Positions 1 through 64,000 of a DNA stretch of 64,000 bases are shown here, one piece after another (positions within the stretch are counted from its first letter, which is position 1; each line of letters begins with the position of its first letter). Origin of the DNA: Candidatus Bathyarchaeota archaeon. Its GTDB lineage: Archaea > Thermoproteota > Bathyarchaeia > Bathyarchaeales > Bathycorpusculaceae. The notes beneath the pieces were generated by a model. That model saw only the letters and a list, made by a program, of their open reading frames with translations. It was not told the DNA's origin and searched no databases. The position numbers and the translations under genes were made by a program. Location: NCBI GenBank assembly GCA_963772455.1, contig CAVYXJ010000005.1:1-64000 (forward strand), in the 5' to 3' direction.

Positions 1-1266
1 GATATATTAAGAGTTGCAAGTCAAGGAAAAATGTACGAGGGAATCTTGATTCCTCGCTCAGGCGAAGGAACGGCAATTATAATAAAAATGAAGAGCGGCT
101 ACAACATCGGAATCCAAGCCACTGCAGAGGTTAAAGTTGAGAAAATTGGGAAAGGCACCAAACCTTCTTTTGCTTCCCCTCCAATCCCCAAACAAAACCC
201 AGCTTTGCCTCATGTAATTATTATGAGTACAGGTGGCACAATCGCCAGTCGAGTAGATTACCGCACGGGAGCTGTGCGTTCAGCGATTTCAGCTATTGAT
301 TTGTACGGCGTAGTCCCTGAACTTGCCGACGTTGCTCGTGTTGATACGGAGATAGTTTTCAGCCTTTACAGTGAAAACATTACTCAAAAACACTGGACAG
401 AAATAGCAGTAAATGTTGCCAAACGCATCGAAGAAGGCGTTGAGGGCATTGTAATCGCTCATGGTACTGACACAATGGCTTACACTTCTGCCGCACTAAG
501 CTTTGCATTGCAAAACTTGCCCGTCCCAGTTATTCTTGTTGGCGCCCAGCGTTCATCTGATCGACCCAGCAGTGACGCAGCAACAAACCTTATAGGCGCA
601 GTTAAAGCGGCGGGAGAAGCACCATTCGCTGAAGTTGGCTTAGCCATGCATGAAACCGTCAGCGATACCGCAATCACGATACACCGAGGCACAAAGGTGC
701 GCAAGTGCCATACCAGCCGCAGAGACACATTCAAATCCATTAATGGCTTCCCAATCGCAAAAGTCAAAGATTTACAAATTATCATGCAAACTAACCAGTA
801 CCAACGGCGAGATCCCAGCAAAAAACTAGTTCTTAAACCTAACTTTAGTGAAAAAGTCGCGCTAGTAAAGTTCTATCCTGGACTTGATCCGTCAATAATC
901 GACTTTTACGTTGAAAAAGGTATGAAAGGAATTCTGCTTGAAGGTTCAGGTTTAGGGCATGTTAGCAAATTCTGTTTTTCTGCCATTAAGAATGCTGTTG
1001 ACAAGGGAGTAGTAGTAGCATTATCTTCTCAATGCATTTGGGGGCGCGTAAATATGAACGTCTATGATACTGGGCGTGATCTCTTATCGTTTGGCGTTGT
1101 GCCCCTTGATGATGTATTCCCAGAAACAGGGTTAGTCAAACTTATGTGGGTACTCGGACAAACCAGCGACGTTGAAGAGGCAAAGAACCTATTAAAAACC
1201 AACATTGCATGCGAATTCTCACCTAGAACGCTTCCTCAAGACAAAATCATAGAAGGAGCACAATAG
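1..1266 (+). CDS. gatD: Glu-tRNA(Gln) amidotransferase subunit D (5' partial)
   Basis: Asparaginase-like motifs STGGTIASRVDYRTGAV, HGTDT, GAQRSSDRPSSDA; frame open to the window edge; adjacent to gatE. Confidence 0.97.
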   Translation, partial: DILRVASQGKMYEGILIPRSGEGTAIIIKMKSGYNIGIQATAEVKVEKIGKGTKPSFASPPIPKQNPALPHVIIMSTGGTIASRVDYRTGAVRSAISAIDLYGVVPELADVARVDTEIVFSLYSENITQKHWTEIAVNVAKRIEEGVEGIVIAHGTDTMAYTSAALSFALQNLPVPVILVGAQRSSDRPSSDAATNLIGAVKAAGEAPFAEVGLAMHETVSDTAITIHRGTKVRKCHTSRRDTFKSINGFPIAKVKDLQIIMQTNQYQRRDPSKKLVLKPNFSEKVALVKFYPGLDPSIIDFYVEKGMKGILLEGSGLGHVSKFCFSAIKNAVDKGVVVALSSQCIWGRVNMNVYDTGRDLLSFGVVPLDDVFPETGLVKLMWVLGQTSDVEEAKNLLKTNIACEFSPRTLPQDKIIEGAQ

Positions 1267-1267
1267 T

Positions 1268-3162
1268 ATGTCAATCGATTACGGTAAAGTGGGCTTAAAA
1301 GTCGGTTTAGAAATCCACCAACAACTAAATGTCAACTCCAAACTCTTTGCAGTTGCCCGCCTGAACTTTTCAAAGAAGAACCCGAAATCACATTTCTTCG
1401 TAGACTTCGACCTACCCAGAGCGAACTGGGACAAATCGATCCAGCAGCTTTCTTCGAATTCCAGAAGGGCGTAAAAATCCTCTATGAAGCAAACAAATCA
1501 AGTTCATGTCTTGTTGAGATGGACGAGGAACCGCCTCATCCTATCAACTTGGATGCGGTTGAAGTTGTTTTGACTGCATCGTTAATGATGAACATGCAAC
1601 CTGTGGATGAAGTACATGTAATGCGCAAAACGGTAATAGACGGCTCAAATACCACTGGATTTCAACGAACCTGCATAATAGGTTTAGATGGCTGGATAAA
1701 AGTTGGAGAAAAAATCATTCCTATGCAGGCATCAAGCTTAGAAGAGGATGCAGCACGCAAAATAGCGACACAAGATGAAGGAAAAACCATTCGTTACCGC
1801 ATTGACCGATTGGGAATCCCACTAATCGAAGTTGCCACCGCCCCAGTAATCTATTCACCAATAGAAGCCCAAGAAGTTGCCTTTGCAATTGGACGGATTC
1901 TGCGTGATACTGGGAGGGTAATGCGTGGATTGGGAACAATACGCCAAGACCTCAACGTCTCCTTACCAAACGGCGCGCTAATCGAGATCAAAGGTGTCCA
2001 AGAACTCGAATTGATTTCCACGGTTGTCGAGTATGAGGTTCAACGTCAACTTGGCCTAATCAAAATCAAAGAAGACCTCGCAATAAGAGGCATCAAAGCT
2101 GAAGATTTAAAACAAGATTTCATCGATATAGCAAACGTCTTCAAAGACACCAAATGCAAAGTTATCCGCAAGGCAATAGACAAAAACCACAAAGCCCTAG
2201 CAGTCAAACTTCCAGGGTTTGCTGGGTTGCTTGGGCGTGAATTGATGCCTAATTTCCGTTTAGGCACTGAACTTTCTGATCGTGCAAAGTTCTGGGGTAG
2301 AGTTGGAGGAATATTCCACACTGACGAAATGCCCAACTATGGAATAACCATTGAAGAAGTGGAAGTTTTGCGTAAAGTAGTCAATGCAAGTGATGGTGAC
2401 GCGGTAGTTTTTGTAGCTGATACAGCAGAAAACGTTTTAGATGCACTAAAAGCAATAGTTGAACGTGCCTTGGAGGCAGTAACTCATATTCCGGCGGAGA
2501 CTCGGACTGCCAAGGATGATGGGACCACAAGGTATATGCGTCCACGTCCAGGCGCAGCAAGAATGTACCCTGAAACCGATATTCCCGCTCAACCCATAAC
2601 TGTTGAATTAGTAAAAAAGGTGCAATCAAACCTTCCCGAACCAGCAAATGAAAAACTTATGCGCCTTATCAAGCAATATGGCTTAAATGAGAAACTGGGT
2701 AAACAATTAGTTGACTCAGAATACAACAACCTATTTGAGATCATCGTAAAAGAGAGTGCTGTTGCTGCGTCTACAGTTTCAGCGTTCTTAACTGAAACAT
2801 TAAAAGCCTTAAAGCGTGAAGGAATTCAACTTGTCAATGTTTCAGACGACCAAATTAGAAACATCTTCAAAGCCGTTGGTTCAGGAGAACTCGCAAAAGA
2901 AGCCCTAGCTGACGTTTTCAGTTGGCTATCGAAAAACGAAGGCAAAACCGTGCAGAACGCAATTGATTCTTTGGGTCTAAAAATGTTCACTGAAGCAGAC
3001 TTAGCACCAGTCATTGATAGAGTAATCTCAGATAACAAGGCAATGGTTGACAAATTGGGCAAGAACGCTTTTGGAATGTTAATGGGCGCTACTATGAAAG
3101 AAGTTCGAGGTAAAGCCAATCCCGAATTAGTTGGCAAACTTCTCAAGGAACGACTAAAATAA
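1268..3162 (+). CDS. gatE: Glu-tRNA(Gln) amidotransferase subunit E, split by a 1-nt indel near 1348
   Basis: GLKVGLEIHQQL start, MRKTVIDGSNTTGFQRT, RPRPGAARMYPETD; adding one T to ctctttgc restores KLFCSCPPELF and joins the two ORFs. Confidence 0.96.
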
Positions 3163-3244
3163 ACCCTTTAGCTCCTTGAAAACATCTTTGAGCGCAAATC
3201 CTAAATTGCCTTACATATTTATAGCATGTAAGAGGCTTAAGCCT

Positions 3245-3715
3245 ATGAAACGTATTGAAGCACGCATTAAAACTTCCTTTGGAGAAGTCGTAATTGAAGG
3301 CGAAAGCCCAGAAGAAATAATGAATTTGCTTGAAACTATACCTGAGAATTTTGTTGAGAAACTATCTGACTTTGTCTCTAACAGATTAACTCCATCCGGA
3401 GCTCAATTAAAAGGCATAGTTGAACCAACAACTGAAGGTCCAGTAATTGTTACACGGGAAAAACTTACGCATTATGAGGCTGTAGGATTGATTCTTTATG
3501 CTTCGGAAGAAAAAAAGAGCACTGCTGCACAAGTTACTAAACTTTTAGATTCAAGCGGTATAAATGCGATGGTTCCTGCTAGGTTAAATGAAATGACAAA
3601 GCGTGGACAAATATTCAAGCCGGACCCAAATAAACCAGAGTTTAAACTTACAATTCAAGGCGAAAAATGGGTTGAAGAAGAAGTTCTCTCACGACTCAGA
3701 GGCAAAATGAGTTAA
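3245..3715 (+). CDS. Hypothetical protein, possible C-terminal winged helix
   Basis: Clean ORF after gatE; C-terminal AAQVTKLL...VPARLNEMTKRGQIFK...FKLTIQG resembles a wHTH. Confidence 0.6.
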   Translation: MKRIEARIKTSFGEVVIEGESPEEIMNLLETIPENFVEKLSDFVSNRLTPSGAQLKGIVEPTTEGPVIVTREKLTHYEAVGLILYASEEKKSTAAQVTKLLDSSGINAMVPARLNEMTKRGQIFKPDPNKPEFKLTIQGEKWVEEEVLSRLRGKMS

Positions 3716-3864
3716 TTGAAGAATACCAAAAATAATGTTTGTCCATTTTAAGAAAGAATTTCTTCCAAAAAACAATCAAGAATCATAGCTTAAACTTATT
3801 TTGAGTCGCTTCCTACCTGGGAAAGCTTATTCAGCTAGCACTACTATTTTTTTATAGAGGAATT

Positions 3865-4119
3865 TTGTTGAATTTTGTTTTAATGAGTATTGTTTATTCT
3901 ATTTTGAGTAGTTTGGGTCTTGGCGGATTTGACATTGGTTTTCTAATAGTGCTTGTCATTATAGGTGTGATTATTATTGTCCTAATCAAATTATTTTTAG
4001 TCCTAATCCCCGCGATTCTCGTTGCAGTCGTTGTGTATTTCCTCACGGGCGGCGACTTATTCTGGACAGGTGTTGCTTTCCTAGTAGTGGCAGCACTGTC
4101 AATATTGTCAAAGCTTTAA
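3865..4119 (+). CDS. Small hydrophobic membrane protein
   Basis: GAGG RBS-like element before TTG; almost entirely hydrophobic; T-rich tract downstream. Confidence 0.65.
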   Translation: MLNFVLMSIVYSILSSLGLGGFDIGFLIVLVIIGVIIIVLIKLFLVLIPAILVAVVVYFLTGGDLFWTGVAFLVVAALSILSKL

Positions 4120-4342
4120 TCTGCAAAAAATACCCTAAAACTCTTTTTTCCTTTTTTGTTTGCTCTCAATTAAGGTATGTTAGGTTCAGAACTCAAGTTT
4201 GAGAGCTCTTATTTTTCTCAATTAAACTCTTTTTTGTTCCGCGGAGTCTTTTTTGTTTAATTTGTGACAAGCCGTTTTCATAAGACTTTTATATTTGGTA
4301 AGGGGTTCTTGCATATCAACAGGAATGGACAGGGACCCAAAA

Positions 4343-4591
4343 ATGACGATGATGGAACCAAGTAAAAAACCATTGAACGTACTCATTAAACAATTGCACG
4401 GCAATATTGAAGTAGTTTTGAAAAATGGATATGAATACAAGGGAAAAATGATAAAGTGCGATGGGCACATGAACATTCTCTTGGAAGGCGCCACAGAATT
4501 CAAAGAAGACCAACTAATGACTAACTATGGTAATGTGTTGCTCCGTGGAAACAACATTCTCTACATAGTTATGGACGCCAACAAGCACTAA
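4343..4591 (+). CDS. Sm/Lsm-like archaeal RNA-binding protein
   Basis: Sm1 (VVLKNGYEYKGKMIKCDGHMNILLEGA) and Sm2 (YGNVLLRGNNILYI) motifs. Confidence 0.93.
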   Translation: MTMMEPSKKPLNVLIKQLHGNIEVVLKNGYEYKGKMIKCDGHMNILLEGATEFKEDQLMTNYGNVLLRGNNILYIVMDANKH

Positions 4592-5487
4592 AACTTCAGG
4601 CTTCTGGCTTTTCCAGTTACATATTCACAGGCTTCTTTTTCAGCCAATTTTATATTAAATTTGCGGCTGAAAAAAATCAACACATTTTTAATATCTCTTT
4701 CAAGCAGTTCCCCTGCGTTAGGATGATCTGTTTTTGTTGCTTGGGGCCAATCTATGATTAACAGGTGGCCGTCAGGCTGTAAAATAATGTTATATTCACT
4801 AAGATCTGCGTGAATAATAAGGGCTTTTAAATATGATTTTCTGACATTACGCAGAATATCTTTTAAAATCTTTTCTGGTTTGCCAATGTCTTTGTATTTG
4901 TAAAGTTGGGCACCTTCAATCATACCCATCGCAACAACATGGCGATTGTGACTTATTGGTTCAGGTACAGATACTCCTTTTGAATAAACCAACTTCATAG
5001 CTTCAAATTCTTTCTCAGCGGCAATATGTGATAGGAAAAGCCAGGAAGAATGTTCTCGACTATATGCTCTTTTGCGTCTTGTTTGCCTAAAACTTATTCT
5101 TCCCAACCGATGGAATTTTACTGCGATACGTTTGCCAGTTGAACTTAATGCATCGTAGACGTCGGCTTCTTTACCAACACCTAAGCTTTGCCCAAATGAT
5201 TCAATTACTTCTGCTTTAACAAGTGCGTTTATTGCTAGGCAATCGTATCCTGCATAATTTAAAGTGTGACCATTATAGGTTTCATTTGTTCGATAGGTTA
5301 AGCCTAACCTGCTTAATTTGCCCAGTGTAAAGTCTATACGATCCATTGGAAGTTTGGCGTGTTTTTGAATTTGCTCTTTGGGAACAAATTCATGTGTACT
5401 CATGCCTGCTTCGATAATATTGAGAATACGAAAATCTTCAATTTCCAGTTCCCTGAATACTCGGACTGCTACTTCAGCGCTTGACAT
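4588..5487 (-). CDS. rio2: RIO-family kinase Rio2
   Basis: N-terminal wHTH, GVGKEADVY, VKFHRLGRISFR, HADLSEYNI, IIDWPQ. Confidence 0.93.
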   Translation of the reverse strand: MSSAEVAVRVFRELEIEDFRILNIIEAGMSTHEFVPKEQIQKHAKLPMDRIDFTLGKLSRLGLTYRTNETYNGHTLNYAGYDCLAINALVKAEVIESFGQSLGVGKEADVYDALSSTGKRIAVKFHRLGRISFRQTRRKRAYSREHSSWLFLSHIAAEKEFEAMKLVYSKGVSVPEPISHNRHVVAMGMIEGAQLYKYKDIGKPEKILKDILRNVRKSYLKALIIHADLSEYNIILQPDGHLLIIDWPQATKTDHPNAGELLERDIKNVLIFFSRKFNIKLAEKEACEYVTGKARSLKF

Positions 5488-5651
5488 ATTACCAGTTAAT
5501 AGGATGTTTTTTAGCTATTAAAACATGGTTTTCTTAAAGCTTAATTGAGTTTTTTGAGTGGCACTTATATGTGAGAAGTGGTTTTTAATGGGTCATATAC
5601 CAAAACCGTTCGACATTCATCCTTAATAATTAAAACAAATGGTTTTGCAAT

Positions 5652-6374
5652 ATCGCCGTAGATCAAGGAAACGTTTCAAAAGTACTTTCAGTCCTTTCAC
5701 ATCCATTGCGAAGGGAAATTTTACTAGACCTTAGCAATAACGGCGAATCATCATTCACTGACTTACTAAATCTGCTTAAAGTTGATACCGGCAAACTAAG
5801 TTTTCACCTACGTTCATTATCACCTTTTATTGAGCAAACTTCAAACGGCAAATACAAGCTCAGTCGAGCTGGAGAAAGCGCAGTTCGGGTTATTCACGAT
5901 GTTGAAGGCTGGGCAGAAGTAGCCGATGTAGAAGGAAAGGCAAGTTCACTTCCTCTCGCATCTTTTAAAAACAGGGCATCAGCATTTCTTATTGATTTTG
6001 GGTTAATTTTTGCAATTACATCTGCAATTACCTTTCTTCCAGATATATTGTCAATTTCTGGTGCAAACTTTGTAAGCGATAGAATAAGCGCTTTGCTTTC
6101 CATAACTGTCGGACTACTCTGGCTTTATTCAACTTTGCTCGAGGGATTTAATGGTCAAAGCATCGGAAAACGAATTGTAGGTTTAAAGGTTGTTAGAACT
6201 GATGGCAAAAAAATGTCATATGACCATGCTGCCGTAAGGAACTTTGGAAAAGTATTACCCTTACTCCCCTTCGACCTAATTTATGGATGGAGAATAAAAA
6301 ATAGCGCTTTCATGAGGTACTTTGACAAATTCGCTGGAACAACAGTAATTGATTTGCGTTCCCATCCCACATAA
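5652..6374 (+). CDS. ArsR-like HTH fused to RDD-family membrane domain
   Basis: VLSHPLRREIL...TGKLSFHLRSL (wHTH) followed by RASAFLID...GQSIGKRIVGLKVV (RDD); start uncertain, frame open from 5634. Confidence 0.82.
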   Translation: MAVDQGNVSKVLSVLSHPLRREILLDLSNNGESSFTDLLNLLKVDTGKLSFHLRSLSPFIEQTSNGKYKLSRAGESAVRVIHDVEGWAEVADVEGKASSLPLASFKNRASAFLIDFGLIFAITSAITFLPDILSISGANFVSDRISALLSITVGLLWLYSTLLEGFNGQSIGKRIVGLKVVRTDGKKMSYDHAAVRNFGKVLPLLPFDLIYGWRIKNSAFMRYFDKFAGTTVIDLRSHPT

Positions 6375-6528
6375 AAAATTTCTATAGTAAAATTCTATTT
6401 ACCAAGCTTTTCGTTTAGTTTTTGGTTTATTTGAATTACTTAAAAACAACGTGACTAAGATTGAAGAGTACCTTGATAAAGTTAATTTTATCAAGATTTT
6501 CATCTAAAATTTAGTTTATGCTTTTTCT

Positions 6529-7200
6529 CTAAACGTTAGGTTTGTTTTGAGAGATGGTTCTTCGATACCTAAGAATTAATGCAACAGAAATCAAAGAGAG
6601 AAACAAAGGCAAAGTTATTAAAATGGGGAACTCTGGAACGGAAGGAGTTGGGGATATTTTGCTTAACGGGATGGTTATTGTTTGGATGTTACTCCAGTCG
6701 CCTGTTTCGCCTGTAAATACATATGGGTACATATCATACTGGCCGCGTGTGAAATTAAGATTCAAAACTCGGTGAATGATTCCAACCATCGCTTGTACTT
6801 GAAAATCTATTTTATCATCTGCAGTCAGGTTCTCTACCTTATATCCTAAATGATATTGGGATTCAACACCAAGATACCCCGAACGGTATGATAAGATTGT
6901 GTATTCACCATTGGACTGGTTTGGCACACTATTACTGTTAGGGTAGAGAAGACTCCAATTAGCATCGTTAATTTTCATGCGAATATTATAAAAAGAAATG
7001 GATGGCTGATTCTTAATTGACAACTCTATTGTTCTGTTTACTAATTGGCTTTCAGAAGGAGAAGAAATCAGCTTTGCAGTAAACTCTGGAACAGATGGCT
7101 CAGGTATTGACTGAGCAAATACAAATTCAATCATTATCAGACTTGAAACTGCTAAGACAATAACAAGAAGTAGCGAGAAACCCTTGCTGACTCTACCCAT
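6529..7200 (-). CDS. Secreted surface protein with PEF-CTERM-like sorting signal
   Basis: Signal peptide; C-terminal VPEFP + TM helix + RYRR. Confidence 0.75.
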   Translation of the reverse strand: MGRVSKGFSLLLVIVLAVSSLIMIEFVFAQSIPEPSVPEFTAKLISSPSESQLVNRTIELSIKNQPSISFYNIRMKINDANWSLLYPNSNSVPNQSNGEYTILSYRSGYLGVESQYHLGYKVENLTADDKIDFQVQAMVGIIHRVLNLNFTRGQYDMYPYVFTGETGDWSNIQTITIPLSKISPTPSVPEFPILITLPLFLSLISVALILRYRRTISQNKPNV

Positions 7201-7300
7201 ACTTAATCTTAGGAATGGGTTGCGGATAAAAGACTTCTCAATACAAGACTCTTGACTGATTTTCCTAAAGGTTTATTGACTAAACTGTTTGGCTTTTCGT

Positions 7301-9646
7301 TTATGATTTTGGCTTAGAGCTACTTGCTCTGGCTTGCTTTGCCTTTCTGCCTTTTGTTATTACTTGAAGGACAACCACAACTATTATCACAACAGCTACG
7401 GCAGCCACCAATCCATAGACCACTTCAGGCAAAATTGATTGACCCTGAGATCCACTATTTGAAGCCGTTGGACTTGATGAAGAAAGCATATTGAATATGA
7501 TTGATATTTGATGTGAGCTAAAGTGAGTTGTGTACCAGGCATAGTAGTTGTTGCTGTCTTGTGTGAAGCCTTGATTTGAAGCCAGCTGGTTGTCTATGTA
7601 TATTTTTGGTGTCGTTCCATACGTTACTGAGGTTTTTGGAACCGTAATGTTACTGAAGCCTGCTGTTCCGCTTTGCCCCGTTACGGTCAACGTGATTGTA
7701 GTTTTTGCTGTCATTTGGTCAGTTGTGACGGTAGCGTTTGACATTTGGATGCTTGTTATGTTTCCTTTAATTAATAATTCAACTTGGGCGCCTTGATCTG
7801 TTATGGCTTTGATGATGCTTTGGGTGGAGCTTGGTGTTGCTGATGGTTTTGGTGTGTCAGTTGCAGTGGGGGTAGGAGTTGGGTTGTTGGTGGTTGTTTG
7901 AGGTGGTGATGTTGGGGTAGCTGTAGGCGTTAGGGTTGGTGTTGGTGTGGGTGAGGGGGTAGGTGTCGGCTCGAAGTATACTGGGGGTTTTTCAGGTGGT
8001 ACATAATCAGAAAATCCAGTTGGCTGCATGAAGGGGTAACGGTCCGAATTGTTGCTGTTAATTACATAGGATGTTTCGCTGACGCCATCTCCATTGGAGT
8101 CGACTCCTTGAAAGACGCTCCAGTAGTTGCCGCCTGCTAGGTAGCTTGCGTCGAATGAGTTATTTACTGAATAGGCTAGGATTATACTTGAGGAAAATAA
8201 CATTTGATGTTCCACAGAGACTTGATTGGTATTGTTAACCATGTTGTTATGGTAAAACTGGTTATTGCTTCCCATGACAAATAAGGCCAGTCCGCATTTC
8301 GTTATGTTATTTTGAGCCGCAACTATGTCATTTGTTGCTTGAAGGTTGAGACCTGTTGAGCAGTTATAGATCTTGTTTGAGTAAACAAAATTTTGGTTGC
8401 CATAAGTAAAAAAGATGCCGGATGAAACGTTGTAGATGTTGTTTTGGTAGATGTTGTTGTATTGGCTTGCCTCTTCAACTTCTCCAAGGTGTATTCCGTG
8501 AGTGCAGCTTTGGATGGTATTGTTGTATATGTCGTTGTATTTTGAAGCGCTTAGATCGATGCATCGTCCGTAAGTCGCTTCATATGAGGCTCTGGGAAAA
8601 ATGACATATCCAACTGAGAGATCGTTACTGTATATCCTGTTGAAGTTGCTGCTAAAGAGCGCAACGGTTTTTGCTGGATTATTGATTATGGAGTTGTTTG
8701 TCGAATCGGTAAGAGCGATTACCCCCTTACATGACGTTACAATGCTGTTGTCGGTTGCTTGTAGTTGTATTGTTCTTCGGTAATCGCTGTTAGGTGCTAC
8801 ATTTCTAACGGTAATGTCATGGCAGTTGTAGACAAACACTTGTTCGCCGCCATCGATGATTTCATTGGATTTGCCAGTTACAAAAACGACGGGTTTATCG
8901 TCGATTGTGTTGCCATTGAGGGTTTTCTCGGCCAAAGTGTAGAGGTCTAAACCGCATTTAACGAATTTGTTGTTGGTTATGGTTGTTCTGTTGCAGGTTG
9001 CTCCGACATAGAGACCTTTAGCGGAATCGGCGGCTTTTATGGTGTTGCCTTTGACAAGAATATCCTCTGAAAACTCTACAAATATGCCCCAACCCTCAAC
9101 ACCTGAGCCCATACTTTGAGGATTTACTACTTCTATATTGTTGTTTAGTATCTGATTGTTGTGGGTTGACCCTCCATGGAGGGTAATTAAATCACAAATG
9201 AATGAACTGAATCCAACCGTGAAATTCTTGAGTGTAAAATTAGCAATCGTAACCCCCTGTACGCCTCTAGCGTATATCCCCATGCCTGTCCCGTTAGATA
9301 TTACAGTATGTCCTGCACCGTTTACCACTATGTTATCTTTCTCAATTACCAGAAAAGGTGTTAGTTCATGCCCAAGATAGTTTGAGAATTCTACGTTGAC
9401 ATCGCTGGTGAGGGTGTATACGTTGCCATTACGTTGAAGCTTGTCTGATCCTTCGATATTGCCATCGGATTTAATCATTATCGTTCCGGGACTTAGTTGA
9501 TCGGTTAAGGCATCACTCACATCGGAGAAAAGAAACGGCGAAAGTAAAACCATGCAAATAAGAAAAACAGATAAGTTCTTTCTAAAAAAACCAGTATTTA
9601 ATTTTAATTCCAGCAAATGGGGTCGAGAATTTCTCAGTTTTCCCAT
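7301..9646 (-). CDS. NosD/CASH parallel beta-helix surface protein with Pro/Thr linker and C-terminal TM anchor
   Basis: IEKDNIVVNGAGHTV, Asn-rich repeats, GGNYWS...DSNGDGVSETSY...DRYP, PTPT linker, TM + basic tail; start uncertain. Confidence 0.85.
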   Translation of the reverse strand: MGKLRNSRPHLLELKLNTGFFRKNLSVFLICMVLLSPFLFSDVSDALTDQLSPGTIMIKSDGNIEGSDKLQRNGNVYTLTSDVNVEFSNYLGHELTPFLVIEKDNIVVNGAGHTVISNGTGMGIYARGVQGVTIANFTLKNFTVGFSSFICDLITLHGGSTHNNQILNNNIEVVNPQSMGSGVEGWGIFVEFSEDILVKGNTIKAADSAKGLYVGATCNRTTITNNKFVKCGLDLYTLAEKTLNGNTIDDKPVVFVTGKSNEIIDGGEQVFVYNCHDITVRNVAPNSDYRRTIQLQATDNSIVTSCKGVIALTDSTNNSIINNPAKTVALFSSNFNRIYSNDLSVGYVIFPRASYEATYGRCIDLSASKYNDIYNNTIQSCTHGIHLGEVEEASQYNNIYQNNIYNVSSGIFFTYGNQNFVYSNKIYNCSTGLNLQATNDIVAAQNNITKCGLALFVMGSNNQFYHNNMVNNTNQVSVEHQMLFSSSIILAYSVNNSFDASYLAGGNYWSVFQGVDSNGDGVSETSYVINSNNSDRYPFMQPTGFSDYVPPEKPPVYFEPTPTPSPTPTPTLTPTATPTSPPQTTTNNPTPTPTATDTPKPSATPSSTQSIIKAITDQGAQVELLIKGNITSIQMSNATVTTDQMTAKTTITLTVTGQSGTAGFSNITVPKTSVTYGTTPKIYIDNQLASNQGFTQDSNNYYAWYTTHFSSHQISIIFNMLSSSSPTASNSGSQGQSILPEVVYGLVAAVAVVIIVVVVLQVITKGRKAKQARASSSKPKS

Positions 9647-9744
9647 AATGTCTAAGGCATAGACTTCTTGATTTAAGCTTTCTTGTAAAGGTTTCTTGAC
9701 TAAGCTATTTGGGCTTTCTAAACAACTAATTGTTCTCGTTGTTG

Positions 9745-10087
9745 CCAGTAGGCGCAGGGCTTTTTCACCAGTTATTATCTCAATTCCTTTAAAGCTCTCC
9801 AATTCGAGAAGATGCCCATCTCCAGTTACGATGAAATCGGCGTGTCCATCATAAGCCCTTTCGATGACAATGTTTTCTTTAGGGTCCTCTTTGACAACTT
9901 TAAGCTTTATTTTAACGTCTACCACTTCGGCTGAATTAAGAAGGGATAGAGTTATTCTGTGGATTTCATCGGGATTGGTTTTGAATTTTGGTCTACCAAG
10001 CACACGAGACAGTTCCTTGAGCATGGGATCTGATGTCACGATTAAAAATTGGTTTTCAATTCCTTTCCTGAAGAGTTCCCTTGGCAT
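9745..10087 (-). pseudogene. N-terminally truncated PIN-domain toxin remnant, in frame with the NosD gene
   Basis: LKELSRVLGRPKF, EDPKENIVIE, ADFIVTGDGHLLEL are PIN-like; the N-terminal DTN catalytic strand is absent. Confidence 0.7.
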
Positions 10088-10152
10088 CCCACAGAAATCT
10101 CCGTCAAAATTCTTATTTGCTGCCTACACATACCTTTGTAACGGGATACATT

Positions 10153-10617
10153 ATGAGTGATAGAGAGCTTAGGGTTTCCAAAATAAAAAATGGAACAGTC
10201 ATCGACCACATTAGAGGTGGATTTGCCTTAGATGTTGTCAAAATTTTAGGAATCACTGGCAAAGAAAAAAAAGTTATGACTATAGCAATCAATGTACCCA
10301 GCAAACGTTTTGGAGTTAAAGATATTGTCAAAATTGAAGGGAAAGCACTCAACTCTCAAGAAGTTAACAGGATTGCTCTAGTTGCCCCTCATGCATCAAT
10401 CAACATCATTCATGATTATGCTGTGGTTGAAAAGTTGGAAGTAAAACTTCCTAAAGCGATTGAAGGCATAATCAAATGTGCAAACCCATGCTGCATAAGC
10501 AACGCTGATGAACCCGTTGTCTCCAAATTCTACATTAAAGATGAGGAGCCTTTAGTGTTTAAGTGTCATTATTGCGGGGTTATTTTAGAGCAAGTTGATG
10601 TTCTAGGGCAACTTTAA
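10153..10617 (+). CDS. pyrI: Aspartate carbamoyltransferase regulatory chain
   Basis: LRVSKIKNGTVIDHI, KDIVKIEG, zinc ligands CANPCC and CHYC. Confidence 0.96.
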   Translation: MSDRELRVSKIKNGTVIDHIRGGFALDVVKILGITGKEKKVMTIAINVPSKRFGVKDIVKIEGKALNSQEVNRIALVAPHASINIIHDYAVVEKLEVKLPKAIEGIIKCANPCCISNADEPVVSKFYIKDEEPLVFKCHYCGVILEQVDVLGQL

Positions 10618-11048
10618 GGCAACCGTTCCTTAGCCAACGCAAATAATTCTTCGAAATCCTTCACAGTCAAAATTTTGCCTTTGTTAATTTCGGGACATTC
10701 TAATGTAAAATCGAAAACGTGCATCCCTTTGCCTGCGTCAAATTTTAATTCAAATGGATAAAACCTGCAGATAAGAGGTCTTAGCTTGTAAATGCTACAT
10801 TGGTTATCTTTCAAAAAAAAGCATTTGCCTTTTTTTAGCTTTTTCATTTCAAAACAGTATGGTACTTTATCTTTGATTTGTTCAGCAAAAATACGAATGG
10901 GTAAGTTAATTTCAGTTGAAATGCCACTAGCTTCAGATTCTAAAAGCAAGATGTGTCTTGTTTTTTGTTTGGTATCTCCGCAACATAAACCACATTTGCT
11001 ACAATCGAAAAGCAAGTTATTTGGATATGTGAAGCCCACTTTTGTCAA
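10614..11048 (-). CDS. YkgJ-family cysteine cluster protein
   Basis: CSKCGLCC, CFFL, CSIYKLRPLICRFYPF. Confidence 0.88.
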   Translation of the reverse strand: MTKVGFTYPNNLLFDCSKCGLCCGDTKQKTRHILLLESEASGISTEINLPIRIFAEQIKDKVPYCFEMKKLKKGKCFFLKDNQCSIYKLRPLICRFYPFELKFDAGKGMHVFDFTLECPEINKGKILTVKDFEELFALAKERLP

Positions 11049-11102
11049 CAGGCATTAATTCGCGGTTTACCATAAAAACTTAGTCATTTCCTTATGGGTT
11101 TC

Positions 11103-11417
11103 TCAGGGCTGTTTACCGCGGTGTCCTTCACCATACTGGAACGGTCTACCGAGGTTTTTCTCAAGCTTTTTTCTGAACACTTTATCCATGTTCATGTTTG
11201 GGCATGCTAATCGACTGGCATCCAAAATGTAAAAGATAACGTCGATGAGTTCTTCTGCGATTTTTTCTTCAGGTAAACCTTTTTTCCATGCGTCGCTGGC
11301 TTCACCTAGCTCTATGAATGCAAAAAGTAGTTTCTTTGGGATGTCCTCGGGTTTGTTGTAGAAGCCTTTGGCTATGACGAGGGCTTCGATTTCTTTTTTC
11401 ATTTCTTCCAGCTGCAA
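11103..11417 (-). CDS. MazG-like nucleotide pyrophosphohydrolase
   Basis: ELGEASDAWKK...AEELIDVIFY. Confidence 0.85.
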   Translation of the reverse strand: MQLEEMKKEIEALVIAKGFYNKPEDIPKKLLFAFIELGEASDAWKKGLPEEKIAEELIDVIFYILDASRLACPNMNMDKVFRKKLEKNLGRPFQYGEGHRGKQP

Positions 11418-11606
11418 TTACTGTTGCTTCCTGTTGCTCTCAAAAACTACAACTCTCTTATTTAAATTGTAAAGAAAGGATATCTAAAAAATGCCACTCT
11501 CCCAAGATATTATTTTAAACGATTAATGAAAATCTTTTTCCATTGATAACAAAATCTAAATATCCTCATCCGCCTTAACTTTTTTAGATTGCTAACCTAG
11601 AAAAAA

Positions 11607-11906
11607 GTGAAGAAAATGTCTGAAGAGACATATGAGGGAATCCCAAGAAACAAAATAGTTTGGCATCCAATCATAAACTACGAAAAATGTACTAGTTGCG
11701 GAAAATGCGTAGACTTCTGCCATGTAAAATCTTTCGGATTCGAGAAAAAAGCAGGAAAAAAGAAAACAATCGTACAAAATTTAAATGCATGCGTAGTCTT
11801 GTGCAGAGGTTGTGAAGACATCTGTCCAGCTGGAGCAATAACACACCCATCTGAAGAAAAAACTAAGCAATCAATTCAAAAACTCCAAGAAGCAGCATTA
11901 ACTTAG
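11607..11906 (+). CDS. 2[4Fe-4S] ferredoxin-family protein
   Basis: CTSCGKCVDFC and CVVLCRGCEDICP. Confidence 0.88.
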   Translation: MKKMSEETYEGIPRNKIVWHPIINYEKCTSCGKCVDFCHVKSFGFEKKAGKKKTIVQNLNACVVLCRGCEDICPAGAITHPSEEKTKQSIQKLQEAALT

Positions 11907-12223
11907 AACGGTTGCTAAACGAGAAGAAGAAATAATTTGTGCGCGTTTAGCGCAGATAAGTGCCAAAATTATGGAGCGCAAAGGTATAAATGAAACACGT
12001 CAAGATACCTTAAAACCCTCAAAGCATAAAAGCGGAAAATCCCCTTCAGCGAAGAGTCAGTTAAACAAAGAATTTATTTATTTTTAGCCTCATCAAACCT
12101 TCGCCATAGGAACTAAATAAAACCTATTTTATTTTCCGAATAGAAGTTTTAAAGTTCTATAAGTGCTGGCAGATTTATTTATCAGTAAGGGTTATTTTGA
12201 ATAACAACAATTGGAGTCTCAGA

Positions 12224-12336
12224 GCAGGGGTCGCCGAGCATGGTCAAAGGCGTAGAGCCATTTTTTAAAGTGGTGCGTATGCTTCAGGAGCCTATCCTTC
12301 AGAGGTTCGTGGGTTCAAATCCCACCCCCTGCACCA
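12224..12336 (+). tRNA. tRNA-Leu(CAG) with 25-nt intron at 12256-12280 (position 29/30) and encoded CCA
   Basis: Acceptor GCAGGGG/CCCCTGC-ACCA; D arm GCCGAGCATGGTCAAAGGC; intron removal gives TAGGC-TTCAGGA-GCCTA; long variable arm; T arm GTGGG-TTCAAAT-CCCAC. Confidence 0.95.
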
Positions 12337-12576
12337 ACATTAACATAAAACAATCTACTTGATATGGAGTGCATTAGCGTAGAGCGGGCTTAATTTAATT
12401 TATTTTGTCTATAAATAATTTTTCGGGTCCAGGCATTCCCGAAGAGCGTTTAAATCTTACAGCAAGATTCGAAAAAGTCATAAAATTATTAAAAAGTTCC
12501 AACCCCTAATGGGCGCAGAACCATAGAGTCTTACACCATTCAGATTAGGAAACTTATTGCGACTCTAGCATCCACG

Positions 12577-12700
12577 CGCAAACACCCCACAAGTATAGCC
12601 CTTTCAAATCGCGTACTAGAGAAAATCGACAAAGAAGCCTCAAAACAGAAAATATCAAGAAGAGAATATGTAGAACTACATTTCGAAACAATTTTTACCA
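12577..12700 (+). pseudogene. Ribbon-helix-helix (CopG-like) remnant
   Basis: Translates RKHPTSIALSNRVLEKIDKEASKQKISRREYVELHF with no ATG; paralogous fragment at 17345-17545. Confidence 0.5.
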
Positions 12701-12723
12701 GAATCCAGAAAAATAAAAAAGGG

Positions 12724-13293
12724 TTAGGGTTTTTTGTTCATCCCGTGCCTTAACCACAAGATGAGCCCTATTATTGCAGGAATCCCAAAGATTACAGCTG
12801 TCGCGATAAGTAACGTAACCATTGAGCCAACAACGTAGTCTAAAGTGTAGGTTGAGATTGGCATGTTCCAGTTTCCGTCAACATAAACTTTGATTACAAA
12901 CGCAATGAAAAGTGACGGCGGTGCTGCTCCTCCTGCTCGCCTTGATCGTGAACCTTTTCCAAAGAGATTATATTCTCTCTTTTCTTCATCAGATAGTCTT
13001 TTCCACCATTGCCAACCAAGTATTGCGCCAATAACCACGGGAATTCCGATTAGAACAAGTTCCCAAAAGATAGCGTTTAGAATAAAACTCACTATATTGG
13101 CCATTGACCACATTCCTAGAATTGAGGGGACAAGATTTGTTGATTGTGCATCTTTTACGAACCAAAGAAAGACGTAAATTGCACCTGCAAATGCCAATAT
13201 AATTGCCACTAAAAATATGGCAAATATGTTCCAGTGTTTTCTGATGAATGTTTTCCAGTTCGAATTTTTTTCTACTCCAACTTCAACAGTCAT
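12724..13293 (-). CDS. Hypothetical multi-pass membrane protein
   Basis: Several TM helices; GGAGG RBS-like element before the ATG at 13293. Confidence 0.7.
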   Translation of the reverse strand: MTVEVGVEKNSNWKTFIRKHWNIFAIFLVAIILAFAGAIYVFLWFVKDAQSTNLVPSILGMWSMANIVSFILNAIFWELVLIGIPVVIGAILGWQWWKRLSDEEKREYNLFGKGSRSRRAGGAAPPSLFIAFVIKVYVDGNWNMPISTYTLDYVVGSMVTLLIATAVIFGIPAIIGLILWLRHGMNKKP

Positions 13294-13525
13294 CAAATCC
13301 CTCCAGAAGTGTGTGAATTGACGGATGATACCGTCCTGGCGCATGCTAATTCGGTTGGTCGCTGAAAAATGATGTTTGTATATTGTTCTGCTTGTTTTAT
13401 TTCAATAGATACGTTCATTTAATAATTCTCCTCTTAGCTGATAAATTCATTTAAAAGAAAAAAAGGATTTTTTCCTTTTTGCTTAGACAGTTTTAGCAAT
13501 AAAGGGGTTGCTGTTACGTTGGCGG

Positions 13526-14143
13526 TTATGTTTCCTGCGATCTAATTCTGAAGAAGGCAATTGCCAAGAGAAGCGCTGCAATCCACATCAGAAGTAGACC
13601 TAATCCGAAGAATATGACCAGCACTGCACCTATCAATAGTAGCGTTCCTGCCGTTGAGAATAGTCCTACGTTTGTTTTTGATGCAAGTTGCTTAAGCGAG
13701 CGTCTAATGAAGAAAGCTGTTATTATAGCGAATACCCAAAGTGTAGCGAATACCAATATTGCTGCTGTAATGAATGGAATAATGTCTCCAAAGCCGATGT
13801 TGTTTGTGTTTGGAATCATTCCTGAAAGAGATGTAATTGTTGTCCAGTCGCCATTCCAGCTAGGAAACACTTTCAGCAAGAAATCTGTGATGTTTGGTAA
13901 GACTACTGCAATTCCAATTACCACAGCTAAAACCACGCCAACTATGCCAGCTATTATGCCGTAGAGTGCATTGTCGTAGATTCCTCTTTCTTTGTAGACA
14001 CTGGCGAAGCCATGCAATCCAACCAAAACAAGTATGGCGCCAATTAATCCGATGAAGGGTATTTGGCTAATGTATGGAAGGAAGCTTATTACTATCAGTA
14101 TTGCGCCTATGCCGCCTATGGTTTTGCTTGTTTTAAGATTCAT
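13526..14143 (-). CDS. DUF996-like membrane protein
   Basis: KTIGGIGAIL...GLHGFASVYKERGIYDNALY...LFSTAGTLLLIGAVL. Confidence 0.8.
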   Translation of the reverse strand: MNLKTSKTIGGIGAILIVISFLPYISQIPFIGLIGAILVLVGLHGFASVYKERGIYDNALYGIIAGIVGVVLAVVIGIAVVLPNITDFLLKVFPSWNGDWTTITSLSGMIPNTNNIGFGDIIPFITAAILVFATLWVFAIITAFFIRRSLKQLASKTNVGLFSTAGTLLLIGAVLVIFFGLGLLLMWIAALLLAIAFFRIRSQET

Positions 14144-14858
14144 TTTCTTTTTCTCCTCTAAGTTTTACCATCAGTGGGGCAGCCTTGTTGAAGCCCTTGA
14201 TTGCCATCCAGAGTCCTATTGCTAGCTCCCAATAGAAGATCGGTGCTACTGCTATTCCTTGCCATATCGTGATGTTAATGCCGAATATCGTTAAAATGGC
14301 TGCAGAGAGTTGAAGCGGGAAACCTATGAGACCTCCAATTGAAATAAAGCGAGGAACCAGCTTAGATCGGTACATTAGGCTTCCCAACATCAGAGCATTT
14401 AGAGCCGGCATCAGACTGGGACCGAGCGTGAACGTCCAACCACGTACTGCGACAAGCCCCTGCCCGACAGCGACTAGAGCAGCTGAGTCAGTTCCGACAC
14501 CTCCAACAGTCTGTCGAAGAGTCACGAGCGCAAGAATACACACAACGCCGATAATGATTGTTGTGCATTCAACAAGACGCGTAATGACAAAGCCGAGTGC
14601 GAAGCTCTCGTTTTGGCGCTTGACAACCCAGAACAATGCCACGGCTGTGCCTATAGCGGCTAAAGCGTTTACCAGATCGAGAGATATGCCGCTAATAACC
14701 TGAAAGTCGGCTCCGGCGCTTATAATGTAGTTTGGGTTGTTCAACACTGGGGCGAGCAGCATGACCGCCGGGATTGAGCTGATGAAGGTGACTAGGTATA
14801 AGATGCCAGCGACTAACGACGTCTTCCTCGTCGGGTCAAATTTTCTGTTTGTGTTCAT
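14133..14858 (-). CDS. DUF4386-like membrane protein
   Basis: RKTSLVAGILYL, ALGFVITRLVE, MYRSKLVPRFI, WELAIGLWMAIKGF. Confidence 0.82.
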   Translation of the reverse strand: MNTNRKFDPTRKTSLVAGILYLVTFISSIPAVMLLAPVLNNPNYIISAGADFQVISGISLDLVNALAAIGTAVALFWVVKRQNESFALGFVITRLVECTTIIIGVVCILALVTLRQTVGGVGTDSAALVAVGQGLVAVRGWTFTLGPSLMPALNALMLGSLMYRSKLVPRFISIGGLIGFPLQLSAAILTIFGINITIWQGIAVAPIFYWELAIGLWMAIKGFNKAAPLMVKLRGEKENES

Positions 14859-15031
14859 CTATTCGTCTCCTTTTTAAAATTCATTAAAAATTTTCCTTTC
14901 ATTTGATGAATTCACCTAAAAATCTTCTCTAATTTTAAACGGGGCATCACCTTGCATTTATAGTAGTGCCGTAAGTATTCCAGCTAGCAAGCCGAAAGTT
15001 TTTTTTCCTAGAAAATTATTACTAGTTAACC

Positions 15032-15883
15032 ATGATTTTTCCGTCAAGATTCAATTACATATTCAGTAATAGGGAAATTAATTCTCTGACGGATTTGGGC
15101 CTCACTTCATCGCAAATAAAAGTTTACTTGGCTCTTCTGAATGCAGGATGCTCAACTGCAGCAATGGCTTCCAAGTTATCAGGAGTAGTACGTCAGGACA
15201 TATACCGGATACTAAACGAGCTTATTGCTAAGGGATTGGTGGCTAAAACTCTGGATATGCCCTCCAAATTTGATCCTGTCAACTTAGAAGATGGATTGGT
15301 TATTCTGTACGATCGCAAGAAAACCGAAATAATAAATATGCAAGAGAGAGTTTCCGAGTTATTGAAGAATTTCAAAGGTAAGAAAAAAAATACGAGCCTT
15401 AACAACGAGCCTCTTTTTGAAATTAAAGCTATAAATGTAGCTAGCGAACTTTCCGGAAAAGAGATAATAGATGCGGCAAAAATTAGTTTAAAGACAATCC
15501 TTCCATGGGAAATGTTTGTAAAATTATCAACTATTCACGGCAAAAAGCAAAAGAGAGCCCTTAGAAGAGGCGTAAAAATCCGAGTACTAACAGAAAAACC
15601 TGTGGGTAAGTCGCTTGAAGAGTTAGAAAAAGCGAACGCAATTGACCCTCTTTTGGAAATTAGATATGTTCCCCAAATTTCAGGTTTATTTTCTGTTGTT
15701 GATGATCAAACTGTGTTTGTTCAAACCGAAACAGAAGATAACTGCTTTGAAGGAAAGATCTTAATAGCAAACAATCCTTCACTTGTGGCAATAATCAATG
15801 ATTATTACGAAACATTGTGGGAAAAAGCGTCAGAAATACCAATAAAAAAATGGTGGAAAAGAACCTTACCTCAAAAACCGTAA
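15032..15883 (+). CDS. TrmB-family transcriptional regulator
   Basis: LTDLGLTSSQIKVYLALL...RQDIYRILNELIAKGLV; C-terminal PLD-like effector domain. Confidence 0.88.
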   Translation: MIFPSRFNYIFSNREINSLTDLGLTSSQIKVYLALLNAGCSTAAMASKLSGVVRQDIYRILNELIAKGLVAKTLDMPSKFDPVNLEDGLVILYDRKKTEIINMQERVSELLKNFKGKKKNTSLNNEPLFEIKAINVASELSGKEIIDAAKISLKTILPWEMFVKLSTIHGKKQKRALRRGVKIRVLTEKPVGKSLEELEKANAIDPLLEIRYVPQISGLFSVVDDQTVFVQTETEDNCFEGKILIANNPSLVAIINDYYETLWEKASEIPIKKWWKRTLPQKP

Positions 15884-16211
15884 CCATTTACTGATAAGTC
15901 GAGGGTCCGAACTCAAATATTGTTTACGACTGTGCAAATGAACAAGATGCCAGCCAAAATAACGGCCAGACCGCTCCATCTCAGAACGCTCTTTTCCTTT
16001 CAAAACACGGCCATTATTTTTTATAAAAACTTCACGATTATCAGTGTTCTCTGGCTTGGCAATCACAATGGAGGGACATCGGTTTAACGTCTGAGTTTTC
16101 CTTGTGGTCGGCTTCTTGGTCTCTTCTGGTTGGGAATATCAAGTATAACGCATTTTTTGAATGCAATCGGTTTCATGAGTTTCCTCAAAGATGCCTTTAA
16201 TCCGAGCTTTG

Positions 16212-17198
16212 TTAGGTGTGGTTGTTATGTTCAACAATTATTATGACTTTTCCTTTGACATATCCTTCTCCAAGGTACCGGAGCGCTTCAGCAACCTCGC
16301 TTAATGAAAACCGTCTATCAATAACCGGGACAATTTTGCGGGCTTCGCAAAGCTCCGTTATATGAACCAAATCTTCCAGACTTGGTTGAACCGCCAGAAT
16401 GCGTATTTTCTTACCCGTGGTTCTTCTAATCCATGGCCCCAGAAGCAAAATCTGGAAAAGTCGATATACAGAACCTCCAACAGCAAAATAGCTTCCATTG
16501 GGCCTTAGCGCCCGCTTGTAGGCGAAAACCGAACGATTCGCAACAACATCAAGTATCAGATCATACTGCTGCCCGTTTTTGGTGAAGTCTTCTTTGGTGT
16601 AATCAATGATGTGGTCTGCGCCAAGAGAGCGCACAAAGTTCAGCTTGCCGGTGTTATCCACTCCAGTTACCTCAGCCCCGTATAACTTGGCAAGCTGCAC
16701 TGCAAACATACCAGCACCGCCGCCAGCACCATTAATCAAAACCTTTTGCCCAAGCTGGACTTGTCCTTTATCGCGAATCCCTTGCAATGCTATCACTGCC
16801 CCTTGCGGGATGGCTGCGACTTGCTCGAATGTCAGACCGGCTGGTTTTAGCGCCAATGTTTTTTCAAGAGCGCAGGCATACTCAGCAAAACCACCCATAC
16901 GCACCGAGACGTCCCCGAAGACCTCGTCCCCTGGTTGAAATCGCGAGACGTTTCTGCCTACCATCTCAACTCTCCCGGCTATATCCGATCCGAGTATCTG
17001 GTGCCGTGGTCTTAGAAGACCCCCAAAGCGGGCATACAAAGGTGAACCTGTCAAATTCTCCCAGTCAGATCTATTAACGGATACCGCCTGAACCTTAATC
17101 AGTACTTCATTATCCTTGGGAGTTGGTCTTTCTACCTCTTTGAGCCGAAGAACATCCGGAGACCCATATTTTGAGTGTACGATCGCTTTCATTTTCAT
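16212..17198 (-). CDS. NAD(P)-dependent MDR oxidoreductase (quinone oxidoreductase-like)
   Basis: YGSPDVL, VLINGAGGGAGMFAVQLAK, PVIDRRF...KGKVII. Confidence 0.92.
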   Translation of the reverse strand: MKMKAIVHSKYGSPDVLRLKEVERPTPKDNEVLIKVQAVSVNRSDWENLTGSPLYARFGGLLRPRHQILGSDIAGRVEMVGRNVSRFQPGDEVFGDVSVRMGGFAEYACALEKTLALKPAGLTFEQVAAIPQGAVIALQGIRDKGQVQLGQKVLINGAGGGAGMFAVQLAKLYGAEVTGVDNTGKLNFVRSLGADHIIDYTKEDFTKNGQQYDLILDVVANRSVFAYKRALRPNGSYFAVGGSVYRLFQILLLGPWIRRTTGKKIRILAVQPSLEDLVHITELCEARKIVPVIDRRFSLSEVAEALRYLGEGYVKGKVIIIVEHNNHT

Positions 17199-17344
17199 AT
17201 ACGCTAATTTACCGTTAAATCATATAAAAATCCTCTTGGGTTTATGGATGCAAAATTCCATAGCCATTCTTTTTCCCATTCCATGTTAAGCTTCAAGAAC
17301 AAAATTGGTATAACCAAATGCCATCCTTGTTTCTCTGCTAAGTT

Positions 17345-17545
17345 TTGACAAGCGGCAAATACCAAGAGGCTCAGGTTACAGTGCGCAAACACCCAGTAAG
17401 CATAGCACTTTTAAACTGCATACTTCAAAAAATAGACCAAAAAGCCACAAGGCAGAAAAAGTCAAGAAGAGACTCATACCGTGTAGGGGTTAAGTCAGGT
17501 ACGACCTGTCCCTGTTTTTTAGATAATGTTGTAACGACGGCTTAA
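17345..17545 (+). pseudogene. Second RHH-like remnant
   Basis: RKHPVSIALLNCILQKIDQKATRQKKSRR aligns with the 12577 fragment. Confidence 0.45.
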
Positions 17546-17837
17546 ACGACGGTGTCAAGCTAACCCCCTGCACCATTTATAAATAAAAATAAGGAGTGTA
17601 GAGTGGCGATGTTTCTTGGTCGGTTTGATGTTTTCATATTTTTATTTCCTCTGAAGCCTCAAATCAGAAAAGATAACTTGTTTTTTAGATGCATGACAAA
17701 AATTTCCTAAATCTTCGCACAAGTAATAACAAGCTAAGCCGTCCAGTAGTTATTCCAACACCACCTTTTTGCTTCAAAAAGTTCAACATAAATTTGTTTA
17801 TTAACCTTATCTGTAAGATTTAATAGAAGATATTTTC

Positions 17838-19225
17838 ATGGTAAAACTCATGATACAGATTAGAAACAAAGACAAACTAATCGAAAATGGAGAAACCTCG
17901 CTTATCCGCAAATGTCGTGTCCTAGCTCTTCAGTGTCTTGAGCGAGCTGTGAACGCCGCCGAACCAAAGCAGTTAATAAAAATCAAAGTGAAAGTGGAAA
18001 AGAGTCTTCTCCAGGTGGAAGGCTGCACATTTGACTTGAGGAAGTTCAAGCATATTTATGTTGTAGGCGGCGGCAAAGCAGGCGGTAAAATGGCACAAGC
18101 CATAGAGGATATATTGGGTAAACATGTAACCGCAGGAATCGTAAACATTCCTTATGGCACAAAACAAAGAACATGCATCATAGAGCTTAACGAGGCTAGC
18201 CACCCAGTTCCGGACGAAGCAGGAGTAAGGGGTACTTTACGCATTATGGAATTAGCTAAACAGGCTGAGGAAAATGATTTGGTTATTTGCCTTATTTCAG
18301 GCGGCGGCTCAAGCCTCATGCCCATGCCACGAGAAGGAATCTCTCTCAAAGATAAGCAAGTAATAACAAATGCGCTTCTCAAAAGCGGCGCCGTAATAAC
18401 AGAAATCAACACTGTCCGAAAACATCTTTCAGCCTTCAAAGGCGGATGGCTAGCAAAGAAAGCCTACCCTGCAACGGTCCTAAACCTTGCTCTCTCAGAT
18501 GTCATGGGTGATTCAATGGATTCCATAGCCTCTGGCCCAACAGTTCCTGACCTTTCAACCTTCAGCGACGCCAGAAAAATTCTTGAAAAATATGATTTAT
18601 GGTTGAATGCCCCAGTTTCTATTCGCAAAATCCTTTCTGAAGGTGAAAAAGGTCTACTTGAGGAAACCCCTAAACCAGGTGATTTAGCTTTTCAAAAGGT
18701 TCACAACGTGATAATCGGTAACAACCAAACAGCTAGTCAAGCCGTCATTAACTACTTGTATTCTGAAGGACTTAGTGCGCTACTTTTGTCGGATATACTG
18801 AAGGGAGAGGCTAAGGTAGCTGGAGAAGCATTAGCAAAGGTTGCCAACGATATTCTTGTCTGCAAACCTTCTACGCCTAAACTCATAGGCATTATTGCTG
18901 GTGGAGAAACAACGGTAACTGTCAAGGGAAAGGGATTGGGCGGCAGAAATCAGGAATTAGCATTGTCCGCCGCATTAAACCTTAAGGATAGTGAGGAATG
19001 CGTTATTGCTTCTTTTAGTACCGATGGCGATGGACGGACCAACAGATGCTGCAGGAGCAATAGTAGATGGCTACACTTTAAGGCGAGCAAAGCATGTTAG
19101 GGTTGGACCCAGAAAAATATCTTGAGAATAATGATTCCTACAATTTCTTCCTAAAGCTTGGTGACCTCATCTATACGGAAATAACGGGAACCAATGTTAA
19201 TGATATAGCTGTTATTTTGCGTTGA
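17838..19225 (+). CDS. Glycerate kinase (GckA/MOFRL class), frameshifted near 19030-19090
   Basis: [37 protein letters not shown]; DGPTDAAGA and TGTNVND continue in shifted frames. Confidence 0.92.
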
Positions 19226-19429
19226 GAGCCAATTTAAAACAAGAATCTCCCCTACAGTGAATTGGAAATTGAAGCTTTAATGAATTCTTCCAGAAAAAGC
19301 TGTGCTTTGAACGAAATAATCCTACTTATTGCCTTCAGCAGTAATCTTTAAAGAGAATGATTTTTTACAGATGCAACCAATAAATTCGAAGGTATCACAG
19401 TTGAATAAAAATGCAGCTCGGCTTTATCG

Positions 19430-20638
19430 TTGGATGCCCAAGTGTATCTGCATGACATAGAAAAAGCAGATATCTTGGTGGGAATTCCATCTTACAATAA
19501 TGTGCTCACAGCAAGCTACGTTCTCTCTCAAGTAACAAAGGGATTAGATTTTTATTTTCCCAATTTGAGATCTGCAATATTTATCTCAGATGGAAACTCA
19601 AAAGACGATACATTAAGATCTGTTAAGAGGGTTTACTTGCCGTCAGGAGTGAAGTTGATTCCAGCCATCTATCTTGGATTATCTGGGAAAGGAACGGCTG
19701 TTAAGGCTATCTTGGAGGCAGCGAGCCAACTTCAGGTAAAAAGTGTAGCGCTTGTGGATTCAGATTTACGAAGCATAACTCCGGAGTGGATAAAGCTATT
19801 AATCACTCCAACAATGAATGGAACGGATTTTGTAACGCCCTTCTATGACCGTTTTAAATATGATGGAACAATTACAAATTTTTTGTGTTATCCCTTAGTA
19901 ACCAGCCTTTTCGGGAAGGACGTCAGACAACCGATAGGCGGAGATTTTGGGCTTTCCAGCAAACTTGTAGAAGACATCTTGGCTTCGCCAATGTGGGAAC
20001 TTCCAGATATCAGTCGTTTTGGTATCGATATTTTTGAAACCTGTACTGCGCTTGCAAAGGGCTACAAAGTAAATCAAGCCTTTCTGGGGGTAAAAAATCA
20101 TGATGCTAAAGACCCATCCAGCCAACTAACTTCGATGTTTCGACAAGTTATGAATACAATGTTTACATGCATAGAACAATATGAGCCAGTATGGAAGGAA
20201 ATTCACGGTGTTTCCAAAACACAGATGTTCGGTGACGCTTCATATACAGATACTTCTGAAGCAATTGAAGTTTCATTACAAGCAACTATAGAGGCTTTCA
20301 AAAGCAAATATCACCAATACATAGATATCTATAGTTTAATTTTGGAACCGGATATTCAACGCAAATTTTTTGAGCTGCATCTTATAGATAACTCCAATGT
20401 TGATTTTCCCTCAGAAATCTGGGCTAAAACAGTTTATTCTTTTGTCGCCGAATTCCATAAAACGCCAACATTTTTCAGAGAGAGATTAATAGATGCCTTA
20501 AGAGTACTTTGGATTGGAAGAGTAGCTGCCTTCTTAAAAGACACTTGGCAAAAAAGCCGTGAAGAATGTGAGGAAAAAATTGTTGAAGAAGCAAAAGTCT
20601 TCGAAAAACTAAAACCATACCTAATTAAAAAATACTAA
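19430..20638 (+). CDS. Single-step glucosylglycerate/mannosylglycerate synthase-like glycosyltransferase
   Basis: DILVGIPSYNN, GKGTAV, DSDLRSITPEW, RFKYDGTITN, VRQPIGGDFG, FGIDIF; clustered with gpgS/gpgP. Confidence 0.75.
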   Translation: MDAQVYLHDIEKADILVGIPSYNNVLTASYVLSQVTKGLDFYFPNLRSAIFISDGNSKDDTLRSVKRVYLPSGVKLIPAIYLGLSGKGTAVKAILEAASQLQVKSVALVDSDLRSITPEWIKLLITPTMNGTDFVTPFYDRFKYDGTITNFLCYPLVTSLFGKDVRQPIGGDFGLSSKLVEDILASPMWELPDISRFGIDIFETCTALAKGYKVNQAFLGVKNHDAKDPSSQLTSMFRQVMNTMFTCIEQYEPVWKEIHGVSKTQMFGDASYTDTSEAIEVSLQATIEAFKSKYHQYIDIYSLILEPDIQRKFFELHLIDNSNVDFPSEIWAKTVYSFVAEFHKTPTFFRERLIDALRVLWIGRVAAFLKDTWQKSREECEEKIVEEAKVFEKLKPYLIKKY

Positions 20639-20851
20639 TGTCGATTGATGCAGCTTTTTTTTGGGTTTTAGGCTTTGGAATAAAAGCAAAGCTTTTGGTT
20701 TCATCTTTTTTCTGAAAGGCACACGAATGTTTGAGTATTTATCTTCGTTCATTAAAGCAGGCTTTTATAAATATGCATTTTCTCTTCTAAAAAAAGGATT
20801 AACTTGTTCTTCAGAAAAAATCAACTGACAAAAAAGATTGGGGTTAAGTTT

Positions 20852-21619
20852 TTAGGGGGATAAGTTTGATACTAAGCCAATTATTTTCTTCCACTCTATA
20901 GGTATTTCTTGGGGTTTGGTAATGAAAAAAGGCATATCTACAGCTTCTAGCATTTCTAAATCATTAAATTGATTTCCAACTCCCACTGTTCTTATTTGTT
21001 TGAACTTCTTAGAAAACAGCTCTTTAAGTAATAATACTGCTTTTCCTTTGTTATGATCACCCATTATGTGGAGGTATTTTCCACCTATGGTAAAATGTAA
21101 TCCCTCTTTGCTTATAGCCTTAAAGAGTTCTGCATCATTGGATTTATTGTATCGAAACGGCTCAGTGTATTCTCTATGTTTTGCCAATTCTGCAAGCTCA
21201 ATTGTTAATCCGGTGTCTTTGGAGATTTCTTCAGTGGTCATGTCTCCAAACCCAATTATTTCTTTAGTACAAGTTTTCCTAATTCGCTCAAATTTCTTTC
21301 TAATTGAAGAATAAGCAATCCCTAATTCAACAATATCATATTGCTCTGTGTGCTTGGTCCAATATTTCCCCGACTCGAAATAACCCGATGGAGCAAAAAT
21401 GGCTGCACCGTTTTCTGAGATGAATGGGTCATCTATTCCCATCTTTGTCCTGAAATATTCAATCTCCAGCCTTGTCTTGCTACTGCAAAGTACAATTGAA
21501 ACATTCAAAGCCTTTAGCCGCTCAATTATTGGGCGTATGACCTCAAAGCTATAGTTTTCATCTAGAAGTGTTCCGTCAAGATCCGAGAAAACAACCGTTC
21601 TTACTACTTCAGTGCTCAA
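20852..21619 (-). CDS. gpgP: Glucosyl/mannosyl-3-phosphoglycerate phosphatase (HAD IIB)
   Basis: FSDLDGTLLD, CSSKT, ISENGAAI, REYTEPF, KGKAV; motif IV reads GNQFND rather than GDxxND. Confidence 0.85.
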   Translation of the reverse strand: MSTEVVRTVVFSDLDGTLLDENYSFEVIRPIIERLKALNVSIVLCSSKTRLEIEYFRTKMGIDDPFISENGAAIFAPSGYFESGKYWTKHTEQYDIVELGIAYSSIRKKFERIRKTCTKEIIGFGDMTTEEISKDTGLTIELAELAKHREYTEPFRYNKSNDAELFKAISKEGLHFTIGGKYLHIMGDHNKGKAVLLLKELFSKKFKQIRTVGVGNQFNDLEMLEAVDMPFFITKPQEIPIEWKKIIGLVSNLSP

Positions 21620-22796
21620 TAGCTTCTCGTCTCAGTCTTTCTCTTGCATCAGGCATAGCAGAAATTGTGCGCAGCCAATCTGGCAACTGAGTGCTCGTTG
21701 GATTTTCCAGATAACGTTTACCAGCACGCATAATTATCTCAGATAAGGCATCCACGCTAGTTTCCTCTTCGTGCCTGTCAAAGTTTAGAGAATTGCTGAG
21801 GGCATCGGCATTGTATTGCCTTATTCGATCTTGGGCAAAACGCCTATAGGTCACTTGGAGACTCAACAGAAAAGCCTCTGATACATCTATTCCTTCTGTT
21901 TCCGTTAAAACCCTGAGAAGAGTGATCAAAGCCTCATCTGCAGTTCTCAACAAAGCATTGTGACTCATTTCTTTATGTTTATGATCATAAAATCCAAGGT
22001 CCACTTCACAAATGCGTTTGTTCGACACATTTCTATAGAGTTCAGCTAGCGTTCCAATTTCCAGACCCCAGTCTCCTGGCATCCTCAAGTTCATAGCTAA
22101 GTCACTGTAAATAGCCATCTCGCCTGAGAGGGGGTATCTGAAGGAATGAAGATACCTGATGAACGTCGAACTATGATTAAGTTTTTTTTGCAGTGCATCC
22201 AACAAAGGGTTAATGAACAGTCTATATATGCGACCATACATTTTCTTATTCTCAAAATTGACCCGAGCATAGTACCCCTTGGAAAAGAAAAAATCCATTC
22301 GCGGCTCAATTACTGTATACAGAAGTTTGGTAGGCAGCATTCCAGAGTAAGAAACAATGTCCGCATCATGGACTGCGAAGGCATAGAGTTCGAGCGAAGC
22401 AATTCCCATTGCAATCCAAAGGTCTTTACCTTTGCCGTTAAATTTTGTGATGTCAAGCCCTTTCCCTTTTAACTCCTCGAGAACAGCGTTAACTTGAGGT
22501 TTATTACACCATATAATTTCACATGGAATTTCAAAATCAGAGGAAAGTCTTGCTGCTTTTTCATAATCCACGTCATCATTCGCAGAAAGGGCTATGAAGA
22601 TTTTCCGCAGATAATCGCACTCATTTAACCCTTTGACAATACTTTTCAGCCCAGGACTGCCTAGGTCATTTCTATGCAAGGGGATTATTATTCCCGAAGG
22701 ATATTTTTGGTTCAGCTCCTTCAACCGGGACTTTAAATTATCGAAATTCATGCTTAAATCGTGTATTCGGGTTATTCTTCCTTGTTCAAAATCCAT
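21609..22796 (-). CDS. gpgS: Glucosyl-3-phosphoglycerate synthase
   Basis: MDFEQGRITRIHD, GKGKDLW, HDADI, KGYYAR, YGRIYRLF, RYPLSGE, DWGLEIG, YDHKHK; overlaps the phosphatase gene. Confidence 0.85.
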   Translation of the reverse strand: MDFEQGRITRIHDLSMNFDNLKSRLKELNQKYPSGIIIPLHRNDLGSPGLKSIVKGLNECDYLRKIFIALSANDDVDYEKAARLSSDFEIPCEIIWCNKPQVNAVLEELKGKGLDITKFNGKGKDLWIAMGIASLELYAFAVHDADIVSYSGMLPTKLLYTVIEPRMDFFFSKGYYARVNFENKKMYGRIYRLFINPLLDALQKKLNHSSTFIRYLHSFRYPLSGEMAIYSDLAMNLRMPGDWGLEIGTLAELYRNVSNKRICEVDLGFYDHKHKEMSHNALLRTADEALITLLRVLTETEGIDVSEAFLLSLQVTYRRFAQDRIRQYNADALSNSLNFDRHEEETSVDALSEIIMRAGKRYLENPTSTQLPDWLRTISAMPDARERLRREAIEH

Positions 22797-22813
22797 TTTC
22801 TTTTCCCCTTAAC

Positions 22814-23188
22814 TCATTTTACATTATTTAGAGACAATTTTGCTTTTGAGGTTGAATTAATTGAAAAATCGTTATGTTCTTTTAGATCAAAAATTGATTC
22901 GTTTAGGGTTATAATAACTCCTATTTCTTGTATGAATGACGTTGGAATACGAATAGTAGGCGTCTTGAAGACTTTTTTCACTCCAATTTCTTTGGCTGCT
23001 ATTTTGGATACCTTCACCTGTAAATGGGTAACCTTCCATGTCATAGGATCAATATCAAGGCCAAAAACGTCGCCTATATGATTACCTAATTTTCCGATTA
23101 CGCTTTTACCTAAGAGTTCGTCCAAACCGACCAATTTATCATCAACAAAGAAAAACAAGAAACCAAAGTAAATATTTCTTTTGCACAA
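22814..23188 (-). CDS. PRC-barrel domain protein
   Basis: ELLGKSVIGKLGNHIGDVFGLDIDPMTWKVTHL...IPTSFIQEIGVII; true start probably internal. Confidence 0.8.
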   Translation of the reverse strand: MCKRNIYFGFLFFFVDDKLVGLDELLGKSVIGKLGNHIGDVFGLDIDPMTWKVTHLQVKVSKIAAKEIGVKKVFKTPTIRIPTSFIQEIGVIITLNESIFDLKEHNDFSINSTSKAKLSLNNVK

Positions 23189-23641
23189 AACTCGTTTTAG
23201 GTTGAAAGCCTCACTTCGCTAGAAAATAAGTTATAACTAGCGTGAAAAGTATTTGTTGGACAGCGTAAGCGAATATGTGACTTGGCACGCAAGTCGGTCT
23301 GTGATAATAGTTAGATGACAATGGCGCGCAGTTCCTTGTTAAATATAGTTGATGAATTTTCAACTCGGACGTTAACATTCAACGTCAAAACATTAAGGAC
23401 CCGCACCAGTGGGCGAGAGTTAGTTCTATTCCCATATATATAAAATCTTTCAGAAGTCGCTTCTTCAGTTTTTCTACTATTTTTCACATATGCTATTCTC
23501 TTAAATTATCTTGGTTTACAACCATAACTTTGATTGTTGCAATGCTTTCTCTTGCTGTGTTACTTAGGCATCGAAAACCTATTAAAATAGGCAAATAAAA
23601 AGGAGATTTGTGTTGGGGGTGACTTCACCAATAGTTACAGA

Positions 23642-23665
23642 GTTCAAATCCCACCCCCTGCACCA
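23642..23665 (+). repeat. Duplicated 3' end of tRNA-Leu (attR-like)
   Basis: 24/24 identity to 12313-12336. Confidence 0.92.
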
Positions 23666-24160
23666 CGCAGGAACACACTGCTTCTCGAGAGTTTCTTCTA
23701 AGCAGAACCACTCTAACAAGAGATACTATAGATAGACGAGTTAAAGCAATAAAATCAACTATTTCGCATGGTTGACTTCCAGGGATTCTCAATAAGGTGT
23801 CTATTCACTAAGTATTATCTGGTTCAACCATCATAGTGCCATAAAAAGTTGCACATTCACTTTCTTGTTCCAGTTTTCTCTATTCAGGTATTGCCCTACT
23901 ATGCAGATTTAACACTCATCTTTCAGCTAGTGTACGTGGCAAAAAGAAGCTCAAATCCACATTTTCCTGAAGCAGATTCAAGCTAAGAAAGATAGGAGAA
24001 AAAAATAAAAAAAAGCCCTCAAATTGTTGCTTGACAAAAAAGGGTGGAGAAAACCGTTTATTCAAAAAGTGAAACTGGAATAAAACGTTCCTTTTCCGAG
24101 AGCAAACTAAGCAACTGTCGAGCCCTTAAAGTCTTAGAGTTTGGCTTTTGTCCATGCGCG

Positions 24161-24806
24161 CTAATTCGCGGGTTTTGTTTTTCCTCTTAACAAGAAGACC
24201 AGTATCAAGCCAGCCAAAAATCCGCCTATGTGCGCCATGTAAGCCACGCCCCCTGTATCTGAGGTATCAAATAGGGAACCTATACCGCTAAACAGTTGTA
24301 AAACAAACCATAAACCAATTACTAACAACGCCGGAACGGGGATCACCCCTCGTCCTGATAGGATACTAACTCTCGCTTTCGGAAACAACAAAAGGTAGGC
24401 ACCGAGCACGCCTGCGATCGCTCCAGAAGCACCTAAGTTTGGAATATTTTGAACCTATACTAAAGACTAGTTGAGCCCCAGTTGCCGCTAGTCCGGAGAG
24501 TAAATAAAAAATTAAGAACTTGACGTGTCCAAAACGATCCTCGACATTGTCACCGAAAATCCACAAGTAAAGCATGTTGCCTCCAATGTGGAGAAGGCCG
24601 GCGTGCATGAACATGGATGTAAATAGTGTTGGGAAATCAGCAACTGGGTTAGCTATGAAGCGACTGGGAACAAACGCCCATTGCATTACAAAAGAATCGC
24701 CGCCATTTAGCTCTATAAGAAATAAGACTACATTTAACACAATTAAAATATACGTAATTATCGGTGTAATTCTTCGGGAGCTGTTATCATCACCGGTTGG
24801 AATCAT
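24161..24806 (-). CDS. Rhomboid intramembrane serine protease, frameshift near 24445
   Basis: TSMFMHAGLLHIGGNMLYLWIFGDNVED, GASGAI in the shifted frame, GGVAYMAHIGGF. Confidence 0.9.
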
Positions 24807-25311
24807 AGTTTTCTCCTTTTGAATTCTCAGTAGAATACAACAACGGTCAACTAATTACCGCCTTTGCAGCATTTTTAGGTTTTTTAGTATTTTCTGCGCA
24901 CTAGTATTGTTTCTATTTAGAGGAAGGCGGTAGAATAATAAAAGGGATCGTTGTGTGTATACTAAATTGCGTTGATAATATTTCCGATTAATCAATACTT
25001 ATCCTTCTATTACCTAGTTGATTTCAAAATGAATCTATCTGTAAAACCCGAGAAAATGTGATGGCACAAAATAATAACATCTTTTTTTAAGCTTTAATTA
25101 ATTATTTGTGAGATCTGATTAAAATAACATTAAACAAAAAAAAGTTAAATATTTTATCGTTGTTGGGTATCCATCTTGACGTTACTCGCGATTAAAGCAA
25201 GTAGTCACTGTTACTTTTGCCCTTTTTTCTCTTGTTCGAATTTACTGAGTCAATCAGGATTCAAGAAATCGGTGTTTCTGCATTTACACCTCTTCCGAAT
25301 TTGTTTTGATT

Positions 25312-25641
25312 TTAATTGGTTTTCAGTTGTTTTCTTATGATGAGAAAGAGCACTAAAATGAGTACTCCACCGGTTATGCCTGAAGTAATTCCTACAGTAT
25401 ACCAAGCCGCCCATGCAGGCATTGAAAGCTGTAGATATCTTAATGACCCAATGAGAATGAAGAGCGAAGCAGATCCCAAAAAAGAAGTTATCAACGCAAC
25501 CAAAACGCTAGTTACGATTCCATAAATTAGTATTTTTTTTATGCGCTTTTTAAGAGCATCTTCTGTATCACGCATATACTCTCGGAGCGCCAATTTTGCT
25601 TCATTTAACACTAAGTAAATTATCTCTTTTATAGATACCAT
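25312..25641 (-). CDS. Small two-TM membrane protein downstream of csbD
   Basis: Charged helix followed by two TM segments; GAGG RBS-like element. Confidence 0.65.
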   Translation of the reverse strand: MVSIKEIIYLVLNEAKLALREYMRDTEDALKKRIKKILIYGIVTSVLVALITSFLGSASLFILIGSLRYLQLSMPAWAAWYTVGITSGITGGVLILVLFLIIRKQLKTN

Positions 25642-25709
25642 ATCATACCTCTTTTTCTCAACTAATTTTTTGAAAGATAAAAAAGTTGGCTTATAGCATG
25701 TTATTAGGT

Positions 25710-25880
25710 CTAATCTTCAATTTTTCTCTTTGCTTTGCCTGCTTCTTCTTGGATTTTTCCTTTTACTTGTTCAGCTTTACCCTTGATTTGATCACTTTTG
25801 TGACCGGTCATTTTTCCTTCTTCTTCACGAATTTTGCCTTTAGTTTTTTCATATTTACCTTTAGCTTCATCTTTGCTCAT
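25710..25880 (-). CDS. CsbD-like general stress protein (56 aa, not in ORF track)
   Basis: MSKDEAKGKYEKTKGKIREEEGKMTGHKSDQIKGKAEQVKGKIQEEAGKAKRKIED matches the CsbD/YjbJ pattern; GAGG upstream. Confidence 0.88.
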   Translation of the reverse strand: MSKDEAKGKYEKTKGKIREEEGKMTGHKSDQIKGKAEQVKGKIQEEAGKAKRKIED

Positions 25881-25916
25881 TCAAAATCCTCAATAAACTC
25901 TTCCTTCACCGTTTTA

Positions 25917-25950
25917 TTAAACGTGTGTGACTGTGATCTCGCACCAACAA
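25917..25950 (-). promoter_or_regulatory. Motif copy A plus TATA-like box upstream of csbD
   Basis: Sense strand TTGTT-ggtgcgagatc-ACAGTCACA-cacgt-TTAATAAA. Confidence 0.75.
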
Positions 25951-25986
25951 ACATGCATTAAATTGTAAGAATACAAAATCACCTTT

Positions 25987-26220
25987 ATGAGTGCAAAAAA
26001 CTGGAAAGTAGCCAATATGAAAAAAGAGAAAATGGAACTTATATTCGTTGTGAAACATCCAAGAAAAAAATTATTTGCCTTTCTGGATGGTCATCATAGA
26101 TATTATGCTTACAAAGAGTTAGGTTTGAAATATATCAGCAGTGCTCAAGCGGGTGATTATTCAAAAGCGTCATTTTTTATTTTACAGAATACGGCTATTT
26201 CCAACCTAGTTCAGTGGTAA
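25987..26220 (+). pseudogene. ParB/Sulfiredoxin-like N-terminal domain remnant
   Basis: IFVVKHP...FAFLDGHHRYYAYKELG; short and apparently degraded. Confidence 0.55.
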
Positions 26221-26396
26221 CAGAAACATTAGAAAGTCGGCTAAGGAGTTTCACCAAAACCTCAAGATTTTCTAGATAAATTTTTGGTTGATTAGACCAT
26301 TAAATGATAAATGACTATGAGTTTCGCTCCCACAAGAATTTTTTTCATACCTTTACTCGACCATACATCGACTATTACCACGGTACACTTTTTGTT

Positions 26397-28574
26397 TTAT
26401 GCTGGTACATTTTCGGTTTTTTCTCGGATCCAATGACGATGTTGAGCGATTGCTGCTATGAAGGCTTCGTTGAATTCGCTGGTTGAACCCAATTGTGATG
26501 TGACAATACCTTTATCTGAAACCGTACCCTTGGTTTTCATGTCAACCAAATTAATGTTTTCTATGTTTGTCTCGGAAAGAAGTCTAATGGCTTCGCTTGT
26601 AGCTCCTATAGTTTTGCAATGTTTGAAGGCTTGGTTAATAAAATTAATGACATACCCATGTTTCTCAAGGTTGTCGACGTTTTTTTGTCCACCTGGGACA
26701 TAGACTGCATCGTAAAGGACAGAAGAAGCACTTATAAAGTGTCTATCTACGAGCGTTTGTTTTCCAGCTTCATCCTTGATTGTGCCAAGGTATTGGGATA
26801 CAATTTCTACTTTTGCACCCTGCGCTTCTAAAGCTGCTTTTGTGGCGGAGAAATCCTTTCCATTGAACCCATCCATAGCTAAAACTGCAACTTTTCGCGT
26901 TTTAACGCCCTTAACAGTATTAGCCATACTAAGAGCCTTTGATTCTTTTATTTGTGGGTTTTTTGTTGTAACGTGTGATTTGTTAGAGGGAGGGTTAACT
27001 CCGACGGCTTTAGCGATTTGAATAGCCAACTCTGGAGCTATGTTATCGAACATGTTAACAACTTTTTGGCGTGTTTCCTTACTTTTGAGTTTACCGATTT
27101 CAAATTGGAACGCTTTAATGATATGCTGTTTCTCGTGATCAGACATACTATTCCAGAACAACGTTGCCTGACTATAATGATCATCAAAGGTTTCACTTCG
27201 TTTTCTAATTGTTGTGCCGCTGACTTCTTGGGGATAGTGAACGTAGCTTTCTTTTTGATTTAGTTCAGGTTTAGGATAGTTGTTGTTGATGCTGTTGGGG
27301 TTGTAGGCTGTTTTGCCAATGTTTATGGTCATTCGGTGCATGCCATCTCTCTGGTTGTTGGCGACGGGAGAGAGGGTTTTGTTTATTGGGATTTCAGTGA
27401 AGTTTGGTCCACCTAGTCTAGTGAGTTGGGTATCTAAATATGAGAAGAGCCTACCCTGCAACAGAGGATCGTTACTAAAGTCTATACCTGGAACCACATT
27501 TGCGGGGCAGAAGGCAACTTGTTCAGTTTCGGCGAAAAAATTGTCTGGGTTACGATTAAGCACCATTTTACCAATGCGCTGTACGGGTATTAATTCTTCA
27601 GGCCACAGTTTGGTGGGATCAAGGACATCGAATTCGAATTTAAATTCATCTTCTTGGCAGATAATTTGGATTCCAAATTCCCATTCAGGATAATCACCTG
27701 CTTCGATAGCTTCCCAGAGGTCTCTGCGGTTAAAGTCTGAATCTTTGCCAGCTATTTGTTGCACCTCATCCCATACCAGTGAATGCATGCCTAGCAGTGG
27801 TTTCCAGTGGAACTTGACAAAGAAAGCTTTGCCCTCTTCGTTAACAAAGCGGTAAGTGTTGACGCCGAAGCCCTCCATCATGCGAAAACTACGGGGCAAT
27901 GCTCTATCGGACATCACCCACATTACCATGTGAGCAGTCTCCGGAGTGTTTACAACGAAGTCCCAGAATGTGTCATGCGCGGAGGCAGCCTGGGGAATCT
28001 CATTATCTTGCTCAGGTTTTACAGCATGAATGAGATCTGGGAATTTTATGGCGTCTTGTATGAAAAACACGGGAATGTTGTTGCCCACAAGGTCATAGAT
28101 GCCTTCTTCGGTGTAGAATTTGGTTGCAAAGCCACGGGCATCTCTGACAGTGTCTGAGGATCCACGTGAACCTGCAACTGTTGAAAACCTTACGAAAACC
28201 GGTGTTTTCTTGTTAGGGTCTGATAGAAACTTTGCCTTGGTGTATTGATTCATGGATTTGTATACTTGGAAGTAGCCATGAGCTCCTGAGCCTCTTGCGT
28301 GTACGACTCTTTCTGGGATGCGTTCGTGGTCAAAATGTGTGATTTTTTCTCTGAGATGAAAATCTTCAAGAAGAGTTGGACCGCGGGAACCGGCGCGCAG
28401 AGAATTGTCGGTGTCATTTATTTTTATGCCTAAATCCGTGGTTAGCGGCTTGTTTTTTGAATCTGCGCGAAAAGGCTCTACATTCTTCTCGATTGTTGGT
28501 TGATCTATTGTGTTAATTTTATTTTGGTTTTCTTTATCTGAGTTTTCTGTTTTCTTCAATGTATTCTCACTCAC
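26397..28574 (-). CDS. katE: Large-subunit heme catalase HPII with C-terminal DJ-1/GATase-like domain
   Basis: FDHERIPERVVHARG, RFSTVAGSRGS, DLVGNN, RLFSYLDTQ. Confidence 0.97.
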   Translation of the reverse strand: MSENTLKKTENSDKENQNKINTIDQPTIEKNVEPFRADSKNKPLTTDLGIKINDTDNSLRAGSRGPTLLEDFHLREKITHFDHERIPERVVHARGSGAHGYFQVYKSMNQYTKAKFLSDPNKKTPVFVRFSTVAGSRGSSDTVRDARGFATKFYTEEGIYDLVGNNIPVFFIQDAIKFPDLIHAVKPEQDNEIPQAASAHDTFWDFVVNTPETAHMVMWVMSDRALPRSFRMMEGFGVNTYRFVNEEGKAFFVKFHWKPLLGMHSLVWDEVQQIAGKDSDFNRRDLWEAIEAGDYPEWEFGIQIICQEDEFKFEFDVLDPTKLWPEELIPVQRIGKMVLNRNPDNFFAETEQVAFCPANVVPGIDFSNDPLLQGRLFSYLDTQLTRLGGPNFTEIPINKTLSPVANNQRDGMHRMTINIGKTAYNPNSINNNYPKPELNQKESYVHYPQEVSGTTIRKRSETFDDHYSQATLFWNSMSDHEKQHIIKAFQFEIGKLKSKETRQKVVNMFDNIAPELAIQIAKAVGVNPPSNKSHVTTKNPQIKESKALSMANTVKGVKTRKVAVLAMDGFNGKDFSATKAALEAQGAKVEIVSQYLGTIKDEAGKQTLVDRHFISASSVLYDAVYVPGGQKNVDNLEKHGYVINFINQAFKHCKTIGATSEAIRLLSETNIENINLVDMKTKGTVSDKGIVTSQLGSTSEFNEAFIAAIAQHRHWIREKTENVPA

Positions 28575-28730
28575 TAAATAATTAATTTACTTTAAGGAAA
28601 CCCACCGTGGCTAACTTGAAAGATGGAAACCTTTGAGAAGCAATATTGGCTCGTGTATTTCGGTCTCGTTTTAGCTTAACCTGACTTACGCCTTAAAGGT
28701 TAACCAAGATCTATACAATAACAATTGTCG

Positions 28731-28770
28731 TAATTTAAATAATCATGTGACTGTCTGACTGCTATAACAA
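28731..28770 (-). promoter_or_regulatory. Motif copy B plus TATA-like box upstream of katE
   Basis: Sense strand TTGTT-atagcagtcag-ACAGTCACA-tgatt-ATTTAAAT. Confidence 0.72.
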
Positions 28771-28848
28771 AAGTGCAAGCTCAGAAAGCATTTCGGGCTA
28801 ATTATCGAAGTTTGTAAATCTTTTTATTTGGCATTAACTATTTTTTAG

Positions 28849-29757
28849 TTGGTATGTTTTTTGAATCTTGGTAGTCACATATTTTTTGCAGGCGTAGTCA
28901 CAGCTGTCATTACGGGCAATCCCTACTTCACTCTCTTGGCTGGGGTAGGTAGCTTCATTCCCGATCTTGACCGAGAATACCTATTTGTTAGCCCAAAGGG
29001 TTTTCGCAAGGATCAGTATCATCGTGCACTTTTCCATAACCTTCTTTTTCTGTCTGGGTTATTTTTTGTGAATGTTTGGCTTGCTTTAGGCGCATTCCTG
29101 CACAGCTTCATAGATTCTTTTACCACTGACAAAGACAAGGGCGTAGAATGGCTTTTCCCTTTTTCCAGGCTGGTGAAAAGGGGTCGTTACACTTTAACGG
29201 CAAAATCAAAAGCCAGGTCATGCACACTGGAGTTGGTGGATCAGAATCCACCTGATCGGGTCTGCTTCTTAAACGAAGACTCTCCAGAGGCGACCAAGCT
29301 TTCTGATCCTGATTTGAAAGAATCAAGAGCTGTTCCTTGGCGCAGAACGTATGGACCTGTGTCGAACGGGCAATTATTTGATAGATGGATTTTTGTAGCA
29401 TCTTTTTCACTGTTAATTCTTTATGCTTTGGTTAACCCTGATTTTGCAACGGCTGGAAAAAACCTCATCTTGTCAACTCAAATAATTCCGCCTATGAGCC
29501 TACTTACGGGCATCGTGTTGGTTTTTCTTGGGGGTTGGCTAAAAAGGAACAAGAAATCGAAAAAAGGATACCGCATTCTCTTCGCTGCCGGAGGTGTATT
29601 CATGATTTTGTCGGCAGTGCTCTCAGTTGGCGGAATTTCGAGTTACAAATTGCCTTTACAACCTATTTTTGTTGCCATCGCCTGTGTAGTTTTGTTTATT
29701 GAAGCATTTTTCGTTTGGCGACTAAGTACCCGCGGTGGAAGAAAGGCGATGGTTTAG
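28849..29757 (+). CDS. Membrane-bound metal-dependent hydrolase (YdjM-like)
   Basis: GSH, GSFIPDLD, HRALFHNL, LHSFIDSFT...GVEWLFPF. Confidence 0.8.
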   Translation: MVCFLNLGSHIFFAGVVTAVITGNPYFTLLAGVGSFIPDLDREYLFVSPKGFRKDQYHRALFHNLLFLSGLFFVNVWLALGAFLHSFIDSFTTDKDKGVEWLFPFSRLVKRGRYTLTAKSKARSCTLELVDQNPPDRVCFLNEDSPEATKLSDPDLKESRAVPWRRTYGPVSNGQLFDRWIFVASFSLLILYALVNPDFATAGKNLILSTQIIPPMSLLTGIVLVFLGGWLKRNKKSKKGYRILFAAGGVFMILSAVLSVGGISSYKLPLQPIFVAIACVVLFIEAFFVWRLSTRGGRKAMV

Positions 29758-29760
29758 CGA

Positions 29761-30141
29761 TTAGATAATTTTTTTCTGGGTTAACTTTTCGTTTATGAGA
29801 ATAAGTAATTCGTCGGGTTTTACTGGTTTTACGATGTAGGCATCAATACCTAAATCGAGAGCTTTTGACCCTAAATCCAAGGATGGCAAACCTGTGATCA
29901 TTAACTTGACAGCGTTACTTTCATTGTCGCGTATCTTCTCAAGCAAGTCTGTCCCATCCATATCAGGAAGCCGAAAATCAATCAACAACACAGCGTAGGA
30001 ACGCTTACGAACTTTTTCCAATGCTTCCTTACCTGTTTCAGCCATTTCCACTTCATAACCATTTTTTGCAAGAAGTCGACTAAAGGTTCTAAGAATAGAT
30101 TTGTCGTCGTCAATGATTAAGACTATCTTGTTATCGCTCAA
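29761..30141 (-). CDS. Single-domain response regulator
   Basis: IIDDD, LIDFRLPDMDG, ITG, YIVKP. Confidence 0.93.
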   Translation of the reverse strand: MSDNKIVLIIDDDKSILRTFSRLLAKNGYEVEMAETGKEALEKVRKRSYAVLLIDFRLPDMDGTDLLEKIRDNESNAVKLMITGLPSLDLGSKALDLGIDAYIVKPVKPDELLILINEKLTQKKII

Positions 30142-30177
30142 AAGCTTCTATCCTTATTTCTATTTTCCATTTATTGT

Positions 30178-32394
30178 TTATTTATATTGCGGCAAACGTA
30201 CGGTAAAAGTTGTTCCTTTACCCTCTTGACTTTCAAAAGATACTGTTCCACCAAGTGATTCAGTCATTCGCTTAACTACAGGCAAACCAAACCCTTGACC
30301 TTTAGATTTAGTTGTGAACATTGGGGTAAACATCTTGCCTTGTATTTCTTTAGGTATGCCAACGCCTGTGTCCTTTACAGCTATCACTATATCGTTTGCT
30401 TCCTTATGCACCGTTATCGTTAGTTTGCCACCATTTGGCATTGCTTGCACAGCATTAGTCACCAAATTGTAAAAAATACGATTAAGGTAGTCAGGATCAG
30501 CCACAAGTTTTCTTGCTTCATCTTCGACCTCAACACTTACCTTAACGTTCTTCGGTAAACCGTTTTTTGTAACAACTTTTCGATGATCTGTTTTAAGTCA
30601 GCTTCTTCAGCATTAGGGTTAAGAGGTCTTGCGTAATCTTGTAGGTCTTGAACGATTTTGTTAATGTAGTCAATGTTCTTTTCAATTTCATTCAAGCTTT
30701 CAAGTATTGCTTCTTCTCTTCACCATCAGGCAGACGCAGCTAATTCTGACTTGGCTAAGTAGACGTCACCTGTTATAGCCTGCAGTGGATTACGAATGTC
30801 ATGTCCAACCATACCTGCAGTTGCGCCGATAGCGGCTAAACGCTCAGAATCTTGAAGTTGTTTTTCCAATTTTTTCCGTTCAGTAATATCCCTGAAAAGT
30901 GTCCCAACAACATTTTTGGAATAAAGGAAGTAGAAGCAGTCTAGCCACTTGTCAATATCCTTGTTATATAGCTCAACATGCTCTGATATTCCAGTTTTGG
31001 CAACTCTATCAGGAACCTCAAGCCAATGGAGTTCTTGGTTTGGAGAAATATATTTTGCAGTCTTGTCGAGAATGTCCTCTGCTTTAACACCTATGATTTT
31101 TTCGTAAGCATGGTTTACTTTCAAGAACTTATGGTCTATCGGTTTTCCGTTTTTATCGTATACCAACTCAATTAACTGGAAACCATCTTGGCTATTATCA
31201 AATACAGAGTGGTAGAGTTGCTCACTTTCTTTAAGTGCTTCTTCAGCTTTTTTGCGTTCAGTGATGTCTCTGAATATTAGCACCACGCCTGTGGTTTTGC
31301 CGTCTTGGTCTTTTATGGGTGCACCGCTGTCATCAATTGGAACTTCTCTATCGTCTTTTCGGATTAAGACAGTGTGGTTAGCTAAGCCAACAACCATGCC
31401 TTCTCTGAGAACTCGCTCTATAGGACTTTCAACCTCCAAACGAGATTGCTCATTGATAATGTTAAATACTGTCTTCACTGGTTTTGATAAAGTCTCATTT
31501 AGTAACCAACCCGTCAGCTTTTCAGCCTCACCATTCATAAATGCAATTTTGCCCGATGTGTCAGTGGCTATGACAGCGTCACCGATGCTTGCCAAAGTAG
31601 TTGCCCAACGCTGCTCACTCTCTCGAAGAGAGACTTGCACTTGCTCCAGGTCTGTTTTTGATGCAGTAACAGTTTTCAAATCGGCTGCCATTTTATTGAC
31701 AGATTTTGAAATATCCGCAACCTCATCATTCTTACCTGCTTCAAGAGTATAGTTAAGGTTCCCAGTTCCTATAACACCTATTCCGTTTTTGAGCTTGATA
31801 ATAGATCTAGCTGTTCTTCGATATGCAACAAGATAAATGGTAATGAAAAATGCCCCAAGTATGCTCAAAAGAGCGATTGTAAGAATCGTATTTGTTTGGA
31901 TAGCTTGGTTTGTTTGATCTCGTATATTTTGAGTTAACTGTTGAGAATCAAAAGCAAGGGCTTGTATTTGGACAGCCATCCTATTCCACTGCGTCTGAAA
32001 ACTGGGTAAAACACGAATATTCTCATTTCTCGGAAAACTAGAAAGAAAAGATGTAACCCCAGTAAACACTGTATTTAGATTTCCCAGATCCTTGCTTACT
32101 GTATTGATAAGTGCTTGTTGTTGGGGATCAGTAGAGTTTAATGATGCCTAGCTTATTGGAAAGTGTTGAAAACTTTGCATCCCACATAGTAGTGTACGAA
32201 TTGTCTTGGTAGAGGAAGTAATTGTTTGAGATATAATTTAGGTCGCTTGCTCCAGTTTGAATTTCATTTGTGAGAACACTTTGATTGTTCAACTCGTTTA
32301 TCTGTATCATCGTTACAGCTATTGATGACCCAATTATGATTGAAACGATGCTGAAAGTTATTATGCTGATTAAGAGTTGGGTCTTTATTCTCAT
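30178..32394 (-). CDS. Membrane sensor histidine kinase (TM-HAMP-PAS-PAS-HisKA-HATPase), several frameshifts
   Basis: HAMP NDEVADISKSVNKMA, PAS domains, H box GHDIRNPL, N/G boxes NAVQAM, DTGVGI, GQGFGL spread over three ORFs. Confidence 0.9.
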
Positions 32395-32400
32395 GTCTAT

Positions 32401-33587
32401 TTCCTCTAGCCGATTATGTTTACTGCCTCAGGTTTAACTGACTTCAAACCATCTTGGTACACATAATTGATAAAGTTAGGAACCGTTGAAGCATTAGTTA
32501 ATTGATTGTTTATCAGCCATTGAGCTTCATCACGCATAGCTAAAAGCAAGGATTGGTCAAGCGAAAGAGAAAAATCGTTCTCACTCCACGCTTTGACCAT
32601 ATATGCATCGGTTAGATTAAGTTGGTTCTTTAAAATTTCTTTTGCTTCGGCAGGATAATTAATTACAAAATCTTCAGCTTGCGAAAGAGACCTAAGAAAC
32701 CTCGTCACCAGTTCAGGATGGTTCGTTATCCACTCGTTGGTGGCAATCGCTTGAGCATAAAGCGGCTGACTGCTTTGAATTGACCAAACTACAGCGTTAT
32801 TACCTAAACTATCCTTTGCTAATTCTGCAGTAGGTTGTGCAGTTGCAACAGCGTCTATGGAGCCATTTACTATAGCATTAACCCATTCCGTCGGCGTTTT
32901 GAGGTCAATAAGTGTTACATCTTGAAGATTCAAACTATTAAGTTCAAGAAATCTGCCTAAATAGAATTGAGCTATGGTTCCAAAGGCAACACCAATTGTT
33001 TTGTTCTTCAGGTCTGATATTTGGTTAATTCCTCTATCTGCACGCCCGACAAGATAGATAAACTCAGATTTAGAAATGCTTCCAAGTGTGCTGATTTGTG
33101 TTCCGTTGAGTATGCTGTTGGTGAGAGGAAATTCTGTTGTTCCCACAACAATGTCCGCTTCGGCTTTTAAAACGCCATTTAATGCACCTGATCCAGTGTC
33201 GTACTTAAGTGAGGTAACGATTAAGCCGTTTTGGCTGAAAAAATTCTGATGTTCAGCAACCCAAAAAAGTGTAAGTGATTCAAAGGGTGAATACGCAATC
33301 TTAATTGATTCCATTTTCCCCGTGTAAGGCGTCTGTGAATTGAGGTAAACAAATGAACTTAAAACAATGGCTATGACCAAGATGGTAGCAACTAAAACTA
33401 TGGTTTTATGTTTTGAAATTAATTGTCTTGCTTTCATCATTTGCTTCCTCTAGCCGATTATGTTTACTGCTCCAGGTTTAACTGACTTCAAACCATCTTG
33501 GTACACATAATTGATAAAGTTAGGAACCGTTGAAGCATTAGTTAATTGATTGTTTATCAGCCATTGAGCTTCATCCTGCATAGCTAA
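32401..33587. repeat. 143-bp near-identical direct repeat covering the 3' ends of the two binding-protein genes
   Basis: 32401-32543 vs 33445-33587, 4 mismatches by manual alignment. Confidence 0.9.
32406..33440 (-). CDS. SsuA/NrtA/THI5-like substrate-binding protein
   Basis: N-terminal TM anchor, ISDLKNKTIGV, GSIDAV, HPELVTRFLRSL. Confidence 0.88.
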   Translation of the reverse strand: MMKARQLISKHKTIVLVATILVIAIVLSSFVYLNSQTPYTGKMESIKIAYSPFESLTLFWVAEHQNFFSQNGLIVTSLKYDTGSGALNGVLKAEADIVVGTTEFPLTNSILNGTQISTLGSISKSEFIYLVGRADRGINQISDLKNKTIGVAFGTIAQFYLGRFLELNSLNLQDVTLIDLKTPTEWVNAIVNGSIDAVATAQPTAELAKDSLGNNAVVWSIQSSQPLYAQAIATNEWITNHPELVTRFLRSLSQAEDFVINYPAEAKEILKNQLNLTDAYMVKAWSENDFSLSLDQSLLLAMRDEAQWLINNQLTNASTVPNFINYVYQDGLKSVKPEAVNIIG

Positions 33588-34469
33588 TAGTTGAGCTTGG
33601 TCAAGAGTAACTGAAAACTGATAATCTGACCAAACGGTTTTCAAGTACTCGCTACTGTAATTAAGCGTTTTTGCCAAGATAACAATCGCTTTCTCTTGAT
33701 TGTTTAAACCAAAGCTTTCAGCCTGAACTATTGCTTTTAGGAAACGTACAATCAAATCAGGATGTGTTACACCCCAGCTTCTTGTGCAAATGGCATCAAT
33801 GTAAGCTAGTTGATTATTTTGTATTGGCCACATTACCGTTTTGTTGCCTAAGAGGCTTTCAATTTGGTTAATGTAGGGTTGAAAAGCGACAGCCGCATCG
33901 ACCGTGCCATTTGCAAGAACATCTGGCGTTTGTACAAATGGGACAACATTAACAAGGTTAACTTCACTTCGACTTATGTCGTTTAGTTCAAGAAATCTCC
34001 CAAGGTAAAACTCACCGTTGGTTCCCATCGGAACTCCAATTGTTTTACCTTTTAAATCTGAAACATTTTCGATACCTCTGTCTGTTCTAGCGACTAAATA
34101 GAACTTGTCGCTTTTGCAATAGCTCCCAAATGTGTAAAGGCTTGAGTTTTCCAAGGCTTTTTGGGCAATAACAAACTCAGATGCACCCGTTATGTCTACT
34201 TCTCCATTTAGTAATCCGTTTACAGCTGCTGCACCAGAATTAAAATTTTTAACTGTTACGTTTAGGCCGTTGGCTGCGAAATATTGCTGATCATCAGCTA
34301 TGTAAACTAAGGCATTCATTTCGGAATTAAAAAACCCGATTGTAACTCGTTCAACTTTGCCAATGTAAGGTTTTTGAGAATTAAGATAAATAAATGAGCT
34401 CAAAACAATGGCAATAACTAAGAAGATAACGGCTGCGATTATGAGATTTCGTTTTTTTGGCACTACCAT
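33450..34469 (-). CDS. SsuA/NrtA/THI5-like substrate-binding protein (tandem paralog)
   Basis: VSDLKGKTIGV, GTVDAAV, HPDLIVRFLKAI. Confidence 0.88.
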   Translation of the reverse strand: MVVPKKRNLIIAAVIFLVIAIVLSSFIYLNSQKPYIGKVERVTIGFFNSEMNALVYIADDQQYFAANGLNVTVKNFNSGAAAVNGLLNGEVDITGASEFVIAQKALENSSLYTFGSYCKSDKFYLVARTDRGIENVSDLKGKTIGVPMGTNGEFYLGRFLELNDISRSEVNLVNVVPFVQTPDVLANGTVDAAVAFQPYINQIESLLGNKTVMWPIQNNQLAYIDAICTRSWGVTHPDLIVRFLKAIVQAESFGLNNQEKAIVILAKTLNYSSEYLKTVWSDYQFSVTLDQAQLLAMQDEAQWLINNQLTNASTVPNFINYVYQDGLKSVKPGAVNIIG

Positions 34470-34740
34470 ATTATCTTAGCCTCAGAATACAAAACTTAAT
34501 ACAATGGCATTGATGTACGCATATATAACTATCGAAAAATAACGATTATTTTCAAATTACCAGCAAATTAGAGAATTGGAATTAGAAAAATGCTAAAATC
34601 GGTCTTTTCACTTTTACCCCAAATAACAAGAGGTTCAAGTTACAGTGCAACCCATCCCCACAAAGAACAAAAATTGGGTAGCTGCTCAAGTTCTCTTTAT
34701 AGAAAAGAGAAAATGAATTAAAAAGTGTTCAAATCCCTCT

Positions 34741-34778
34741 TTGTTGTCGTATTGTTACAGTCACATATACTTAAGAAA
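34741..34778 (+). promoter_or_regulatory. Motif copy C plus TATA-like box upstream of the C2H2 microprotein
   Basis: TTGTT-gtcgtattgtt-ACAGTCACA-tatac-TTAAGAAA. Confidence 0.75.
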
Positions 34779-34815
34779 GCTGGCAACTGCTAATACATTA
34801 TTTAGGTGAAAAGTT

Positions 34816-35004
34816 ATGCGCAAAAAAGAACATCGTCACACAGACACATTGGGTGCCGCGTCATCTCAAGATATACCAGTAAGAGGAGTAGAACCAAGTC
34901 AAATTCCATGTGAAGTCTGCGGAAGAACATTCAAAACTCACTCGGAAATGGAAAGACACAGAGACACAACGCACCATGAAACAAAAGGACACGAGGAAGA
35001 ATAA
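34816..35004 (+). CDS. C2H2 zinc-finger microprotein
   Basis: CEVCGRTFKTHSEMERHRDTTH; AGGTGA RBS. Confidence 0.8.
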   Translation: MRKKEHRHTDTLGAASSQDIPVRGVEPSQIPCEVCGRTFKTHSEMERHRDTTHHETKGHEEE

Positions 35005-35204
35005 TTATTCAGTTCACGCCCAATGATGTGGGATTATATAACTATCTAAACTAACCACAAACTTGCTTACTTCATATTTTGATGCAATTAAGAATTACAT
35101 CTCAGGTATTTGGTTAATGTCGATCTTTTTCTATCAGGACCAACATAAAAAAAGTAAGAAATGATTTTAAGATACTAATAATTCAGAAACTCTGCATACA
35201 TTAG

Positions 35205-36488
35205 GTGTCAATGTTGGTTGTTGAAAAAGCTGTACATTTTTATTCTTGTCAATTAGCGACATCTAAATCTGTACAACAACACAAACTCCGAAAGCGTATA
35301 GCTTGGTTGTCAAATAAAGAGGGACAGGGCAGAGAGTTCATCTCACTTTTCATACCTCCAAACACTCGAATAGATGAGGTAATTGCCAACCTGAAGAAAG
35401 AAGCTGATTTAACTATCAGGGAACCTGAGAAGGTTAAAGAACGATTACAAAGTTCCTTTAAAGCTGTAATCCTTAATCTAAAACAGGTTAAGGAAATTCC
35501 GGAAAACGGGTTAGCTCTATTTGCAGGATTTTTTCCAGTTAACGAATCTGAAAAAGAAGTATTAAGCTTAGAAGAGATAGTTCCACTTGAACCGTTTAAC
35601 GCCTATTCTTACTCAATTGGCACCCATTTTGATTTAATGCCACTTAGAGAAATGCTAAGAGACCAAAAAAATATTGGAATACTCGCTTTAGATTCTAAGC
35701 AAGCTAGTTTTGGATTATTAAATGGTGAACACATTGAAATTTTAGAGAATATTTCTTCTGGAATTTCCGGAAAATCTGGAAAAGGCGGGTCGAGCCAAAG
35801 AAGATATGAACGAGAACGCGACTCCTCAATCGAAAACTTCTTTCACAGAATTGCGGAACACGCAAACAACCAATATATCAAGAAAAAAGTTAACATTTTG
35901 ATAGTCGGGGGACCTGGTCAAACTAAAAATGATTTCTTGAAAGGTGAATATCTTCATTATGAACTGAATAATATGCTTCTAAACATAGTTGACACCCAAT
36001 CCGCAGGCAAAGAAGCGCTAAAAGAGATTCTAAACAAATCATCTGAACTTCTTAAGAATATGTGTGGACCTGAAGAAAAAAGAATCGTTCAGAATCTAAT
36101 GACAGAGTTGAGTAAACAAAGTGGTTTAGCCATTTATGGTTTAGATACAGTGTTAGACGCGCTTAGAAATGGTGAAGTGCAAATTGCTATAGTGACAGAT
36201 AGCACCGATATGATTGAAAATGTTGCAGTTTGCAAAAGATGTGGGTTTTCAAAAAGGAAGATAGCAAATAAGAAAATTCATGCCATCCGAGAAATGATTG
36301 AGAGTCCATGTGAAAAGTGCAATGGGGTTTCATATGAATATAGAGAGAAAGACATTGTTGATGTTTTAGAAGATATAGCTTCTCAAACTGATGCAAGCGT
36401 TGAGGTAATTTCATCCATTTCTGATGAAAAAGCATCACTCACAGCGTTGGGTGGCTTTGCAGCTCTTTTAAGATACAAATCAGGATAA
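35205..36488 (+). CDS. Divergent aRF1/eRF1-family paralog lacking NIKS and GGQ
   Basis: Three-domain aRF1 layout: ISLFIPP, PENGLALFAG, GKGGSSQRRYER, VGGPGQTK, CxxC/CxxC, LGGFAALLRY. Confidence 0.88.
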   Translation: MSMLVVEKAVHFYSCQLATSKSVQQHKLRKRIAWLSNKEGQGREFISLFIPPNTRIDEVIANLKKEADLTIREPEKVKERLQSSFKAVILNLKQVKEIPENGLALFAGFFPVNESEKEVLSLEEIVPLEPFNAYSYSIGTHFDLMPLREMLRDQKNIGILALDSKQASFGLLNGEHIEILENISSGISGKSGKGGSSQRRYERERDSSIENFFHRIAEHANNQYIKKKVNILIVGGPGQTKNDFLKGEYLHYELNNMLLNIVDTQSAGKEALKEILNKSSELLKNMCGPEEKRIVQNLMTELSKQSGLAIYGLDTVLDALRNGEVQIAIVTDSTDMIENVAVCKRCGFSKRKIANKKIHAIREMIESPCEKCNGVSYEYREKDIVDVLEDIASQTDASVEVISSISDEKASLTALGGFAALLRYKSG

Positions 36489-36792
36489 ACATTGTTTTTC
36501 AACAATTAATTTCAACAGATATAATTTTCAAAAGTTTTGAATCATAAAAATGTCTTTGTAAAAACTAAAGACATAAGTTGCCATACCGTTTTCAAAGCCG
36601 AATGATATTCTAAAAACAATTGTTTCTAGAACTATTTTGAATACTTGCATGATTTCAAGCTTGTTTCAACCTATAATTTTAAATGGAATGAAATCATTCT
36701 TTTTGATAAAAAATTTACTTTCAAATCCGTCAAAAAATTTGCAACTCTTGACACGGAGATCCAGAACGCTGAATGAAAGAGGAAAAGACCGC

Positions 36793-37491
36793 ATGAATAA
36801 TGAAGTAAAATTATTATCAATAGGGGTAATGATCGTTATTCTTCTATTAGGAGTTGCAACTTATTTTTCTTTTGAGGTTGTATCAGCTAAACAGATTCGC
36901 GTAGCTTGCGTGGGCGATAGTATTACTGAGGGAAGCGGTTATCCCTTCCAATTAAATTTGATGCTTGGTTCAAACTACGTCGTTGGCAATTTTGGGGTAA
37001 GCGGATCCACTGTTTCACTTGATTCTACGAAACCTTACATGAATGAAAGCAAATTCAAAGCAGCTTTGGATTTTAACCCTGACATTGTTGTTATTATGTT
37101 GGGAACTAATGATGCAAACACAGAAGTCACTCCAAATGAAAATGGCGTTGATTCTGATTATTCAAAGCTGGTTTCGGCGTTCCAACAACTTGAAGGTAAG
37201 CAACTAATTTGGATTGCAAAGTCACCGCCGATCTTCACAAACAATTCAAGTTACAGCAATACAATTCTCACCACGAATGTACTTCCACAAATTGACAATT
37301 TAGCTGATGAAATGAATTTACCTACAGTTGACATGTACAATATTCTCAGCGACCACTCGGATTATTTTGCTGATGGCATACATCCAACTCGTGATGGCGC
37401 CGCTTTGATTGCCACTAATGTTTACAATGCAATAACTTTGCCCGATGGATCTCCAGATACGTCTTACTTTGATTTTGGTTACTCAGATTGA
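36793..37491 (+). CDS. Membrane-anchored SGNH/GDSL hydrolase
   Basis: CVGDSITEG, NFGVSG, MLGTNDA, DGIHP; N-terminal TM. Confidence 0.92.
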   Translation: MNNEVKLLSIGVMIVILLLGVATYFSFEVVSAKQIRVACVGDSITEGSGYPFQLNLMLGSNYVVGNFGVSGSTVSLDSTKPYMNESKFKAALDFNPDIVVIMLGTNDANTEVTPNENGVDSDYSKLVSAFQQLEGKQLIWIAKSPPIFTNNSSYSNTILTTNVLPQIDNLADEMNLPTVDMYNILSDHSDYFADGIHPTRDGAALIATNVYNAITLPDGSPDTSYFDFGYSD

Positions 37492-37584
37492 TATTGGTTG
37501 GAAATTACTCTCTATTGCGGATATTACGCAAACTGTTTATAGTAAATCGTGAGTAAAGAAAGATACAGGTTATTGGGATCTTAA

Positions 37585-38649
37585 GTGAACCTGAATAATG
37601 AAAAATTAGTTCTCCCTGTTGATCTCATCCGTTCTGTGGCCATAATTTTAGTTATCTTGCTTCATGCCTCAACTCAGTCTTACTCGGAGGTTGATTTGAT
37701 GTCGCCACAAGGAGTACAAATCTGGTGGGCATCAAATATCTATGATTCTCTAGCTCGAGTATGCATCCCTTTGTTTGTAATGTTGGCAGGTGCACTTTTG
37801 CTTCAACCCAGCAAAGCAGATGAACCACTAAAAATCTTCTTCAAAAAAAGGCTATATCGAATCGGACTGCCTTTCATCTTTTGGGGGGCAATATATTTTG
37901 CTTGGCGATTCTTCGTAAATGGCGAAGCATTAACAACTAACTCTCTTATTCAAGGACTGTTAAATGGACCTTACTATCAATTTTGGTTTCTCTACCTAAT
38001 AATAGGATTATATCTCGTCACACCTATCCTGCGAGTACTAATAAAACATGCAGAACAAAAAATAATCAAATACTTAATTTCCATTTGGTTTTTAGGCACA
38101 GCTATAATTCCAATATTAACATTGTTCGGATCTTTCAATTTGAATGCCAATGTCTTCCTTTTGACAGGATGGTTAGGCTATTTTGTTTTAGGCGCATACC
38201 TAATGAAGGTACATTTGAGATCTTCAATTCTAATCACAGTTTTTGCAGCGGCTTTTCTCTGGACAATAATTGGGACATACCTAATCATTGGCAATTTAGG
38301 TGAAATATTTAATCAGTTTTTTTTATCAGGTTACAGCTTCAACATCATACTGGGTTCAACTGCATTATTCTTACTCATGGCTTCTATCCCAGCCTCTAAA
38401 ATAGAAAAAAGATTTCCAAATGGCAATCGAGTACTTAGAGTAATAAGTCAAAACACTTTGCCGATATTTCTATTCCATCCAATTGTACTGGAAACCTTGC
38501 AGAAAGGTTACTTAGGATTTGCCATAAACATAACATCAATTAACCCAATTGTAGAAATCCCACTTATCACCGCTCTCACTCTGCTCATCTGCCTCGCAAT
38601 AATTGTTCCTTTAAAGAAAATACCTTATGTAAAAAGAATCATTGGTTGA
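37585..38649 (+). CDS. Acyltransferase family 3 (membrane O-acetyltransferase)
   Basis: DLIRSVAIILVILLH, RVCIPLFVMLAGALLL, FWFLYLIIGLYL; multi-pass. Confidence 0.9.
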   Translation: MNLNNEKLVLPVDLIRSVAIILVILLHASTQSYSEVDLMSPQGVQIWWASNIYDSLARVCIPLFVMLAGALLLQPSKADEPLKIFFKKRLYRIGLPFIFWGAIYFAWRFFVNGEALTTNSLIQGLLNGPYYQFWFLYLIIGLYLVTPILRVLIKHAEQKIIKYLISIWFLGTAIIPILTLFGSFNLNANVFLLTGWLGYFVLGAYLMKVHLRSSILITVFAAAFLWTIIGTYLIIGNLGEIFNQFFLSGYSFNIILGSTALFLLMASIPASKIEKRFPNGNRVLRVISQNTLPIFLFHPIVLETLQKGYLGFAINITSINPIVEIPLITALTLLICLAIIVPLKKIPYVKRIIG

Positions 38650-38753
38650 AATAAAAAATTTTCAAGTCAATTTCTACAATAAATTTCTCTTACTTTTCTA
38701 GCAAAACTATTTCTTGAACAAAGTGGGGCTAATCTAAGGAAAAAAGCTGTACC

Positions 38754-40169
38754 TTGAAAATAATTAAAGAACAAATCAAGTTGCAAACAAACGCATTTCG
38801 CGAAAAATTTGAAAGAAATAACTTGAAAAAAATCTTTGCTGATAATTATCCTCTCTTAAGCATACTAATTGGCTACTTATTTGTAGCATTAACAATAGGA
38901 CCGTTCTACAATAGTGATACTGCAACTGAATACAACGCTGTATCGGGAGTATTGAAATATGGCTTGCCAAAACTGGATAACGGCAATTTCATTAATCAAC
39001 CCCCATTAGGATTCTATTCTCAAGCCTTTTTCTTCAACATGTTCGGTTCTTCAATAAGCAATGGCACGTCCTTGGTCACCTTGTTTGGGCTTGGATGCAT
39101 CGTCTTAGTATATGGAATTGCCAATACCGTGTACAATAAGACTACAGCTTTTTTCGCAGCTACCCTTTTTGCTTTTAGCCCATGGCATCTGATATTGTCA
39201 AGGACTTTCCTAATTGATGTTCAATGTCTCTTCTTTAGTCTGTTTTCGCTATTTCTTGGAATATTTGCCGTCCGCCGAGATTCAATTAAGTTATTTTTGG
39301 GTGGAGGGATCATTTTTGCAATGGCTTTTAGCACAAAATTATATGCTGTGTTTATTCTTATCCCAATTTTGGCTTTCTTTTTCTTCTATAGATCTGAAAA
39401 AATAAGACAAAAATTAATTTGGTTGGGTGCATTTTCCGCGCCAACATTGTTGTTTTCTTTTTTGTGGTATCAAACAATTGCGAAAGTCGGAATGGGAGCT
39501 ATTATTTTTCACACCGATTTTGCAATCCATGAATCTAGCGGTATAGTTCCTTCTTACTTTTTTGTAAGCAATTTCCTCACTAACTATGGTTTAGGCTGGT
39601 TATTTGTGGATGCAGCAATTCTATCACTATTACTATGTTTCACCCAAAAACGTTTATTTCGCAGATTTCTTGCTTTTGATATAATCAGCTTGTTAACCAT
39701 AATTTGCATATTAAGTGTGAACACTTTTTTGGGAGCAACCTTGAAACTTAATTCCCCTTATCTGACCGCGATAAAATATGATTATCAATCATTGCCTTTC
39801 TTTGCTTTCTTAGCGGGATCATTGATAACAAAAAGCATTTCACTCATTAATTTAAGCAAGCTAAAGAAAAAATTAACTAAAATAACCTATGTTTTTGCCG
39901 CTTCATTAGGATTAATCCTTGTGCCACTTTCAATAGGAATCAACATGAGTTATGTGAATCTATTTTCCACTTGGACCTATTTACTTTTCAAAGCGGACTC
40001 AAACATTAAAGTGGGGTATTCATTTTTTAGCGATACTCCAGTTGGTTTAAACAGCGTTCTGTTTAATTTTCAATATTTAGGGTATGCATTAATGCTATCA
40101 GGAATTGTTTGGCTAAGCAGGCATAAAATATTTTCATTACTGAAAACAGTAAATGTTAAAATCCATTAA
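38754..40169 (+). CDS. GT-C fold glycosyltransferase (family 39/PMT-like)
   Basis: DTATEY, NQPPLGFY, FSPWHLILSR...DV, AFSTK; multi-pass. Confidence 0.85.
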   Translation: MKIIKEQIKLQTNAFREKFERNNLKKIFADNYPLLSILIGYLFVALTIGPFYNSDTATEYNAVSGVLKYGLPKLDNGNFINQPPLGFYSQAFFFNMFGSSISNGTSLVTLFGLGCIVLVYGIANTVYNKTTAFFAATLFAFSPWHLILSRTFLIDVQCLFFSLFSLFLGIFAVRRDSIKLFLGGGIIFAMAFSTKLYAVFILIPILAFFFFYRSEKIRQKLIWLGAFSAPTLLFSFLWYQTIAKVGMGAIIFHTDFAIHESSGIVPSYFFVSNFLTNYGLGWLFVDAAILSLLLCFTQKRLFRRFLAFDIISLLTIICILSVNTFLGATLKLNSPYLTAIKYDYQSLPFFAFLAGSLITKSISLINLSKLKKKLTKITYVFAASLGLILVPLSIGINMSYVNLFSTWTYLLFKADSNIKVGYSFFSDTPVGLNSVLFNFQYLGYALMLSGIVWLSRHKIFSLLKTVNVKIH

Positions 40170-40490
40170 ATTAAATATTGAACAAAAACAAGTTACATAA
40201 TGAAGAGAATATATTTAAGAGAAGAAGAGTGAAAAATTTGCACTTCTTCTTCTCTTAACATTCTTCTACCTTTAACAGTTGCTCTTTGGATGAAGCAGAG
40301 ACTATGATCCTTTCATAGCTGAAAAAATCCGAAGGGCTTGATTCAACATGTTAGTGTAGGCGCAGATTACGATGCATTGGATTTTGTGGATGCAAAGATC
40401 GCCCAGTCTTATCCTCAAGTTAAGCCTATAGCCATTCCTTGTAAAAACAAGTCTTATTTATTTGAGGGACATACAAGAAAGTGATGAATT

Positions 40491-40862
40491 ATGCAAAACG
40501 ATACAGAAACAAAAATTAAGCAAGACCTTTTGGCTGAAATTCAAAACTTAGAACAAAATTACATAGTAATTCAGGGTTTTATCGCTGGAAAAGAATATGA
40601 GGTTACAGTAATCGGATCAAGCCTTCAATCATTCAAAGACAGCTTAAGTAGAGCAAGCGCATTTGTCCTTGCATTATACAACTTTAAAGGCAAAAGAGTC
40701 AACATTCCATGGGAACCGCTCTTCACTAACTTGGATTATGCACTCGCGACTTTATCAACTACTCCAAAGAAAGAAGCTGTCCAAGTAATCTTATCCATGG
40801 CTAAAGAACAGATTGAACAGGTATTATCATATTTCTCAGCTCTAAAAGAATCACTCAAATGA
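40491..40862 (+). CDS. Hypothetical helical protein
   Basis: 123-aa ORF with TATA-like and GTGA elements upstream. Confidence 0.65.
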   Translation: MQNDTETKIKQDLLAEIQNLEQNYIVIQGFIAGKEYEVTVIGSSLQSFKDSLSRASAFVLALYNFKGKRVNIPWEPLFTNLDYALATLSTTPKKEAVQVILSMAKEQIEQVLSYFSALKESLK

Positions 40863-41090
40863 CATTGATTCTCAGCAACGCTTAATCAGAATTAATGCCT
40901 TTTCTTTTTGATTATTATGGTTTCTTTTTCTGTAGCTCAAGTAGACTTAGTTTCGCAAATTTTCATTTTTGTTTTTCTTACTGTTGGATTATTTGTGGAG
41001 CGGGTTTCCTGCTGGATTCGAAGGCAGAGACTAACTGTATTCAAGGATGAAGAGTTAAGTATAACCCAAATCAAACATTTGTGAAGAAAG

Positions 41091-41456
41091 ATGGCATATT
41101 TACGTAACGAGAAAGAAAACCTCGAAGTATCATATCCATTGGAAAAGATTTGGGCTGTAATACCAGAAACCGTCAAGATTTTGGAATGGACAATAGAGGA
41201 GCAAGACGACACAGCCCACAAGGCTAAGATCAAATCGAAAGGTGGTTTCTTAGCCTACAATTCAATTCTTTTCCTTGAAGCGTCTTCGGTTGATGAAAAT
41301 ACAACTAAAATGTCTATCTATGCAGAAACACCAGTAACCACAATAACATCAATTATTGATTTCGGCAGGACCAGAGACCGCGTAGGTCAATTTATTGAAA
41401 CATTAGGTAGGCTTATGGAAAAGAAAGATAAACAAAAGAAATCTCAAGCGGATTAA
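41091..41456 (+). CDS. Hypothetical protein
   Basis: 121-aa ORF with alpha/beta pattern. Confidence 0.65.
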   Translation: MAYLRNEKENLEVSYPLEKIWAVIPETVKILEWTIEEQDDTAHKAKIKSKGGFLAYNSILFLEASSVDENTTKMSIYAETPVTTITSIIDFGRTRDRVGQFIETLGRLMEKKDKQKKSQAD

Positions 41457-41494
41457 GCAAAAATCTAATAACATTAGCAAATGTTTGATTATTT

Positions 41495-42461
41495 ATGATA
41501 CGTGTTCTCAACTTGGGCGACAATTCTGAAAGAACAGTGAGTCATGAAGAATTAACAGGATTAAACCTCTCGAGCCTTTGGCTAGAACTTGTTGACCCTA
41601 CTGAAAACGAGTTGAGATCGGTATCAAATGCAACACAGTTTCCCATTACTTTTTTGAGATTACCAACAACTGAAGGATACGTCAATTTACGATTAGAACC
41701 AGATTACGGTGTCATTAATTTTCTTAGTCATGCAAGACATTGTATCAACCAAAAAAACACACCCAGTTGTCCTAGTTTTTTCGAAGACTTTGCTCGTAAC
41801 CGTCGCGACAAAAGAAACTCAGAAAGTCATTGATATTGCTAAAGAACGAATGAGCAAAGCTAAAATAGACCCCCCATCCCACGTTATCTATTTTATCATT
41901 GATGAAATAGTTTCCTCTCATTATATTCAAATTGAAAAACTCGAAAACCTCACCGCAAAAATGGAAGAGGAAGTCGTTGAGAAAACCTCTGCTGACACAT
42001 TAAAGAAAATATTTAGACTTAAATCAAACATGGTTAGCTTTAACAAGCTACTTTGGTATGAACGAGGACTAATTTTTAATATTAAAAAATTCGAAGAAGT
42101 CCACTTGTCTCCAAAAGCCCGAGCCTTATTTGACACAACACATGAGGATTTGACTCGGCAAATAGACATAGTTGAAACTTATAGAGAAATACTTTCAGAC
42201 GCCATAAATGTCCATTTATCAGCAATTTCAAACAAAATTAATCTCTCAATAAAAGCTTTAACAATCGTCATATTCTACTTAACAATTGTAACTACAATTA
42301 CTTCTTTCCCAAACACCGTTGCCACCTTCTTTGGAATTGCCCAGTTTGGAAACACAAATATCCTAATTATCACAACTGCATTATTGCTATCAATTGTTTT
42401 ACCTCTCGTTTGGCTTTGGAAAAAGAGTTGGCTTACCTCGAAGAGACTTGATTACCAATAA
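41495..42461 (+). CDS. CorA-family divalent cation transporter, frameshift near 41720
   Basis: LWLELVDPTENEL, long coiled coil, SNKINLSIKALT, two C-terminal TMs; GMN signature replaced by GIA. Confidence 0.82.
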
Positions 42462-42569
42462 CTCTGAAAAATAATAATTCACCTCGCACCATCCAAAACA
42501 TATTCTAACTATAAAACAGGAAAGCTACTGCGATAACTTGGATAAACTAAACAATAATTTGGGAATAAC

Positions 42570-42995
42570 ATGAGCCAAAAACAACCACCCATAATCACTT
42601 ACAAAGGCAGAAGAATAGGCATCGTCATTTTAGTTGTTTCACAATTAATTATCGGAGCTATCCACGCTTTCTTCGGGTTACTTCTTCTTGTATATGAAAA
42701 CTTTTCGTTCCTTCCAACAACAGCATTTTACGACATCAACACTTTTATTTTTGGGTTGTTAGCTTTAGTATTCGCAGTCTTTATTTGGCAAGACAAAAAG
42801 ATTGGGTGGATAGGCACAATTGCAGTTTCGTTATTTGTGATTGCTGCAGATTCTTTGACTCTTCTAGATTTACCAAGTATCCCAGGGATTCCAAAGTTTG
42901 CAGGATTTACTGAAATAGCTTATAGTGTTTTGGTTGTGGGTTATTTGCTTCAAACCAGAATAAGAAGAAAATATTTCAATCATAAGAAAAATTAA
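42570..42995 (+). CDS. Hypothetical membrane protein
   Basis: Four hydrophobic helices. Confidence 0.7.
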   Translation: MSQKQPPIITYKGRRIGIVILVVSQLIIGAIHAFFGLLLLVYENFSFLPTTAFYDINTFIFGLLALVFAVFIWQDKKIGWIGTIAVSLFVIAADSLTLLDLPSIPGIPKFAGFTEIAYSVLVVGYLLQTRIRRKYFNHKKN

Positions 42996-43024
42996 ACTTC
43001 TAAAGATATTAGAAAAACCCTAAT

Positions 43025-43690
43025 TTATCTAAGGGTTGCATTGTTGGGGTAGCCTCTGCTTTCCCAGTAACCCAGATAATCAGGGTTATCTGTTAATTCA
43101 ATGTTGGTAATCCATTTCGCCCATTTGTAGCCATATTGGCTTTCAGCGACGAGTTCGAACGGGAAGCCACGTTCAGGTGGAAGTGTCAAACCATTCATCT
43201 TGTAAGCAATAATGATGTTTTTGTCTGTGATGTAATCGATCGGGAGCTCAGTTGAATAGCCATCGTATGCGTAAAAGATTGCTGCCACCGCACTCGAGTT
43301 GACGCCTGCTTCTTTCAGCAAATCGTTTACGAGAAATCCTTCCCAAAGAATCTTAACCGACCAACCTTCAACACAATAAAGGGTTACGACTTTTTCATAT
43401 TTCTGGAACTTGCTAAGTATCTCGTCGTAAGTGTAATTCACTGTTTTGTTAACCAATCCAGTTATTGACAAGCGATAAGTGGAGATGTCGACTTGTTGTG
43501 GTCCCTTAATCGAGTTTTCCCTAAAGTCTCCGATTGAAGAAAGGTTTTCGCCTTGGTAATCGCGGATTTCTCCGGGATACAACCTTTTAGGCTGATTCAC
43601 TCCATAGTAGACGGCTAAGAAAACAAGCACTAACAACATTATTGTTAAAGAAACCGCAATTAATTTTTGATAGCGATTTTTTTTCTCCAT
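43025..43690 (-). CDS. Sulfite-oxidase-family molybdopterin-dependent oxidoreductase
   Basis: LYCVEGWS, DGYSTEL, LPPERGFPFELV, YGYKWAKW, GYWESRGY. Confidence 0.92.
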   Translation of the reverse strand: MEKKNRYQKLIAVSLTIMLLVLVFLAVYYGVNQPKRLYPGEIRDYQGENLSSIGDFRENSIKGPQQVDISTYRLSITGLVNKTVNYTYDEILSKFQKYEKVVTLYCVEGWSVKILWEGFLVNDLLKEAGVNSSAVAAIFYAYDGYSTELPIDYITDKNIIIAYKMNGLTLPPERGFPFELVAESQYGYKWAKWITNIELTDNPDYLGYWESRGYPNNATLR

Positions 43691-43782
43691 TCTTATTCAG
43701 CTCAAAAAAGTAAGAACCCTTTAACCCACTGAATGGATGTCCATCATACTTAAAAAACCCAATCCTTATTCAAAAAATTTAC

Positions 43783-44229
43783 TTACCAAAAAATCGAAAG
43801 TTGATTCGCAGGATAACAAAATATTAAGCTTTTTTTTAGCGTACTCAAATACTTAGGCAATCCTTCGATGCATTGAATTTCTCTGCCTGCAATTGCGCGT
43901 AGAGCATGCCAAAACTTCAGGTTCACCAAGATTTTTTCCCATTCCAGGCTCTCTTGAAGATGTTTAGTACCTTCTTGTCCTCGTCGATCAAAATCAAGTA
44001 ACAGAATAACTTCTCTTGAACATAGCCTTTGGATTTCTACCGTTGCTTCAAGAAAAGATTTACCTCCAGTCTTCACCATTAAAATCGGGCCTTTAGCGCC
44101 CAATTCTTGAAGAGCATCAGCATCTTTCTTGCCTTCAACAATTAGTGGAGTACCTTCCGATGATTTTTCTATCAACTGTGTTATGATTTGCTCTATTTTC
44201 TCTAATTTTTCTTTACGGTGTGTAGACAA
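43783..44229 (-). CDS. Small Toprim-domain protein
   Basis: IVEGKKD and LLLDFDRRG. Confidence 0.9.
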   Translation of the reverse strand: MSTHRKEKLEKIEQIITQLIEKSSEGTPLIVEGKKDADALQELGAKGPILMVKTGGKSFLEATVEIQRLCSREVILLLDFDRRGQEGTKHLQESLEWEKILVNLKFWHALRAIAGREIQCIEGLPKYLSTLKKSLIFCYPANQLSIFW

Positions 44230-44234
44230 AACAG

Positions 44235-45323
44235 TTACCGGGTAATCTTTGCATTGCGTACAGTCTCTAAACAGTCTTTGGCTTCTTTATTATTTTCAAA
44301 GTAGCGTCTAACTGGTTCAAGGATGCTTGCAAGTTCAGTTGCAACACCATTTTTAAGATCCATCGGATGCAATTTGCCATCTGAATAGGCTGCCTCAAGT
44401 TCTTGGAAGCACTGGAACTCTGCATTTCCGCCGAATTTAGCTGGACGCTCTATTCTAAAGACTGGTTTTTCCCTGAAAATAATGTATTTGCAAATGTCCA
44501 TTATAGGATTGTACTTTACGGTTCTTTCTGGACAGAACGCTTTACTCATCTTTTGCTTGATTTCCTCTGGTGAATCATAAATGAAGATGCAGGTGTCTGG
44601 TTTACTCTTAGACATTTTTGCTGAAGCAACTGCTTCTCTTTCTTGTCCTTCGGGAATTGGCCAAATTCCAGGTTTAGCTAAGCCCTGCAACAAATGGTGA
44701 TGTACGGAAACCGGTTTCCAGCAACCGATTTTTTCTCCGATTTCTCTTCCAACCATGTTTGCTTTGCGTTGATCCATGCCTAGTTGACAAATTTTGACTT
44801 TCATATGGAAGATATCGGCCACCTGCATAGGTGTGTAGAGATAGTCGGAAACGTAGTGGGCTTCACCCTCTTTTCTACCGGCGATTTCAAGAGTTCGAGT
44901 TGTTCGAGCTAAAGTCAGGTTCTTGGCTATTATCACTGTTTTTGCCCAATAGTCAATGTCTTTGTAGAGTTCATCCGAATAAATGAATTCGACTTTATCG
45001 CCTGGCACCCCAAGGGCGAGCCAGGAATGTCTAAAGAGGTCTGCGGCTTTGCGGATAAGGGTTAAGTCGCCACCAAGTTTGTTGTTTAACCATGCATGCC
45101 AAGTTGCCAAGAACGCTTTGAAGTGGATTCCAGCTTCCGCAAAGTCTTTCATTTTATAGGCGCAAATAACGCCTGTTCCTAAATGTGCTAGACCAGAAGG
45201 TTCCCAACCGTTATAGGCGATTGGGTGTTCTTCAGTTTCTAGAAGCGCTCTCAAATCCTCTGCAGTGACTAATTCTTCAGTTGGTGGTCTGCAAATTAAT
45301 TCAATTTTCTTTTCTATGTCCAA
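44235..45323 (-). CDS. tyrS: Tyrosine-tRNA ligase (archaeal type)
   Basis: YNGWEPSGLAHLG, YTPMQVADIF, LGMDQRK, KMSKS, LHPMDLK. Confidence 0.95.
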   Translation of the reverse strand: MDIEKKIELICRPPTEELVTAEDLRALLETEEHPIAYNGWEPSGLAHLGTGVICAYKMKDFAEAGIHFKAFLATWHAWLNNKLGGDLTLIRKAADLFRHSWLALGVPGDKVEFIYSDELYKDIDYWAKTVIIAKNLTLARTTRTLEIAGRKEGEAHYVSDYLYTPMQVADIFHMKVKICQLGMDQRKANMVGREIGEKIGCWKPVSVHHHLLQGLAKPGIWPIPEGQEREAVASAKMSKSKPDTCIFIYDSPEEIKQKMSKAFCPERTVKYNPIMDICKYIIFREKPVFRIERPAKFGGNAEFQCFQELEAAYSDGKLHPMDLKNGVATELASILEPVRRYFENNKEAKDCLETVRNAKITR

Positions 45324-45620
45324 ATTGGCACCAAACCCTTAGTGGTTATAGGTTTAATGCTAGTGATGAACTTAAAAATTCGCTTTCTACTCTAAATTCG
45401 CTAGCTGAATTCTGCCTCTTTAAGAGGAAATAATAAAAAACATTTTTTTTCAAAAAAAAATAGTTTGCTAAGGTATCTGGGTAAATATAATTACAAATAG
45501 GTTCACAATATAATTGTTAATTAGGTTACAAAAACCCAAGATAATTATTGATTAAAAAAGGAAAAGATGTAGTTTGCGCGTATAGCATTCAAAATCTGGT
45601 CGGTGATAGTACTATTGGAG

Positions 45621-46349
45621 TCATTTTTGACTATACCGATTATGATGAGTGAAGTCTCCAATATCTCTTCTGACGCGCAAGTCCTTTGCGGGTGCGGGTA
45701 TTGTTGGATATCCCAGACGAATTGTGTAAGAAATCTTTAACGGGTCAGGGATATCAAGAATCTGCTTCAGTTCCTCCTCTACAGATACCGTTGCTGATAG
45801 ACTTAGAATCTGCATGCCAATTCCCAAAGCTTGTGCAGTCAGCCAGATATTTTCCATAAGGCAGCCTAAACCGATAAAGCCGTAAATATCCACAGCAAGA
45901 GCGGGTGCTTTCTTTCTTGGGTCATATAAAACCATTAGAAGAGTTGGGCTCCCTCTAATGGAATTACTAATCGGTATTGGGGGAGAACGCGCGATTTGGC
46001 TGAATTTGGCTGGGTCAACCCAGTCCGGCGGAAAACCAGTTGACAAAATCCCTGCCTTCTTATGCTTGAGCTCCTCCTCTGAGAATGACAAGTGCCCATA
46101 GTTATCGCGTAAGAAATCCTCTAAAACGCATGATTTTATACTGCTTATTCTTCCAAGCACCGCTCTGTCGTCGACAACCATGATTTCGTAGTTCTGCATG
46201 TTGTGTCCTGTAGGCGCCCAACGTGCAGCCTCCAATAAATGTTCGAGATTCTCCTTAGAGATTGGTCTATTTGGGTCAAATGGAACACGAACGGATTTAC
46301 GTTCCTTAATAGTCTTAAAAACGTCTTTCAAACGAAAACCCTTTAACAC
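45621..46349 (-). CDS. Nitroreductase family protein
   Basis: IKERKSVR, EAARWAPTGHNMQ, ENIWLTAQALGIG, IRLGYP. Confidence 0.92.
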   Translation of the reverse strand: MLKGFRLKDVFKTIKERKSVRVPFDPNRPISKENLEHLLEAARWAPTGHNMQNYEIMVVDDRAVLGRISSIKSCVLEDFLRDNYGHLSFSEEELKHKKAGILSTGFPPDWVDPAKFSQIARSPPIPISNSIRGSPTLLMVLYDPRKKAPALAVDIYGFIGLGCLMENIWLTAQALGIGMQILSLSATVSVEEELKQILDIPDPLKISYTIRLGYPTIPAPAKDLRVRRDIGDFTHHNRYSQK

Positions 46350-46763
46350 ATAATTTATTCTGGAAAATGAACTTTTCGTCCAAAATATCCTTTATATTTC
46401 GAAATTGCCTGCTTTTCTTGTAGCCATAACACTTTGGCATAATTATCAAAGGATTTACCAACATAATTCTCAATTAGGTTAGAAAAAGCTGAGATAATTA
46501 TTAACCCAAAACAACCCTTTTCCTTTTATTGTTTTTAAAGTAAAGTTAGGTATAGCATATGTGGAGTGTGAGAGGAATGAAAGCGATAGTGGTAACTCCT
46601 TCATCTTGAAAAAATAAACGTTTTCTCTTTAAATTATCATTTATTTTTGAAATCATCCTTATCTCTTAGTTCATTATTGTATATGAAGTATCCAGATTTG
46701 GTTCATTGAGCAGAAAGCTTTTCTCTTTTTGAATGGCATATTTGGAAAGTATGTGAATCAAAT

Positions 46764-46985
46764 TTGGATATTATGAAAGCAATAAAATTAAGGAAAGACC
46801 TTCAAATCACCAATTTTCCACGAATGCAACTTCTTGGCACTTGTAAAGAAGGTTATTTGCTATGCATAAGCGCAATTTTAGTTAATGCTTTGCTTCTTAG
46901 GCAGATAGAACTTGTTGCTAAAGAAAACAAGTTATCCATAGTTTTTGAACAGGGTTACTGGATGCTTATTGGTCAAAGCAACTAG
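46764..46985 (+). CDS. Small hypothetical protein
   Basis: 73-aa ORF with upstream GTGA; no recognised motif. Confidence 0.45.
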   Translation: MDIMKAIKLRKDLQITNFPRMQLLGTCKEGYLLCISAILVNALLLRQIELVAKENKLSIVFEQGYWMLIGQSN

Positions 46986-47451
46986 CGTTCAGGTCGCTGT
47001 GAAACTAAAACACGTCCACTTCCCAATAGCTCTTTGACCTGCCAAAGGCGAGTTATGCACCTAAAACTCAGAGTTAAAAGTAGAAGAAGCGCAAATTTTT
47101 TTCTCTTCTTCTTCTAATGAATATATTTTTCGAGTTCGTGTTGATAAAGACTAAATAAAACAATTTGCAACCACTTTTCAGAAACTACAAAAATAAGGTC
47201 GCTGAGGGCTTGAAACCTAAACTAAATTCCATCCAAAAATATCCGTTTATTTTCTACTAATTTATAGAAGAGCAGTATTCCTTAATTAAATTAGGATTGT
47301 GTTTTTAGGGACCATAAGAAGGGTATAACTTGGGAACTCAGGAACAAACCTTACCATCAAAAACTTATTTTTTGCCTTATGATGCTATTATTTGAAAAAA
47401 GAAAAGATTGGTTTTTAAATTAAGATTTAACCAAATCAACTTTGCAGGAGT

Positions 47452-48042
47452 TTATTTTTCTTGCAGCACCTGAAGTTTAGCCTTGTATTCTTCTTCAGAT
47501 ATTTCTCCCTTAATAAACCTCAATTTCAACTGAACTAACGGATCTTCAACAGATTGAGACTGAACAGAAGTATTCTGCCTAAAAATCATCTCCTTAGGTT
47601 TATTAAACTCCCAATCCGCCATACCAAGAAGCTCACCCTTACGCTTCATTGAAACCGGCTCAACCGCGATACCATTATAAGCAATTTCCAAAGCATCAAT
47701 AAAATTCGCCATATCCCCGCGATTTACTCTCTCCACCGTAAAAATAGCACCATCCTCCATTTTAACCGTAACTTCTCCCCACACAACTGCCCCTCTATGC
47801 GCACTAATTTGAAGCACCTTCTGCAAAGGCAAGGATTTGAAGTCGTATCTACCCAAATGTTTCTCATCAAAATAGATAAGGCGAATGTTCGTAAGCACTA
47901 TGTAATTTGTTCGTTCAGCTATAACAAAGCTGTTGAGGGAACTGATAACTTCTTCGCCAGGGGAAAGATTCTTCTTTAAACCGCCGGGTAACTTATCAAC
48001 TAAATTTTTACTAGAAGGTTTCTCACTCACTTTATACACCAT
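47452..48042 (-). CDS. Bacterial PH-like domain protein with C-terminal SHOCT domain
   Basis: LSPGEEVI...IVLTNIRLIY; LKLRFIKGEISEEEYKAKL. Confidence 0.82.
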   Translation of the reverse strand: MVYKVSEKPSSKNLVDKLPGGLKKNLSPGEEVISSLNSFVIAERTNYIVLTNIRLIYFDEKHLGRYDFKSLPLQKVLQISAHRGAVVWGEVTVKMEDGAIFTVERVNRGDMANFIDALEIAYNGIAVEPVSMKRKGELLGMADWEFNKPKEMIFRQNTSVQSQSVEDPLVQLKLRFIKGEISEEEYKAKLQVLQEK

Positions 48043-48142
48043 CTTACAAGATTAATGGTATTTTATTCCTGTATTAAAAAGTATGCAGATCACAAAAATA
48101 ATGGATTCCTTCAAAGGCGCTTACTCGTTTTAAATGTCTGCC

Positions 48143-48203
48143 TGTAACTCTCTGTTGACACACGCTTGTAACTATAGTTCTACAGTCACAAATCGTTAAG
48201 TAG
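48143..48203 (+). promoter_or_regulatory. Motif copy D with an extra upstream TGT-N12-ACA box
   Basis: TGT-aactctctgttg-ACA (48143-48160), then TTGTA-actatagttct-ACAGTCACA-aatcg-TTAAGTAG. Confidence 0.72.
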
Positions 48204-48247
48204 ACTCGAAAAAACAATAAATCAGGTATACAAGAGGTGATTAGCCA

Positions 48248-48366
48248 ATGAAGTTTTTCCGTAATATCAAAGCTGGTTTAGCTGGATGGCTCTGGTATGC
48301 TATTATATAGTAGTATTAGTAATAGTTCTCATCGTTGCTTTAAGATTCCTTTTTAACCTGATATAA
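48248..48366 (+). CDS. Probable ~39-aa single-TM microprotein (needs one 1-nt correction)
   Basis: GAGGTGA RBS; MKFFRNIKAGLAGWLWYAII then VVLVIVLIVALRFLFNLI* in the shifted frame. Confidence 0.55.
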
Positions 48367-48667
48367 ATTAAGCTAAAAAAGAGTCAGTTAAAATAAACCC
48401 ACACCAGCCATATTTTCTCACCACAATTAATTTAAAAGAAAACAAGCATTCGCTTTTGATTTTAACTTCCACAATCAACTTAGTCTTTCTTAGGGTGAGA
48501 AACCACTACGTTAAATCCTTATTTCTTTATTTGCCGACAAGGTGGCGCAACGGCGGTGAAAAATTCCACAGCCACTCTCAAACTTTGAAATGCAAGAGGT
48601 AAGCCGCAGAAAAATTCTTCTTGATGTAACCAATTATGTCTTAACCTAAGCGAGAGTCACGATAATT

Positions 48668-49441
48668 ATGTCTGAAAAAAAGACGCCAACAGTCTTGGCT
48701 ATCTCAGGTTCTCTAAGAAGCCCCTCTTTTACTGATAAAATGTTAGATAGCTTGCTTAAAGGAATGGGTGAAGTGGAAGTTCACAAGTTTTATCCTCATA
48801 AGATGAAGATTGGACCTTGCACAAGCTGTTGGAGCTGCTGGCAAGGAAAAAACAAAGGTGAATGTGTCCAGAAAGACGATTTTCAATCAATATACGATAT
48901 TTACAAAAAGTGTGATTACTTTATCATCGCTGCACCAGTTTACGTTTTTGGTTTTCCAGCAACTGTCAAAAACGTGATAGATAGGTTCTTTATAAACTTG
49001 GAACCTTCCCAGATTTTAATGGAGAACGGGATAACTAATCACCCTCAACGGCATGCATCTAAGGCAAAAGGTGTCTTGGTTTCATCTTGTGGTTTTCCAG
49101 ATATGGAGAATTTTACTCTAATGAGTGAACATTTTAAGAAGTTTATGATGCACTTTGGATTAACTTGGGCAGGCGAAGCTCTAATACCATCAGCTGGGGC
49201 AGCAAACGTTCCTCATTTGCTTGATGGCAACATTGAGGCAGTTAGACAAGCTGGTGCCGAATTGGTTAATGGCATAATATCTTCTGAAACAATGCGCATT
49301 ATTAGTGACGTTCCAATATCTAAAAACGATTATAGGGAAATGACTAATGCCAGCTTCAAAGGAGGACTATCTGGAAAAGCAAAGACTTTTGCCATTGGAA
49401 TCAAAGCAATAAGAAATAAAGGTAAGAAAAAACAGTTTTGA
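48668..49441 (+). CDS. Flavodoxin-fold iron-sulfur flavoprotein / NADPH-dependent FMN reductase family
   Basis: ISGSLR, PCTSCWSCW...CVQKDD, APVY...KNVIDR. Confidence 0.88.
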   Translation: MSEKKTPTVLAISGSLRSPSFTDKMLDSLLKGMGEVEVHKFYPHKMKIGPCTSCWSCWQGKNKGECVQKDDFQSIYDIYKKCDYFIIAAPVYVFGFPATVKNVIDRFFINLEPSQILMENGITNHPQRHASKAKGVLVSSCGFPDMENFTLMSEHFKKFMMHFGLTWAGEALIPSAGAANVPHLLDGNIEAVRQAGAELVNGIISSETMRIISDVPISKNDYREMTNASFKGGLSGKAKTFAIGIKAIRNKGKKKQF

Positions 49442-49521
49442 TGATTCTTCCAATGGCATATGTAATCTTCAAAGAGTGTTAAACTCAAATTCTCCACGAA
49501 AAACGTCATTTCATGAGTTAA

Positions 49522-49800
49522 CTATTTTTTCAAATCAATTAGCATTTTTAACACCAATTTAAGTGCAGAGTCATAGCCATCGCAATATTCTTTGCTGGAG
49601 TCTTTGTCCGCATAGATTTGCTGCACAATTTCTTTTCCAATGCCTTCATTAGTTAGCTGGATTGAGCCTTCTTTTAGCCATATCAAAGCATCAATATACC
49701 CGTGTTCTGAGTCTGAAAGCTCATCTGTTGTAGATGATTCTGCTTTCTGCCTGATTATTTCCTCAATCTTTTCTTTTAACTCGTTCTCAACCTTGCTCAC
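49522..49800 (-). CDS. Hypothetical protein with internal duplication
   Basis: Two similar helices, GYIDALIWL and GYDSALKLV. Confidence 0.6.
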   Translation of the reverse strand: MSKVENELKEKIEEIIRQKAESSTTDELSDSEHGYIDALIWLKEGSIQLTNEGIGKEIVQQIYADKDSSKEYCDGYDSALKLVLKMLIDLKK

Positions 49801-49837
49801 TTCTTCTCACCAATTCGATTACTTGTTTGTTATAGAG

Positions 49838-50766
49838 TTAAGTAGCTATCGGATTACCCAAGCGATTTCGACTCCATTTAAATTGATTTGTATTAAACCA
49901 TAGAGCCACCCCAAGAATTGGCAGCGTCAGCATCCAAAAATCCGTTAAAGGCAAGAAATCACGGTAAACAGGAACCCAAACAGAAACCACATCATAAATG
50001 ACAAAATAAACTCCAACTAGACATATGGCAGCCCCAACAAAGCGAAAGTTGGGTTTTCCATGGCGCCAAAAATCTAAGCAAACAACAGATGTAACTATGG
50101 CAGCAACAAGTAAGGTCAACCAAGAATTCAAAAACCCAAGGAACTCAAAAAAGCCAGTTTGAGGTGGCGCCAAAGATGAGAGCGCATAAACCCAAAACAA
50201 ACCATGCCTAACCCAAAAACCAAACAAGTACAAAGGAGCGACAATAACTACCCACTTAATAATCGAAGAGGTATATTGAGTGTGTTTTAGTTTGTGACTC
50301 AGCATAAACAAAGCAGGGAAAATAAGCAGGGATTGAAGCAGAACGGAAACACCCGAGTAAGAAATTCAAGAAGGCACTCGTTGAAATAATGGACCCGATC
50401 AGATGATTTACCGCCGCAGGTAACAGTAGCAGGAAGTAGAGCGATTCAAAAAGCAAAACAAGCCTAAACTTTTGGAGATATTTAGGGTTATTTTTCAGAT
50501 AAAGTATAGCAGAGTAAACGGCTAAGATAGCAGCTATTAGGCGAAGGTAGCTTCCAACAGAACCAGCGAGTTCTTGGAACAAAAAAAGAACAAGTTGTAG
50601 CTCGGGTTGGCTACTAGTTATGAAATGTGGCAAGACAACAATGTACGGTTGGGAAATTTACAACAAATAGGGTTGTTGTAATTGCCTGATAAAAAGTGTA
50701 GAGCAAAAAAGAGATAGCGACAACGATTAGCGCTGTTTTCATAAAAGAGTTCGTTTGTGGATTCAC
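49838..50766 (-). CDS. Multi-pass membrane protein, frameshifted
   Basis: Consecutive hydrophobic ORF pieces (49838-50311, 50256-50633, and an upstream piece from GTG 50766). Confidence 0.6.
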
Positions 50767-51177
50767 CGCCAATCAGTTTCTTAACAGGTTATTATCCCAA
50801 ATATCAGCTTTAGCTTTTTCACTTGATTTAATAGTAAGGATAGAGAAATCGATAAAGACTATCATATTTTAATGTGCAGAAATGTCTAGTAACAGAAAAC
50901 CAAACTTATCTCAATCAGAGTATTTGTAATATTTCTTGCAGTCGCAGCTATAATCTTACTCAACGAACAATATTGGCACTTCTATACCATATTGGCGGCA
51001 GTCGGATCCATTATCCTTGGCTCAAGTTATAAAAAAACTAATCCACACAAAATACTTAACCTGATAGTTTCTTCAACATAGTTTTGACAGCAACGCCATA
51101 TCGATTTAGACAGTTTTCCCAAGCACTCAATGTAAGACAAATTAAGAACAAAGAACTATATAATTTAGGTGAATGTT

Positions 51178-51339
51178 TTGCGTAAACAACACAGACCAGA
51201 AGGAAATACAATCTCCCCAAACAGGAGCAGTTTAGCAAGAAAAGCAAATGCCGCCAATAGTTCAAGACAAAAGCAAGCCAACGCCAATCGTTCAAGACAG
51301 ACCCAAGCTGACAATTCAAAGAAGAAAAACAGTGCCTAA
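51178..51339 (+). CDS. 53-aa basic hydrophilic microprotein (not in ORF track)
   Basis: AGGTGA RBS at 51167-51172; MRKQHRPEGNTISPNRSSLARKANAANSSRQKQANANRSRQTQADNSKKKNSA with a 10-aa repeat. Confidence 0.55.
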   Translation: MRKQHRPEGNTISPNRSSLARKANAANSSRQKQANANRSRQTQADNSKKKNSA

Positions 51340-51445
51340 ACAAAATACAAAAAATCAATGAACTGCACAATTATGCATCGAAAGATTGGGCGTCAAAAAA
51401 AGAAATCTGATGCTAAGAAATTAGAAATATGGAAATTTAGGTTTC

Positions 51446-51733
51446 CTATCCTTTTGTAAGCACTATTTCAATTGTTGAAACCATTCGTGATCTAGTTTCG
51501 CCTTCTCTTGCCGGCATCTCTTCTGTACCTATCGCGATTTTGCTCACTTTGAGGTCTTTTAGGAAGCGATTTCTTGTTATTTCAGCTGCGTCAACTGCTG
51601 TAGTTATTGCTTGTCCTCTGGCCTTCAAAGTTATTTCTTTTGAATTGCTCGATGACATTCCTGTGATAATCGCTAGAACATAGTCCATGGGCATTTTATT
51701 TCCAATATATACAATTCCTGATCTTTCAGTCAT
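51446..51733 (-). CDS. albA: DNA/RNA-binding protein Alba
   Basis: VYIGNKMPMDYVLA, LKARGQAITTAVDAAEI, VSTIEIVL. Confidence 0.96.
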   Translation of the reverse strand: MTERSGIVYIGNKMPMDYVLAIITGMSSSNSKEITLKARGQAITTAVDAAEITRNRFLKDLKVSKIAIGTEEMPAREGETRSRMVSTIEIVLTKG

Positions 51734-51958
51734 TTCAATCACCATTTCAACAAAACGTTATGCACTATACAATACAACATTACTTATAAGAACAATTAAA
51801 GAAATAGGCGCGTCCAGTTTTTAGTGTTATCAATAGTTGCTTCTTGAAATTGGTCTAAGGTTTTCGATTTTTAATTGTACCATATGATACACATATAGTA
51901 CAATTTGTGCCATAAATGTCGCAATATTTAATAGTTCGCATCCACAATCCAATATTTA

Positions 51959-52179
51959 CAGGCTGAGGAGCACGCTTTAAGATATGCGTTAAAGCAAAGG
52001 AGCGTATTAATTGAAACAGCTGAAAATTGATACGCGACTAATACCTTGCTTTAACGGGCTGGACATAACAGCGTTGCAAAGAAGCAATGAGCTCTATGGT
52101 CTAAACGGTGAAAGATCATTTAGCGATTAAGACATTGCTTTGATGGACCGAAACGCAGTTAAGGCTTAGACTCAGCCTG
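51959..52179 (+). ncRNA. Candidate structured non-coding RNA, family not recognised
   Basis: Nested helices CAGGCTGAG/CTCAGCCTG, GCTTTAA/TTAAGGC, CGTTAAAGCAA/TTGCTTTAACG, GCGTATTAATT/AATTGATACGC, GCAATG/CATTGC; G-U pairs favour the + strand; TATA-like TTTAATA about 30 nt upstream. Confidence 0.65.
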
Positions 52180-52307
52180 CTCTAACTAATTCAACTAATC
52201 CTTCTTCTTCTACCAGACAAAAACAAACAATTAAAAGAAGACTTTGAAATCCTGCTACAACAACGCACCGATACTATGGGTATCAGTACCTAAAAAGTTA
52301 GTTTGCT

Positions 52308-52571
52308 TTATCTTAATTTAGACCGTTTTTGGTTTATTCTTTTCGTGAAACGTATCATGTATTTTTCTGCATCGATAGTTTTTGTTCGACTATCAATAAG
52401 CCCTTGTTTTTTTGCCTCAATCAAAGCTTGGTCAAAGGATAATGGTTGTGGATTAGCAGCTTTCTTTTTTGTTATAACTATCCAGATTTCATGATAAATT
52501 TCTTTGTTGTCCTCAAAAAATTGTTTAAGCATTGAAACGTTCTGAGGCTCAAAAGTTATTGATTCACCCAT
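52308..52571 (-). CDS. YdeI/OmpD-associated N-terminal-like small protein
   Basis: FFEDN...EIWIVITKK...LSFDQALIEA...GLIDS...YMIRFTKR. Confidence 0.65.
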   Translation of the reverse strand: MGESITFEPQNVSMLKQFFEDNKEIYHEIWIVITKKKAANPQPLSFDQALIEAKKQGLIDSRTKTIDAEKYMIRFTKRINQKRSKLR

Positions 52572-52948
52572 ACTGATTCCTTTTTTGCGGGCTGTTTGTC
52601 TCCCATGTGACCAAACGCTTAACTTCACTGTTGGGCGTTGCCCACCTTTGCTAAGTTCTCTCGGCACGGGAATTTTGCCCTTTGCCCCACCTGTTCCATA
52701 ATTGGGTAGAACTCGATCGTCATAGGCGCAAGATTTGTGTTTCTTACGTTCCTCTGTTGAGTCCGTCTTTATGGGTGCTCATTTTTGGTGAGGCGAATAA
52801 AAGTAGGTGGTGGGTAATTTATGAGTTCCTTTATTGAAGCAAATATCTTATTTCAGAAAGTTGATAAGATTATCGATATTTGATAATTATCGTTTAAATA
52901 AACTAAGTCATTATGAGAAGTACAGTACAAGCTAAGAAGTGAGTTAAC

Positions 52949-53320
52949 TTGAGTCACAAACATGATATAAAGAAAACCCATGTTTCATTCATTGAATTTG
53001 ACGATGTCATGTTTAACAAACTTGCACAAGATGTCAAATACTTTGGTGAAGGCAACTCAAAGGAGAGGGTTTTAGAGTTTGATTTTGAGTATTGCCTTAA
53101 TTGTGACTTAAGATTGCTTGATGGCAAACCAATTATGACTCGAGACATTTTTGAGGAAGAGTTTGAAAGATTAGTTACCCAAGCCAAAAACAACAAATAC
53201 GTATGTAGCGAGCAAATCACATTGCAGCATACTGATTTTGAAACATTTGAACGATTAATTAAATGCGCTTTAGAATTGGGCAAACTAAAAGAATGCAAGT
53301 TTGAACAAGAGGTTGATTAG
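52949..53320 (+). CDS. Hypothetical protein with one CxxC
   Basis: 123-aa ORF overlapping the HTH-10 gene; TTTAAATA upstream. Confidence 0.6.
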   Translation: MSHKHDIKKTHVSFIEFDDVMFNKLAQDVKYFGEGNSKERVLEFDFEYCLNCDLRLLDGKPIMTRDIFEEEFERLVTQAKNNKYVCSEQITLQHTDFETFERLIKCALELGKLKECKFEQEVD

Positions 53321-53948
53321 ATTGGCTGATACTTGGCGCGAACCATACCACGTTGTGATCGAAGTGGAAAATAAACAATGTAAAATGGTCGGCAAATTAG
53401 CTTCTTTAGGGTTTAAACACCTAAAAGTCGTTGATGTCCGCAGTTCAAGCAGCGGCTCCGTTCGGCACTTGATGGATGTTGGCGAAGACCAAACAAATAA
53501 AGTCCCCAAAGAACTCGCTGCCAAAGGTCATGTGGAAGGCAAATCTTCAGTTTGGCTAGAGAGCGAAGGCTGCGAGGTTTGCAACACTATTTTGGCACAT
53601 GACGCCTTTTTGGTATCCGGTAAAAGCATGCAGGACAACCTTATAACCTACAGCTTCATGGTTCCAACGTTTGAAGCCTACAAAGGGATAATAAGCGACC
53701 TAGAGAAAGCAGGACATCCAGTTAACGTGCGCAAAATCGGCAAATTCGAACAACAGATCGGCGTTTTAACCGAGAATCAGGAACGAATTTTTTGGTTAGC
53801 TCTTAAAAGCGGTTTTTTTGATTATCCACGCCAAATTGGAATGGCTGAACTTGCAGCTAAATTAGGAATCAGCGCAGCAACACTATCCGAAATTATTCGG
53901 CGAGGTACCCGAAGGTTGCTTGAGCACTTTTTCAAACGGGAATTATAG
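53301..53948 (+). CDS. HTH-10 (Bat-like) transcriptional regulator
   Basis: LTENQERIFWLALKSGFFDYPRQIGMAELAAKLGISAATLSEIIRRG. Confidence 0.9.
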   Translation: MNKRLIRLADTWREPYHVVIEVENKQCKMVGKLASLGFKHLKVVDVRSSSSGSVRHLMDVGEDQTNKVPKELAAKGHVEGKSSVWLESEGCEVCNTILAHDAFLVSGKSMQDNLITYSFMVPTFEAYKGIISDLEKAGHPVNVRKIGKFEQQIGVLTENQERIFWLALKSGFFDYPRQIGMAELAAKLGISAATLSEIIRRGTRRLLEHFFKREL

Positions 53949-54106
53949 ATCATTGACAGCACCAGTAATTCAGAATAGCACAACGCAAAATAAGGTGTCT
54001 GTAGTTAAGTACTTTAACAAGTTTTCAGGCATTTTAAAAATCCCTAACATATTAGGGACAATTGCTATCTGCAAACTTGGATATAAATTATTAAAGGTGT
54101 AAAAAT

Positions 54107-55715
54107 TTGAGTCAAAACCAAATGTTCTGTTACCAATGTGAACAAACAGCTAAAGGACAAGGCTGCACAATTGCCGGTGTTTGCGGCAAAACCTCTGATG
54201 TTGCAAACCTTCAAGACCTACTAGTATACAAACTAAGAGAACTTAGCCAACTTGTAATTCAGAGTGGATTAAAAGATGAAAAAATAGGCATTTTTACCGC
54301 TGAAGCATTGTTTGTTACTTTGACAAATGTAAATTTTGATCCAGAAGCAATAGTTGCTTACATTAGAAAAACCGCAGAATTACACGACCAACTGCATAAA
54401 CAACTCCAAATCAAAGCCGATTACTTACCATTAGAAAACACACTCGAAGGCTTAATTGCACAAGGCAAACGCTATGGCATAAATGCTGATTCAACAATTA
54501 ACCCTGACATCCACTCCCTCCAATGGATAATTACATACGGTTTAAAGGGAATTTCAGCTTACGCATATCATGCATATCTTTTAGGCAAAAAAGATCAAAA
54601 AGTCTTCGATTTCATCCATGAAGGATTAGTTGCACCATTCAACAAGTCACTTGGTGCAAACGAGTTAGTAAGTTTAGTTTTCAAATGCGGTGAAATCAAC
54701 ATACGTGCAATGGAGTTGCTTGACGCTGGAAACACTGAAACCTATGGTCACCCAGTCCCAACCAAAGTACCCTTAGGGCACAAAAAGGGCAAAGCAATTG
54801 TAGTTTCAGGCCATGACCTTATCGATTTAGAAAACATCTTAAAGCAAACCCAAGGCACAGGCATAACCGTTTATACACACGGAGAAATGCTCCCAACCCA
54901 CGGCTACCCAAAACTCAAAGCATACCCCAACTTCTATGGCCACTACGGAACAGCATGGCAAAACCAACAGAAAGAATTCGCACAATTTCCAGGCGCAATC
55001 TTAATGACAACTAACTGCATCCAACGCCCAGTCGAAAGCTACAAAGGCAACATTTTCACAGCTGGACCAGTAGGTTACCCAGGGGTTCAACACATCGAAG
55101 GCAAAGACTTCTCGCCAATAATTAAGAAAGCTATTGAAATGCCAGGTTTCCCCGAAGACGTCGAAGGCAAAACAGTCTTAGTCGGCTTTGGCAGAAACGC
55201 AGTACTAAGTGTAGCAGGCAAAGTAATCGAATCCGTTAAGAACGGGCACATAAAACGCTTCTTACTCGTGGGCGGATGCGACGGCGCAAAACCCGGACGA
55301 AGCTACTATCACCGAATTCGTTGAAAAAGCCCCCAGCAACACAATCATACTAACTTTGGCATGCGGAAAATTCCGATTCTTCGACAAAGAACTAGGCACA
55401 ATCGATGACATTCCACGACTACTCGATGTTGGACAATGCAACGATGCATACTCGGCAGTCAAAATCGCTCAAGCCCTAGCAGAAGCATTCCATGTAGAAA
55501 TCAACGATTTGCCACTTTCACTAGTGATTTCATGGTATGAACAAAAAGCCGTTGCAATCTTGCTATCGCTGCTGTACTTGGGTTTAAAGGACATTCGCCT
55601 TGGACCAAGCTTACCAGCTTTCATAACACCAAACATCCTCAAAGTGCTGGTCGACAAATTCAACATAATGCCTATCTCAACACCCGACGAAGACCTCAAA
55701 GCCATAATGAAATAA
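54107..55715 (+). CDS. hcp: Hybrid cluster protein (hydroxylamine reductase), frameshift near 55310
   Basis: [63 protein letters not shown]. Confidence 0.96.
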
Positions 55716-55943
55716 GAGATTTTTTTCTCTTTTCACTTTTTTATCTTGACAATACAAAAAACGATTAAAGCTCAAATATTTTTTTTACTTTAATCAATTG
55801 TTGAGTTTATTGAACTTTTACAATACTAGCTTTTAGATAGATGAAGTGCTTCATAATCAAGTTTTGTTTTGTCGACAATAATGTTTTATTAAAGCTCCAG
55901 ACTATCACAAAGCAAAACAGGAAGAGAGAAGGCACTACATCCA

Positions 55944-56843
55944 TTGCTAAGTAAAAAATCCAAAGCAGTACTTTACACACTATTAGCTGGAGCTTTGTGG
56001 GGCACATCTTTTCCAATAATAAAAATCGGTTTGGAAACCATTGATCCTTTCACTTTTGTGTTTTGGCGTTTTTTGGTATCCGCGGTCACACTAATAGCTG
56101 TCATGCTAGCTCTTAGGAAATTTGAGTTCAAGGTACCGAATAAGAAGCTATTGGTTTTTTTGGGAATTGCAAACGCCGCAGGCTACCTCCTCCAATACGC
56201 TGCAATGGACTATACAACAGCTGCAAAAGCTGCATTATTCATCAATTTAAGTGCTATATGGGTGGCGCTTCTCTGCCCAAAATTGTTGGGAGAGACTTTT
56301 TCTCGTAAAAAGATTATTGGTGTTATTATGGGTTTGATGGGAATTGTTTTTGTTAGCACAAACCTTGATATCTCCAGTTTAGCTCAAGGTCAGATAGTCG
56401 CCGATTTAACACTTATCATTTCAGGTTTCACATGGGCAATCTTTATGATTTATAACAAAAAATTAGTGATGAATTCAACTTCCGCCACGTTCCAGTCGAT
56501 GACCTGGGTTCTACTTGCAACATTTCTTTTCATAGCACCTTTCGCACTACTGGCAGGTCCCGGTTTCTTTCAATTATCAGGTTGGGCATGGCTAGCAATT
56601 ATTTGGACAGCTATTGTCTGTTGGGTTATACCCTATTATTTATGGCTGGAGGGACTTAAACATCTGTCAGCATCAGTTTCAACAGTTTTATTGTTGTCCG
56701 AAATCGTTGTGGCCGTTATTTTATCAATAATTGTCTTAAAAGAACCTATTACGATATTTTCTACCATAGGTGCTTTCTTTATAGTCATTGCAATAGTCAT
56801 AGTTTCTGTTCAAAACAAGAAAATAAAATCAAATAAAACTTAA
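55944..56843 (+). CDS. EamA/DMT family transporter
   Basis: LWGTSFPIIKIGL...RF; two EamA repeats. Confidence 0.9.
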   Translation: MLSKKSKAVLYTLLAGALWGTSFPIIKIGLETIDPFTFVFWRFLVSAVTLIAVMLALRKFEFKVPNKKLLVFLGIANAAGYLLQYAAMDYTTAAKAALFINLSAIWVALLCPKLLGETFSRKKIIGVIMGLMGIVFVSTNLDISSLAQGQIVADLTLIISGFTWAIFMIYNKKLVMNSTSATFQSMTWVLLATFLFIAPFALLAGPGFFQLSGWAWLAIIWTAIVCWVIPYYLWLEGLKHLSASVSTVLLLSEIVVAVILSIIVLKEPITIFSTIGAFFIVIAIVIVSVQNKKIKSNKT

Positions 56844-56919
56844 GACAAGCTCTTGCTTGCCTAATGCTTAAGCTTAAATATCAAAAGGATTGAAATATTG
56901 GGGCTAAGGAGAACAAAAA

Positions 56920-57753
56920 ATGGCAAAAATATTAACCGTAGCTATAGTTGTAATAATGCTCGTTGTAGGATTCGTTGTAGGATTAGTTGCAAGTCCATTT
57001 ATAATGGCGCAAAACACATCACATACTGATAGCGTATGGGACAATATTCAGCAAACAAAAGTAATCAAAGTCGGCACAGACCCAACATGGCCACCATACC
57101 AACTACGCGACAATGTTACTGGCGAAATCGTCGGTTTCGAAGTTGACTTAGCAAATGCATGTGCACAAAAATTAGGTTTAACAATCGAGTGGAACGATGT
57201 TGGCTTTGATAACATTATCCTCTCAGTGCAACAAGGTTCGCTTGATATGGGTGTTAGCGGCTTCTCAATAACGCCAGATAGATTAGACCAAGTTTCATTC
57301 ACTATCCCACATAGCACCACCGAAGGGCAAGTCGTAATGCTTCAGAGCACTATGGCAGCAAAAAATTTAGCTGGTGTTCACTCTCTTGAAGAATTCAAAA
57401 CTTTAGGCATCACCGTTGGAGTACAAGCTGGAAACGTCGAACAGAAAGAACTTGAAGATGCAGGTGTGAGTATCAGAACTTGGAGTGATTCAGCATCACC
57501 ATTCCAAGATATGACCAGCGCAAACCCAAGCGTACAAGCTGTATACGCTGAAACACCAATCACCACATGCTGGATTGCACAATTCGAATCAGAAGGAAAA
57601 CCAGTTGGCGTTGTCTACAGTCACCCATACTACCCAGTTGCATTTCTCACAGCTAAAAACTCACTTACACTTCTTGACAACATAAACGGCGCGCTGACAG
57701 AACTCATCTACGACGGAACAGTAGATCAATTGAAGGCAAAATGGAACGCTTAA
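56920..57753 (+). CDS. Polar amino-acid ABC transporter substrate-binding protein
   Basis: IKVGTDPTWPPY...GFEVDL...SITPDR. Confidence 0.92.
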   Translation: MAKILTVAIVVIMLVVGFVVGLVASPFIMAQNTSHTDSVWDNIQQTKVIKVGTDPTWPPYQLRDNVTGEIVGFEVDLANACAQKLGLTIEWNDVGFDNIILSVQQGSLDMGVSGFSITPDRLDQVSFTIPHSTTEGQVVMLQSTMAAKNLAGVHSLEEFKTLGITVGVQAGNVEQKELEDAGVSIRTWSDSASPFQDMTSANPSVQAVYAETPITTCWIAQFESEGKPVGVVYSHPYYPVAFLTAKNSLTLLDNINGALTELIYDGTVDQLKAKWNA

Positions 57754-57769
57754 GCATACGTGATTAGTA

Positions 57770-58423
57770 TTGGACGTTGGGCAACAATTAGTCTTCATCT
57801 TGGAAGGAGTTCCAATAACTCTTTCCATCTCCATTATTTCTTTTTTAATCGGTATAGCAGTAGGATTACCTCTTGCATTCATCAGAGTTTATGAAAAAGA
57901 AGTCAGTTTCTTAGTTGACGCTTACGAAAAAATCTTCCGTGGCATTCCGGAAATCGTTTTGTTATTACTTTTCTATTTTGGGTTACGACCTTTTATGCCA
58001 TTCCCATTTGGAAACGCGTTTTTTGTAGCATGCATGGTGCTAGGATTAAGAAGTGGAGCTAACCAATCGCAGATTTTCAGAGGAGCAATCAGAGGTGTGG
58101 GAGATGAGCAAATGATTGCCGGGGTTTCTGTTGGTTTCTCAAAGTGGAGAGCAATATGGCATATAATGATTCCACAGGTTTTCAATTTCTCCACTGCAGG
58201 TCTTGGTAGCGAATATGCTTTGCTCATTAAAGATTCAGCTTACGTTTATGTAATTGGCTTAGCAGAAGTTGTGACGCGATCTTTACAGTTGTCCAGAATT
58301 CCGCCAACAGATTATGTTACACCATTCGTGCTTGCAGCAGTAGTTTATATTGCAATAACATTCCCCATTGCCTTCTGGCTCGACAGATGGGGAAATAAAA
58401 GAAAGAAGAAAATTGGGTTGTAG
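57770..58423 (+). CDS. Polar amino-acid ABC transporter permease
   Basis: FRGIPEIV, EAA-like loop, LIKDSA. Confidence 0.92.
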   Translation: MDVGQQLVFILEGVPITLSISIISFLIGIAVGLPLAFIRVYEKEVSFLVDAYEKIFRGIPEIVLLLLFYFGLRPFMPFPFGNAFFVACMVLGLRSGANQSQIFRGAIRGVGDEQMIAGVSVGFSKWRAIWHIMIPQVFNFSTAGLGSEYALLIKDSAYVYVIGLAEVVTRSLQLSRIPPTDYVTPFVLAAVVYIAITFPIAFWLDRWGNKRKKKIGL

Positions 58424-58426
58424 AAA

Positions 58427-59239
58427 ATGACAGATTTCGTGATGGAAGCAAAACATGTATTCAAAAACTACGGCAAAAATGTCAAGAAAGCCGAAAAAAT
58501 AGATACAGACATTTGTGTTGACAAAAAGCATCTTGTGGAGGCCGTCAAAGACGTTTCACTGCAAATCAGGAAAGGAGACATAAAACTAATTTTTGGACCA
58601 AGCGGTTCTGGGAAAAGCACATTCCTACGCTGCATGGCCATGCTTGAAATTCCAGACAAGGGTGAAATCTATCTTGGTGATGAATGTTTAACTGCCCCGG
58701 GTGTGGATCTCAACAAAGCTCGAGCAAGAATCGGATTCGTCTTTCAGCACATCTACCTTTTTCGACACTTAACTGCATTGGGAAACGTCGAGTTAGCCCT
58801 TAGGCAAGTATTGAAATTACCAAAAGAAGACGCACGCAAACGCGCGTTAGATGCCTTAGCCGAAGTTAAAGTAACTGACTGCATCCACAAATTTCCCTCG
58901 CAAATGTCGGGCGGACAAGCTCAGAGGGTGGGCATAGCCAGAGCCATAGCTCGTAATCCAGATATTATTCTTCTTGATGAACCTACTTCAGCATTAGATC
59001 CGGAGCTTACTGGAGAAGTTATCGATACACTACGCGACTTAGCAAATGAAGGCATGACAATGCTAATTGTGAGCCATGAAATGCCTTTTGCAAGAGAAGT
59101 TGCCGAGGAGATGATTTTCTATGATGAGGGCTCTGTTGTGGAGACAGGACCTCCATCACTTTTCTTTAATGCTCCAAATACTGATCGAGCTAAGAAATTT
59201 ATGACAAGAATTATAAATCGGACAACTCGTGAATATTAA
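58427..59239 (+). CDS. Polar amino-acid ABC transporter ATPase
   Basis: GPSGSGKST, MSGGQAQR, DEPTSALDPE, VSHEM. Confidence 0.95.
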   Translation: MTDFVMEAKHVFKNYGKNVKKAEKIDTDICVDKKHLVEAVKDVSLQIRKGDIKLIFGPSGSGKSTFLRCMAMLEIPDKGEIYLGDECLTAPGVDLNKARARIGFVFQHIYLFRHLTALGNVELALRQVLKLPKEDARKRALDALAEVKVTDCIHKFPSQMSGGQAQRVGIARAIARNPDIILLDEPTSALDPELTGEVIDTLRDLANEGMTMLIVSHEMPFAREVAEEMIFYDEGSVVETGPPSLFFNAPNTDRAKKFMTRIINRTTREY

Positions 59240-59917
59240 ATGTTCGAATTCCTCCTCAATCCAATGTACCAAATGTGGATCATCCAAGGTCTATTTCTAA
59301 CAGTGGCAATTACGCTGTTTGGGGTTCTATTGGGTTTAGGATTGGGAACATTGCTGGCTGTAGGAGACATTTACGGCAAAAAACCCGTTAGAACTGTAAT
59401 TGCCGTTTACGTTGAACTTTTTAGAGGAAGCCCATTGTTTGTTCAGCTTCTTCTGGCGGTTTATACTGTGCCAGCAATATTTAACATCCAAGTGGACCAT
59501 GCTTTTTTGGCTTTCCTAGTATTTGGGCTAAACAGTGCAGGCTATCAAAAAGGTTACATGAAAGGTGCGATGGAAACCATACTTAACGATCAAATGCAAG
59601 CTGGACAATCAGTCGGATTGTCTAGAACTCAAACACTTCGCCACGTAATACTTCCACAGGCTTATCGCATAGTTATCCCTTCGTGGACTAACGAGTTCTG
59701 TTCTTTAACGAAAAGCACCGCTACCTTAGGATATTTGGGTTTTATGGACTTGGTCGGGGCAGGCGTTTCAATCAAAGGCGGCACCTTTGAAATCCTACCT
59801 GTATGGATTGTTATTGGGGGTATCTATCTGGTTTGGATAACTGGATTTACTAAATTGATGGATATGATTTATGAGAGAAAGAAGATACCAGGCGTGGAAC
59901 TTGCTATGCAATCATAA
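59240..59917 (+). CDS. Polar amino-acid ABC transporter permease
   Basis: YVELFRGSPLFVQL, VILPQAYR, NEFCSLTKST. Confidence 0.92.
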   Translation: MFEFLLNPMYQMWIIQGLFLTVAITLFGVLLGLGLGTLLAVGDIYGKKPVRTVIAVYVELFRGSPLFVQLLLAVYTVPAIFNIQVDHAFLAFLVFGLNSAGYQKGYMKGAMETILNDQMQAGQSVGLSRTQTLRHVILPQAYRIVIPSWTNEFCSLTKSTATLGYLGFMDLVGAGVSIKGGTFEILPVWIVIGGIYLVWITGFTKLMDMIYERKKIPGVELAMQS

Positions 59918-59930
59918 AAGCCCAGCTTTA

Positions 59931-60507
59931 TCATGCTTTAAGTTTCTTGATTAACCACGCCATGTTATTGCCTAAATCATCCATGGTTTTTAGTCCTTCC
60001 TCGTCTTTTTCCACGTCACCTTTGTTTAAGCCTATACCAACATTCCAGTAGGAAGACCCTGGAACTATCATTTGGCTGATAAAGAAAAAGTGGTTTATTG
60101 CGTCAAATGTTGGAATCCCTCCTGCCCTACGCACAGCCACAACTGCCGCACCCACTTTGCGTTTATACAAATCCCCATTTGCTCGTCCAACAAAACCTGC
60201 ACGATCAATGAGAGCTTTCATTTCAGAAGTCATCATAGAAAAGTACGTTGGCGAACCAAGAATTATTCCATCTGCCGCCAGCCATCTTCTCAATATAGAG
60301 GTTAACGTTGTCATTAACGATCTTACACTGTTTGTTTTGGATTTTTCGGCAAGTTCCACACGCCATGCAGCCATGAATTTGTTCGCCAGCCAACTGTATG
60401 AGTTCAGTTTCAATTCCGTCGCTTTCAAGAACACTCAAAACTCTTCGAATCAAAATGGCTGTATTCCCATCTTTTCTTGCACTTCCATTAAAGGCAACTA
60501 CTTTCAA
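59931..60507 (-). CDS. Iron-sulfur flavoprotein (Isf-like), frameshift near 60280
   Basis: [18 protein letters not shown]...C, LGSPTYF, KALIDR, VRRAGG, PGSSYWN. Confidence 0.9.
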
Positions 60508-60561
60508 TCAAAATCACAAATTAACAATTATAACATCTGGATAAAAGAATAGCGCAAACAT

Positions 60562-61503
60562 CTATGTTTTCTTTCTTCTACTCCAAACAACTACAACAAT
60601 AGCCACGATTGCAATTGCCAAAGCAACTAAAACCGCGATTTCAACGGGAAAGTTCTCTACTGGAACTGGCAACTTAACTGGGGATTGCATTAGAGGAAAA
60701 CGGTCTTGGTTCAATACATCGATTACGTAGCGTGTATCACCTATCCCGTCATTATTGTTATCAGTGCCATTGTAATCACTCCAGAAGTTGCCTTGTTGCC
60801 CATCATCCCAGCTATGCGGAGGCTCCGTTGTGTTATAATCTTTACATTCACAACCATTTAACTGCACAATGTTGTTTTCAAAGTCATTATGATTAATCAC
60901 GATATCAGAAGGAATTATATCGCCTACATTGTTGAAGCCAAAAAACAATCCGCGATTATTATCTGCTATGTAGTTATTCGTTACAGTTTGATTTGATCCT
61001 GAAAGCAAAATCCCAACGATATTGTTAGTTACACCATTTCCTGTTATGGAGTTATTCTTGGTCCAAATGTACATACCAATACTGAAATTTTTGACGTTCA
61101 AGTCCTTGACCGTTACACCTTCAACGTTTGGGCTTGCCAAATCAATACCTATGACGTATTGAGCCAAAGCTCCGTTAGGCAATTGATCAGGTCCTTGACC
61201 AATAAGCCACACATCCATTGCTGTACCATTATAGGGACCTGAAAGAGTGAAACCTGCACCATCAAGTATAATGTTGCTTTTCTGGATTTTTATTGCTGCA
61301 TACAGGTTATCTGTGAAAGTATAGGTGTTCCCATTCTGTACAATTGGCGCTGAAATTGGACTAACACTACCATCAGCCCGAATCACCACTGTTGATAGAG
61401 GCGCTTGAGAATCTGCGGAACCAACAAGAAAAGTTGATACCAACATGAACACTAAGAAAACGAAGGCTAAAATCAGCCTTAACCTTAAGTTTACCACTCT
61501 CAT
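60562..61503 (-). CDS. NosD-type beta-helix surface protein
   Basis: Signal peptide, KSNIILDGAGFTL, GNFWSDYNGTDNNNDGIGDT...DRFPL, C-terminal TM. Confidence 0.85.
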   Translation of the reverse strand: MRVVNLRLRLILAFVFLVFMLVSTFLVGSADSQAPLSTVVIRADGSVSPISAPIVQNGNTYTFTDNLYAAIKIQKSNIILDGAGFTLSGPYNGTAMDVWLIGQGPDQLPNGALAQYVIGIDLASPNVEGVTVKDLNVKNFSIGMYIWTKNNSITGNGVTNNIVGILLSGSNQTVTNNYIADNNRGLFFGFNNVGDIIPSDIVINHNDFENNIVQLNGCECKDYNTTEPPHSWDDGQQGNFWSDYNGTDNNNDGIGDTRYVIDVLNQDRFPLMQSPVKLPVPVENFPVEIAVLVALAIAIVAIVVVVWSRRKKT

Positions 61504-63126
61504 TATTCCACCATTACGCTATCGGATTTATTTAACCAATTCCTTGATTTGCAAACTGTTTTGCCAGCAAATTTGAATTGCAAGCAATCTTCACTGGGAC
61601 ACATTTCTACACATCGCAAACAGAAAATACATTGTGAAGACGCAACGTCTCCTTTTCTTTGTTCATAGACTTCTTTTACTTGGGTGGGGCAAACACGTTT
61701 GCATATGCCGCATTTAGTACATTTTTCTTCTACCTTATTTAGACGTACACCGCTGATCCATTTGAAGGGTGGAAAACGATTAAACAAGGCGATTAATCCT
61801 CCTAATGGACATATTTTGCACCATGATCGACGGAAGAAGAACGCCGCTACCGTAACTATTCCCAATATAATGATGTTGGTTGAGGTTATGAAATAACCTA
61901 GTTGCCAGAATTGCCCAGCGGTATCTTGAGTTATCCATTCTGGCTTCATCAATCCAACGCTTGTCTCTGTTAAGACACAAAGTGGTTTCATAGGGCAGAC
62001 TTGGCAGAATGGTGCTGAGAAATATTCGTAAACAAAGCCCCCTTTTTGGGTTCCAGCCACCAATTGTGTACCTGTTATGGCCTGAGAAGCAAAAACCACA
62101 CTTAAAATTATCAACAGTGCCAATATGAGGTAGCTTAACTGATGAAAACGCTCATTAAATCTGTCTGAGAAGTTACGCCGCTTAATCCGCAAAGCCTTTC
62201 GCAAACGCGTCATTAAATCAACATACAAGCCAAAAGGACATACCCAACCACAGAATACTCTACCCAAAACAACCGCTGCCAAAATGATTACTCCAAAAAC
62301 AATCGCTAACCTAGCCAAACCTGTAGAGTCATAATGAACTCCCCAACCACTACCAGCATTGAAGAAGGGGTAAATGTAAGCTTGAATTTGCCATAATGCG
62401 CACGTTACGGTTCTTCCGCATGGATAGAAACAGCCAAAGAAAGGCGCAGGAAAACCATCTGGCATATCTACTCCAAGAACATTGGTTCCTAATTCGATTT
62501 CATGAGCTGCAATTTGAGAGGCAGGCACAGGCAACATGTAGTGATCGATAAATATTCCAAAGAAAATGATGAATATCAAACCAACCTGGATGAGGAATCG
62601 GAAGGAACTTATTTTTCGGGTTTTGTTTCTTGTTCCAAAAAAAGCAATAATTCCCCCAACGCTGAGTAAAACAGCGGTTAAGCCAATAATTGACCAGTTA
62701 GCCTTGTAATTTATTGGTACACTCGGAGTTGGCGGCGGAGCATCAGGATTAGCGGGGTCAGTTACTTGGGCGAATAATCGGTCGCAGATGTGACCGTCTA
62801 TGGCGAATATGTTCCAGTATCCTGCCATGTCAAGTTTTTGGTTTACAGTAAAATTGCCTGTTACGGAATCCGTGAGTACATATTGTTCTATATAGGTGTA
62901 GTCTGGTCTGGTGAAAGCTACTCTTACCGTTTTGTTTAGATGCTGCCGGACACACTTGCCCTGACACCGTGACAGTTTCGTTGAGGTTAATTTGAGTTTT
63001 ATCTATATCTGCTGTTATGTGCGGTCCATAACAAGAATCTGCAGGGGCAACCTGTACACTTAGAAAATAAACAGCGATGAGGACAGCAATAGATAAACAG
63101 AAAACTGTTCGCTGTTTAATATTCAC
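61503..63126 (-). CDS. NapH/MauN/NosR-like membrane polyferredoxin with N-terminal extracellular domain, frameshift near 62935
   Basis: GRVFCGWVCPFG, FCQVCP, WCKICPLG, CTKCGICKRVCP, CIFCLRCVEMCP; ORF 62830-63126 supplies the signal peptide. Confidence 0.85.
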
Positions 63127-63327
63127 TCACCCACATAGTCCCATATGGAATCTTTATCTTCATATATCTTTTCAAACAACCGCTAATTAATTTTTAGCTA
63201 ATTTTGTTTCTCACTTGAATTCAATTGGCTTGGAAATAAAACCTTTTTCGTAAAGATTTCTGGACTAACTCTTCAAAAAACAAAAATGAAAGTTTAGTTT
63301 TAAGAGTTTTTAATTCTTACTAATTTA

Positions 63328-64000
63328 TCATTTCATAATTTCAGAGATTTTTTTAAAAGCCAAAACTAAAGGTACAATTGCTACAGAAATTGCTGCTGAA
63401 ACCAAGAAAGCCAACCCATTAAATCCAGCTGAAACGCCAATAGAAAATACAGTCGCAGCTAAAACAGGTGAAATGGTTTGCGCCAACCCAGCAATTGCCC
63501 AAGCAACACCTAATGCTCCACCTTGAGCGTTTTCAGGAGTATTTGTAGAAATCAAAGTGTTTAAAGTAACGATTTGTATTCCAAAACCAATGGAAATCAC
63601 CGCTGCAACCGCTAACATAACAGCGAAATTTGGTACAATCGACAAAGCTACAAGCCCAACTATCAAAAAAAGGATACCCAGCAATGTTATACTTAATCTG
63701 TTTAATCTCTTCCCAAGAATTGGCAAAAGGACTGCCTGAGTAAACACACTTATCCCACCGAAAAAAAAGAAAACCAGCCCCGTTTGAAATGCACCAAACC
63801 CAAAAACCGCCTGTAGCCAAGGCGACAAAGATGCCTGAAGAAAAACAAACGAAACAAAAAACAAGAAATAAATTGCCAACAACAAAACAATTTTCCGTTT
63901 CCTTAAAACACTTATTAAAGCGTCCAAAGAAACCACGGTTCTCTTTATGTTGAAACTAACTGGTTCAGGCAACAGAAAATAAGCTGAAACCAAGTTAGCA
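63328..64000 (-). CDS. MFS transporter (5' part outside window)
   Basis: Multi-pass with TPENAQGGALG...LAQTISPVLA. Confidence 0.85.
   Translation of the reverse strand, partial: ANLVSAYFLLPEPVSFNIKRTVVSLDALISVLRKRKIVLLLAIYFLFFVSFVFLQASLSPWLQAVFGFGAFQTGLVFFFFGGISVFTQAVLLPILGKRLNRLSITLLGILFLIVGLVALSIVPNFAVMLAVAAVISIGFGIQIVTLNTLISTNTPENAQGGALGVAWAIAGLAQTISPVLAATVFSIGVSAGFNGLAFLVSAAISVAIVPLVLAFKKISEIMK

Follow-up and report, generated by a model that had tools for sequence, protein, structure and literature searches.

Bacterial general stress regulons, such as those of sigma-B, RpoS and EcfG, include CsbD, KatE, KGG/YciG-type and small membrane and hydrophilic proteins, and place tens of genes under one common promoter signature, a -35/-10 pair. 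Archaea are, to our knowledge, a domain without sigma factors. Archaeal repressors usually act downstream of or over the TATA/TSS region, and the factors Ptr2 and TFB-RF1 serve few promoters. According to the available portion of PMC4706686, the sites of these two factors lie directly upstream of the core promoter, where they recruit TBP or TFB. The same portion describes the Thermococcales glycolytic motif (TGM, consensus TATCAC-N5-GTGATA), a palindromic operator with a short spacer through which one global wHTH regulator, TrmBL1/Tgr, governs tens of promoters and activates when bound upstream of BRE/TATA (PMC4706686). In Haloferax volcanii, the thiol-based TrmB-family regulator OxsR controls a stress regulon and binds a semi-palindromic motif, CGGnCGnGCG, upstream of BRE/TATA at activated genes (PMC9426492, available portion).

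The window analyzed here, a 64-kb stretch of a Bathyarchaeia genome, contains four promoter-proximal copies of ACAGTCACA, each of which had been reported by a sequence-only reading to stand at a fixed distance from an upstream TTGT. We found that ACAGTCACA belongs to an imperfect palindrome of 26 bp, TTGTkRYTGT-N6-ACARYmACAA (consensus also TTGTGRYTGT-N6-ACARYCACAA), and forms its half next to the TATA box. The inner core of this palindrome, GACTGT-N6-ACAGTC, is embedded in a 10-6-10 arrangement. The four copies, here termed predicted operators, and the features around them are as follows.

25710..25880, minus strand: csbD, 56 aa (Pfam CsbD, E 2.3e-14), start codon 44 nt from the palindrome
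25912..25921, minus strand: TATA-like box TTTAATAAAA of the csbD promoter, beginning 3 nt past the palindrome
25925..25950, minus strand: predicted operator copy A, palindrome TTGTTGGTGC-gagatc-ACAGTCACAC, 25.4 bits
26397..28574, minus strand: katE, large-subunit catalase, 725 aa (Pfam Catalase, E 3.8e-184), start codon 170 nt from the palindrome
28733..28739, minus strand: TATA-like box TTTAAAT of the katE promoter, beginning 5 nt past the palindrome
28745..28770, minus strand: predicted operator copy B, palindrome TTGTTATAGC-agtcag-ACAGTCACAT, 23.8 bits, kept upstream of katE orthologues in L001, L003, L004 and L005
34741..34766, plus strand: predicted operator copy C, palindrome TTGTTGTCGT-attgtt-ACAGTCACAT, 24.2 bits
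34771..34776, plus strand: TATA-like box TTAAGA of copy C, beginning 4 nt past the palindrome
34816..35004, plus strand: C2H2 zinc-finger microprotein, 62 aa, 49 nt from the copy C palindrome
35205..36488, plus strand: eRF1-like protein, 427 aa, eRF1 domains 1-3, downstream of the C2H2 ORF
48166..48191, plus strand: predicted operator copy D, palindrome TTGTAACTAT-agttct-ACAGTCACAA, 22.5 bits
48196..48201, plus strand: TATA-like box TTAAGT of copy D, beginning 4 nt past the palindrome
48248..48310, plus strand: membrane microprotein ORF, 20 aa, shortened by a 1-nt deletion, 56 nt from copy D
48668..49441, plus strand: FMN_red flavoprotein, 257 aa, 477 nt past copy D

Much of the sequence-only reading was borne out: exactly four copies of ACAGTCACA occur in the window, at the places that it had given (mean 0.37 in dinucleotide shuffles, with 0 of 100 shuffles reaching four), each copy faces an ORF across 44 to 170 nt and is followed by a TATA-like box beginning 3-5 nt past the 26-mer, and the spacers of the four copies differ. 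Matches to TTGT-N12-ACAGTCACA with at most one mismatch number five in the window against 0.09 expected (0 of 100 shuffles reach five), and the 9-mer ACAGTCACA alone, with the same tolerance, shows no enrichment there (13 matches vs. 11.7 expected). The reading had also described a TGT-N12-ACA dyad; its symmetry is real, but the motif is larger and carries four TGT/ACA triplets. The second dyad proposed upstream of copy D was not recovered, as the PWM score there is below 10 bits and inverted repeats of at least 6 nt are absent apart from trivial ones. Contig C15 is a colinear copy, 92-95% identical, of 34.7-49.9 kb of the window, so copies C and D and their C15 counterparts do not count as independent. 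Relative to its 39-aa copies on C15 and C14, the microprotein behind copy D has lost 1 nt; the copies of copy D on these contigs also retain a conserved G in the inner left TGT that copy D lacks. The eRF1-like gene may be co-transcribed with the C2H2 ORF, and the FMN_red gene is a possible distal member of the copy D transcription unit.

A PWM scan of the 2.45-Mb genome, which is closest to Bathyarchaeota MAGs, identified 64 distinct sites of at least 17 bits. At a threshold of 16 bits there were 132 strand-matches, compared with 3 in a reversed-genome control, and at 20 bits 103 compared with 0. Among TTGT spacings of 4 to 20, only N12 is enriched (8 exact and 23 one-mismatch matches vs. 0-4 and 0-16 for the other spacings), which agrees with the fixed spacing first seen in the window. 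Mirrored positions of the oriented logo are equal in information (G3 and C24, 2.32 bits each; G9 and C18, 1.86 and 1.91 bits), and information extends beyond the seed positions: 29 of the 31 seed sites, for example, carry G in the inner left TGT. This two-fold symmetry is consistent with a dimeric DNA-binding factor, as had been suggested.

By crude longest-ORF calls, with ORFs of at least 150 aa taken as genes, 63 of the 64 sites lie outside genes, and the intergenic share of the genome is 17.7% by the same calls. The rigid placement relative to a TATA-like box is genuine: TTAA begins exactly 4 nt past the palindrome in 28 of 128 orientations (1.6 expected), a TATA-like word occurs at +2 to +5 at 51 of the 64 sites, and ORF starts lie a median of 57 nt downstream (IQR 49-74). 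The box consensus at the sites, tTTAAa, is of the genome's general type: gCTTAA-type words are, in general, most frequent 41-50 nt before start codons. At some sites, a TATA-like box and an ORF are found in each direction. With 4-5 nt between its end and the TATA box, the palindrome adjoins or overlaps the TFB recognition element (BRE). Assembled RNA-library contigs from four studies cover relatives of katE and csbD at 90-99% likeness, although such contigs cannot reveal starts or induction.

The sites are also conserved upstream of orthologues in other genomes. All four archaeal-type katE loci (68-85% identity) have retained a site at a distance of 48-89 nt upstream, its spacer being different, and none of the remaining 76 katE loci has one upstream. 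In G111, which belongs to another family, sites precede orthologues (39-79% identity) of eight site-linked ORFs of G000, representing seven gene families besides katE; the same gene families follow the sites of G008, and C2H2 microproteins lie downstream of sites in both genomes. The motif is present in 33 of 41 genomes of the genus, in at least eight genera of the family and in one other family of the class; in the rest of the phylum it does not exceed chance. Our search of the literature returned no description of the 26-bp motif and nothing on promoters or regulons of Bathyarchaeia.

Named genes behind the sites encode CsbD, KatE (Catalase), MsrA (PMSR), KGG, HSP20, DUF1428 (two copies) and DUF5670, and further targets encode TatA, GYD, Cupin_2, F420_oxidored, zinc-finger microproteins, RAM-only proteins and many unnamed small proteins. 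The proposal of a sigma-B-like stress regulon therefore holds in part: CsbD, KatE, KGG, MsrA, Hsp20 and DUF1428 resemble bacterial general-stress proteins, but unnamed microproteins, secreted proteins and copper/Tat-related genes make up many of the targets, and general stress is thus a description of no more than a part of the regulon. Moreover, about half of the ORFs behind the sites match no Pfam family, and the term stress regulon thus applies to a subset. Like sigma-B, RpoS and EcfG regulons, the set shares one signature across tens of genes; the signature here, however, is an operator-like palindrome joined to an archaeal TATA/TFB promoter, and no partner-switching module was identified. 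A bacterial sigma-B/RpoS-type -35/-10 promoter was rejected, given that the element is palindromic and precedes a TATA-like box in a genome encoding TFB (four full genes), Alba and GatD/GatE.

We consider it fairly likely that the sites are operators of a sequence-specific, two-fold symmetric archaeal transcription factor, dimeric or tetrameric, that contacts TFB/TBP and co-regulates about 50-60 promoters of this genome. Such a factor would bind the 26-bp palindrome just upstream of BRE/TATA, and the sites would then mark a large, previously undescribed co-regulated set of mostly small genes, many of them for stress-protection proteins. Since the site always lies upstream of BRE/TATA at a rigid distance, we infer that the factor contacts TFB/TBP and is probably an activator, switching transcription on at a putative stress signal. 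Protein binding and dimer symmetry are likewise predicted from the form of the sites. Activation of this kind is the mode of TrmBL1 and OxsR, and placement directly upstream of the core promoter recalls Ptr2 and TFB-RF1. TGM resembles the present motif in its two-fold symmetry with a 5-6 nt spacer, but the sequence differs and the TGM consensus is absent: the half-sites here span 10 bp with two TGT triplets each. TGM sites are mostly downstream, whereas all sites here are upstream at rigid spacing, and the lineages differ, as do the targets (sugar metabolism for TrmBL1, stress and small proteins here). The OxsR motif is short and CG-rich, unlike this palindrome, and catalase, CsbD and KGG-type proteins are not among the targets reported in the available portion of the source (PMC9426492).

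A repressor acting on the same operator and regulon is rather unlikely in our view, yet it suits the promoter anatomy equally well. It would occupy the BRE-proximal palindrome, which ends 4-5 nt from TATA and overlaps the expected BRE, block recruitment of TFB/TBP and be released under stress. The TATA words are normal for the genome and not visibly weak, and thus give no hint of weak promoters that depend on an activator, and TrmB masks BRE/TATA to repress (PMC4706686, available portion). Nevertheless, in none of the 64 cases does the site overlap or follow the TATA/TSS region of the gene that it faces, the exact +4 spacing suits stereospecific contact better than simple occlusion, and upstream sites go with activation for TrmBL1 and OxsR in the available portions of both sources (PMC4706686, PMC9426492).

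It is improbable that the element is an extended promoter sequence recognized by an alternative TFB, or by a TBP/TFB pair, as an archaeal counterpart of an alternative sigma factor, which the sequence-only reading had entertained. The element does abut the BRE, and G000 carries TFB genes in four full copies and one partial copy. However, a symmetric palindrome reaching 30 nt upstream of TATA is unlike a BRE, some sites face TATA-like boxes and ORFs in both directions as noted above, and TFB counts do not separate motif-positive genomes (also two in G008 and three in G111) from motif-negative ones (one full and one partial each in G006 and G150). That the sites are ends or remnants of a MITE- or IS-like mobile repeat, or a recombination site, intergenic by chance, is scarcely credible: some copies do lie in duplicated DNA (identical flanks in C3/C19/C18; copies of copy D in C15/C14), but flanks, which the earlier reading had named as a possible refutation, are unrelated at 57 of 59 oriented sites, which remain distinct after removal of near-identical flanks, information is confined to the palindrome and TATA box, the spacers are not alike, the distance to ORF starts is constant, and orthologues with 39-85% protein identity still have the site upstream.

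As to the regulator of the predicted operators, every candidate tested fails to give a clean phylogenetic profile against the motif, and a TrmB-family gene is the best lead. The candidate (262 aa, vs. the single-domain wHTH with a sensing cysteine of OxsR in the available portion of PMC9426492) aligns over its full length with TrmBL2 structures. TrmB-family genes lie beside sites in several genomes, TrmB-MEDS genes abut sites in five genera, and 9 of 10 genomes of the family panel with a TrmB homologue also have the motif. Within the genus, a homologue (E<=1e-35) occurs in 14 of the 33 motif-positive genomes and is missing from 19, and identity in the wHTH domain is at most 45% in G008, G235, G258 and G111. 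An Sso10a-like HTH_45 regulator was rejected: orthologues of the gene beside site C11 22873, at 65-77% identity, occur in 51 of 60 genera, the majority of which lack the motif, and PF14947 was found in 195 of 201 genomes of the class.

It is possible, though we hold this only tentatively, that these promoters constitute a true archaeal general stress response, in which one master factor acts on the four-triplet palindrome in a rigid register at about 60 promoters and the regulon consists largely of transferred bacterial-type genes. The master factor may be TrmB-like and may work with zinc-finger microproteins and a histidine-kinase/receiver-only relay in the same islands; bacterial-type stress proteins (KatE, CsbD, KGG, DUF1428) would have arrived by transfer and then come under the control of an archaeal operator. 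If true, this would be a functional analogue of sigma-B/RpoS/EcfG without sigma factors, and a case of bacterial-type stress genes under archaeal promoter logic. Bathyarchaeia are abundant and uncultured, and the motif offers a testable handle on their regulation: the 26-bp oligonucleotide can be used with recombinant candidate factors (DAP-seq, EMSA), the list of about 60 predicted co-regulated genes per genome can be checked in peat and soil metatranscriptomes, and dozens of unnamed microproteins can be annotated as stress-linked through the motif. It also suggests how terrestrial lineages of Bathyarchaeia handle oxygen and other stress.

The four motif copies reported by the sequence-only reading, which face csbD, katE, a C2H2 microprotein ORF and a membrane microprotein ORF (copies A to D, respectively), were found in the window exactly as described. 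Their invariant TATA-proximal half, ACAGTCACA, occurs four times in the window versus 0.37 expected, and TTGT-N12-ACAGTCACA with at most one mismatch gives five matches versus 0.09 expected; the fifth (60828-60852, one mismatch) was dropped with a position weight matrix (PWM) score below 10 bits. A second dyad, also claimed just upstream of copy D, found no support. The source genome (G000; 2.445 Mb, 24 contigs, 39.7% G+C) is archaeal, and the window encodes Alba, an Lsm protein, a RIO kinase and GatD/GatE. Genome-wide, ACAGTCACA is present 30 times, with TTGT exactly 12 nt upstream in eight cases, and, of the spacings between 4 and 20, N12 alone is enriched, at 8 exact matches and 23 with one mismatch. 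The others reach 0-4 and 0-16, respectively, and runs of TTGTTGT account for the minor peaks at 9 and 6. Positions outside the seed are informative as well, the inner left TGT having G in 29 of 31 seed sites, and one site is matched in both orientations. It follows that the element is a 26-bp imperfect palindrome containing four TGT/ACA triplets, TTGTkRYTGT-N6-ACARYmACAA. When the PWM was refined on the G000 genome and the reversed genome was used as the control, 132 strand-hits at ≥16 bits were obtained versus 3 in the control, and 103 at ≥20 bits versus 0. These correspond to distinct sites numbering 72 at ≥14 bits and 64 at ≥17 bits, and the two halves of the palindrome are equal in information in an oriented, non-redundant logo of 57 sites. 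Islands of sites were observed on contig C12 (seven in 180-199 kb), on contig C7 (six in 7.9-23.4 kb) and in the window (four).

Based on crude longest-ORF gene calls made in the present analysis, all but one of the 64 sites fall outside ORFs of ≥150 aa; the intergenic share of the genome under the same calls is 17.7%. Of these 64 sites, 51 have a TATA-like word at +2 to +5 on one or both sides, and in 28 of the 128 orientations TTAA begins exactly 4 nt past the 26-mer, compared with 1.6 expected from its intergenic frequency. This TTAA box is the ordinary TATA/BRE type of the G000 genome, because CTTAAA, AAGCTT and TTATAT-type words peak genome-wide 41-50 nt upstream of start codons. Among 52 oriented promoters, the palindrome lies at a median of 57 nt from the ORF start (IQR 49-74), and the downstream ORFs are a median of 84 aa long (≤110 aa for 39 promoters); a few sites have boxes and ORFs flanking them on both sides. 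Thirteen RNA runs match part of the window, each with 5-11% of sampled words and all as contigs. In four of them, contigs match coding parts of katE and csbD at 90-99% likeness, as assembled contigs without starts, strand or induction, and the gaps of such contigs over promoter regions carry no weight as evidence.

The ORFs downstream of the sites were assigned to a range of Pfam families, whose names are family labels rather than tested functions: CsbD, large-subunit catalase, MsrA (PMSR), KGG-repeat protein, Hsp20, DUF1428 (two copies), DUF5670, GYD, Cupin_2, 3-dmu-9_3-mt/PhnB-like, TatA, F420_oxidored, LigB and AHSA1. The same set of downstream ORFs includes C2H2 zinc-finger microproteins, secreted or Tat-signal proteins, a receiver-only response regulator and Lrp/AsnC ligand-binding (RAM) proteins that stand alone, and about half of the downstream ORFs (15/35 in one tested set) have no Pfam family. 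In bacteria, CsbD, KGG, KatE and similar proteins have a stress meaning. The six-site island at C7:7900-23500 (L082) contains multicopper oxidase-like genes, a Tat-signal protein, TatA/TatC, a TRASH-domain protein and an ABC/MacB-type exporter, suggesting that one branch of the regulon concerns copper or the envelope. In another genome (G232), the densest site island includes a heliorhodopsin gene (Pfam E 1e-93; L153, G232:C39:5001-15000, 1946-2761 on the minus strand), with a 24.9-bit site about 220 nt away.

Within the window, the C2H2 microprotein is followed by an eRF1-like protein (35205-36488) with a weak domain 1 (E 2e-4), possibly a paralogue of release-factor or Pelota-like type with a link to stress. 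This pair is duplicated on contig C15 (17.9 kb), which is colinear with window 34710-49852 at 92-95% identity and shares its gene order and both of its operators; the contig represents a segmental duplication of this stretch or else a strain variant that was binned along with it. Compared with its C15 copy, the ORF after copy D (48248-48310) has a 1-nt deletion in a GTA repeat, and the copy D operator has lost the conserved inner G; this is either a decaying copy or an assembly error.

We also examined whether the site is retained upstream of orthologous genes. In the named collection, the closest katE loci (79-85% identity) belong to MAGs with the title 'Candidatus Bathyarchaeota archaeon'. 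Four katE loci, from three Bathyarchaeota MAGs and one contig under an acidobacterial name, retain the site (20.9-27.9 bits), with a different spacer and a TATA-like word after it, at 48-89 nt ahead of the aligned start. No upstream site was found at the remaining 76 katE loci (bacteria, methanogens), two of which have weak 13-16-bit matches elsewhere in the locus. The last of the four, L005 (DATGZD010000003.1), is filed under a Candidatus Sulfotelmatobacter sp. MAG; its katE is 68% identical to the window's and is preceded by the archaeal palindrome and a TATA-like box. It is probably an archaeal contig binned into a bacterial MAG. In G111, from another family of the class, 81 matches with at most one mismatch were obtained versus 1 in the control, and the sites precede CsbD (two copies), DUF1428, DUF5670, TatA, Hsp20, DJ-1/PfpI, Band 7 and other genes, as well as a C2H2 finger followed by AhpC. 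Eight G111 ORFs have G000 counterparts (39-79% identity) whose own upstream 450 nt likewise contain a site. In G008, of the same genus as G000, the sites precede KGG proteins, a C2H2 finger and unnamed families common to G000.

Taxonomic distribution of the strict pattern TTGTNNNTGTNNNNNNACANNCACA, with the pattern read backwards as control; compared genomes are samples of their groups and not mutually independent
Genus: 33/41 genomes match; controls 0/41
Family panel (one genome per genus, ≤1 mismatch): ≥8 matches in 8/61 genomes (36, 32, 28, 23, 18, 14, 11 and 8); controls 0-3
Class: 12/201 genomes (G000, eight of the same genus, G104, G215 with a single match, and G111 with 20)
Phylum outside the class: 2/256 genomes, chance level

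With up to one mismatch, a few real-looking sites were also present in several more genomes of the family panel, and none in about 31. Three genomes of the same genus (G006, G112 and G150, ≥96% complete) have 0-1 match even with one mismatch. These motif-negative genomes look depleted in transcription factors overall, with 1, 0 and 3 HTH_45 hits, respectively, compared with 5-18, and few TrmB-like genes.

The element is two-fold symmetric, 26 bp long, set in rigid register with the TATA box, and conserved, all of which point to a putative operator at about -35 to -60 that a DNA-binding dimer or tetramer would recognise. A candidate factor bound there would contact TFB/TBP and activate transcription. 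Such an activator is favoured by analogy with archaeal regulators whose sites have been mapped, because binding upstream of BRE/TATA goes with activation for TrmBL1 (PMC4706686) and likewise for OxsR (PMC9426492). A repressor that masks the BRE is a serious rival, since the TATA boxes at the sites are not visibly weak. The sequence-only reading had also considered an alternative TFB as the protein that reads the element. G000 has four full TFB genes, and this explanation is unlikely because the site is symmetric and TFB gene counts do not discriminate motif-positive from motif-negative genomes. A mobile repeat, of which the motif would be the end, is excluded by the unrelated flanks of the sites.

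Candidate regulators were judged by their phylogenetic profile against the motif. Small proteins of the CxC..HxxxH family (CxC proteins) share an invariant C-x-C-G...P-D-L...H-x3-H pattern and have no sequence match in Pfam or PDB. Their AlphaFold2 model predicts a zinc-finger-like core of a beta-hairpin and a helix (pLDDT 75-80; 64 overall).

Copies of the CxC small-protein family
C12:197506-197730 (L081:17506-17730), G000
C11:22547-22819, minus strand, G000
C21:31226-31498, G000
C12:196660-196914, G000
L171:2921-3241, minus strand, G104

All four G000 copies are directly downstream of a palindrome, and in both G000 and G104 one copy directly precedes the TrmB262 gene, a 262-aa TrmB-family gene. 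As a regulator the family was rejected, no member being found in G008 or G111. An HTH_45/Sso10a-like gene (C11 23076-23384) has orthologues in 51 of 60 genera whether the motif is present or not, and the HTH_45 of G111 that looks autoregulated is without a homologue in G000; Sso10a dimers carry two wHTH domains at opposite coiled-coil ends (PMC4941522). Further candidates were discarded: an ArsR/DUF7347 protein of 187 aa without a close orthologue in G008 or G104, a wHTH-DUF5752 protein that occurs in motif-negative G006 and G150, and an HTH_10 protein (window 53301-53945) that is absent from G237, G234 and G232 and found in at least five motif-negative genera. The receiver-only response regulator (window 29764-30141, minus strand) was also set aside: its orthologues at ≥62% identity are confined to the strongly motif-positive genera G235, G058, G104 and G258, and it is missing from G237, G234 and G232. 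Together with a histidine kinase, it is located just upstream of the katE promoter (29764-30141, 30181-30504 and 30726-32069, all on the minus strand); the kinase is of HAMP-PAS type with its HATPase part in a separate ORF, and both proteins recur near sites in G000, G008, G111 and G235.

The TrmB family is the best lead. The TrmB262 gene (C12 198020-198808) lies between sites in the densest G000 island, and its product aligns over its full length with TrmBL2 structures (E 2e-7); G000 has six further TrmB paralogues. Orthologues 66-80% identical are present in G104, G224, G268 and G058, and TrmB-MEDS homologues 36-37% identical in G251, G232, G234, G267 and G237. In these five TrmB-MEDS genera, the start of the annotated ORF is 0-21 nt away from a 22.8-25.5-bit palindrome, the distance from the conserved M-L-x-x-FGLT to this palindrome is about 45-60 nt, and the genes on its other, TATA-bearing side are not conserved. 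In G132, the same position holds a degenerate palindrome, with no other site in the genome. The sole TrmB-like gene of G111 has a 16.7-bit site 98 nt upstream, and another TrmB gene in G235 is 102 nt from a 31.4-bit site. A TrmB262 homologue at E≤1e-35 is found in 14 of the 33 motif-positive genus genomes and in one motif-negative genus genome. Because the other 19 motif-positive genomes (including G001, G010 and G012) are without it, and G008, G235, G258 and G111 reach at most 45% identity in the wHTH domain, the TrmB262 subfamily is not necessary for the motif; it may belong to a set of paralogues that can replace one another, or just be a gene that is often a target. That a TrmB-family protein regulates the sites is possible, and we put it forward tentatively, on the doubtful side of even.

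No description of the motif or the regulon was found in the literature outside bioRxiv supplements and subscription journals. The kind of element, an operator upstream of the archaeal core promoter that defines a regulon, is known. As far as searched, the motif with its four-triplet architecture, rigid register and size of about 60 promoters is new, and so is the bacterial-type stress content of the regulon in Bathyarchaeia.

Follow-up and report, generated by a model that had tools for sequence, protein, structure and literature searches.

A family-restricted aRF1 paralog of Bathyarchaeia with freed stop-codon-reading residues and a strictly kept GGxSQ loop, possibly a stop-codon-independent rescue factor

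The window analysed here is a 64,000-nucleotide stretch of a Candidatus Bathyarchaeota assembly (contig CAVYXJ010000005.1, positions 1 to 64,000, forward strand), and the host is a soil archaeon; the 21 sequencing runs that were matched are all DNA metagenomes from soil or permafrost, the word shares being at most 0.29. On the + strand at 35205..36488 the window holds an open frame of 427 aa (counted from GTG 35205, with the stop included in the coordinates), which bears out the initial annotation of a full-length, frameshift-free aRF1-like ORF. The GTG itself falls within a GGTG Shine-Dalgarno-like box (35204-35207), and the true start is probably ATG 35211 or TTG 35214. An alignment of 21 loci shows a TTG, 8-9 nt 3' of GGTG, as the conserved start, and at the window locus ATG 35211 stands immediately 5' of this family TTG; the database copy (P0002) is 425 aa long with the N-terminus MLVVEK. 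Box and start codons together span 35204..35216 (+), with the aGGTgt and TTG columns kept in at least 60-80% of the 21 loci. About 20 nt 5' of the GGTG box the upstream alignment reveals a putative BRE/TATA-like promoter element, TTTTAAGATACTAATAATTC, at 35165..35184 (+). The consensus of the 21 upstream regions reads tttt.agaaAc..A..TAAaT, and a strict form, A[ACT][ACT]N[AGT]ATAA[AT], lies at a fixed distance in 10/21 loci, the window variant not matching it. A motif-bearing promoter 5' of the gene had been suspected from the window, and in many loci we indeed find a BRE/TATA-like AAC.AATAAAT followed by GGTG, which is promoter-like and would serve as such. The gene thus carries its own promoter-like element and Shine-Dalgarno box across differing genomic contexts. 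Starting roughly 180 nt 5' of the gene, a 10-kb block (35022..45022) is present twice in the assembly, with 92.3% nucleotide identity (blastn) and the same gene order at contig C15:4033-14000. The second copy of the paralog there is 91% identical; C15 may be a genuine second locus or may come from a close strain that was binned together with the host.

The setting of the gene was also taken at the outset for a stress-gene region, an argument that does not hold, as the genes around the paralog are not conserved. The surroundings differ in nearly all of 21 loci, the C2H2 ORF adjoins the gene in this window alone, and the catalase is 7 kb off with unrelated genes between. When ORFs were clustered over the 21 loci, and 20 immediate neighbours were searched with Pfam, no gene family occurred near the paralog in more than 6/21 loci, the commonest family being that of a GDSL hydrolase; 3 loci had a beta-CASP RNase, 3 a tRNA-intron endonuclease, 3 an IF-2B-family protein and 1 AlaX. 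No conserved ligase, nuclease, HPF-type, hibernation or stress gene stands beside the paralog in these loci. A conserved operon partner was therefore rejected, and the recurrent neighbours are read as housekeeping genes and not as a system.

As the initial annotation had proposed to check, the same genome was searched for other members of the superfamily, and it encodes a Pelota, which scores 214.6 bits, as well as a canonical aRF1, which scores 509.7 bits and carries NIKS, YRCDSRF and GGQSARRYER; since a canonical aRF1 is found elsewhere in the genome, the paralog, 32% identical to it, is not the cell's release factor. We recovered 117 full-length homologues at 61-87% identity to the query, and among genomes the paralog was found in one Bathyarchaeia family only (22/200 genomes there, against 0/252 elsewhere in the class). 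As 178/200 genomes of its own family yielded no copy, the paralog is dispensable. A profile scan of IMG/VR returned distant a/eRF1 homologues (11 loci, 24-40% identity), none of them in the paralog family. A comparison of substitution rates and motif conservation among orthologs, also suggested beforehand, speaks for purifying selection and not for neutral drift (dN/dS ~0.1-0.2). The two copies in this assembly differ with a dN/dS of 0.20 overall, with 0.28 for the N domain, 0.12 for M and 0.21 for C, and orthologue pairs with dS below 1.5 give 0.11-0.19, where the host aRF1 has 0.03-0.08. Over 151 genome pairs the median dN of the paralog is 2.9x as high as in the host aRF1. Reading frames are intact in 19/19 genomic copies analysed. 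One copy in a relative (G009) has two in-frame TAG codons.

In overall architecture the paralog resembles canonical aRF1 (TIGR03676; 4af1, 3agk/3vmf) in its three domains, its length, a profile score above the cut-off and its best fold match. It scores 329.2 bits against TIGR03676 (aRF1/eRF1; cut-off 234.7), covering positions 2-402 of the 403 in the model, and the Pfam matches to eRF1_2 (8e-33, 114 bits) and eRF1_3 (3.4e-16) both exceed their cut-offs, while eRF1_1 (2e-4, 21.8 bits) stays under its cut-off of 23.8. The M domain also matches Pfam acVLRF1 with 39.3 bits (cut-off 27.1), a hit that overlaps the stronger eRF1_2 match. The scores for Pelota/Dom34 (TIGR00111, 67.3 bits) and for the Balon/Rv2629 hibernation family of NCBIfam (NF052289, 40.6 bits) lie under the cut-off of 177.65 and far under that of 320, respectively. 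In a search with the AlphaFold2 model (pLDDT 81) the closest solved fold is aRF1 4af1 (TM 0.71/0.73), and the modelled N domain superposes on the eRF1 N domain 2llx with a TM of 0.84 and an rmsd of 2.1 A; the fold matches to Balon (E 2.6e-18) and Pelota (8e-16) are far weaker. These data show that the three-domain aRF1 fold has been kept. Unlike canonical aRF1, the paralog has a 17-residue N-terminal extension (EK..HF..CQ) that is conserved in the family and disordered in the AlphaFold2 model.

Within this fold the decoding elements of the N domain depart from canonical aRF1, in a shorter and hypervariable loop at the NIKS place, in the loss of the GTS Thr and in the replacement of a conserved Cys by Val or Ile. 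All three had been noticed in the window, where LTIREPEK stands for NIKS with one residue fewer than in canonical aRF1, Arg takes the Thr position of GTS (GQGRE) and YxCxxxF has become YSIGTHF, and since these motif readings recur across the whole family they are not a chance feature of a single copy. The loop at the NIKS place (residues 67-76, ADLTIREPEK, 35403..35432, +) takes the form of 82 distinct 10-mers among 117 family sequences, and NIKS occurs in 0/120. Canonical sequences have I72 and K73 at 100%, and in the family the commonest residue at 72 is Met (36%) and K73 is kept in 73%. Where 97% of canonical sequences have the GTS-place Thr, family members have M, K or R. At residues 136-142 (35610..35630, +) the family consensus is Y-E-V-D-D-H-F, and the Cys that is found in 100% of 31 canonical sequences has given way to V in 88% of family members and to Ile in the window. 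Other residues of the predicted decoding pocket are still kept in the family, namely E66 (93%), Y136 (94%) and F142 (99%). Altogether six positions reach at least 90% in the 31 canonical aRF1s yet fall below 60% in the 117 family members: T43 (GTS), I72 (NIKS), Q196 (GGQ), G231, G271 and E291. The alignment shows that residues with a predicted part in stop-codon reading are free to vary in this family.

[quoted passage not shown] The Ser at the GGQ place is encoded, as had been read, by TCG at 35790-35792. The GGQ motif had been called lost, and for the window this stands (GGSSQRRYER), but "absent" overstates the case for the family, in which only the third position varies and is Q in 39/117 sequences. 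Position 196 is S in 66, Q in 39, E in 6, W in 4 and M in 2 members, and the family tree implies at least 13 changes of state there. Around it K193, G194, G195, S197, Q198, R199, R200, Y201, E202 and R205 are the same in all 117 sequences and R203 in 116 of them, and residues 183-210 are free of indels in 148 alignment rows. Since GG-x-SQRRYER is invariant apart from x, the loop reads GGxSQ and is not missing. Of these residues GG, S197, R200 and R203 are kept from canonical aRF1, and K193, Q198, R199, Y201, E202 and R205 are fixed in addition, so that the catalytic-centre loop is under tighter conservation than in true release factors. This is matched at the level of domains, in which the M domain of the paralog is best kept (median identity 0.67, against 0.59 for C and 0.55 for N, the lowest), whereas the best-kept domain of the host aRF1 is N (0.92). 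To go from the missing GGQ to a lack of hydrolysis is too strong a step. Frolova is said to have found in 1999 that both Gly of the eRF1 GGQ are essential. In bacterial release factors the catalytic group is described, in one account, as the backbone amide of the Gln (PMC6742477).

The C domain likewise retains what canonical aRF1 has there, and the early reading that the GP loop, zinc ribbon and C-terminus are kept agrees with the family alignment: the GGPG turn is present, the zinc-ribbon insert (36231..36320, +) has its four Cys (C343, C346, C369, C372) in 100% of the family and in 87-97% of canonical aRF1s, and the C-terminal GGFAALLRY (residues 416-424, 36450..36476, +) is conserved. The latter is of the GGxAAxLRY type, implicated in eRF1 in binding of the GTPase partner, where the GILRY motif is tied to eRF1-eRF3 binding and has the aRF1 counterpart AFGGIAAILRY (as described in PMC2613156). 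Stop-reading elements have been lost, but conservation persists at the M-domain tip and in the C-terminal domain with its GGxAAxLRY motif, the combination on which the first reading of this gene had turned.

In the tree the paralog family, on a stem branch of length 0.79, is sister to the canonical aRF1s from a lineage that is uncultured and Nitrososphaerota-like. The topology suggests that the paralog derives from a horizontally acquired archaeal release factor, an origin not foreseen in the initial annotation. Duplication within the lineage was rejected (AU p = 5e-6). No donor was found when P0286 was compared with 401 genomes of the phylum, the best identity being 58%.

These features set the paralog apart from the known relatives of aRF1 that it resembles in part. 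With aVLRF-1 and acVLRF-1 of the Vms1-like clade it shares the GGxSQ catalytic loop, as this motif is defined in PMC6514570. By the available descriptions, however, aVLRF-1 has no C-terminal Pelota-like domain and bears a long N-terminal coiled coil, and acVLRF-1 is without a codon-binding domain, whereas the paralog has all three classical domains and no coiled-coil extension. Considering these domains, the far higher eRF1_2 score and the branching of the family inside canonical aRF1s (in a tree that holds no VLRF-1 sequences), the GGxSQ motif shared with the VLRF-1 clade looks convergent. Pelota/Dom34 is also an aRF1 paralogue with the same M and C domain folds, and is described as acting at the A site without stop reading and as delivered by aEF1A in archaea; it is, however, reported to have an N domain of the Sm-like type and to lack the GGQ tip entirely (PMC2613156, PMC6514570), in contrast to the eRF1-type N domain and invariant GG loop seen here. 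Balon and Rv2629 are similar in being, as described, aeRF1-type three-domain proteins without NIKS and the Gln of GGQ, but Balon is bacterial and an HP motif and lasso loop are reported to replace its GG loop (PMC10901736), and the paralog has 12-19% identity to it with a much weaker fold match. The Methanosarcina aRF1-2 is, like the paralog, an extra aRF1 beside a functional one in an archaeon. It is set apart here by lineage and origin and not by sequence comparison, being reported as a lineage-specific duplication, whereas the paralog belongs to a different lineage and is sister to foreign aRF1s; the same survey gives two aRF1 copies for 4.3% of sampled archaeal genomes (PMC12626013). We found no account of the paralog family in the literature on aRF1 paralogs and GGQ or on Bathyarchaeia release factors.

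As the parts that would read stop codons have been lost and the catalytic-centre loop is strictly kept, the paralog probably acts on ribosomes with no need for a stop codon. Our tentative proposal, which we hold to be plausible though somewhat short of likely, is that it is an A-site factor, delivered by aEF1A and independent of stop codons, which releases peptidyl-tRNA on ribosomes that have stalled. In this scheme aEF1A-GTP would carry the paralog to the A site as it does aRF1 and Pelota, binding there would occur whatever the codon, and the GGxSQ loop would enter the peptidyl-transferase centre, most likely freeing the growing peptide from its tRNA where ribosomes have stalled with no stop codon. 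Catalysis might come from the backbone at position x, from the invariant Gln two residues on, or from both, after which the ribosome could be split by ABCE1. Bacterial ArfB/ICT1 and PrfH release peptides on stalled ribosomes without stop reading; they have the bacterial release-factor-type fold, keep GGQ and have lost the decoding domain outright. By analogy the paralog would do the same job, although it is unrelated to them in fold and its decoding domain is relaxed rather than lost, and it would then count as an accessory rescue factor, a functional counterpart of the bacterial codon-independent hydrolases, and not a termination factor. Against a rescue role it may be said that Pelota already covers rescue in archaea and that no conserved partner gene points to a pathway. 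A second aRF1 copy is said to have been inactive in the original 2009 paper.

As position 196 varies, this family does not need the side chain of the classical catalytic Gln, which could equally mean that hydrolysis has been abandoned. The main rival reading is a Balon-like non-catalytic A-site plug or hibernation factor. The loss of NIKS and of the Gln side chain, as described for Balon (PMC10901736), fits this, as do the accessory nature and patchy distribution of the gene and the weak NCBIfam match to the Rv2629 family, and Burroughs and Aravind suggest that aeRF-1 relatives without the Gln regulate translation negatively. Yet Balon, Pelota and most baeRF-1 families have either no GG loop or a poorly conserved one of variable length, whereas GG-x-SQRRYER is invariant and of fixed length here. 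With a Rv2629 score so far below its cut-off, a fold much closer to aRF1/eRF1 and no HPF-type, hibernation or stress gene as a conserved neighbour, we consider a plug unlikely. Hydrolysis might instead be slow or lacking in a competitor that is delivered like aRF1 and so modulates termination, with delay, read-through or recoding at some sites. The predicted GTPase-partner and ribosome-binding surfaces are kept while decoding and Gln positions are lost, which would suit such a competitor, and the GGQ mutant eRF1(AAQ) traps termination complexes in solved structures, judging from entry titles. Without stop recognition, however, it would compete at every codon and not at stops in particular, no pyrrolysyl-tRNA synthetase was found in the genome (best TIGR02367 match for PylS 23.3 bits, cut-off 178), and aRF1 copy number was not linked to Pyl use in the survey as reported (PMC12626013), all of which makes this improbable.

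That the N domain should serve a changed specificity, for a subset of stops or for a sense codon, appears more improbable still. The predicted eRF1-type N domain fold and the persistence of E66, Y136 and F142 would allow it, but a specific reader needs a fixed head, and here the NIKS place varies without limit to a few forms, the GTS place is M, K or R and the N domain is the least conserved of the three. Least credible of all, and already disfavoured, is a decaying or functionless duplicate: the roughly threefold faster evolution relative to the host aRF1, the loss from many genomes and the two TAG codons of the G009 copy might be taken as signs of decay, but they are set against a dN/dS in the range of constraint, frames open in every genomic copy analysed, many positions that are fully conserved among 117 sequences with 61-87% identity to the query, and conserved promoter-like and Shine-Dalgarno elements of its own.

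Returning to codon-independent release, its strongest form would be that one Bathyarchaeia family has made of a foreign aRF1 a peptidyl-tRNA hydrolase that needs no stop codon, the archaeal equivalent of bacterial ArfB/ICT1, working with a GGxSQ loop in which the catalytic, methylated Gln side chain of the classical GGQ is dispensable; taken as a whole we regard this as possible but doubtful. Archaea and eukaryotes are thought to rescue stop-less stalled ribosomes by splitting (Pelota/Dom34 with ABCE1) and not by direct hydrolysis. If the proposal is true, archaea would have direct-hydrolysis rescue beside the Pelota-ABCE1 route, and eRF1-type release chemistry would not need the Gln side chain of GGQ. 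Current annotation pipelines label the paralog 'peptide chain release factor aRF-1', a label that inflates aRF1 copy counts and masks the difference. With the GTS Thr, NIKS Ile and GGQ Gln, the functional side chains that are best known, among the six canonical invariants that have been freed, the family is a clean natural experiment in functional divergence, and the paralog offers a natural test of whether the Gln side chain of GGQ is needed and whether codon-independent release exists in archaea.

The open frame at 35205-36488 on the forward strand of the window spans 427 codons without interruption, and its product scores 329.2 bits against the NCBIfam aRF-1 model (cut-off 234.7), so annotation pipelines will label it a release factor. 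Pfam matches to eRF1 domains 2 (8e-33) and 3 (3.4e-16) are strong, and that to domain 1 is weak (21.8 bits, slightly below the cut-off). The initial annotation had described an aRF1 paralog stripped of its decoding and catalytic motifs, and we read the protein in the same way: the NIKS place holds LTIREP, one residue fewer than in canonical aRF1, the Thr of the GTS place is Arg, YxCxxxF has become YSIGTHF, and GGQ is GGS, with a TCG serine codon at 35790-35792, while GGPG, the four-Cys ribbon and GGFAALLRY are retained. Although the paralog belongs to the aRF1 family by HMM score and fold, it fails three of the family's defining motifs, and it should not carry a release factor annotation. The NCBIfam scores for Pelota (67 bits, cut-off 178) and the Rv2629 hibernation family (41 bits, cut-off 320) are low, and the acVLRF1 match falls far below the aRF-1 match; Pelota, Balon and VLRF-1 family identities were excluded by architecture or score. 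In an AlphaFold2 model built from an 84-sequence alignment (mean pLDDT 81, pTM 0.63), the top Foldseek match was aRF1 4af1 (E 7.5e-36, TM 0.71/0.73), with many eRF1 chains next and Balon chains (E 2.6e-18, 14-19% identity) and Pelota (E 8e-16) well behind. Together with the match to the isolated eRF1 N domain 2llx (TM 0.84, rmsd 2.1 A), this ranking indicates that the modelled paralog retains an eRF1-type reading domain and not a Pelota-type Sm barrel.

The GTG start at 35205 overlaps a GGTG box which, across the aligned upstream regions of 21 loci, is conserved together with a TTG 8-9 nt downstream. Since in the window an ATG at 35211 lies immediately 5' of this TTG, the protein probably begins 2-3 codons later than first assigned. 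It carries a conserved, family-specific N-terminal extension (EK..HF..CQ) that is disordered in the structure model. The first ~15 codons (35211-35255), which encode this motif, are also strongly conserved at the nucleotide level in the corresponding part of 20 related loci, with the stretches CTGAAAAAG, CATTTT and TGCCA.

The regular release factor of this genome (assembled into 24 contigs totalling 2.45 Mb, with a completeness of 92% and a contamination of 3.4%) was found on contig C7 (509.7 bits; TASNIKS, YRCDSRF, GGQSARRYER) and Pelota on contig C12 at 62715-63780, reverse strand (214.6 bits; 1480-2584 of the extracted locus L006), so that the window gene, whose product is 32% identical to the canonical aRF1, is an extra copy. 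Within the Pelota gene the reading frame changes at five consecutive A (L006 2433-2437), more likely an assembly homopolymer error than a real frameshift. A 91% identical twin of the window gene lies on contig C15, within a 10-kb block (4033-14000) that has the gene order of window 35022-45022 at 92.3% nucleotide identity. The arrangement upstream of 35022 differs between the two, and the C15 copy may either be a further locus of this genome or belong to a close strain binned together with it. The block also has a class-I Trp/Tyr-type tRNA synthetase and a Toprim protein, each as two diverged copies in the assembly. CorA (41495-42461, forward) is split in the window into two overlapping ORFs of 112 and 250 aa and is a single 321-aa ORF in C15, and a sensor histidine kinase (30178-32069, reverse) is also in two pieces, HAMP/PAS and HATPase_c; indel errors or pseudogenes are possible in both cases, and with such split genes nearby the intact frame of the paralog is noteworthy.

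A large protein search returned 772 matches at E <= 1e-10; each of the 120 matches listed shares 61% identity or more with the window protein. Those that carry a name are annotated as aRF-1 or release factor subunit 1; those with a stated organism come mostly from Bathyarchaeia. Orthologues (at least 49% identity) occur in 17/24 other genomes of the genus, and within the GTDB family the paralog is found in 22/200 other genomes across 10 of 70 genera, or in 16/99 genomes at least 90% complete when the window's own is included. No orthologue was found in 16 genomes from other families of the same order, where the only match was of canonical type (33-36% identity), and none in 252 genomes from 33 other families of the class. 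An exhaustive search of 50% clusters gave one full-length family representative plus fragments and, at that identity, no fused form; no member was found on IMG/VR viral contigs. The family is therefore conserved, with a narrow and patchy range.

The initial annotation had placed the gene in a stress-gene region, a description that finds no support: the neighbourhood forms no coherent stress operon, and across 21 loci no gene consistently stays beside the paralog, the family seen there most often being a GDSL hydrolase (6/21). Other adjacent genes include a beta-CASP RNase, a tRNA-intron endonuclease, an IF-2B-family protein, AlaX, fumarase, a permease and CorA; around the window gene are a catalase (26397-28574), two-component pieces, two NMT1-type binding proteins, a GDSL hydrolase, an acyltransferase and a PMT-type glycosyltransferase. 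A 62-aa C2H2 zinc-finger ORF (34816-35004, forward; Pfam zf-C2H2 2.9e-5, just below the cut-off), with its own GGTG box, adjoins the paralog in the window only; on C15 its counterpart (94% identical over 50 residues) lies 3 kb from the paralog, and the 19 other paralog loci yielded none. Because a BRE/TATA-like element and a GGTG box accompany the gene across loci, we predict that it is a self-contained transcription unit.

In a maximum-likelihood tree (72 rows, LG+C20 PMSF), 15 paralogs form one clade (100/100; stem 0.79 substitutions per site), sister (100/97) to four canonical-motif aRF1s from the database searches, P0123, P0125, P0126 and P0286, the last from a cluster in which the one member with a name is given as 'Nitrososphaerota archaeon'. 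Canonical aRF1s from the host's own genus and order fall in another part of the tree, set apart by a 100/100 branch of 0.59. Forcing the paralogs to group with them cost 82.65 log-likelihood units and was rejected (AU p = 5.35e-6), for a group defined after the first tree was seen and with a long stem involved. The donor-like lineage was absent among 401 sampled genomes of the phylum (best identity 58%). For the genus, the paralog tree is largely congruent with that of canonical aRF1, and the four genomes without the paralog (G006, G008, G017, G024) form one clade, which fits a single acquisition followed by mostly vertical descent with losses. Many canonical-motif aRF1s, including this sister group, carry inteins (Intein_splicing plus LAGLIDADG; P0123, P0125, P0126, P0127, P0156 and ~40 further long matches in the 50%-cluster search), inserted exactly after GGQ, where the +1 residue is Ser, or exactly before the Cys of YxCxxxF; both sites adjoin the two residues altered in the paralog.

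Across 151 genome pairs the median identity is 0.60 for the paralog and 0.86 for canonical aRF1, and the paralog's dN exceeds that of canonical aRF1 by a median factor of 2.9. Nei-Gojobori dN/dS, a rough measure here as synonymous sites are saturated in many pairs, is 0.11-0.19 for orthologue pairs with unsaturated dS, 0.20 for the two copies in this assembly (dN 0.043, dS 0.219; N, M and C domains 0.28, 0.12 and 0.21), and 0.03-0.08 for canonical aRF1 in the same genome pairs. Taken together these values indicate that the gene is being maintained, in a selective regime that is distinct from, and looser than, that of the host aRF1, and a decaying copy is unlikely. The shift is also visible by domain: conservation in host aRF1 is highest in N (0.92; M 0.88, C 0.78), whereas in the paralog N is lowest (0.55; C 0.59, M 0.67). 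When 117 full-length family members and 31 canonical aRF1s were compared in one alignment, positions at least 90% conserved in the latter and below 60% in the family were T43 (GTS), I72 (NIKS Ile), Q196 (GGQ Gln), G231, G271 and E291. For the ten-residue stretch at the NIKS place the family has 82 distinct sequences, and the Cys of YxCxxxF is replaced by Val in 88% of the family; a release factor of altered specificity is also unlikely. Position 196 (S 66, Q 39, E 6, W 4, M 2) requires at least 13 state changes on the family tree, while K193, G194, G195, S197, Q198, R199, R200, Y201, E202 and R205 are invariant, R203 is conserved in 99% (116/117), and residues 183-210 contain no indels in the family or canonical sequences aligned. 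The GGxSQ loop is common to the paralog, aVLRF-1 and acVLRF-1, apparently through convergence.

By analogy with aRF1 and Pelota, aEF1A-GTP would deliver the paralog into the A site and the tip of its M domain would accommodate in the peptidyl-transferase centre, where it might release peptidyl-tRNA on stalled ribosomes independently of the codon. We tentatively favour such release, while giving it somewhat less than even chances, on the strength of the invariant GG turn and of the chemistry that the literature suggests could be retained: PMC6742477 describes the main-chain amide of the Gln place as the catalytic group of bacterial release factors, which makes similar chemistry plausible here. 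A Balon-like plug ranks next and is rather doubtful, as a pure plug would have no need of an invariant, indel-free GG turn, and this turn is missing or length-variable in Pelota, Balon and most baeRF-1 families, as described in PMC2613156, PMC6514570 and PMC10901736. That the paralog competitively modulates termination seems more improbable still.

Extra aRF1 copies are already known; according to PMC12626013, 4.3% of the archaeal genomes sampled there have two. We found no publication on the Bathyarchaeia family or on its pattern of motifs; the supplementary tables of PMC12626013 and PMC6514570 may list the family. Among aRF1 50%-cluster representatives, the Gln of GGQ is replaced in several that keep NIKS and YxCxxxF, with GGW in P0141, P0159, P0188, P0220, P0239, P0263 and P0156 (in the last immediately before the intein), GGF in P0174, GGA in P0244 and GGS in P0205; P0146 (GGE) has neither motif. 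If these non-GGQ representatives are the sole copies in their genomes, the GGQ Gln would not be universal in archaeal release factors. For the Bathyarchaeia family itself, the pattern of conservation indicates an aRF1-fold paralog in which the codon-reading side chains and the classical catalytic Gln are dispensable, and in which the peptidyl-transferase-centre loop, the rRNA-binding arginines and the C-terminal partner-binding motif are not.

Follow-up and report, generated by a model that had tools for sequence, protein, structure and literature searches.

The ORF-free interval at 51959-52179 (+ strand) of the window gives rise to a circular RNA of 196 nt, which within its family carries one, two or three copies of an arm whose apical loop pairs with the base of the arm in a pseudoknot. 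The processing route of this RNA is a known one, and the product lies outside every family tested. Overall, the best explanation, which we consider moderately probable, is a gene whose dedicated product is a circular non-coding RNA (ncRNA) that would be transcribed, cut, sealed and refolded, and then kept as the long-lived partner or decoy of a protein. The window is the whole 64,000-nt stretch of DNA that was analysed, and is part of contig C5 of a 2.45-Mb genome that is 92% complete (G000, the source genome).

A reading of this DNA made from its letters alone (the sequence-only reading) had described the interval as free of ORFs, closed by a 9-bp and a 7-bp stem and branched into two arms; the ORF listing agreed, and these stems and arms were all present in the predicted fold. 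It had proposed a fold z-score as a check, and the + strand folded at -74.2 kcal/mol with z = -5.80, a stability that none of 200 shuffled sequences equalled, compared to z = -4.61 for the - strand. The TTTAATA box that it had noted upstream was located at 51927-51933. Its branched linear form of ~220 nt did not hold, as the mature RNA is a 196-nt circle instead. Beyond that reading, we found a 4-bp helix with two 3-nt bulges (BHB) within the closing stem, one pseudoknot per arm, and a single module present twice, once as each arm. The features, in window coordinates, were as follows.

51875-51903 and 51905-51924, + strand: two inverted-repeat boxes, candidate transcription-factor sites, conserved in the closest homologues
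51927-51933, + strand: TATA-like box, by sequence; an AT-rich box lies at about the same distance in homologues
51959-51967, + strand: 5' strand of carrier stem P1, pairing with 52171-52179 and lost in processing; two-sided changes in 6 of 10 pairs (47 two-arm homologues)
51959-51967/52171-52179, + strand: P1 in 30 diverse carriers, with two-sided changes in 10 of 10 pairs
51968-51974, + strand: 5' half of the BHB, with helix strand 51968-51971, 3-nt bulge 51972-51974 and cut 51973/51974; helix paired in 99-100%, contig starts at 51974
51974-52169, + strand: mature circular RNA, 196 nt; back-joint 52169->51974 in run X4 and the same junction in X1, X2 and X8
51974-51980, + strand: 5' strand of the 7-bp stem, pairing with 52159-52165, from the circular fold; 5 of 8 pairs two-sided in diverse carriers
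51984-52066, + strand: arm 1, with a short closing stem, 13-bp stem, 1x8 internal loop, 10-bp stem and apical loop
52017-52020 with 52058-52061, + strand: arm 1 pseudoknot, four pairs kept in 47 of 47; two-sided changes in the one-arm family
52071-52156, + strand: arm 2, second copy of the module, by covariation
52106-52109 with 52147-52150, + strand: arm 2 pseudoknot, two-sided changes in 3 of 5 pairs (one pair in 10 sequences, two in 1 each)
52164-52170, + strand: 3' half of the BHB, with helix strand 52164-52167, bulge 52168-52170 and cut 52169/52170; contig ends at 52169
52166-52169, + strand: tetraloop across the junction, closed by the 7-bp stem in the circular fold
52171-52179, + strand: 3' strand of carrier stem P1, followed by a pyrimidine-rich tract, by sequence and covariation
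51446-51745, - strand: alba gene (Pfam Alba), a divergent neighbour outside the system

Searches of the window region against Rfam at E ≤ 10, another check named by the sequence-only reading, left the element unmatched and returned two chance-level matches, both downstream; four homologous loci searched at E ≤ 1 returned nothing beyond chance matches. A default ARAGORN scan found no tRNA in the window, and an intron-aware tRNA scan of the genome listed none at the site of the element. A tRNA intron was rejected on these scans and because the flanks (~27 nt) form no tRNA. RNase P RNA (RF00373) was unmatched on the element and SRP RNA (RF01857) on the unrotated element; since the canonical RNase P gene (C12:57163-57463) and canonical SRP genes lie elsewhere in the genome, the element is not a divergent copy of either. 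The sequence-only reading had seen no conserved core of tRNA, RNase P or SRP RNA in it, and its assignment as an independently transcribed ncRNA of unknown class is supported by these results, a conserved TATA-like element and RNA contigs from four studies. A Y RNA was rejected, as the Ro60 (TROVE) protein had 0 matches in the 92%-complete genome, as was an H/ACA guide RNA, the ACA-like triplet being variable and paired and the would-be pocket a covarying stem. Resemblances to the hammerhead, the T-box, the RNase P/MRP core, 5S RNA and domain V of group II introns were dismissed, as the order of elements or the pairing was wrong.

Covariation, which the sequence-only reading had also named as a check, was extensive in homologues. 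Two-sided changes were found at 47 of the 82 modelled pairs in an alignment of two-arm elements (n = 47), with 90% of cells able to pair vs 29-39% in slid controls, and at 38 of 50 pairs in one-arm elements (n = 32; 89% of cells pairing), including 3 of the 5 pseudoknot pairs; these counts treat related sequences as separate and hence are not probabilities. In each module, a short closing stem leads into a 13-bp stem and then a 1x8 internal loop, beyond which a 10-11-bp stem ends in a loop of 12-14 nt; four of the loop bases pair with the strand immediately 3' of the arm's stem. The four pseudoknot pairs of arm 1 were kept in all 47 sequences with no two-sided change, those of arm 2 and of the one-arm family covaried, and a fifth pair was mostly missing in arm 1 and one-arm forms. 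When pseudoknot partners were swapped between the arms of two-arm elements, an arm's own partner was better in 72 of 83 cases, equal in 10 and worse in 1, a result that is supportive only, as the rough pattern used mis-picked ~20 of 216 arms. Classed by length, 124 distinct elements comprised 34 with one arm, 85 with two and five with three. The repeated pseudoknot module is a new target for structure work. A standard kink-turn in the arms was rejected, as a Watson-Crick register fits better, and an apparent kink-turn in the core was actually the BHB.

Conserved unpaired bases occur in three places, namely the apical loop, the 1x8 loop and a 7-nt bulge. Together with the one to three tandem modules, this would suit a circle of the form described whose arms are aptamers for a small molecule or ion, making it a stable sponge or sensor for a ligand. 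The architecture of the c-di-GMP-II and SAM-I riboswitches is similar, with a bent hairpin and a loop that pairs back to the junction. Against such arms, no Rfam riboswitch matched at E ≤ 10, the internal loop departs from the standard kink-turn register, and other lineages have plain rods without a pseudoknot at the same syntenic site; we consider aptamer function unlikely. A riboswitch of the c-di-GMP-II/SAM-I type was itself rejected, there being no Rfam match and a downstream gene that is convergent in the window and variable elsewhere.

Circularity was read from RNA. Contigs covering the element, as the sequence-only reading had proposed to look for, were examined for 4 of 23 listed metatranscriptome runs, belonging to four studies, and all four had them; they are sequences of relatives (85-100% identical, depth 2-15) and carry no strand, ends or level. 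All nine element contigs were confined to 51974-52169, none covered the P1 strands, and the remaining five contigs mapped to 51254-51565. In run X4, position 52169 is joined to 51974, and in X1, X2 and X8 the same junction appears as loose ends or bridging letters. The X4 contig, at 226 nt, would be the 196-nt circle plus a 30-nt overlap, as expected of a circle. The canonical BHB, a 4-bp helix with 3-nt bulges at 51972-51974 and 52168-52170, predicts cuts at 51973/51974 and 52169/52170, and the junction coordinates coincided exactly with these predicted splicing-endonuclease sites in all four runs examined. The junction motif occurs neither in the genome nor in any of 526 fetched loci. Alternatively, the RNA could be linear and the joints false ones, produced at its terminal inverted repeat by reverse transcription or by assembly, given that the junction is known from RNA contigs only, at depth 2-15. 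We give this very little credence, as the joint falls at the same base in four studies and at both BHB cut sites, and it excludes the strongest terminal stem, P1, whose strands no contig covers.

The BHB was intact in 120 of 124 homologues, with the bulge AGA in 115 of these 120; the four exceptions were a one-arm copy that had diverged and three copies that were degenerate or truncated. Separately, degenerate or truncated copies at L162:1501-1707, L098:1900-2150, L183:2320-2479 and L186:2435-2662 were seen to have kept an arm and lost the BHB core, and such copies are natural tests of the need for circularisation. Changes in the BHB helix were almost exclusively one-sided, with one two-sided case in the 124-homologue set, and the 7-bp stem showed no two-sided change among close relatives, covarying in the wider family only. 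The registers of the 7-bp stem and the BHB compete in the precursor, and RNAalifold likewise placed the 4-bp helix in competition with the 7-bp stem. Predicted precursor energies were -70.9 kcal/mol for the BHB register vs -75.3 kcal/mol for the non-BHB register (4.4 less stable); because the non-BHB register is the more stable in the precursor, cutting would need a minor or protein-stabilised conformer. In the predicted fold of the circle, the 7-bp stem is capped by a UUAG loop that spans the junction, and the conserved cUUAGg hairpin would arise by ligation. Junction loops across the family were UUAG, UUUG and UUCG, with a UCAG variant in 32 of 120; the first three are listed as compatible with the UNCG fold and UCAG is not in that list (PMC6125677). 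No ORF of the circle exceeds 39 codons.

We hold with strong confidence a biogenesis of five steps. The gene's own TATA promoter would give a precursor of ~223 nt, and its ends would fold into the carrier stem with the canonical BHB, as covariation indicates. The tRNA splicing endonuclease would then cut each bulge behind its second base, leaving a 196-nt interior for RtcB to seal; here the circle and its exact junction come from RNA contigs and the enzymes are presumptive. The source genome encodes two EndA subunits and RtcB, which, from the BHB geometry and their presence, are most likely the processing enzymes. Fourth, the ligated junction would refold to the 7-bp stem and cUUAGg tetraloop, abolishing the BHB and leaving a stable RNA with no ends; the junction bases would be invariant because the two pairing registers share them. 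Fifth, each arm would bend at its 1x8 loop, bringing its apical loop into contact with the strand at the arm base, a pairing backed by covariation within a presumed intramolecular geometry. As a sixth step, the circle would serve as a long-lived protein partner or decoy, the best candidate being the PD-(D/E)XK-fold protein c0, with arm number setting valency.

The permuted circular SRP RNA of Thermoproteus, which has its own TATA promoter, a leader/trailer BHB, an endonuclease cut and ligation (PMC4731332), is the precedent for this processing route, and there too ligation makes a hairpin loop at the junction. Unlike it, the present RNA has no SRP match, and has modular pseudoknotted arms, paralogues and lineage-specific cargoes. 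It shares with circles of tRNA introns and pre-16S/23S rRNA the 4-bp helix, the 3-nt bulges and a circle made of the piece between the cuts (PMC7714728, PMC12918454, PMC12558985); in contrast to these, its flanks total ~27 nt and contain no tRNA, and the conserved information sits in the circle. The element has the marks of a BHB-derived archaeal circle, namely a 4-bp helix with two 3-nt bulges on opposite strands, a circle joined behind the second base of either bulge (from RNA contigs only), and EndA and RtcB encoded in the genome. Like the Sulfolobus circular RNAs, it is an archaeal circular ncRNA without an assigned role; in a comparison by description, not sequence, the searched passages of that paper contained no BHB term and no similar family (PMC3326292). 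In the cited papers, BHB circles are by-products or intermediates of tRNA/rRNA processing, the exceptions being one permuted SRP RNA and one mRNA-leader intron, and a literature search outside subscription journals and preprint supplements found known BHB circles only and no family of this kind. The present genes are a family apparently dedicated to making a circle; they occur within an abundant lineage of sediments as well as outside it, and are readily visible in metatranscriptomes.

The element was found by blastn in 62 of 120 genomes of the genus. The covariance model R1 matched 74 of 150 genomes drawn from the order and 24 of 150 from the class; in the phylum draw it matched 7 of 150, and every one of these seven belongs to the class. 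The source genome has one copy by blastn and two by the model, the second being a paralogue of another subtype at C12:49115-49349 (L112:5115-5349). Downstream of that paralogue lies a conserved inverted repeat that has a T run and was also seen in L088-L094. Genomes hold one to four copies, some degenerate or truncated, and neighbours of the RNA vary freely within the genus, as might be seen with a selfish or mobile element (MITE-like, or a retro-copied circle) with no host role. We judge this very unlikely: promoters are kept, covariation is deep, synteny with c0 extends across classes, and the one match in viral contigs lies inside a coding region and is a chance match. With one blastn copy and two model copies, the copy number is too low for a MITE, an alternative that the sequence-only reading had itself raised.

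Upstream of c0 in other lineages, the same carrier holds different, rod-like cargoes of 106-145 nt; these lineages are other families of Bathyarchaeia and four families outside the class (f42, f71, f72 and f73). All cargoes are long, largely paired rods with a UNCG-type cap loop, and from the BHB the rods would be circular as well. The carrier model R3, which was partly built from rod-cargo sequences and so matches these by construction, detected carriers in 37 of the 150 genomes drawn from the class and in 22 of the 150 drawn from the phylum, and in f42 it matched 11 of 13 genomes, the same 11 that have c0. One genome has both types, a rod/one-arm pseudoknot pair formed by L519 (G157:C5:16249-16413) together with L160. 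A pattern search matched 119 of 400 genomes of the phylum, many by chance, and of 20 fetched candidate stretches four passed the stem test; a scan of all genomes was too loose to inform outside the phylum (at least 120 stretches, of which the 80 listed look like chance). Model matches in G277, G377:C8 and G477 had no proper carrier stem and were treated as chance. In 20 other-class loci (L387-L406) the ~1 kb upstream of c0 held no carrier, and none was seen upstream of c0 in the f24 and f51 loci examined. The cargo differs completely from one lineage to the next on what appears to be one reusable carrier, and the family thus shows that circular RNAs built as 'carrier plus cargo' exist in nature.

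c0, a gene of 210 residues, is the divergent neighbour of the RNA at 24 type-A loci outside the genus, with a DNA ligase convergent downstream at 19 loci, and it flanks 14 of the 17 other-cargo loci tested. It is the ancestral neighbour of the RNA, and stays 50-60% identical across lineages while the cargo changes completely. In the source genome it lies on another contig (C7:270044-270676) with no adjacent RNA. c0 sequences form 237 clusters at 50% identity and had no sequence match in Pfam, NCBIfam or PDB. The AlphaFold model (pLDDT 93) matched the PD-(D/E)XK proteins SPO1766 (Z 9.6), XisH (9.2) and AF1548 (8.6), and c0 is thus predicted to be a divergent PD-(D/E)XK-fold protein, a shared fold that shows no function. 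In the class draw, c0 was present in 38 of 40 RNA-positive genomes (one of the 40 probably a chance match and one a degenerate copy) vs 74 of 150 overall, and the RNA was present in 2 of 76 c0-negative genomes, an agreement inflated by the kinship of the genomes and by fragmented assemblies, in which neighbouring genes go missing as a pair. c0 was present in 59 of 150 genomes in the phylum draw, and in all three tested out-of-class genomes with no known adjacent c0 it was found elsewhere in the genome. Against a strict partnership, RNA was undetected in 36 of the 74 c0-positive genomes of the class draw, 25 of them in one family; f38 had c0 in 13 of 19 genomes and RNA in 0 of 19, and f51 had c0 in 7 of 7 and RNA in 0 of 7. 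One genome, G259 (89% complete), had two carriers and c0 unmatched. The complete change of cargo beside a well-kept c0, and the position of c0 away from the RNA in the source genome, count against the partnership too.

The synteny and co-occurrence with c0 suggest, tentatively and at somewhat under even chances, that the circle is a stable binding partner or decoy of c0. A little more speculative is an ancient archaeal RNP in which a BHB-carrier circle with exchangeable cargo might control or guide a PD-(D/E)XK nuclease, in effect as its antitoxin or cofactor in circular form. Repeated pseudoknot units and a linked nuclease-fold gene are also found with type III toxin-antitoxin RNAs such as ToxI. 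Unlike ToxI, the present RNA is circular and BHB-processed, and c0 is divergent or unlinked and has a PD-(D/E)XK fold with no Pfam or NCBIfam family; a type III antitoxin arrangement, with pseudoknot repeats directly upstream of a toxin RNase gene and co-transcribed with it, was rejected on this position of c0. Alternatively, the circle might bind a general host factor (RNA polymerase, ribosome, Alba or exosome) as a stress or dormancy regulator resembling 6S RNA, with c0 merely an old neighbour. The shared rod-and-cap form of every cargo and the several lineages with c0 and without RNA would fit this, as would promoter boxes in common with a dinB-side promoter and a TFS paralogue, whereas a general factor does not predict an RNA found in just 2 of 76 c0-negative genomes; we consider host-factor binding rather unlikely. 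The partnership with c0 would offer the first testable lead on this widespread, unannotated archaeal nuclease-fold protein.

The TATA-like element lies at a fixed distance in homologues, which points to its probable use as the promoter. The same pair of inverted-repeat boxes with a TATA box occurs in the source genome at C10:416198-416260, between small lysW-like and divergent dinB-like genes, and at C13:107415-107475, before a TFS paralogue (gene names by reading of translations); a stress regulon is possible on these shared boxes. A sigma-70 promoter scan was set aside as uninformative for archaea. The sequence-only reading had placed the RNA divergent from alba, which is correct here; the linkage is not conserved, alba being near the RNA only in the closest relatives and 25 kb off in G002. 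Three alba paralogues were seen (window 51446-51745; C7:272841-273136; C10:30178-30417), one of them 2.2 kb from c0. Between the RNA and a convergent 119-aa ORF, which has no match in Pfam, is a 10-bp terminator-like hairpin (52265-52289, - strand). Three overlapping short membrane-protein ORFs at 49838-50772 (- strand) resemble one broken gene; the two that were scanned had no Pfam match. SRP RNA matches at C2:8678-8992 and C5:140801-141115 scored equally, with one at a contig end, and may be an assembly duplicate. At 54107-55715, a prismane (hybrid-cluster) gene is split into ORFs of 405 and 119 aa, the former spanning 375 of 513 model positions, which points to a frameshift or assembly error.
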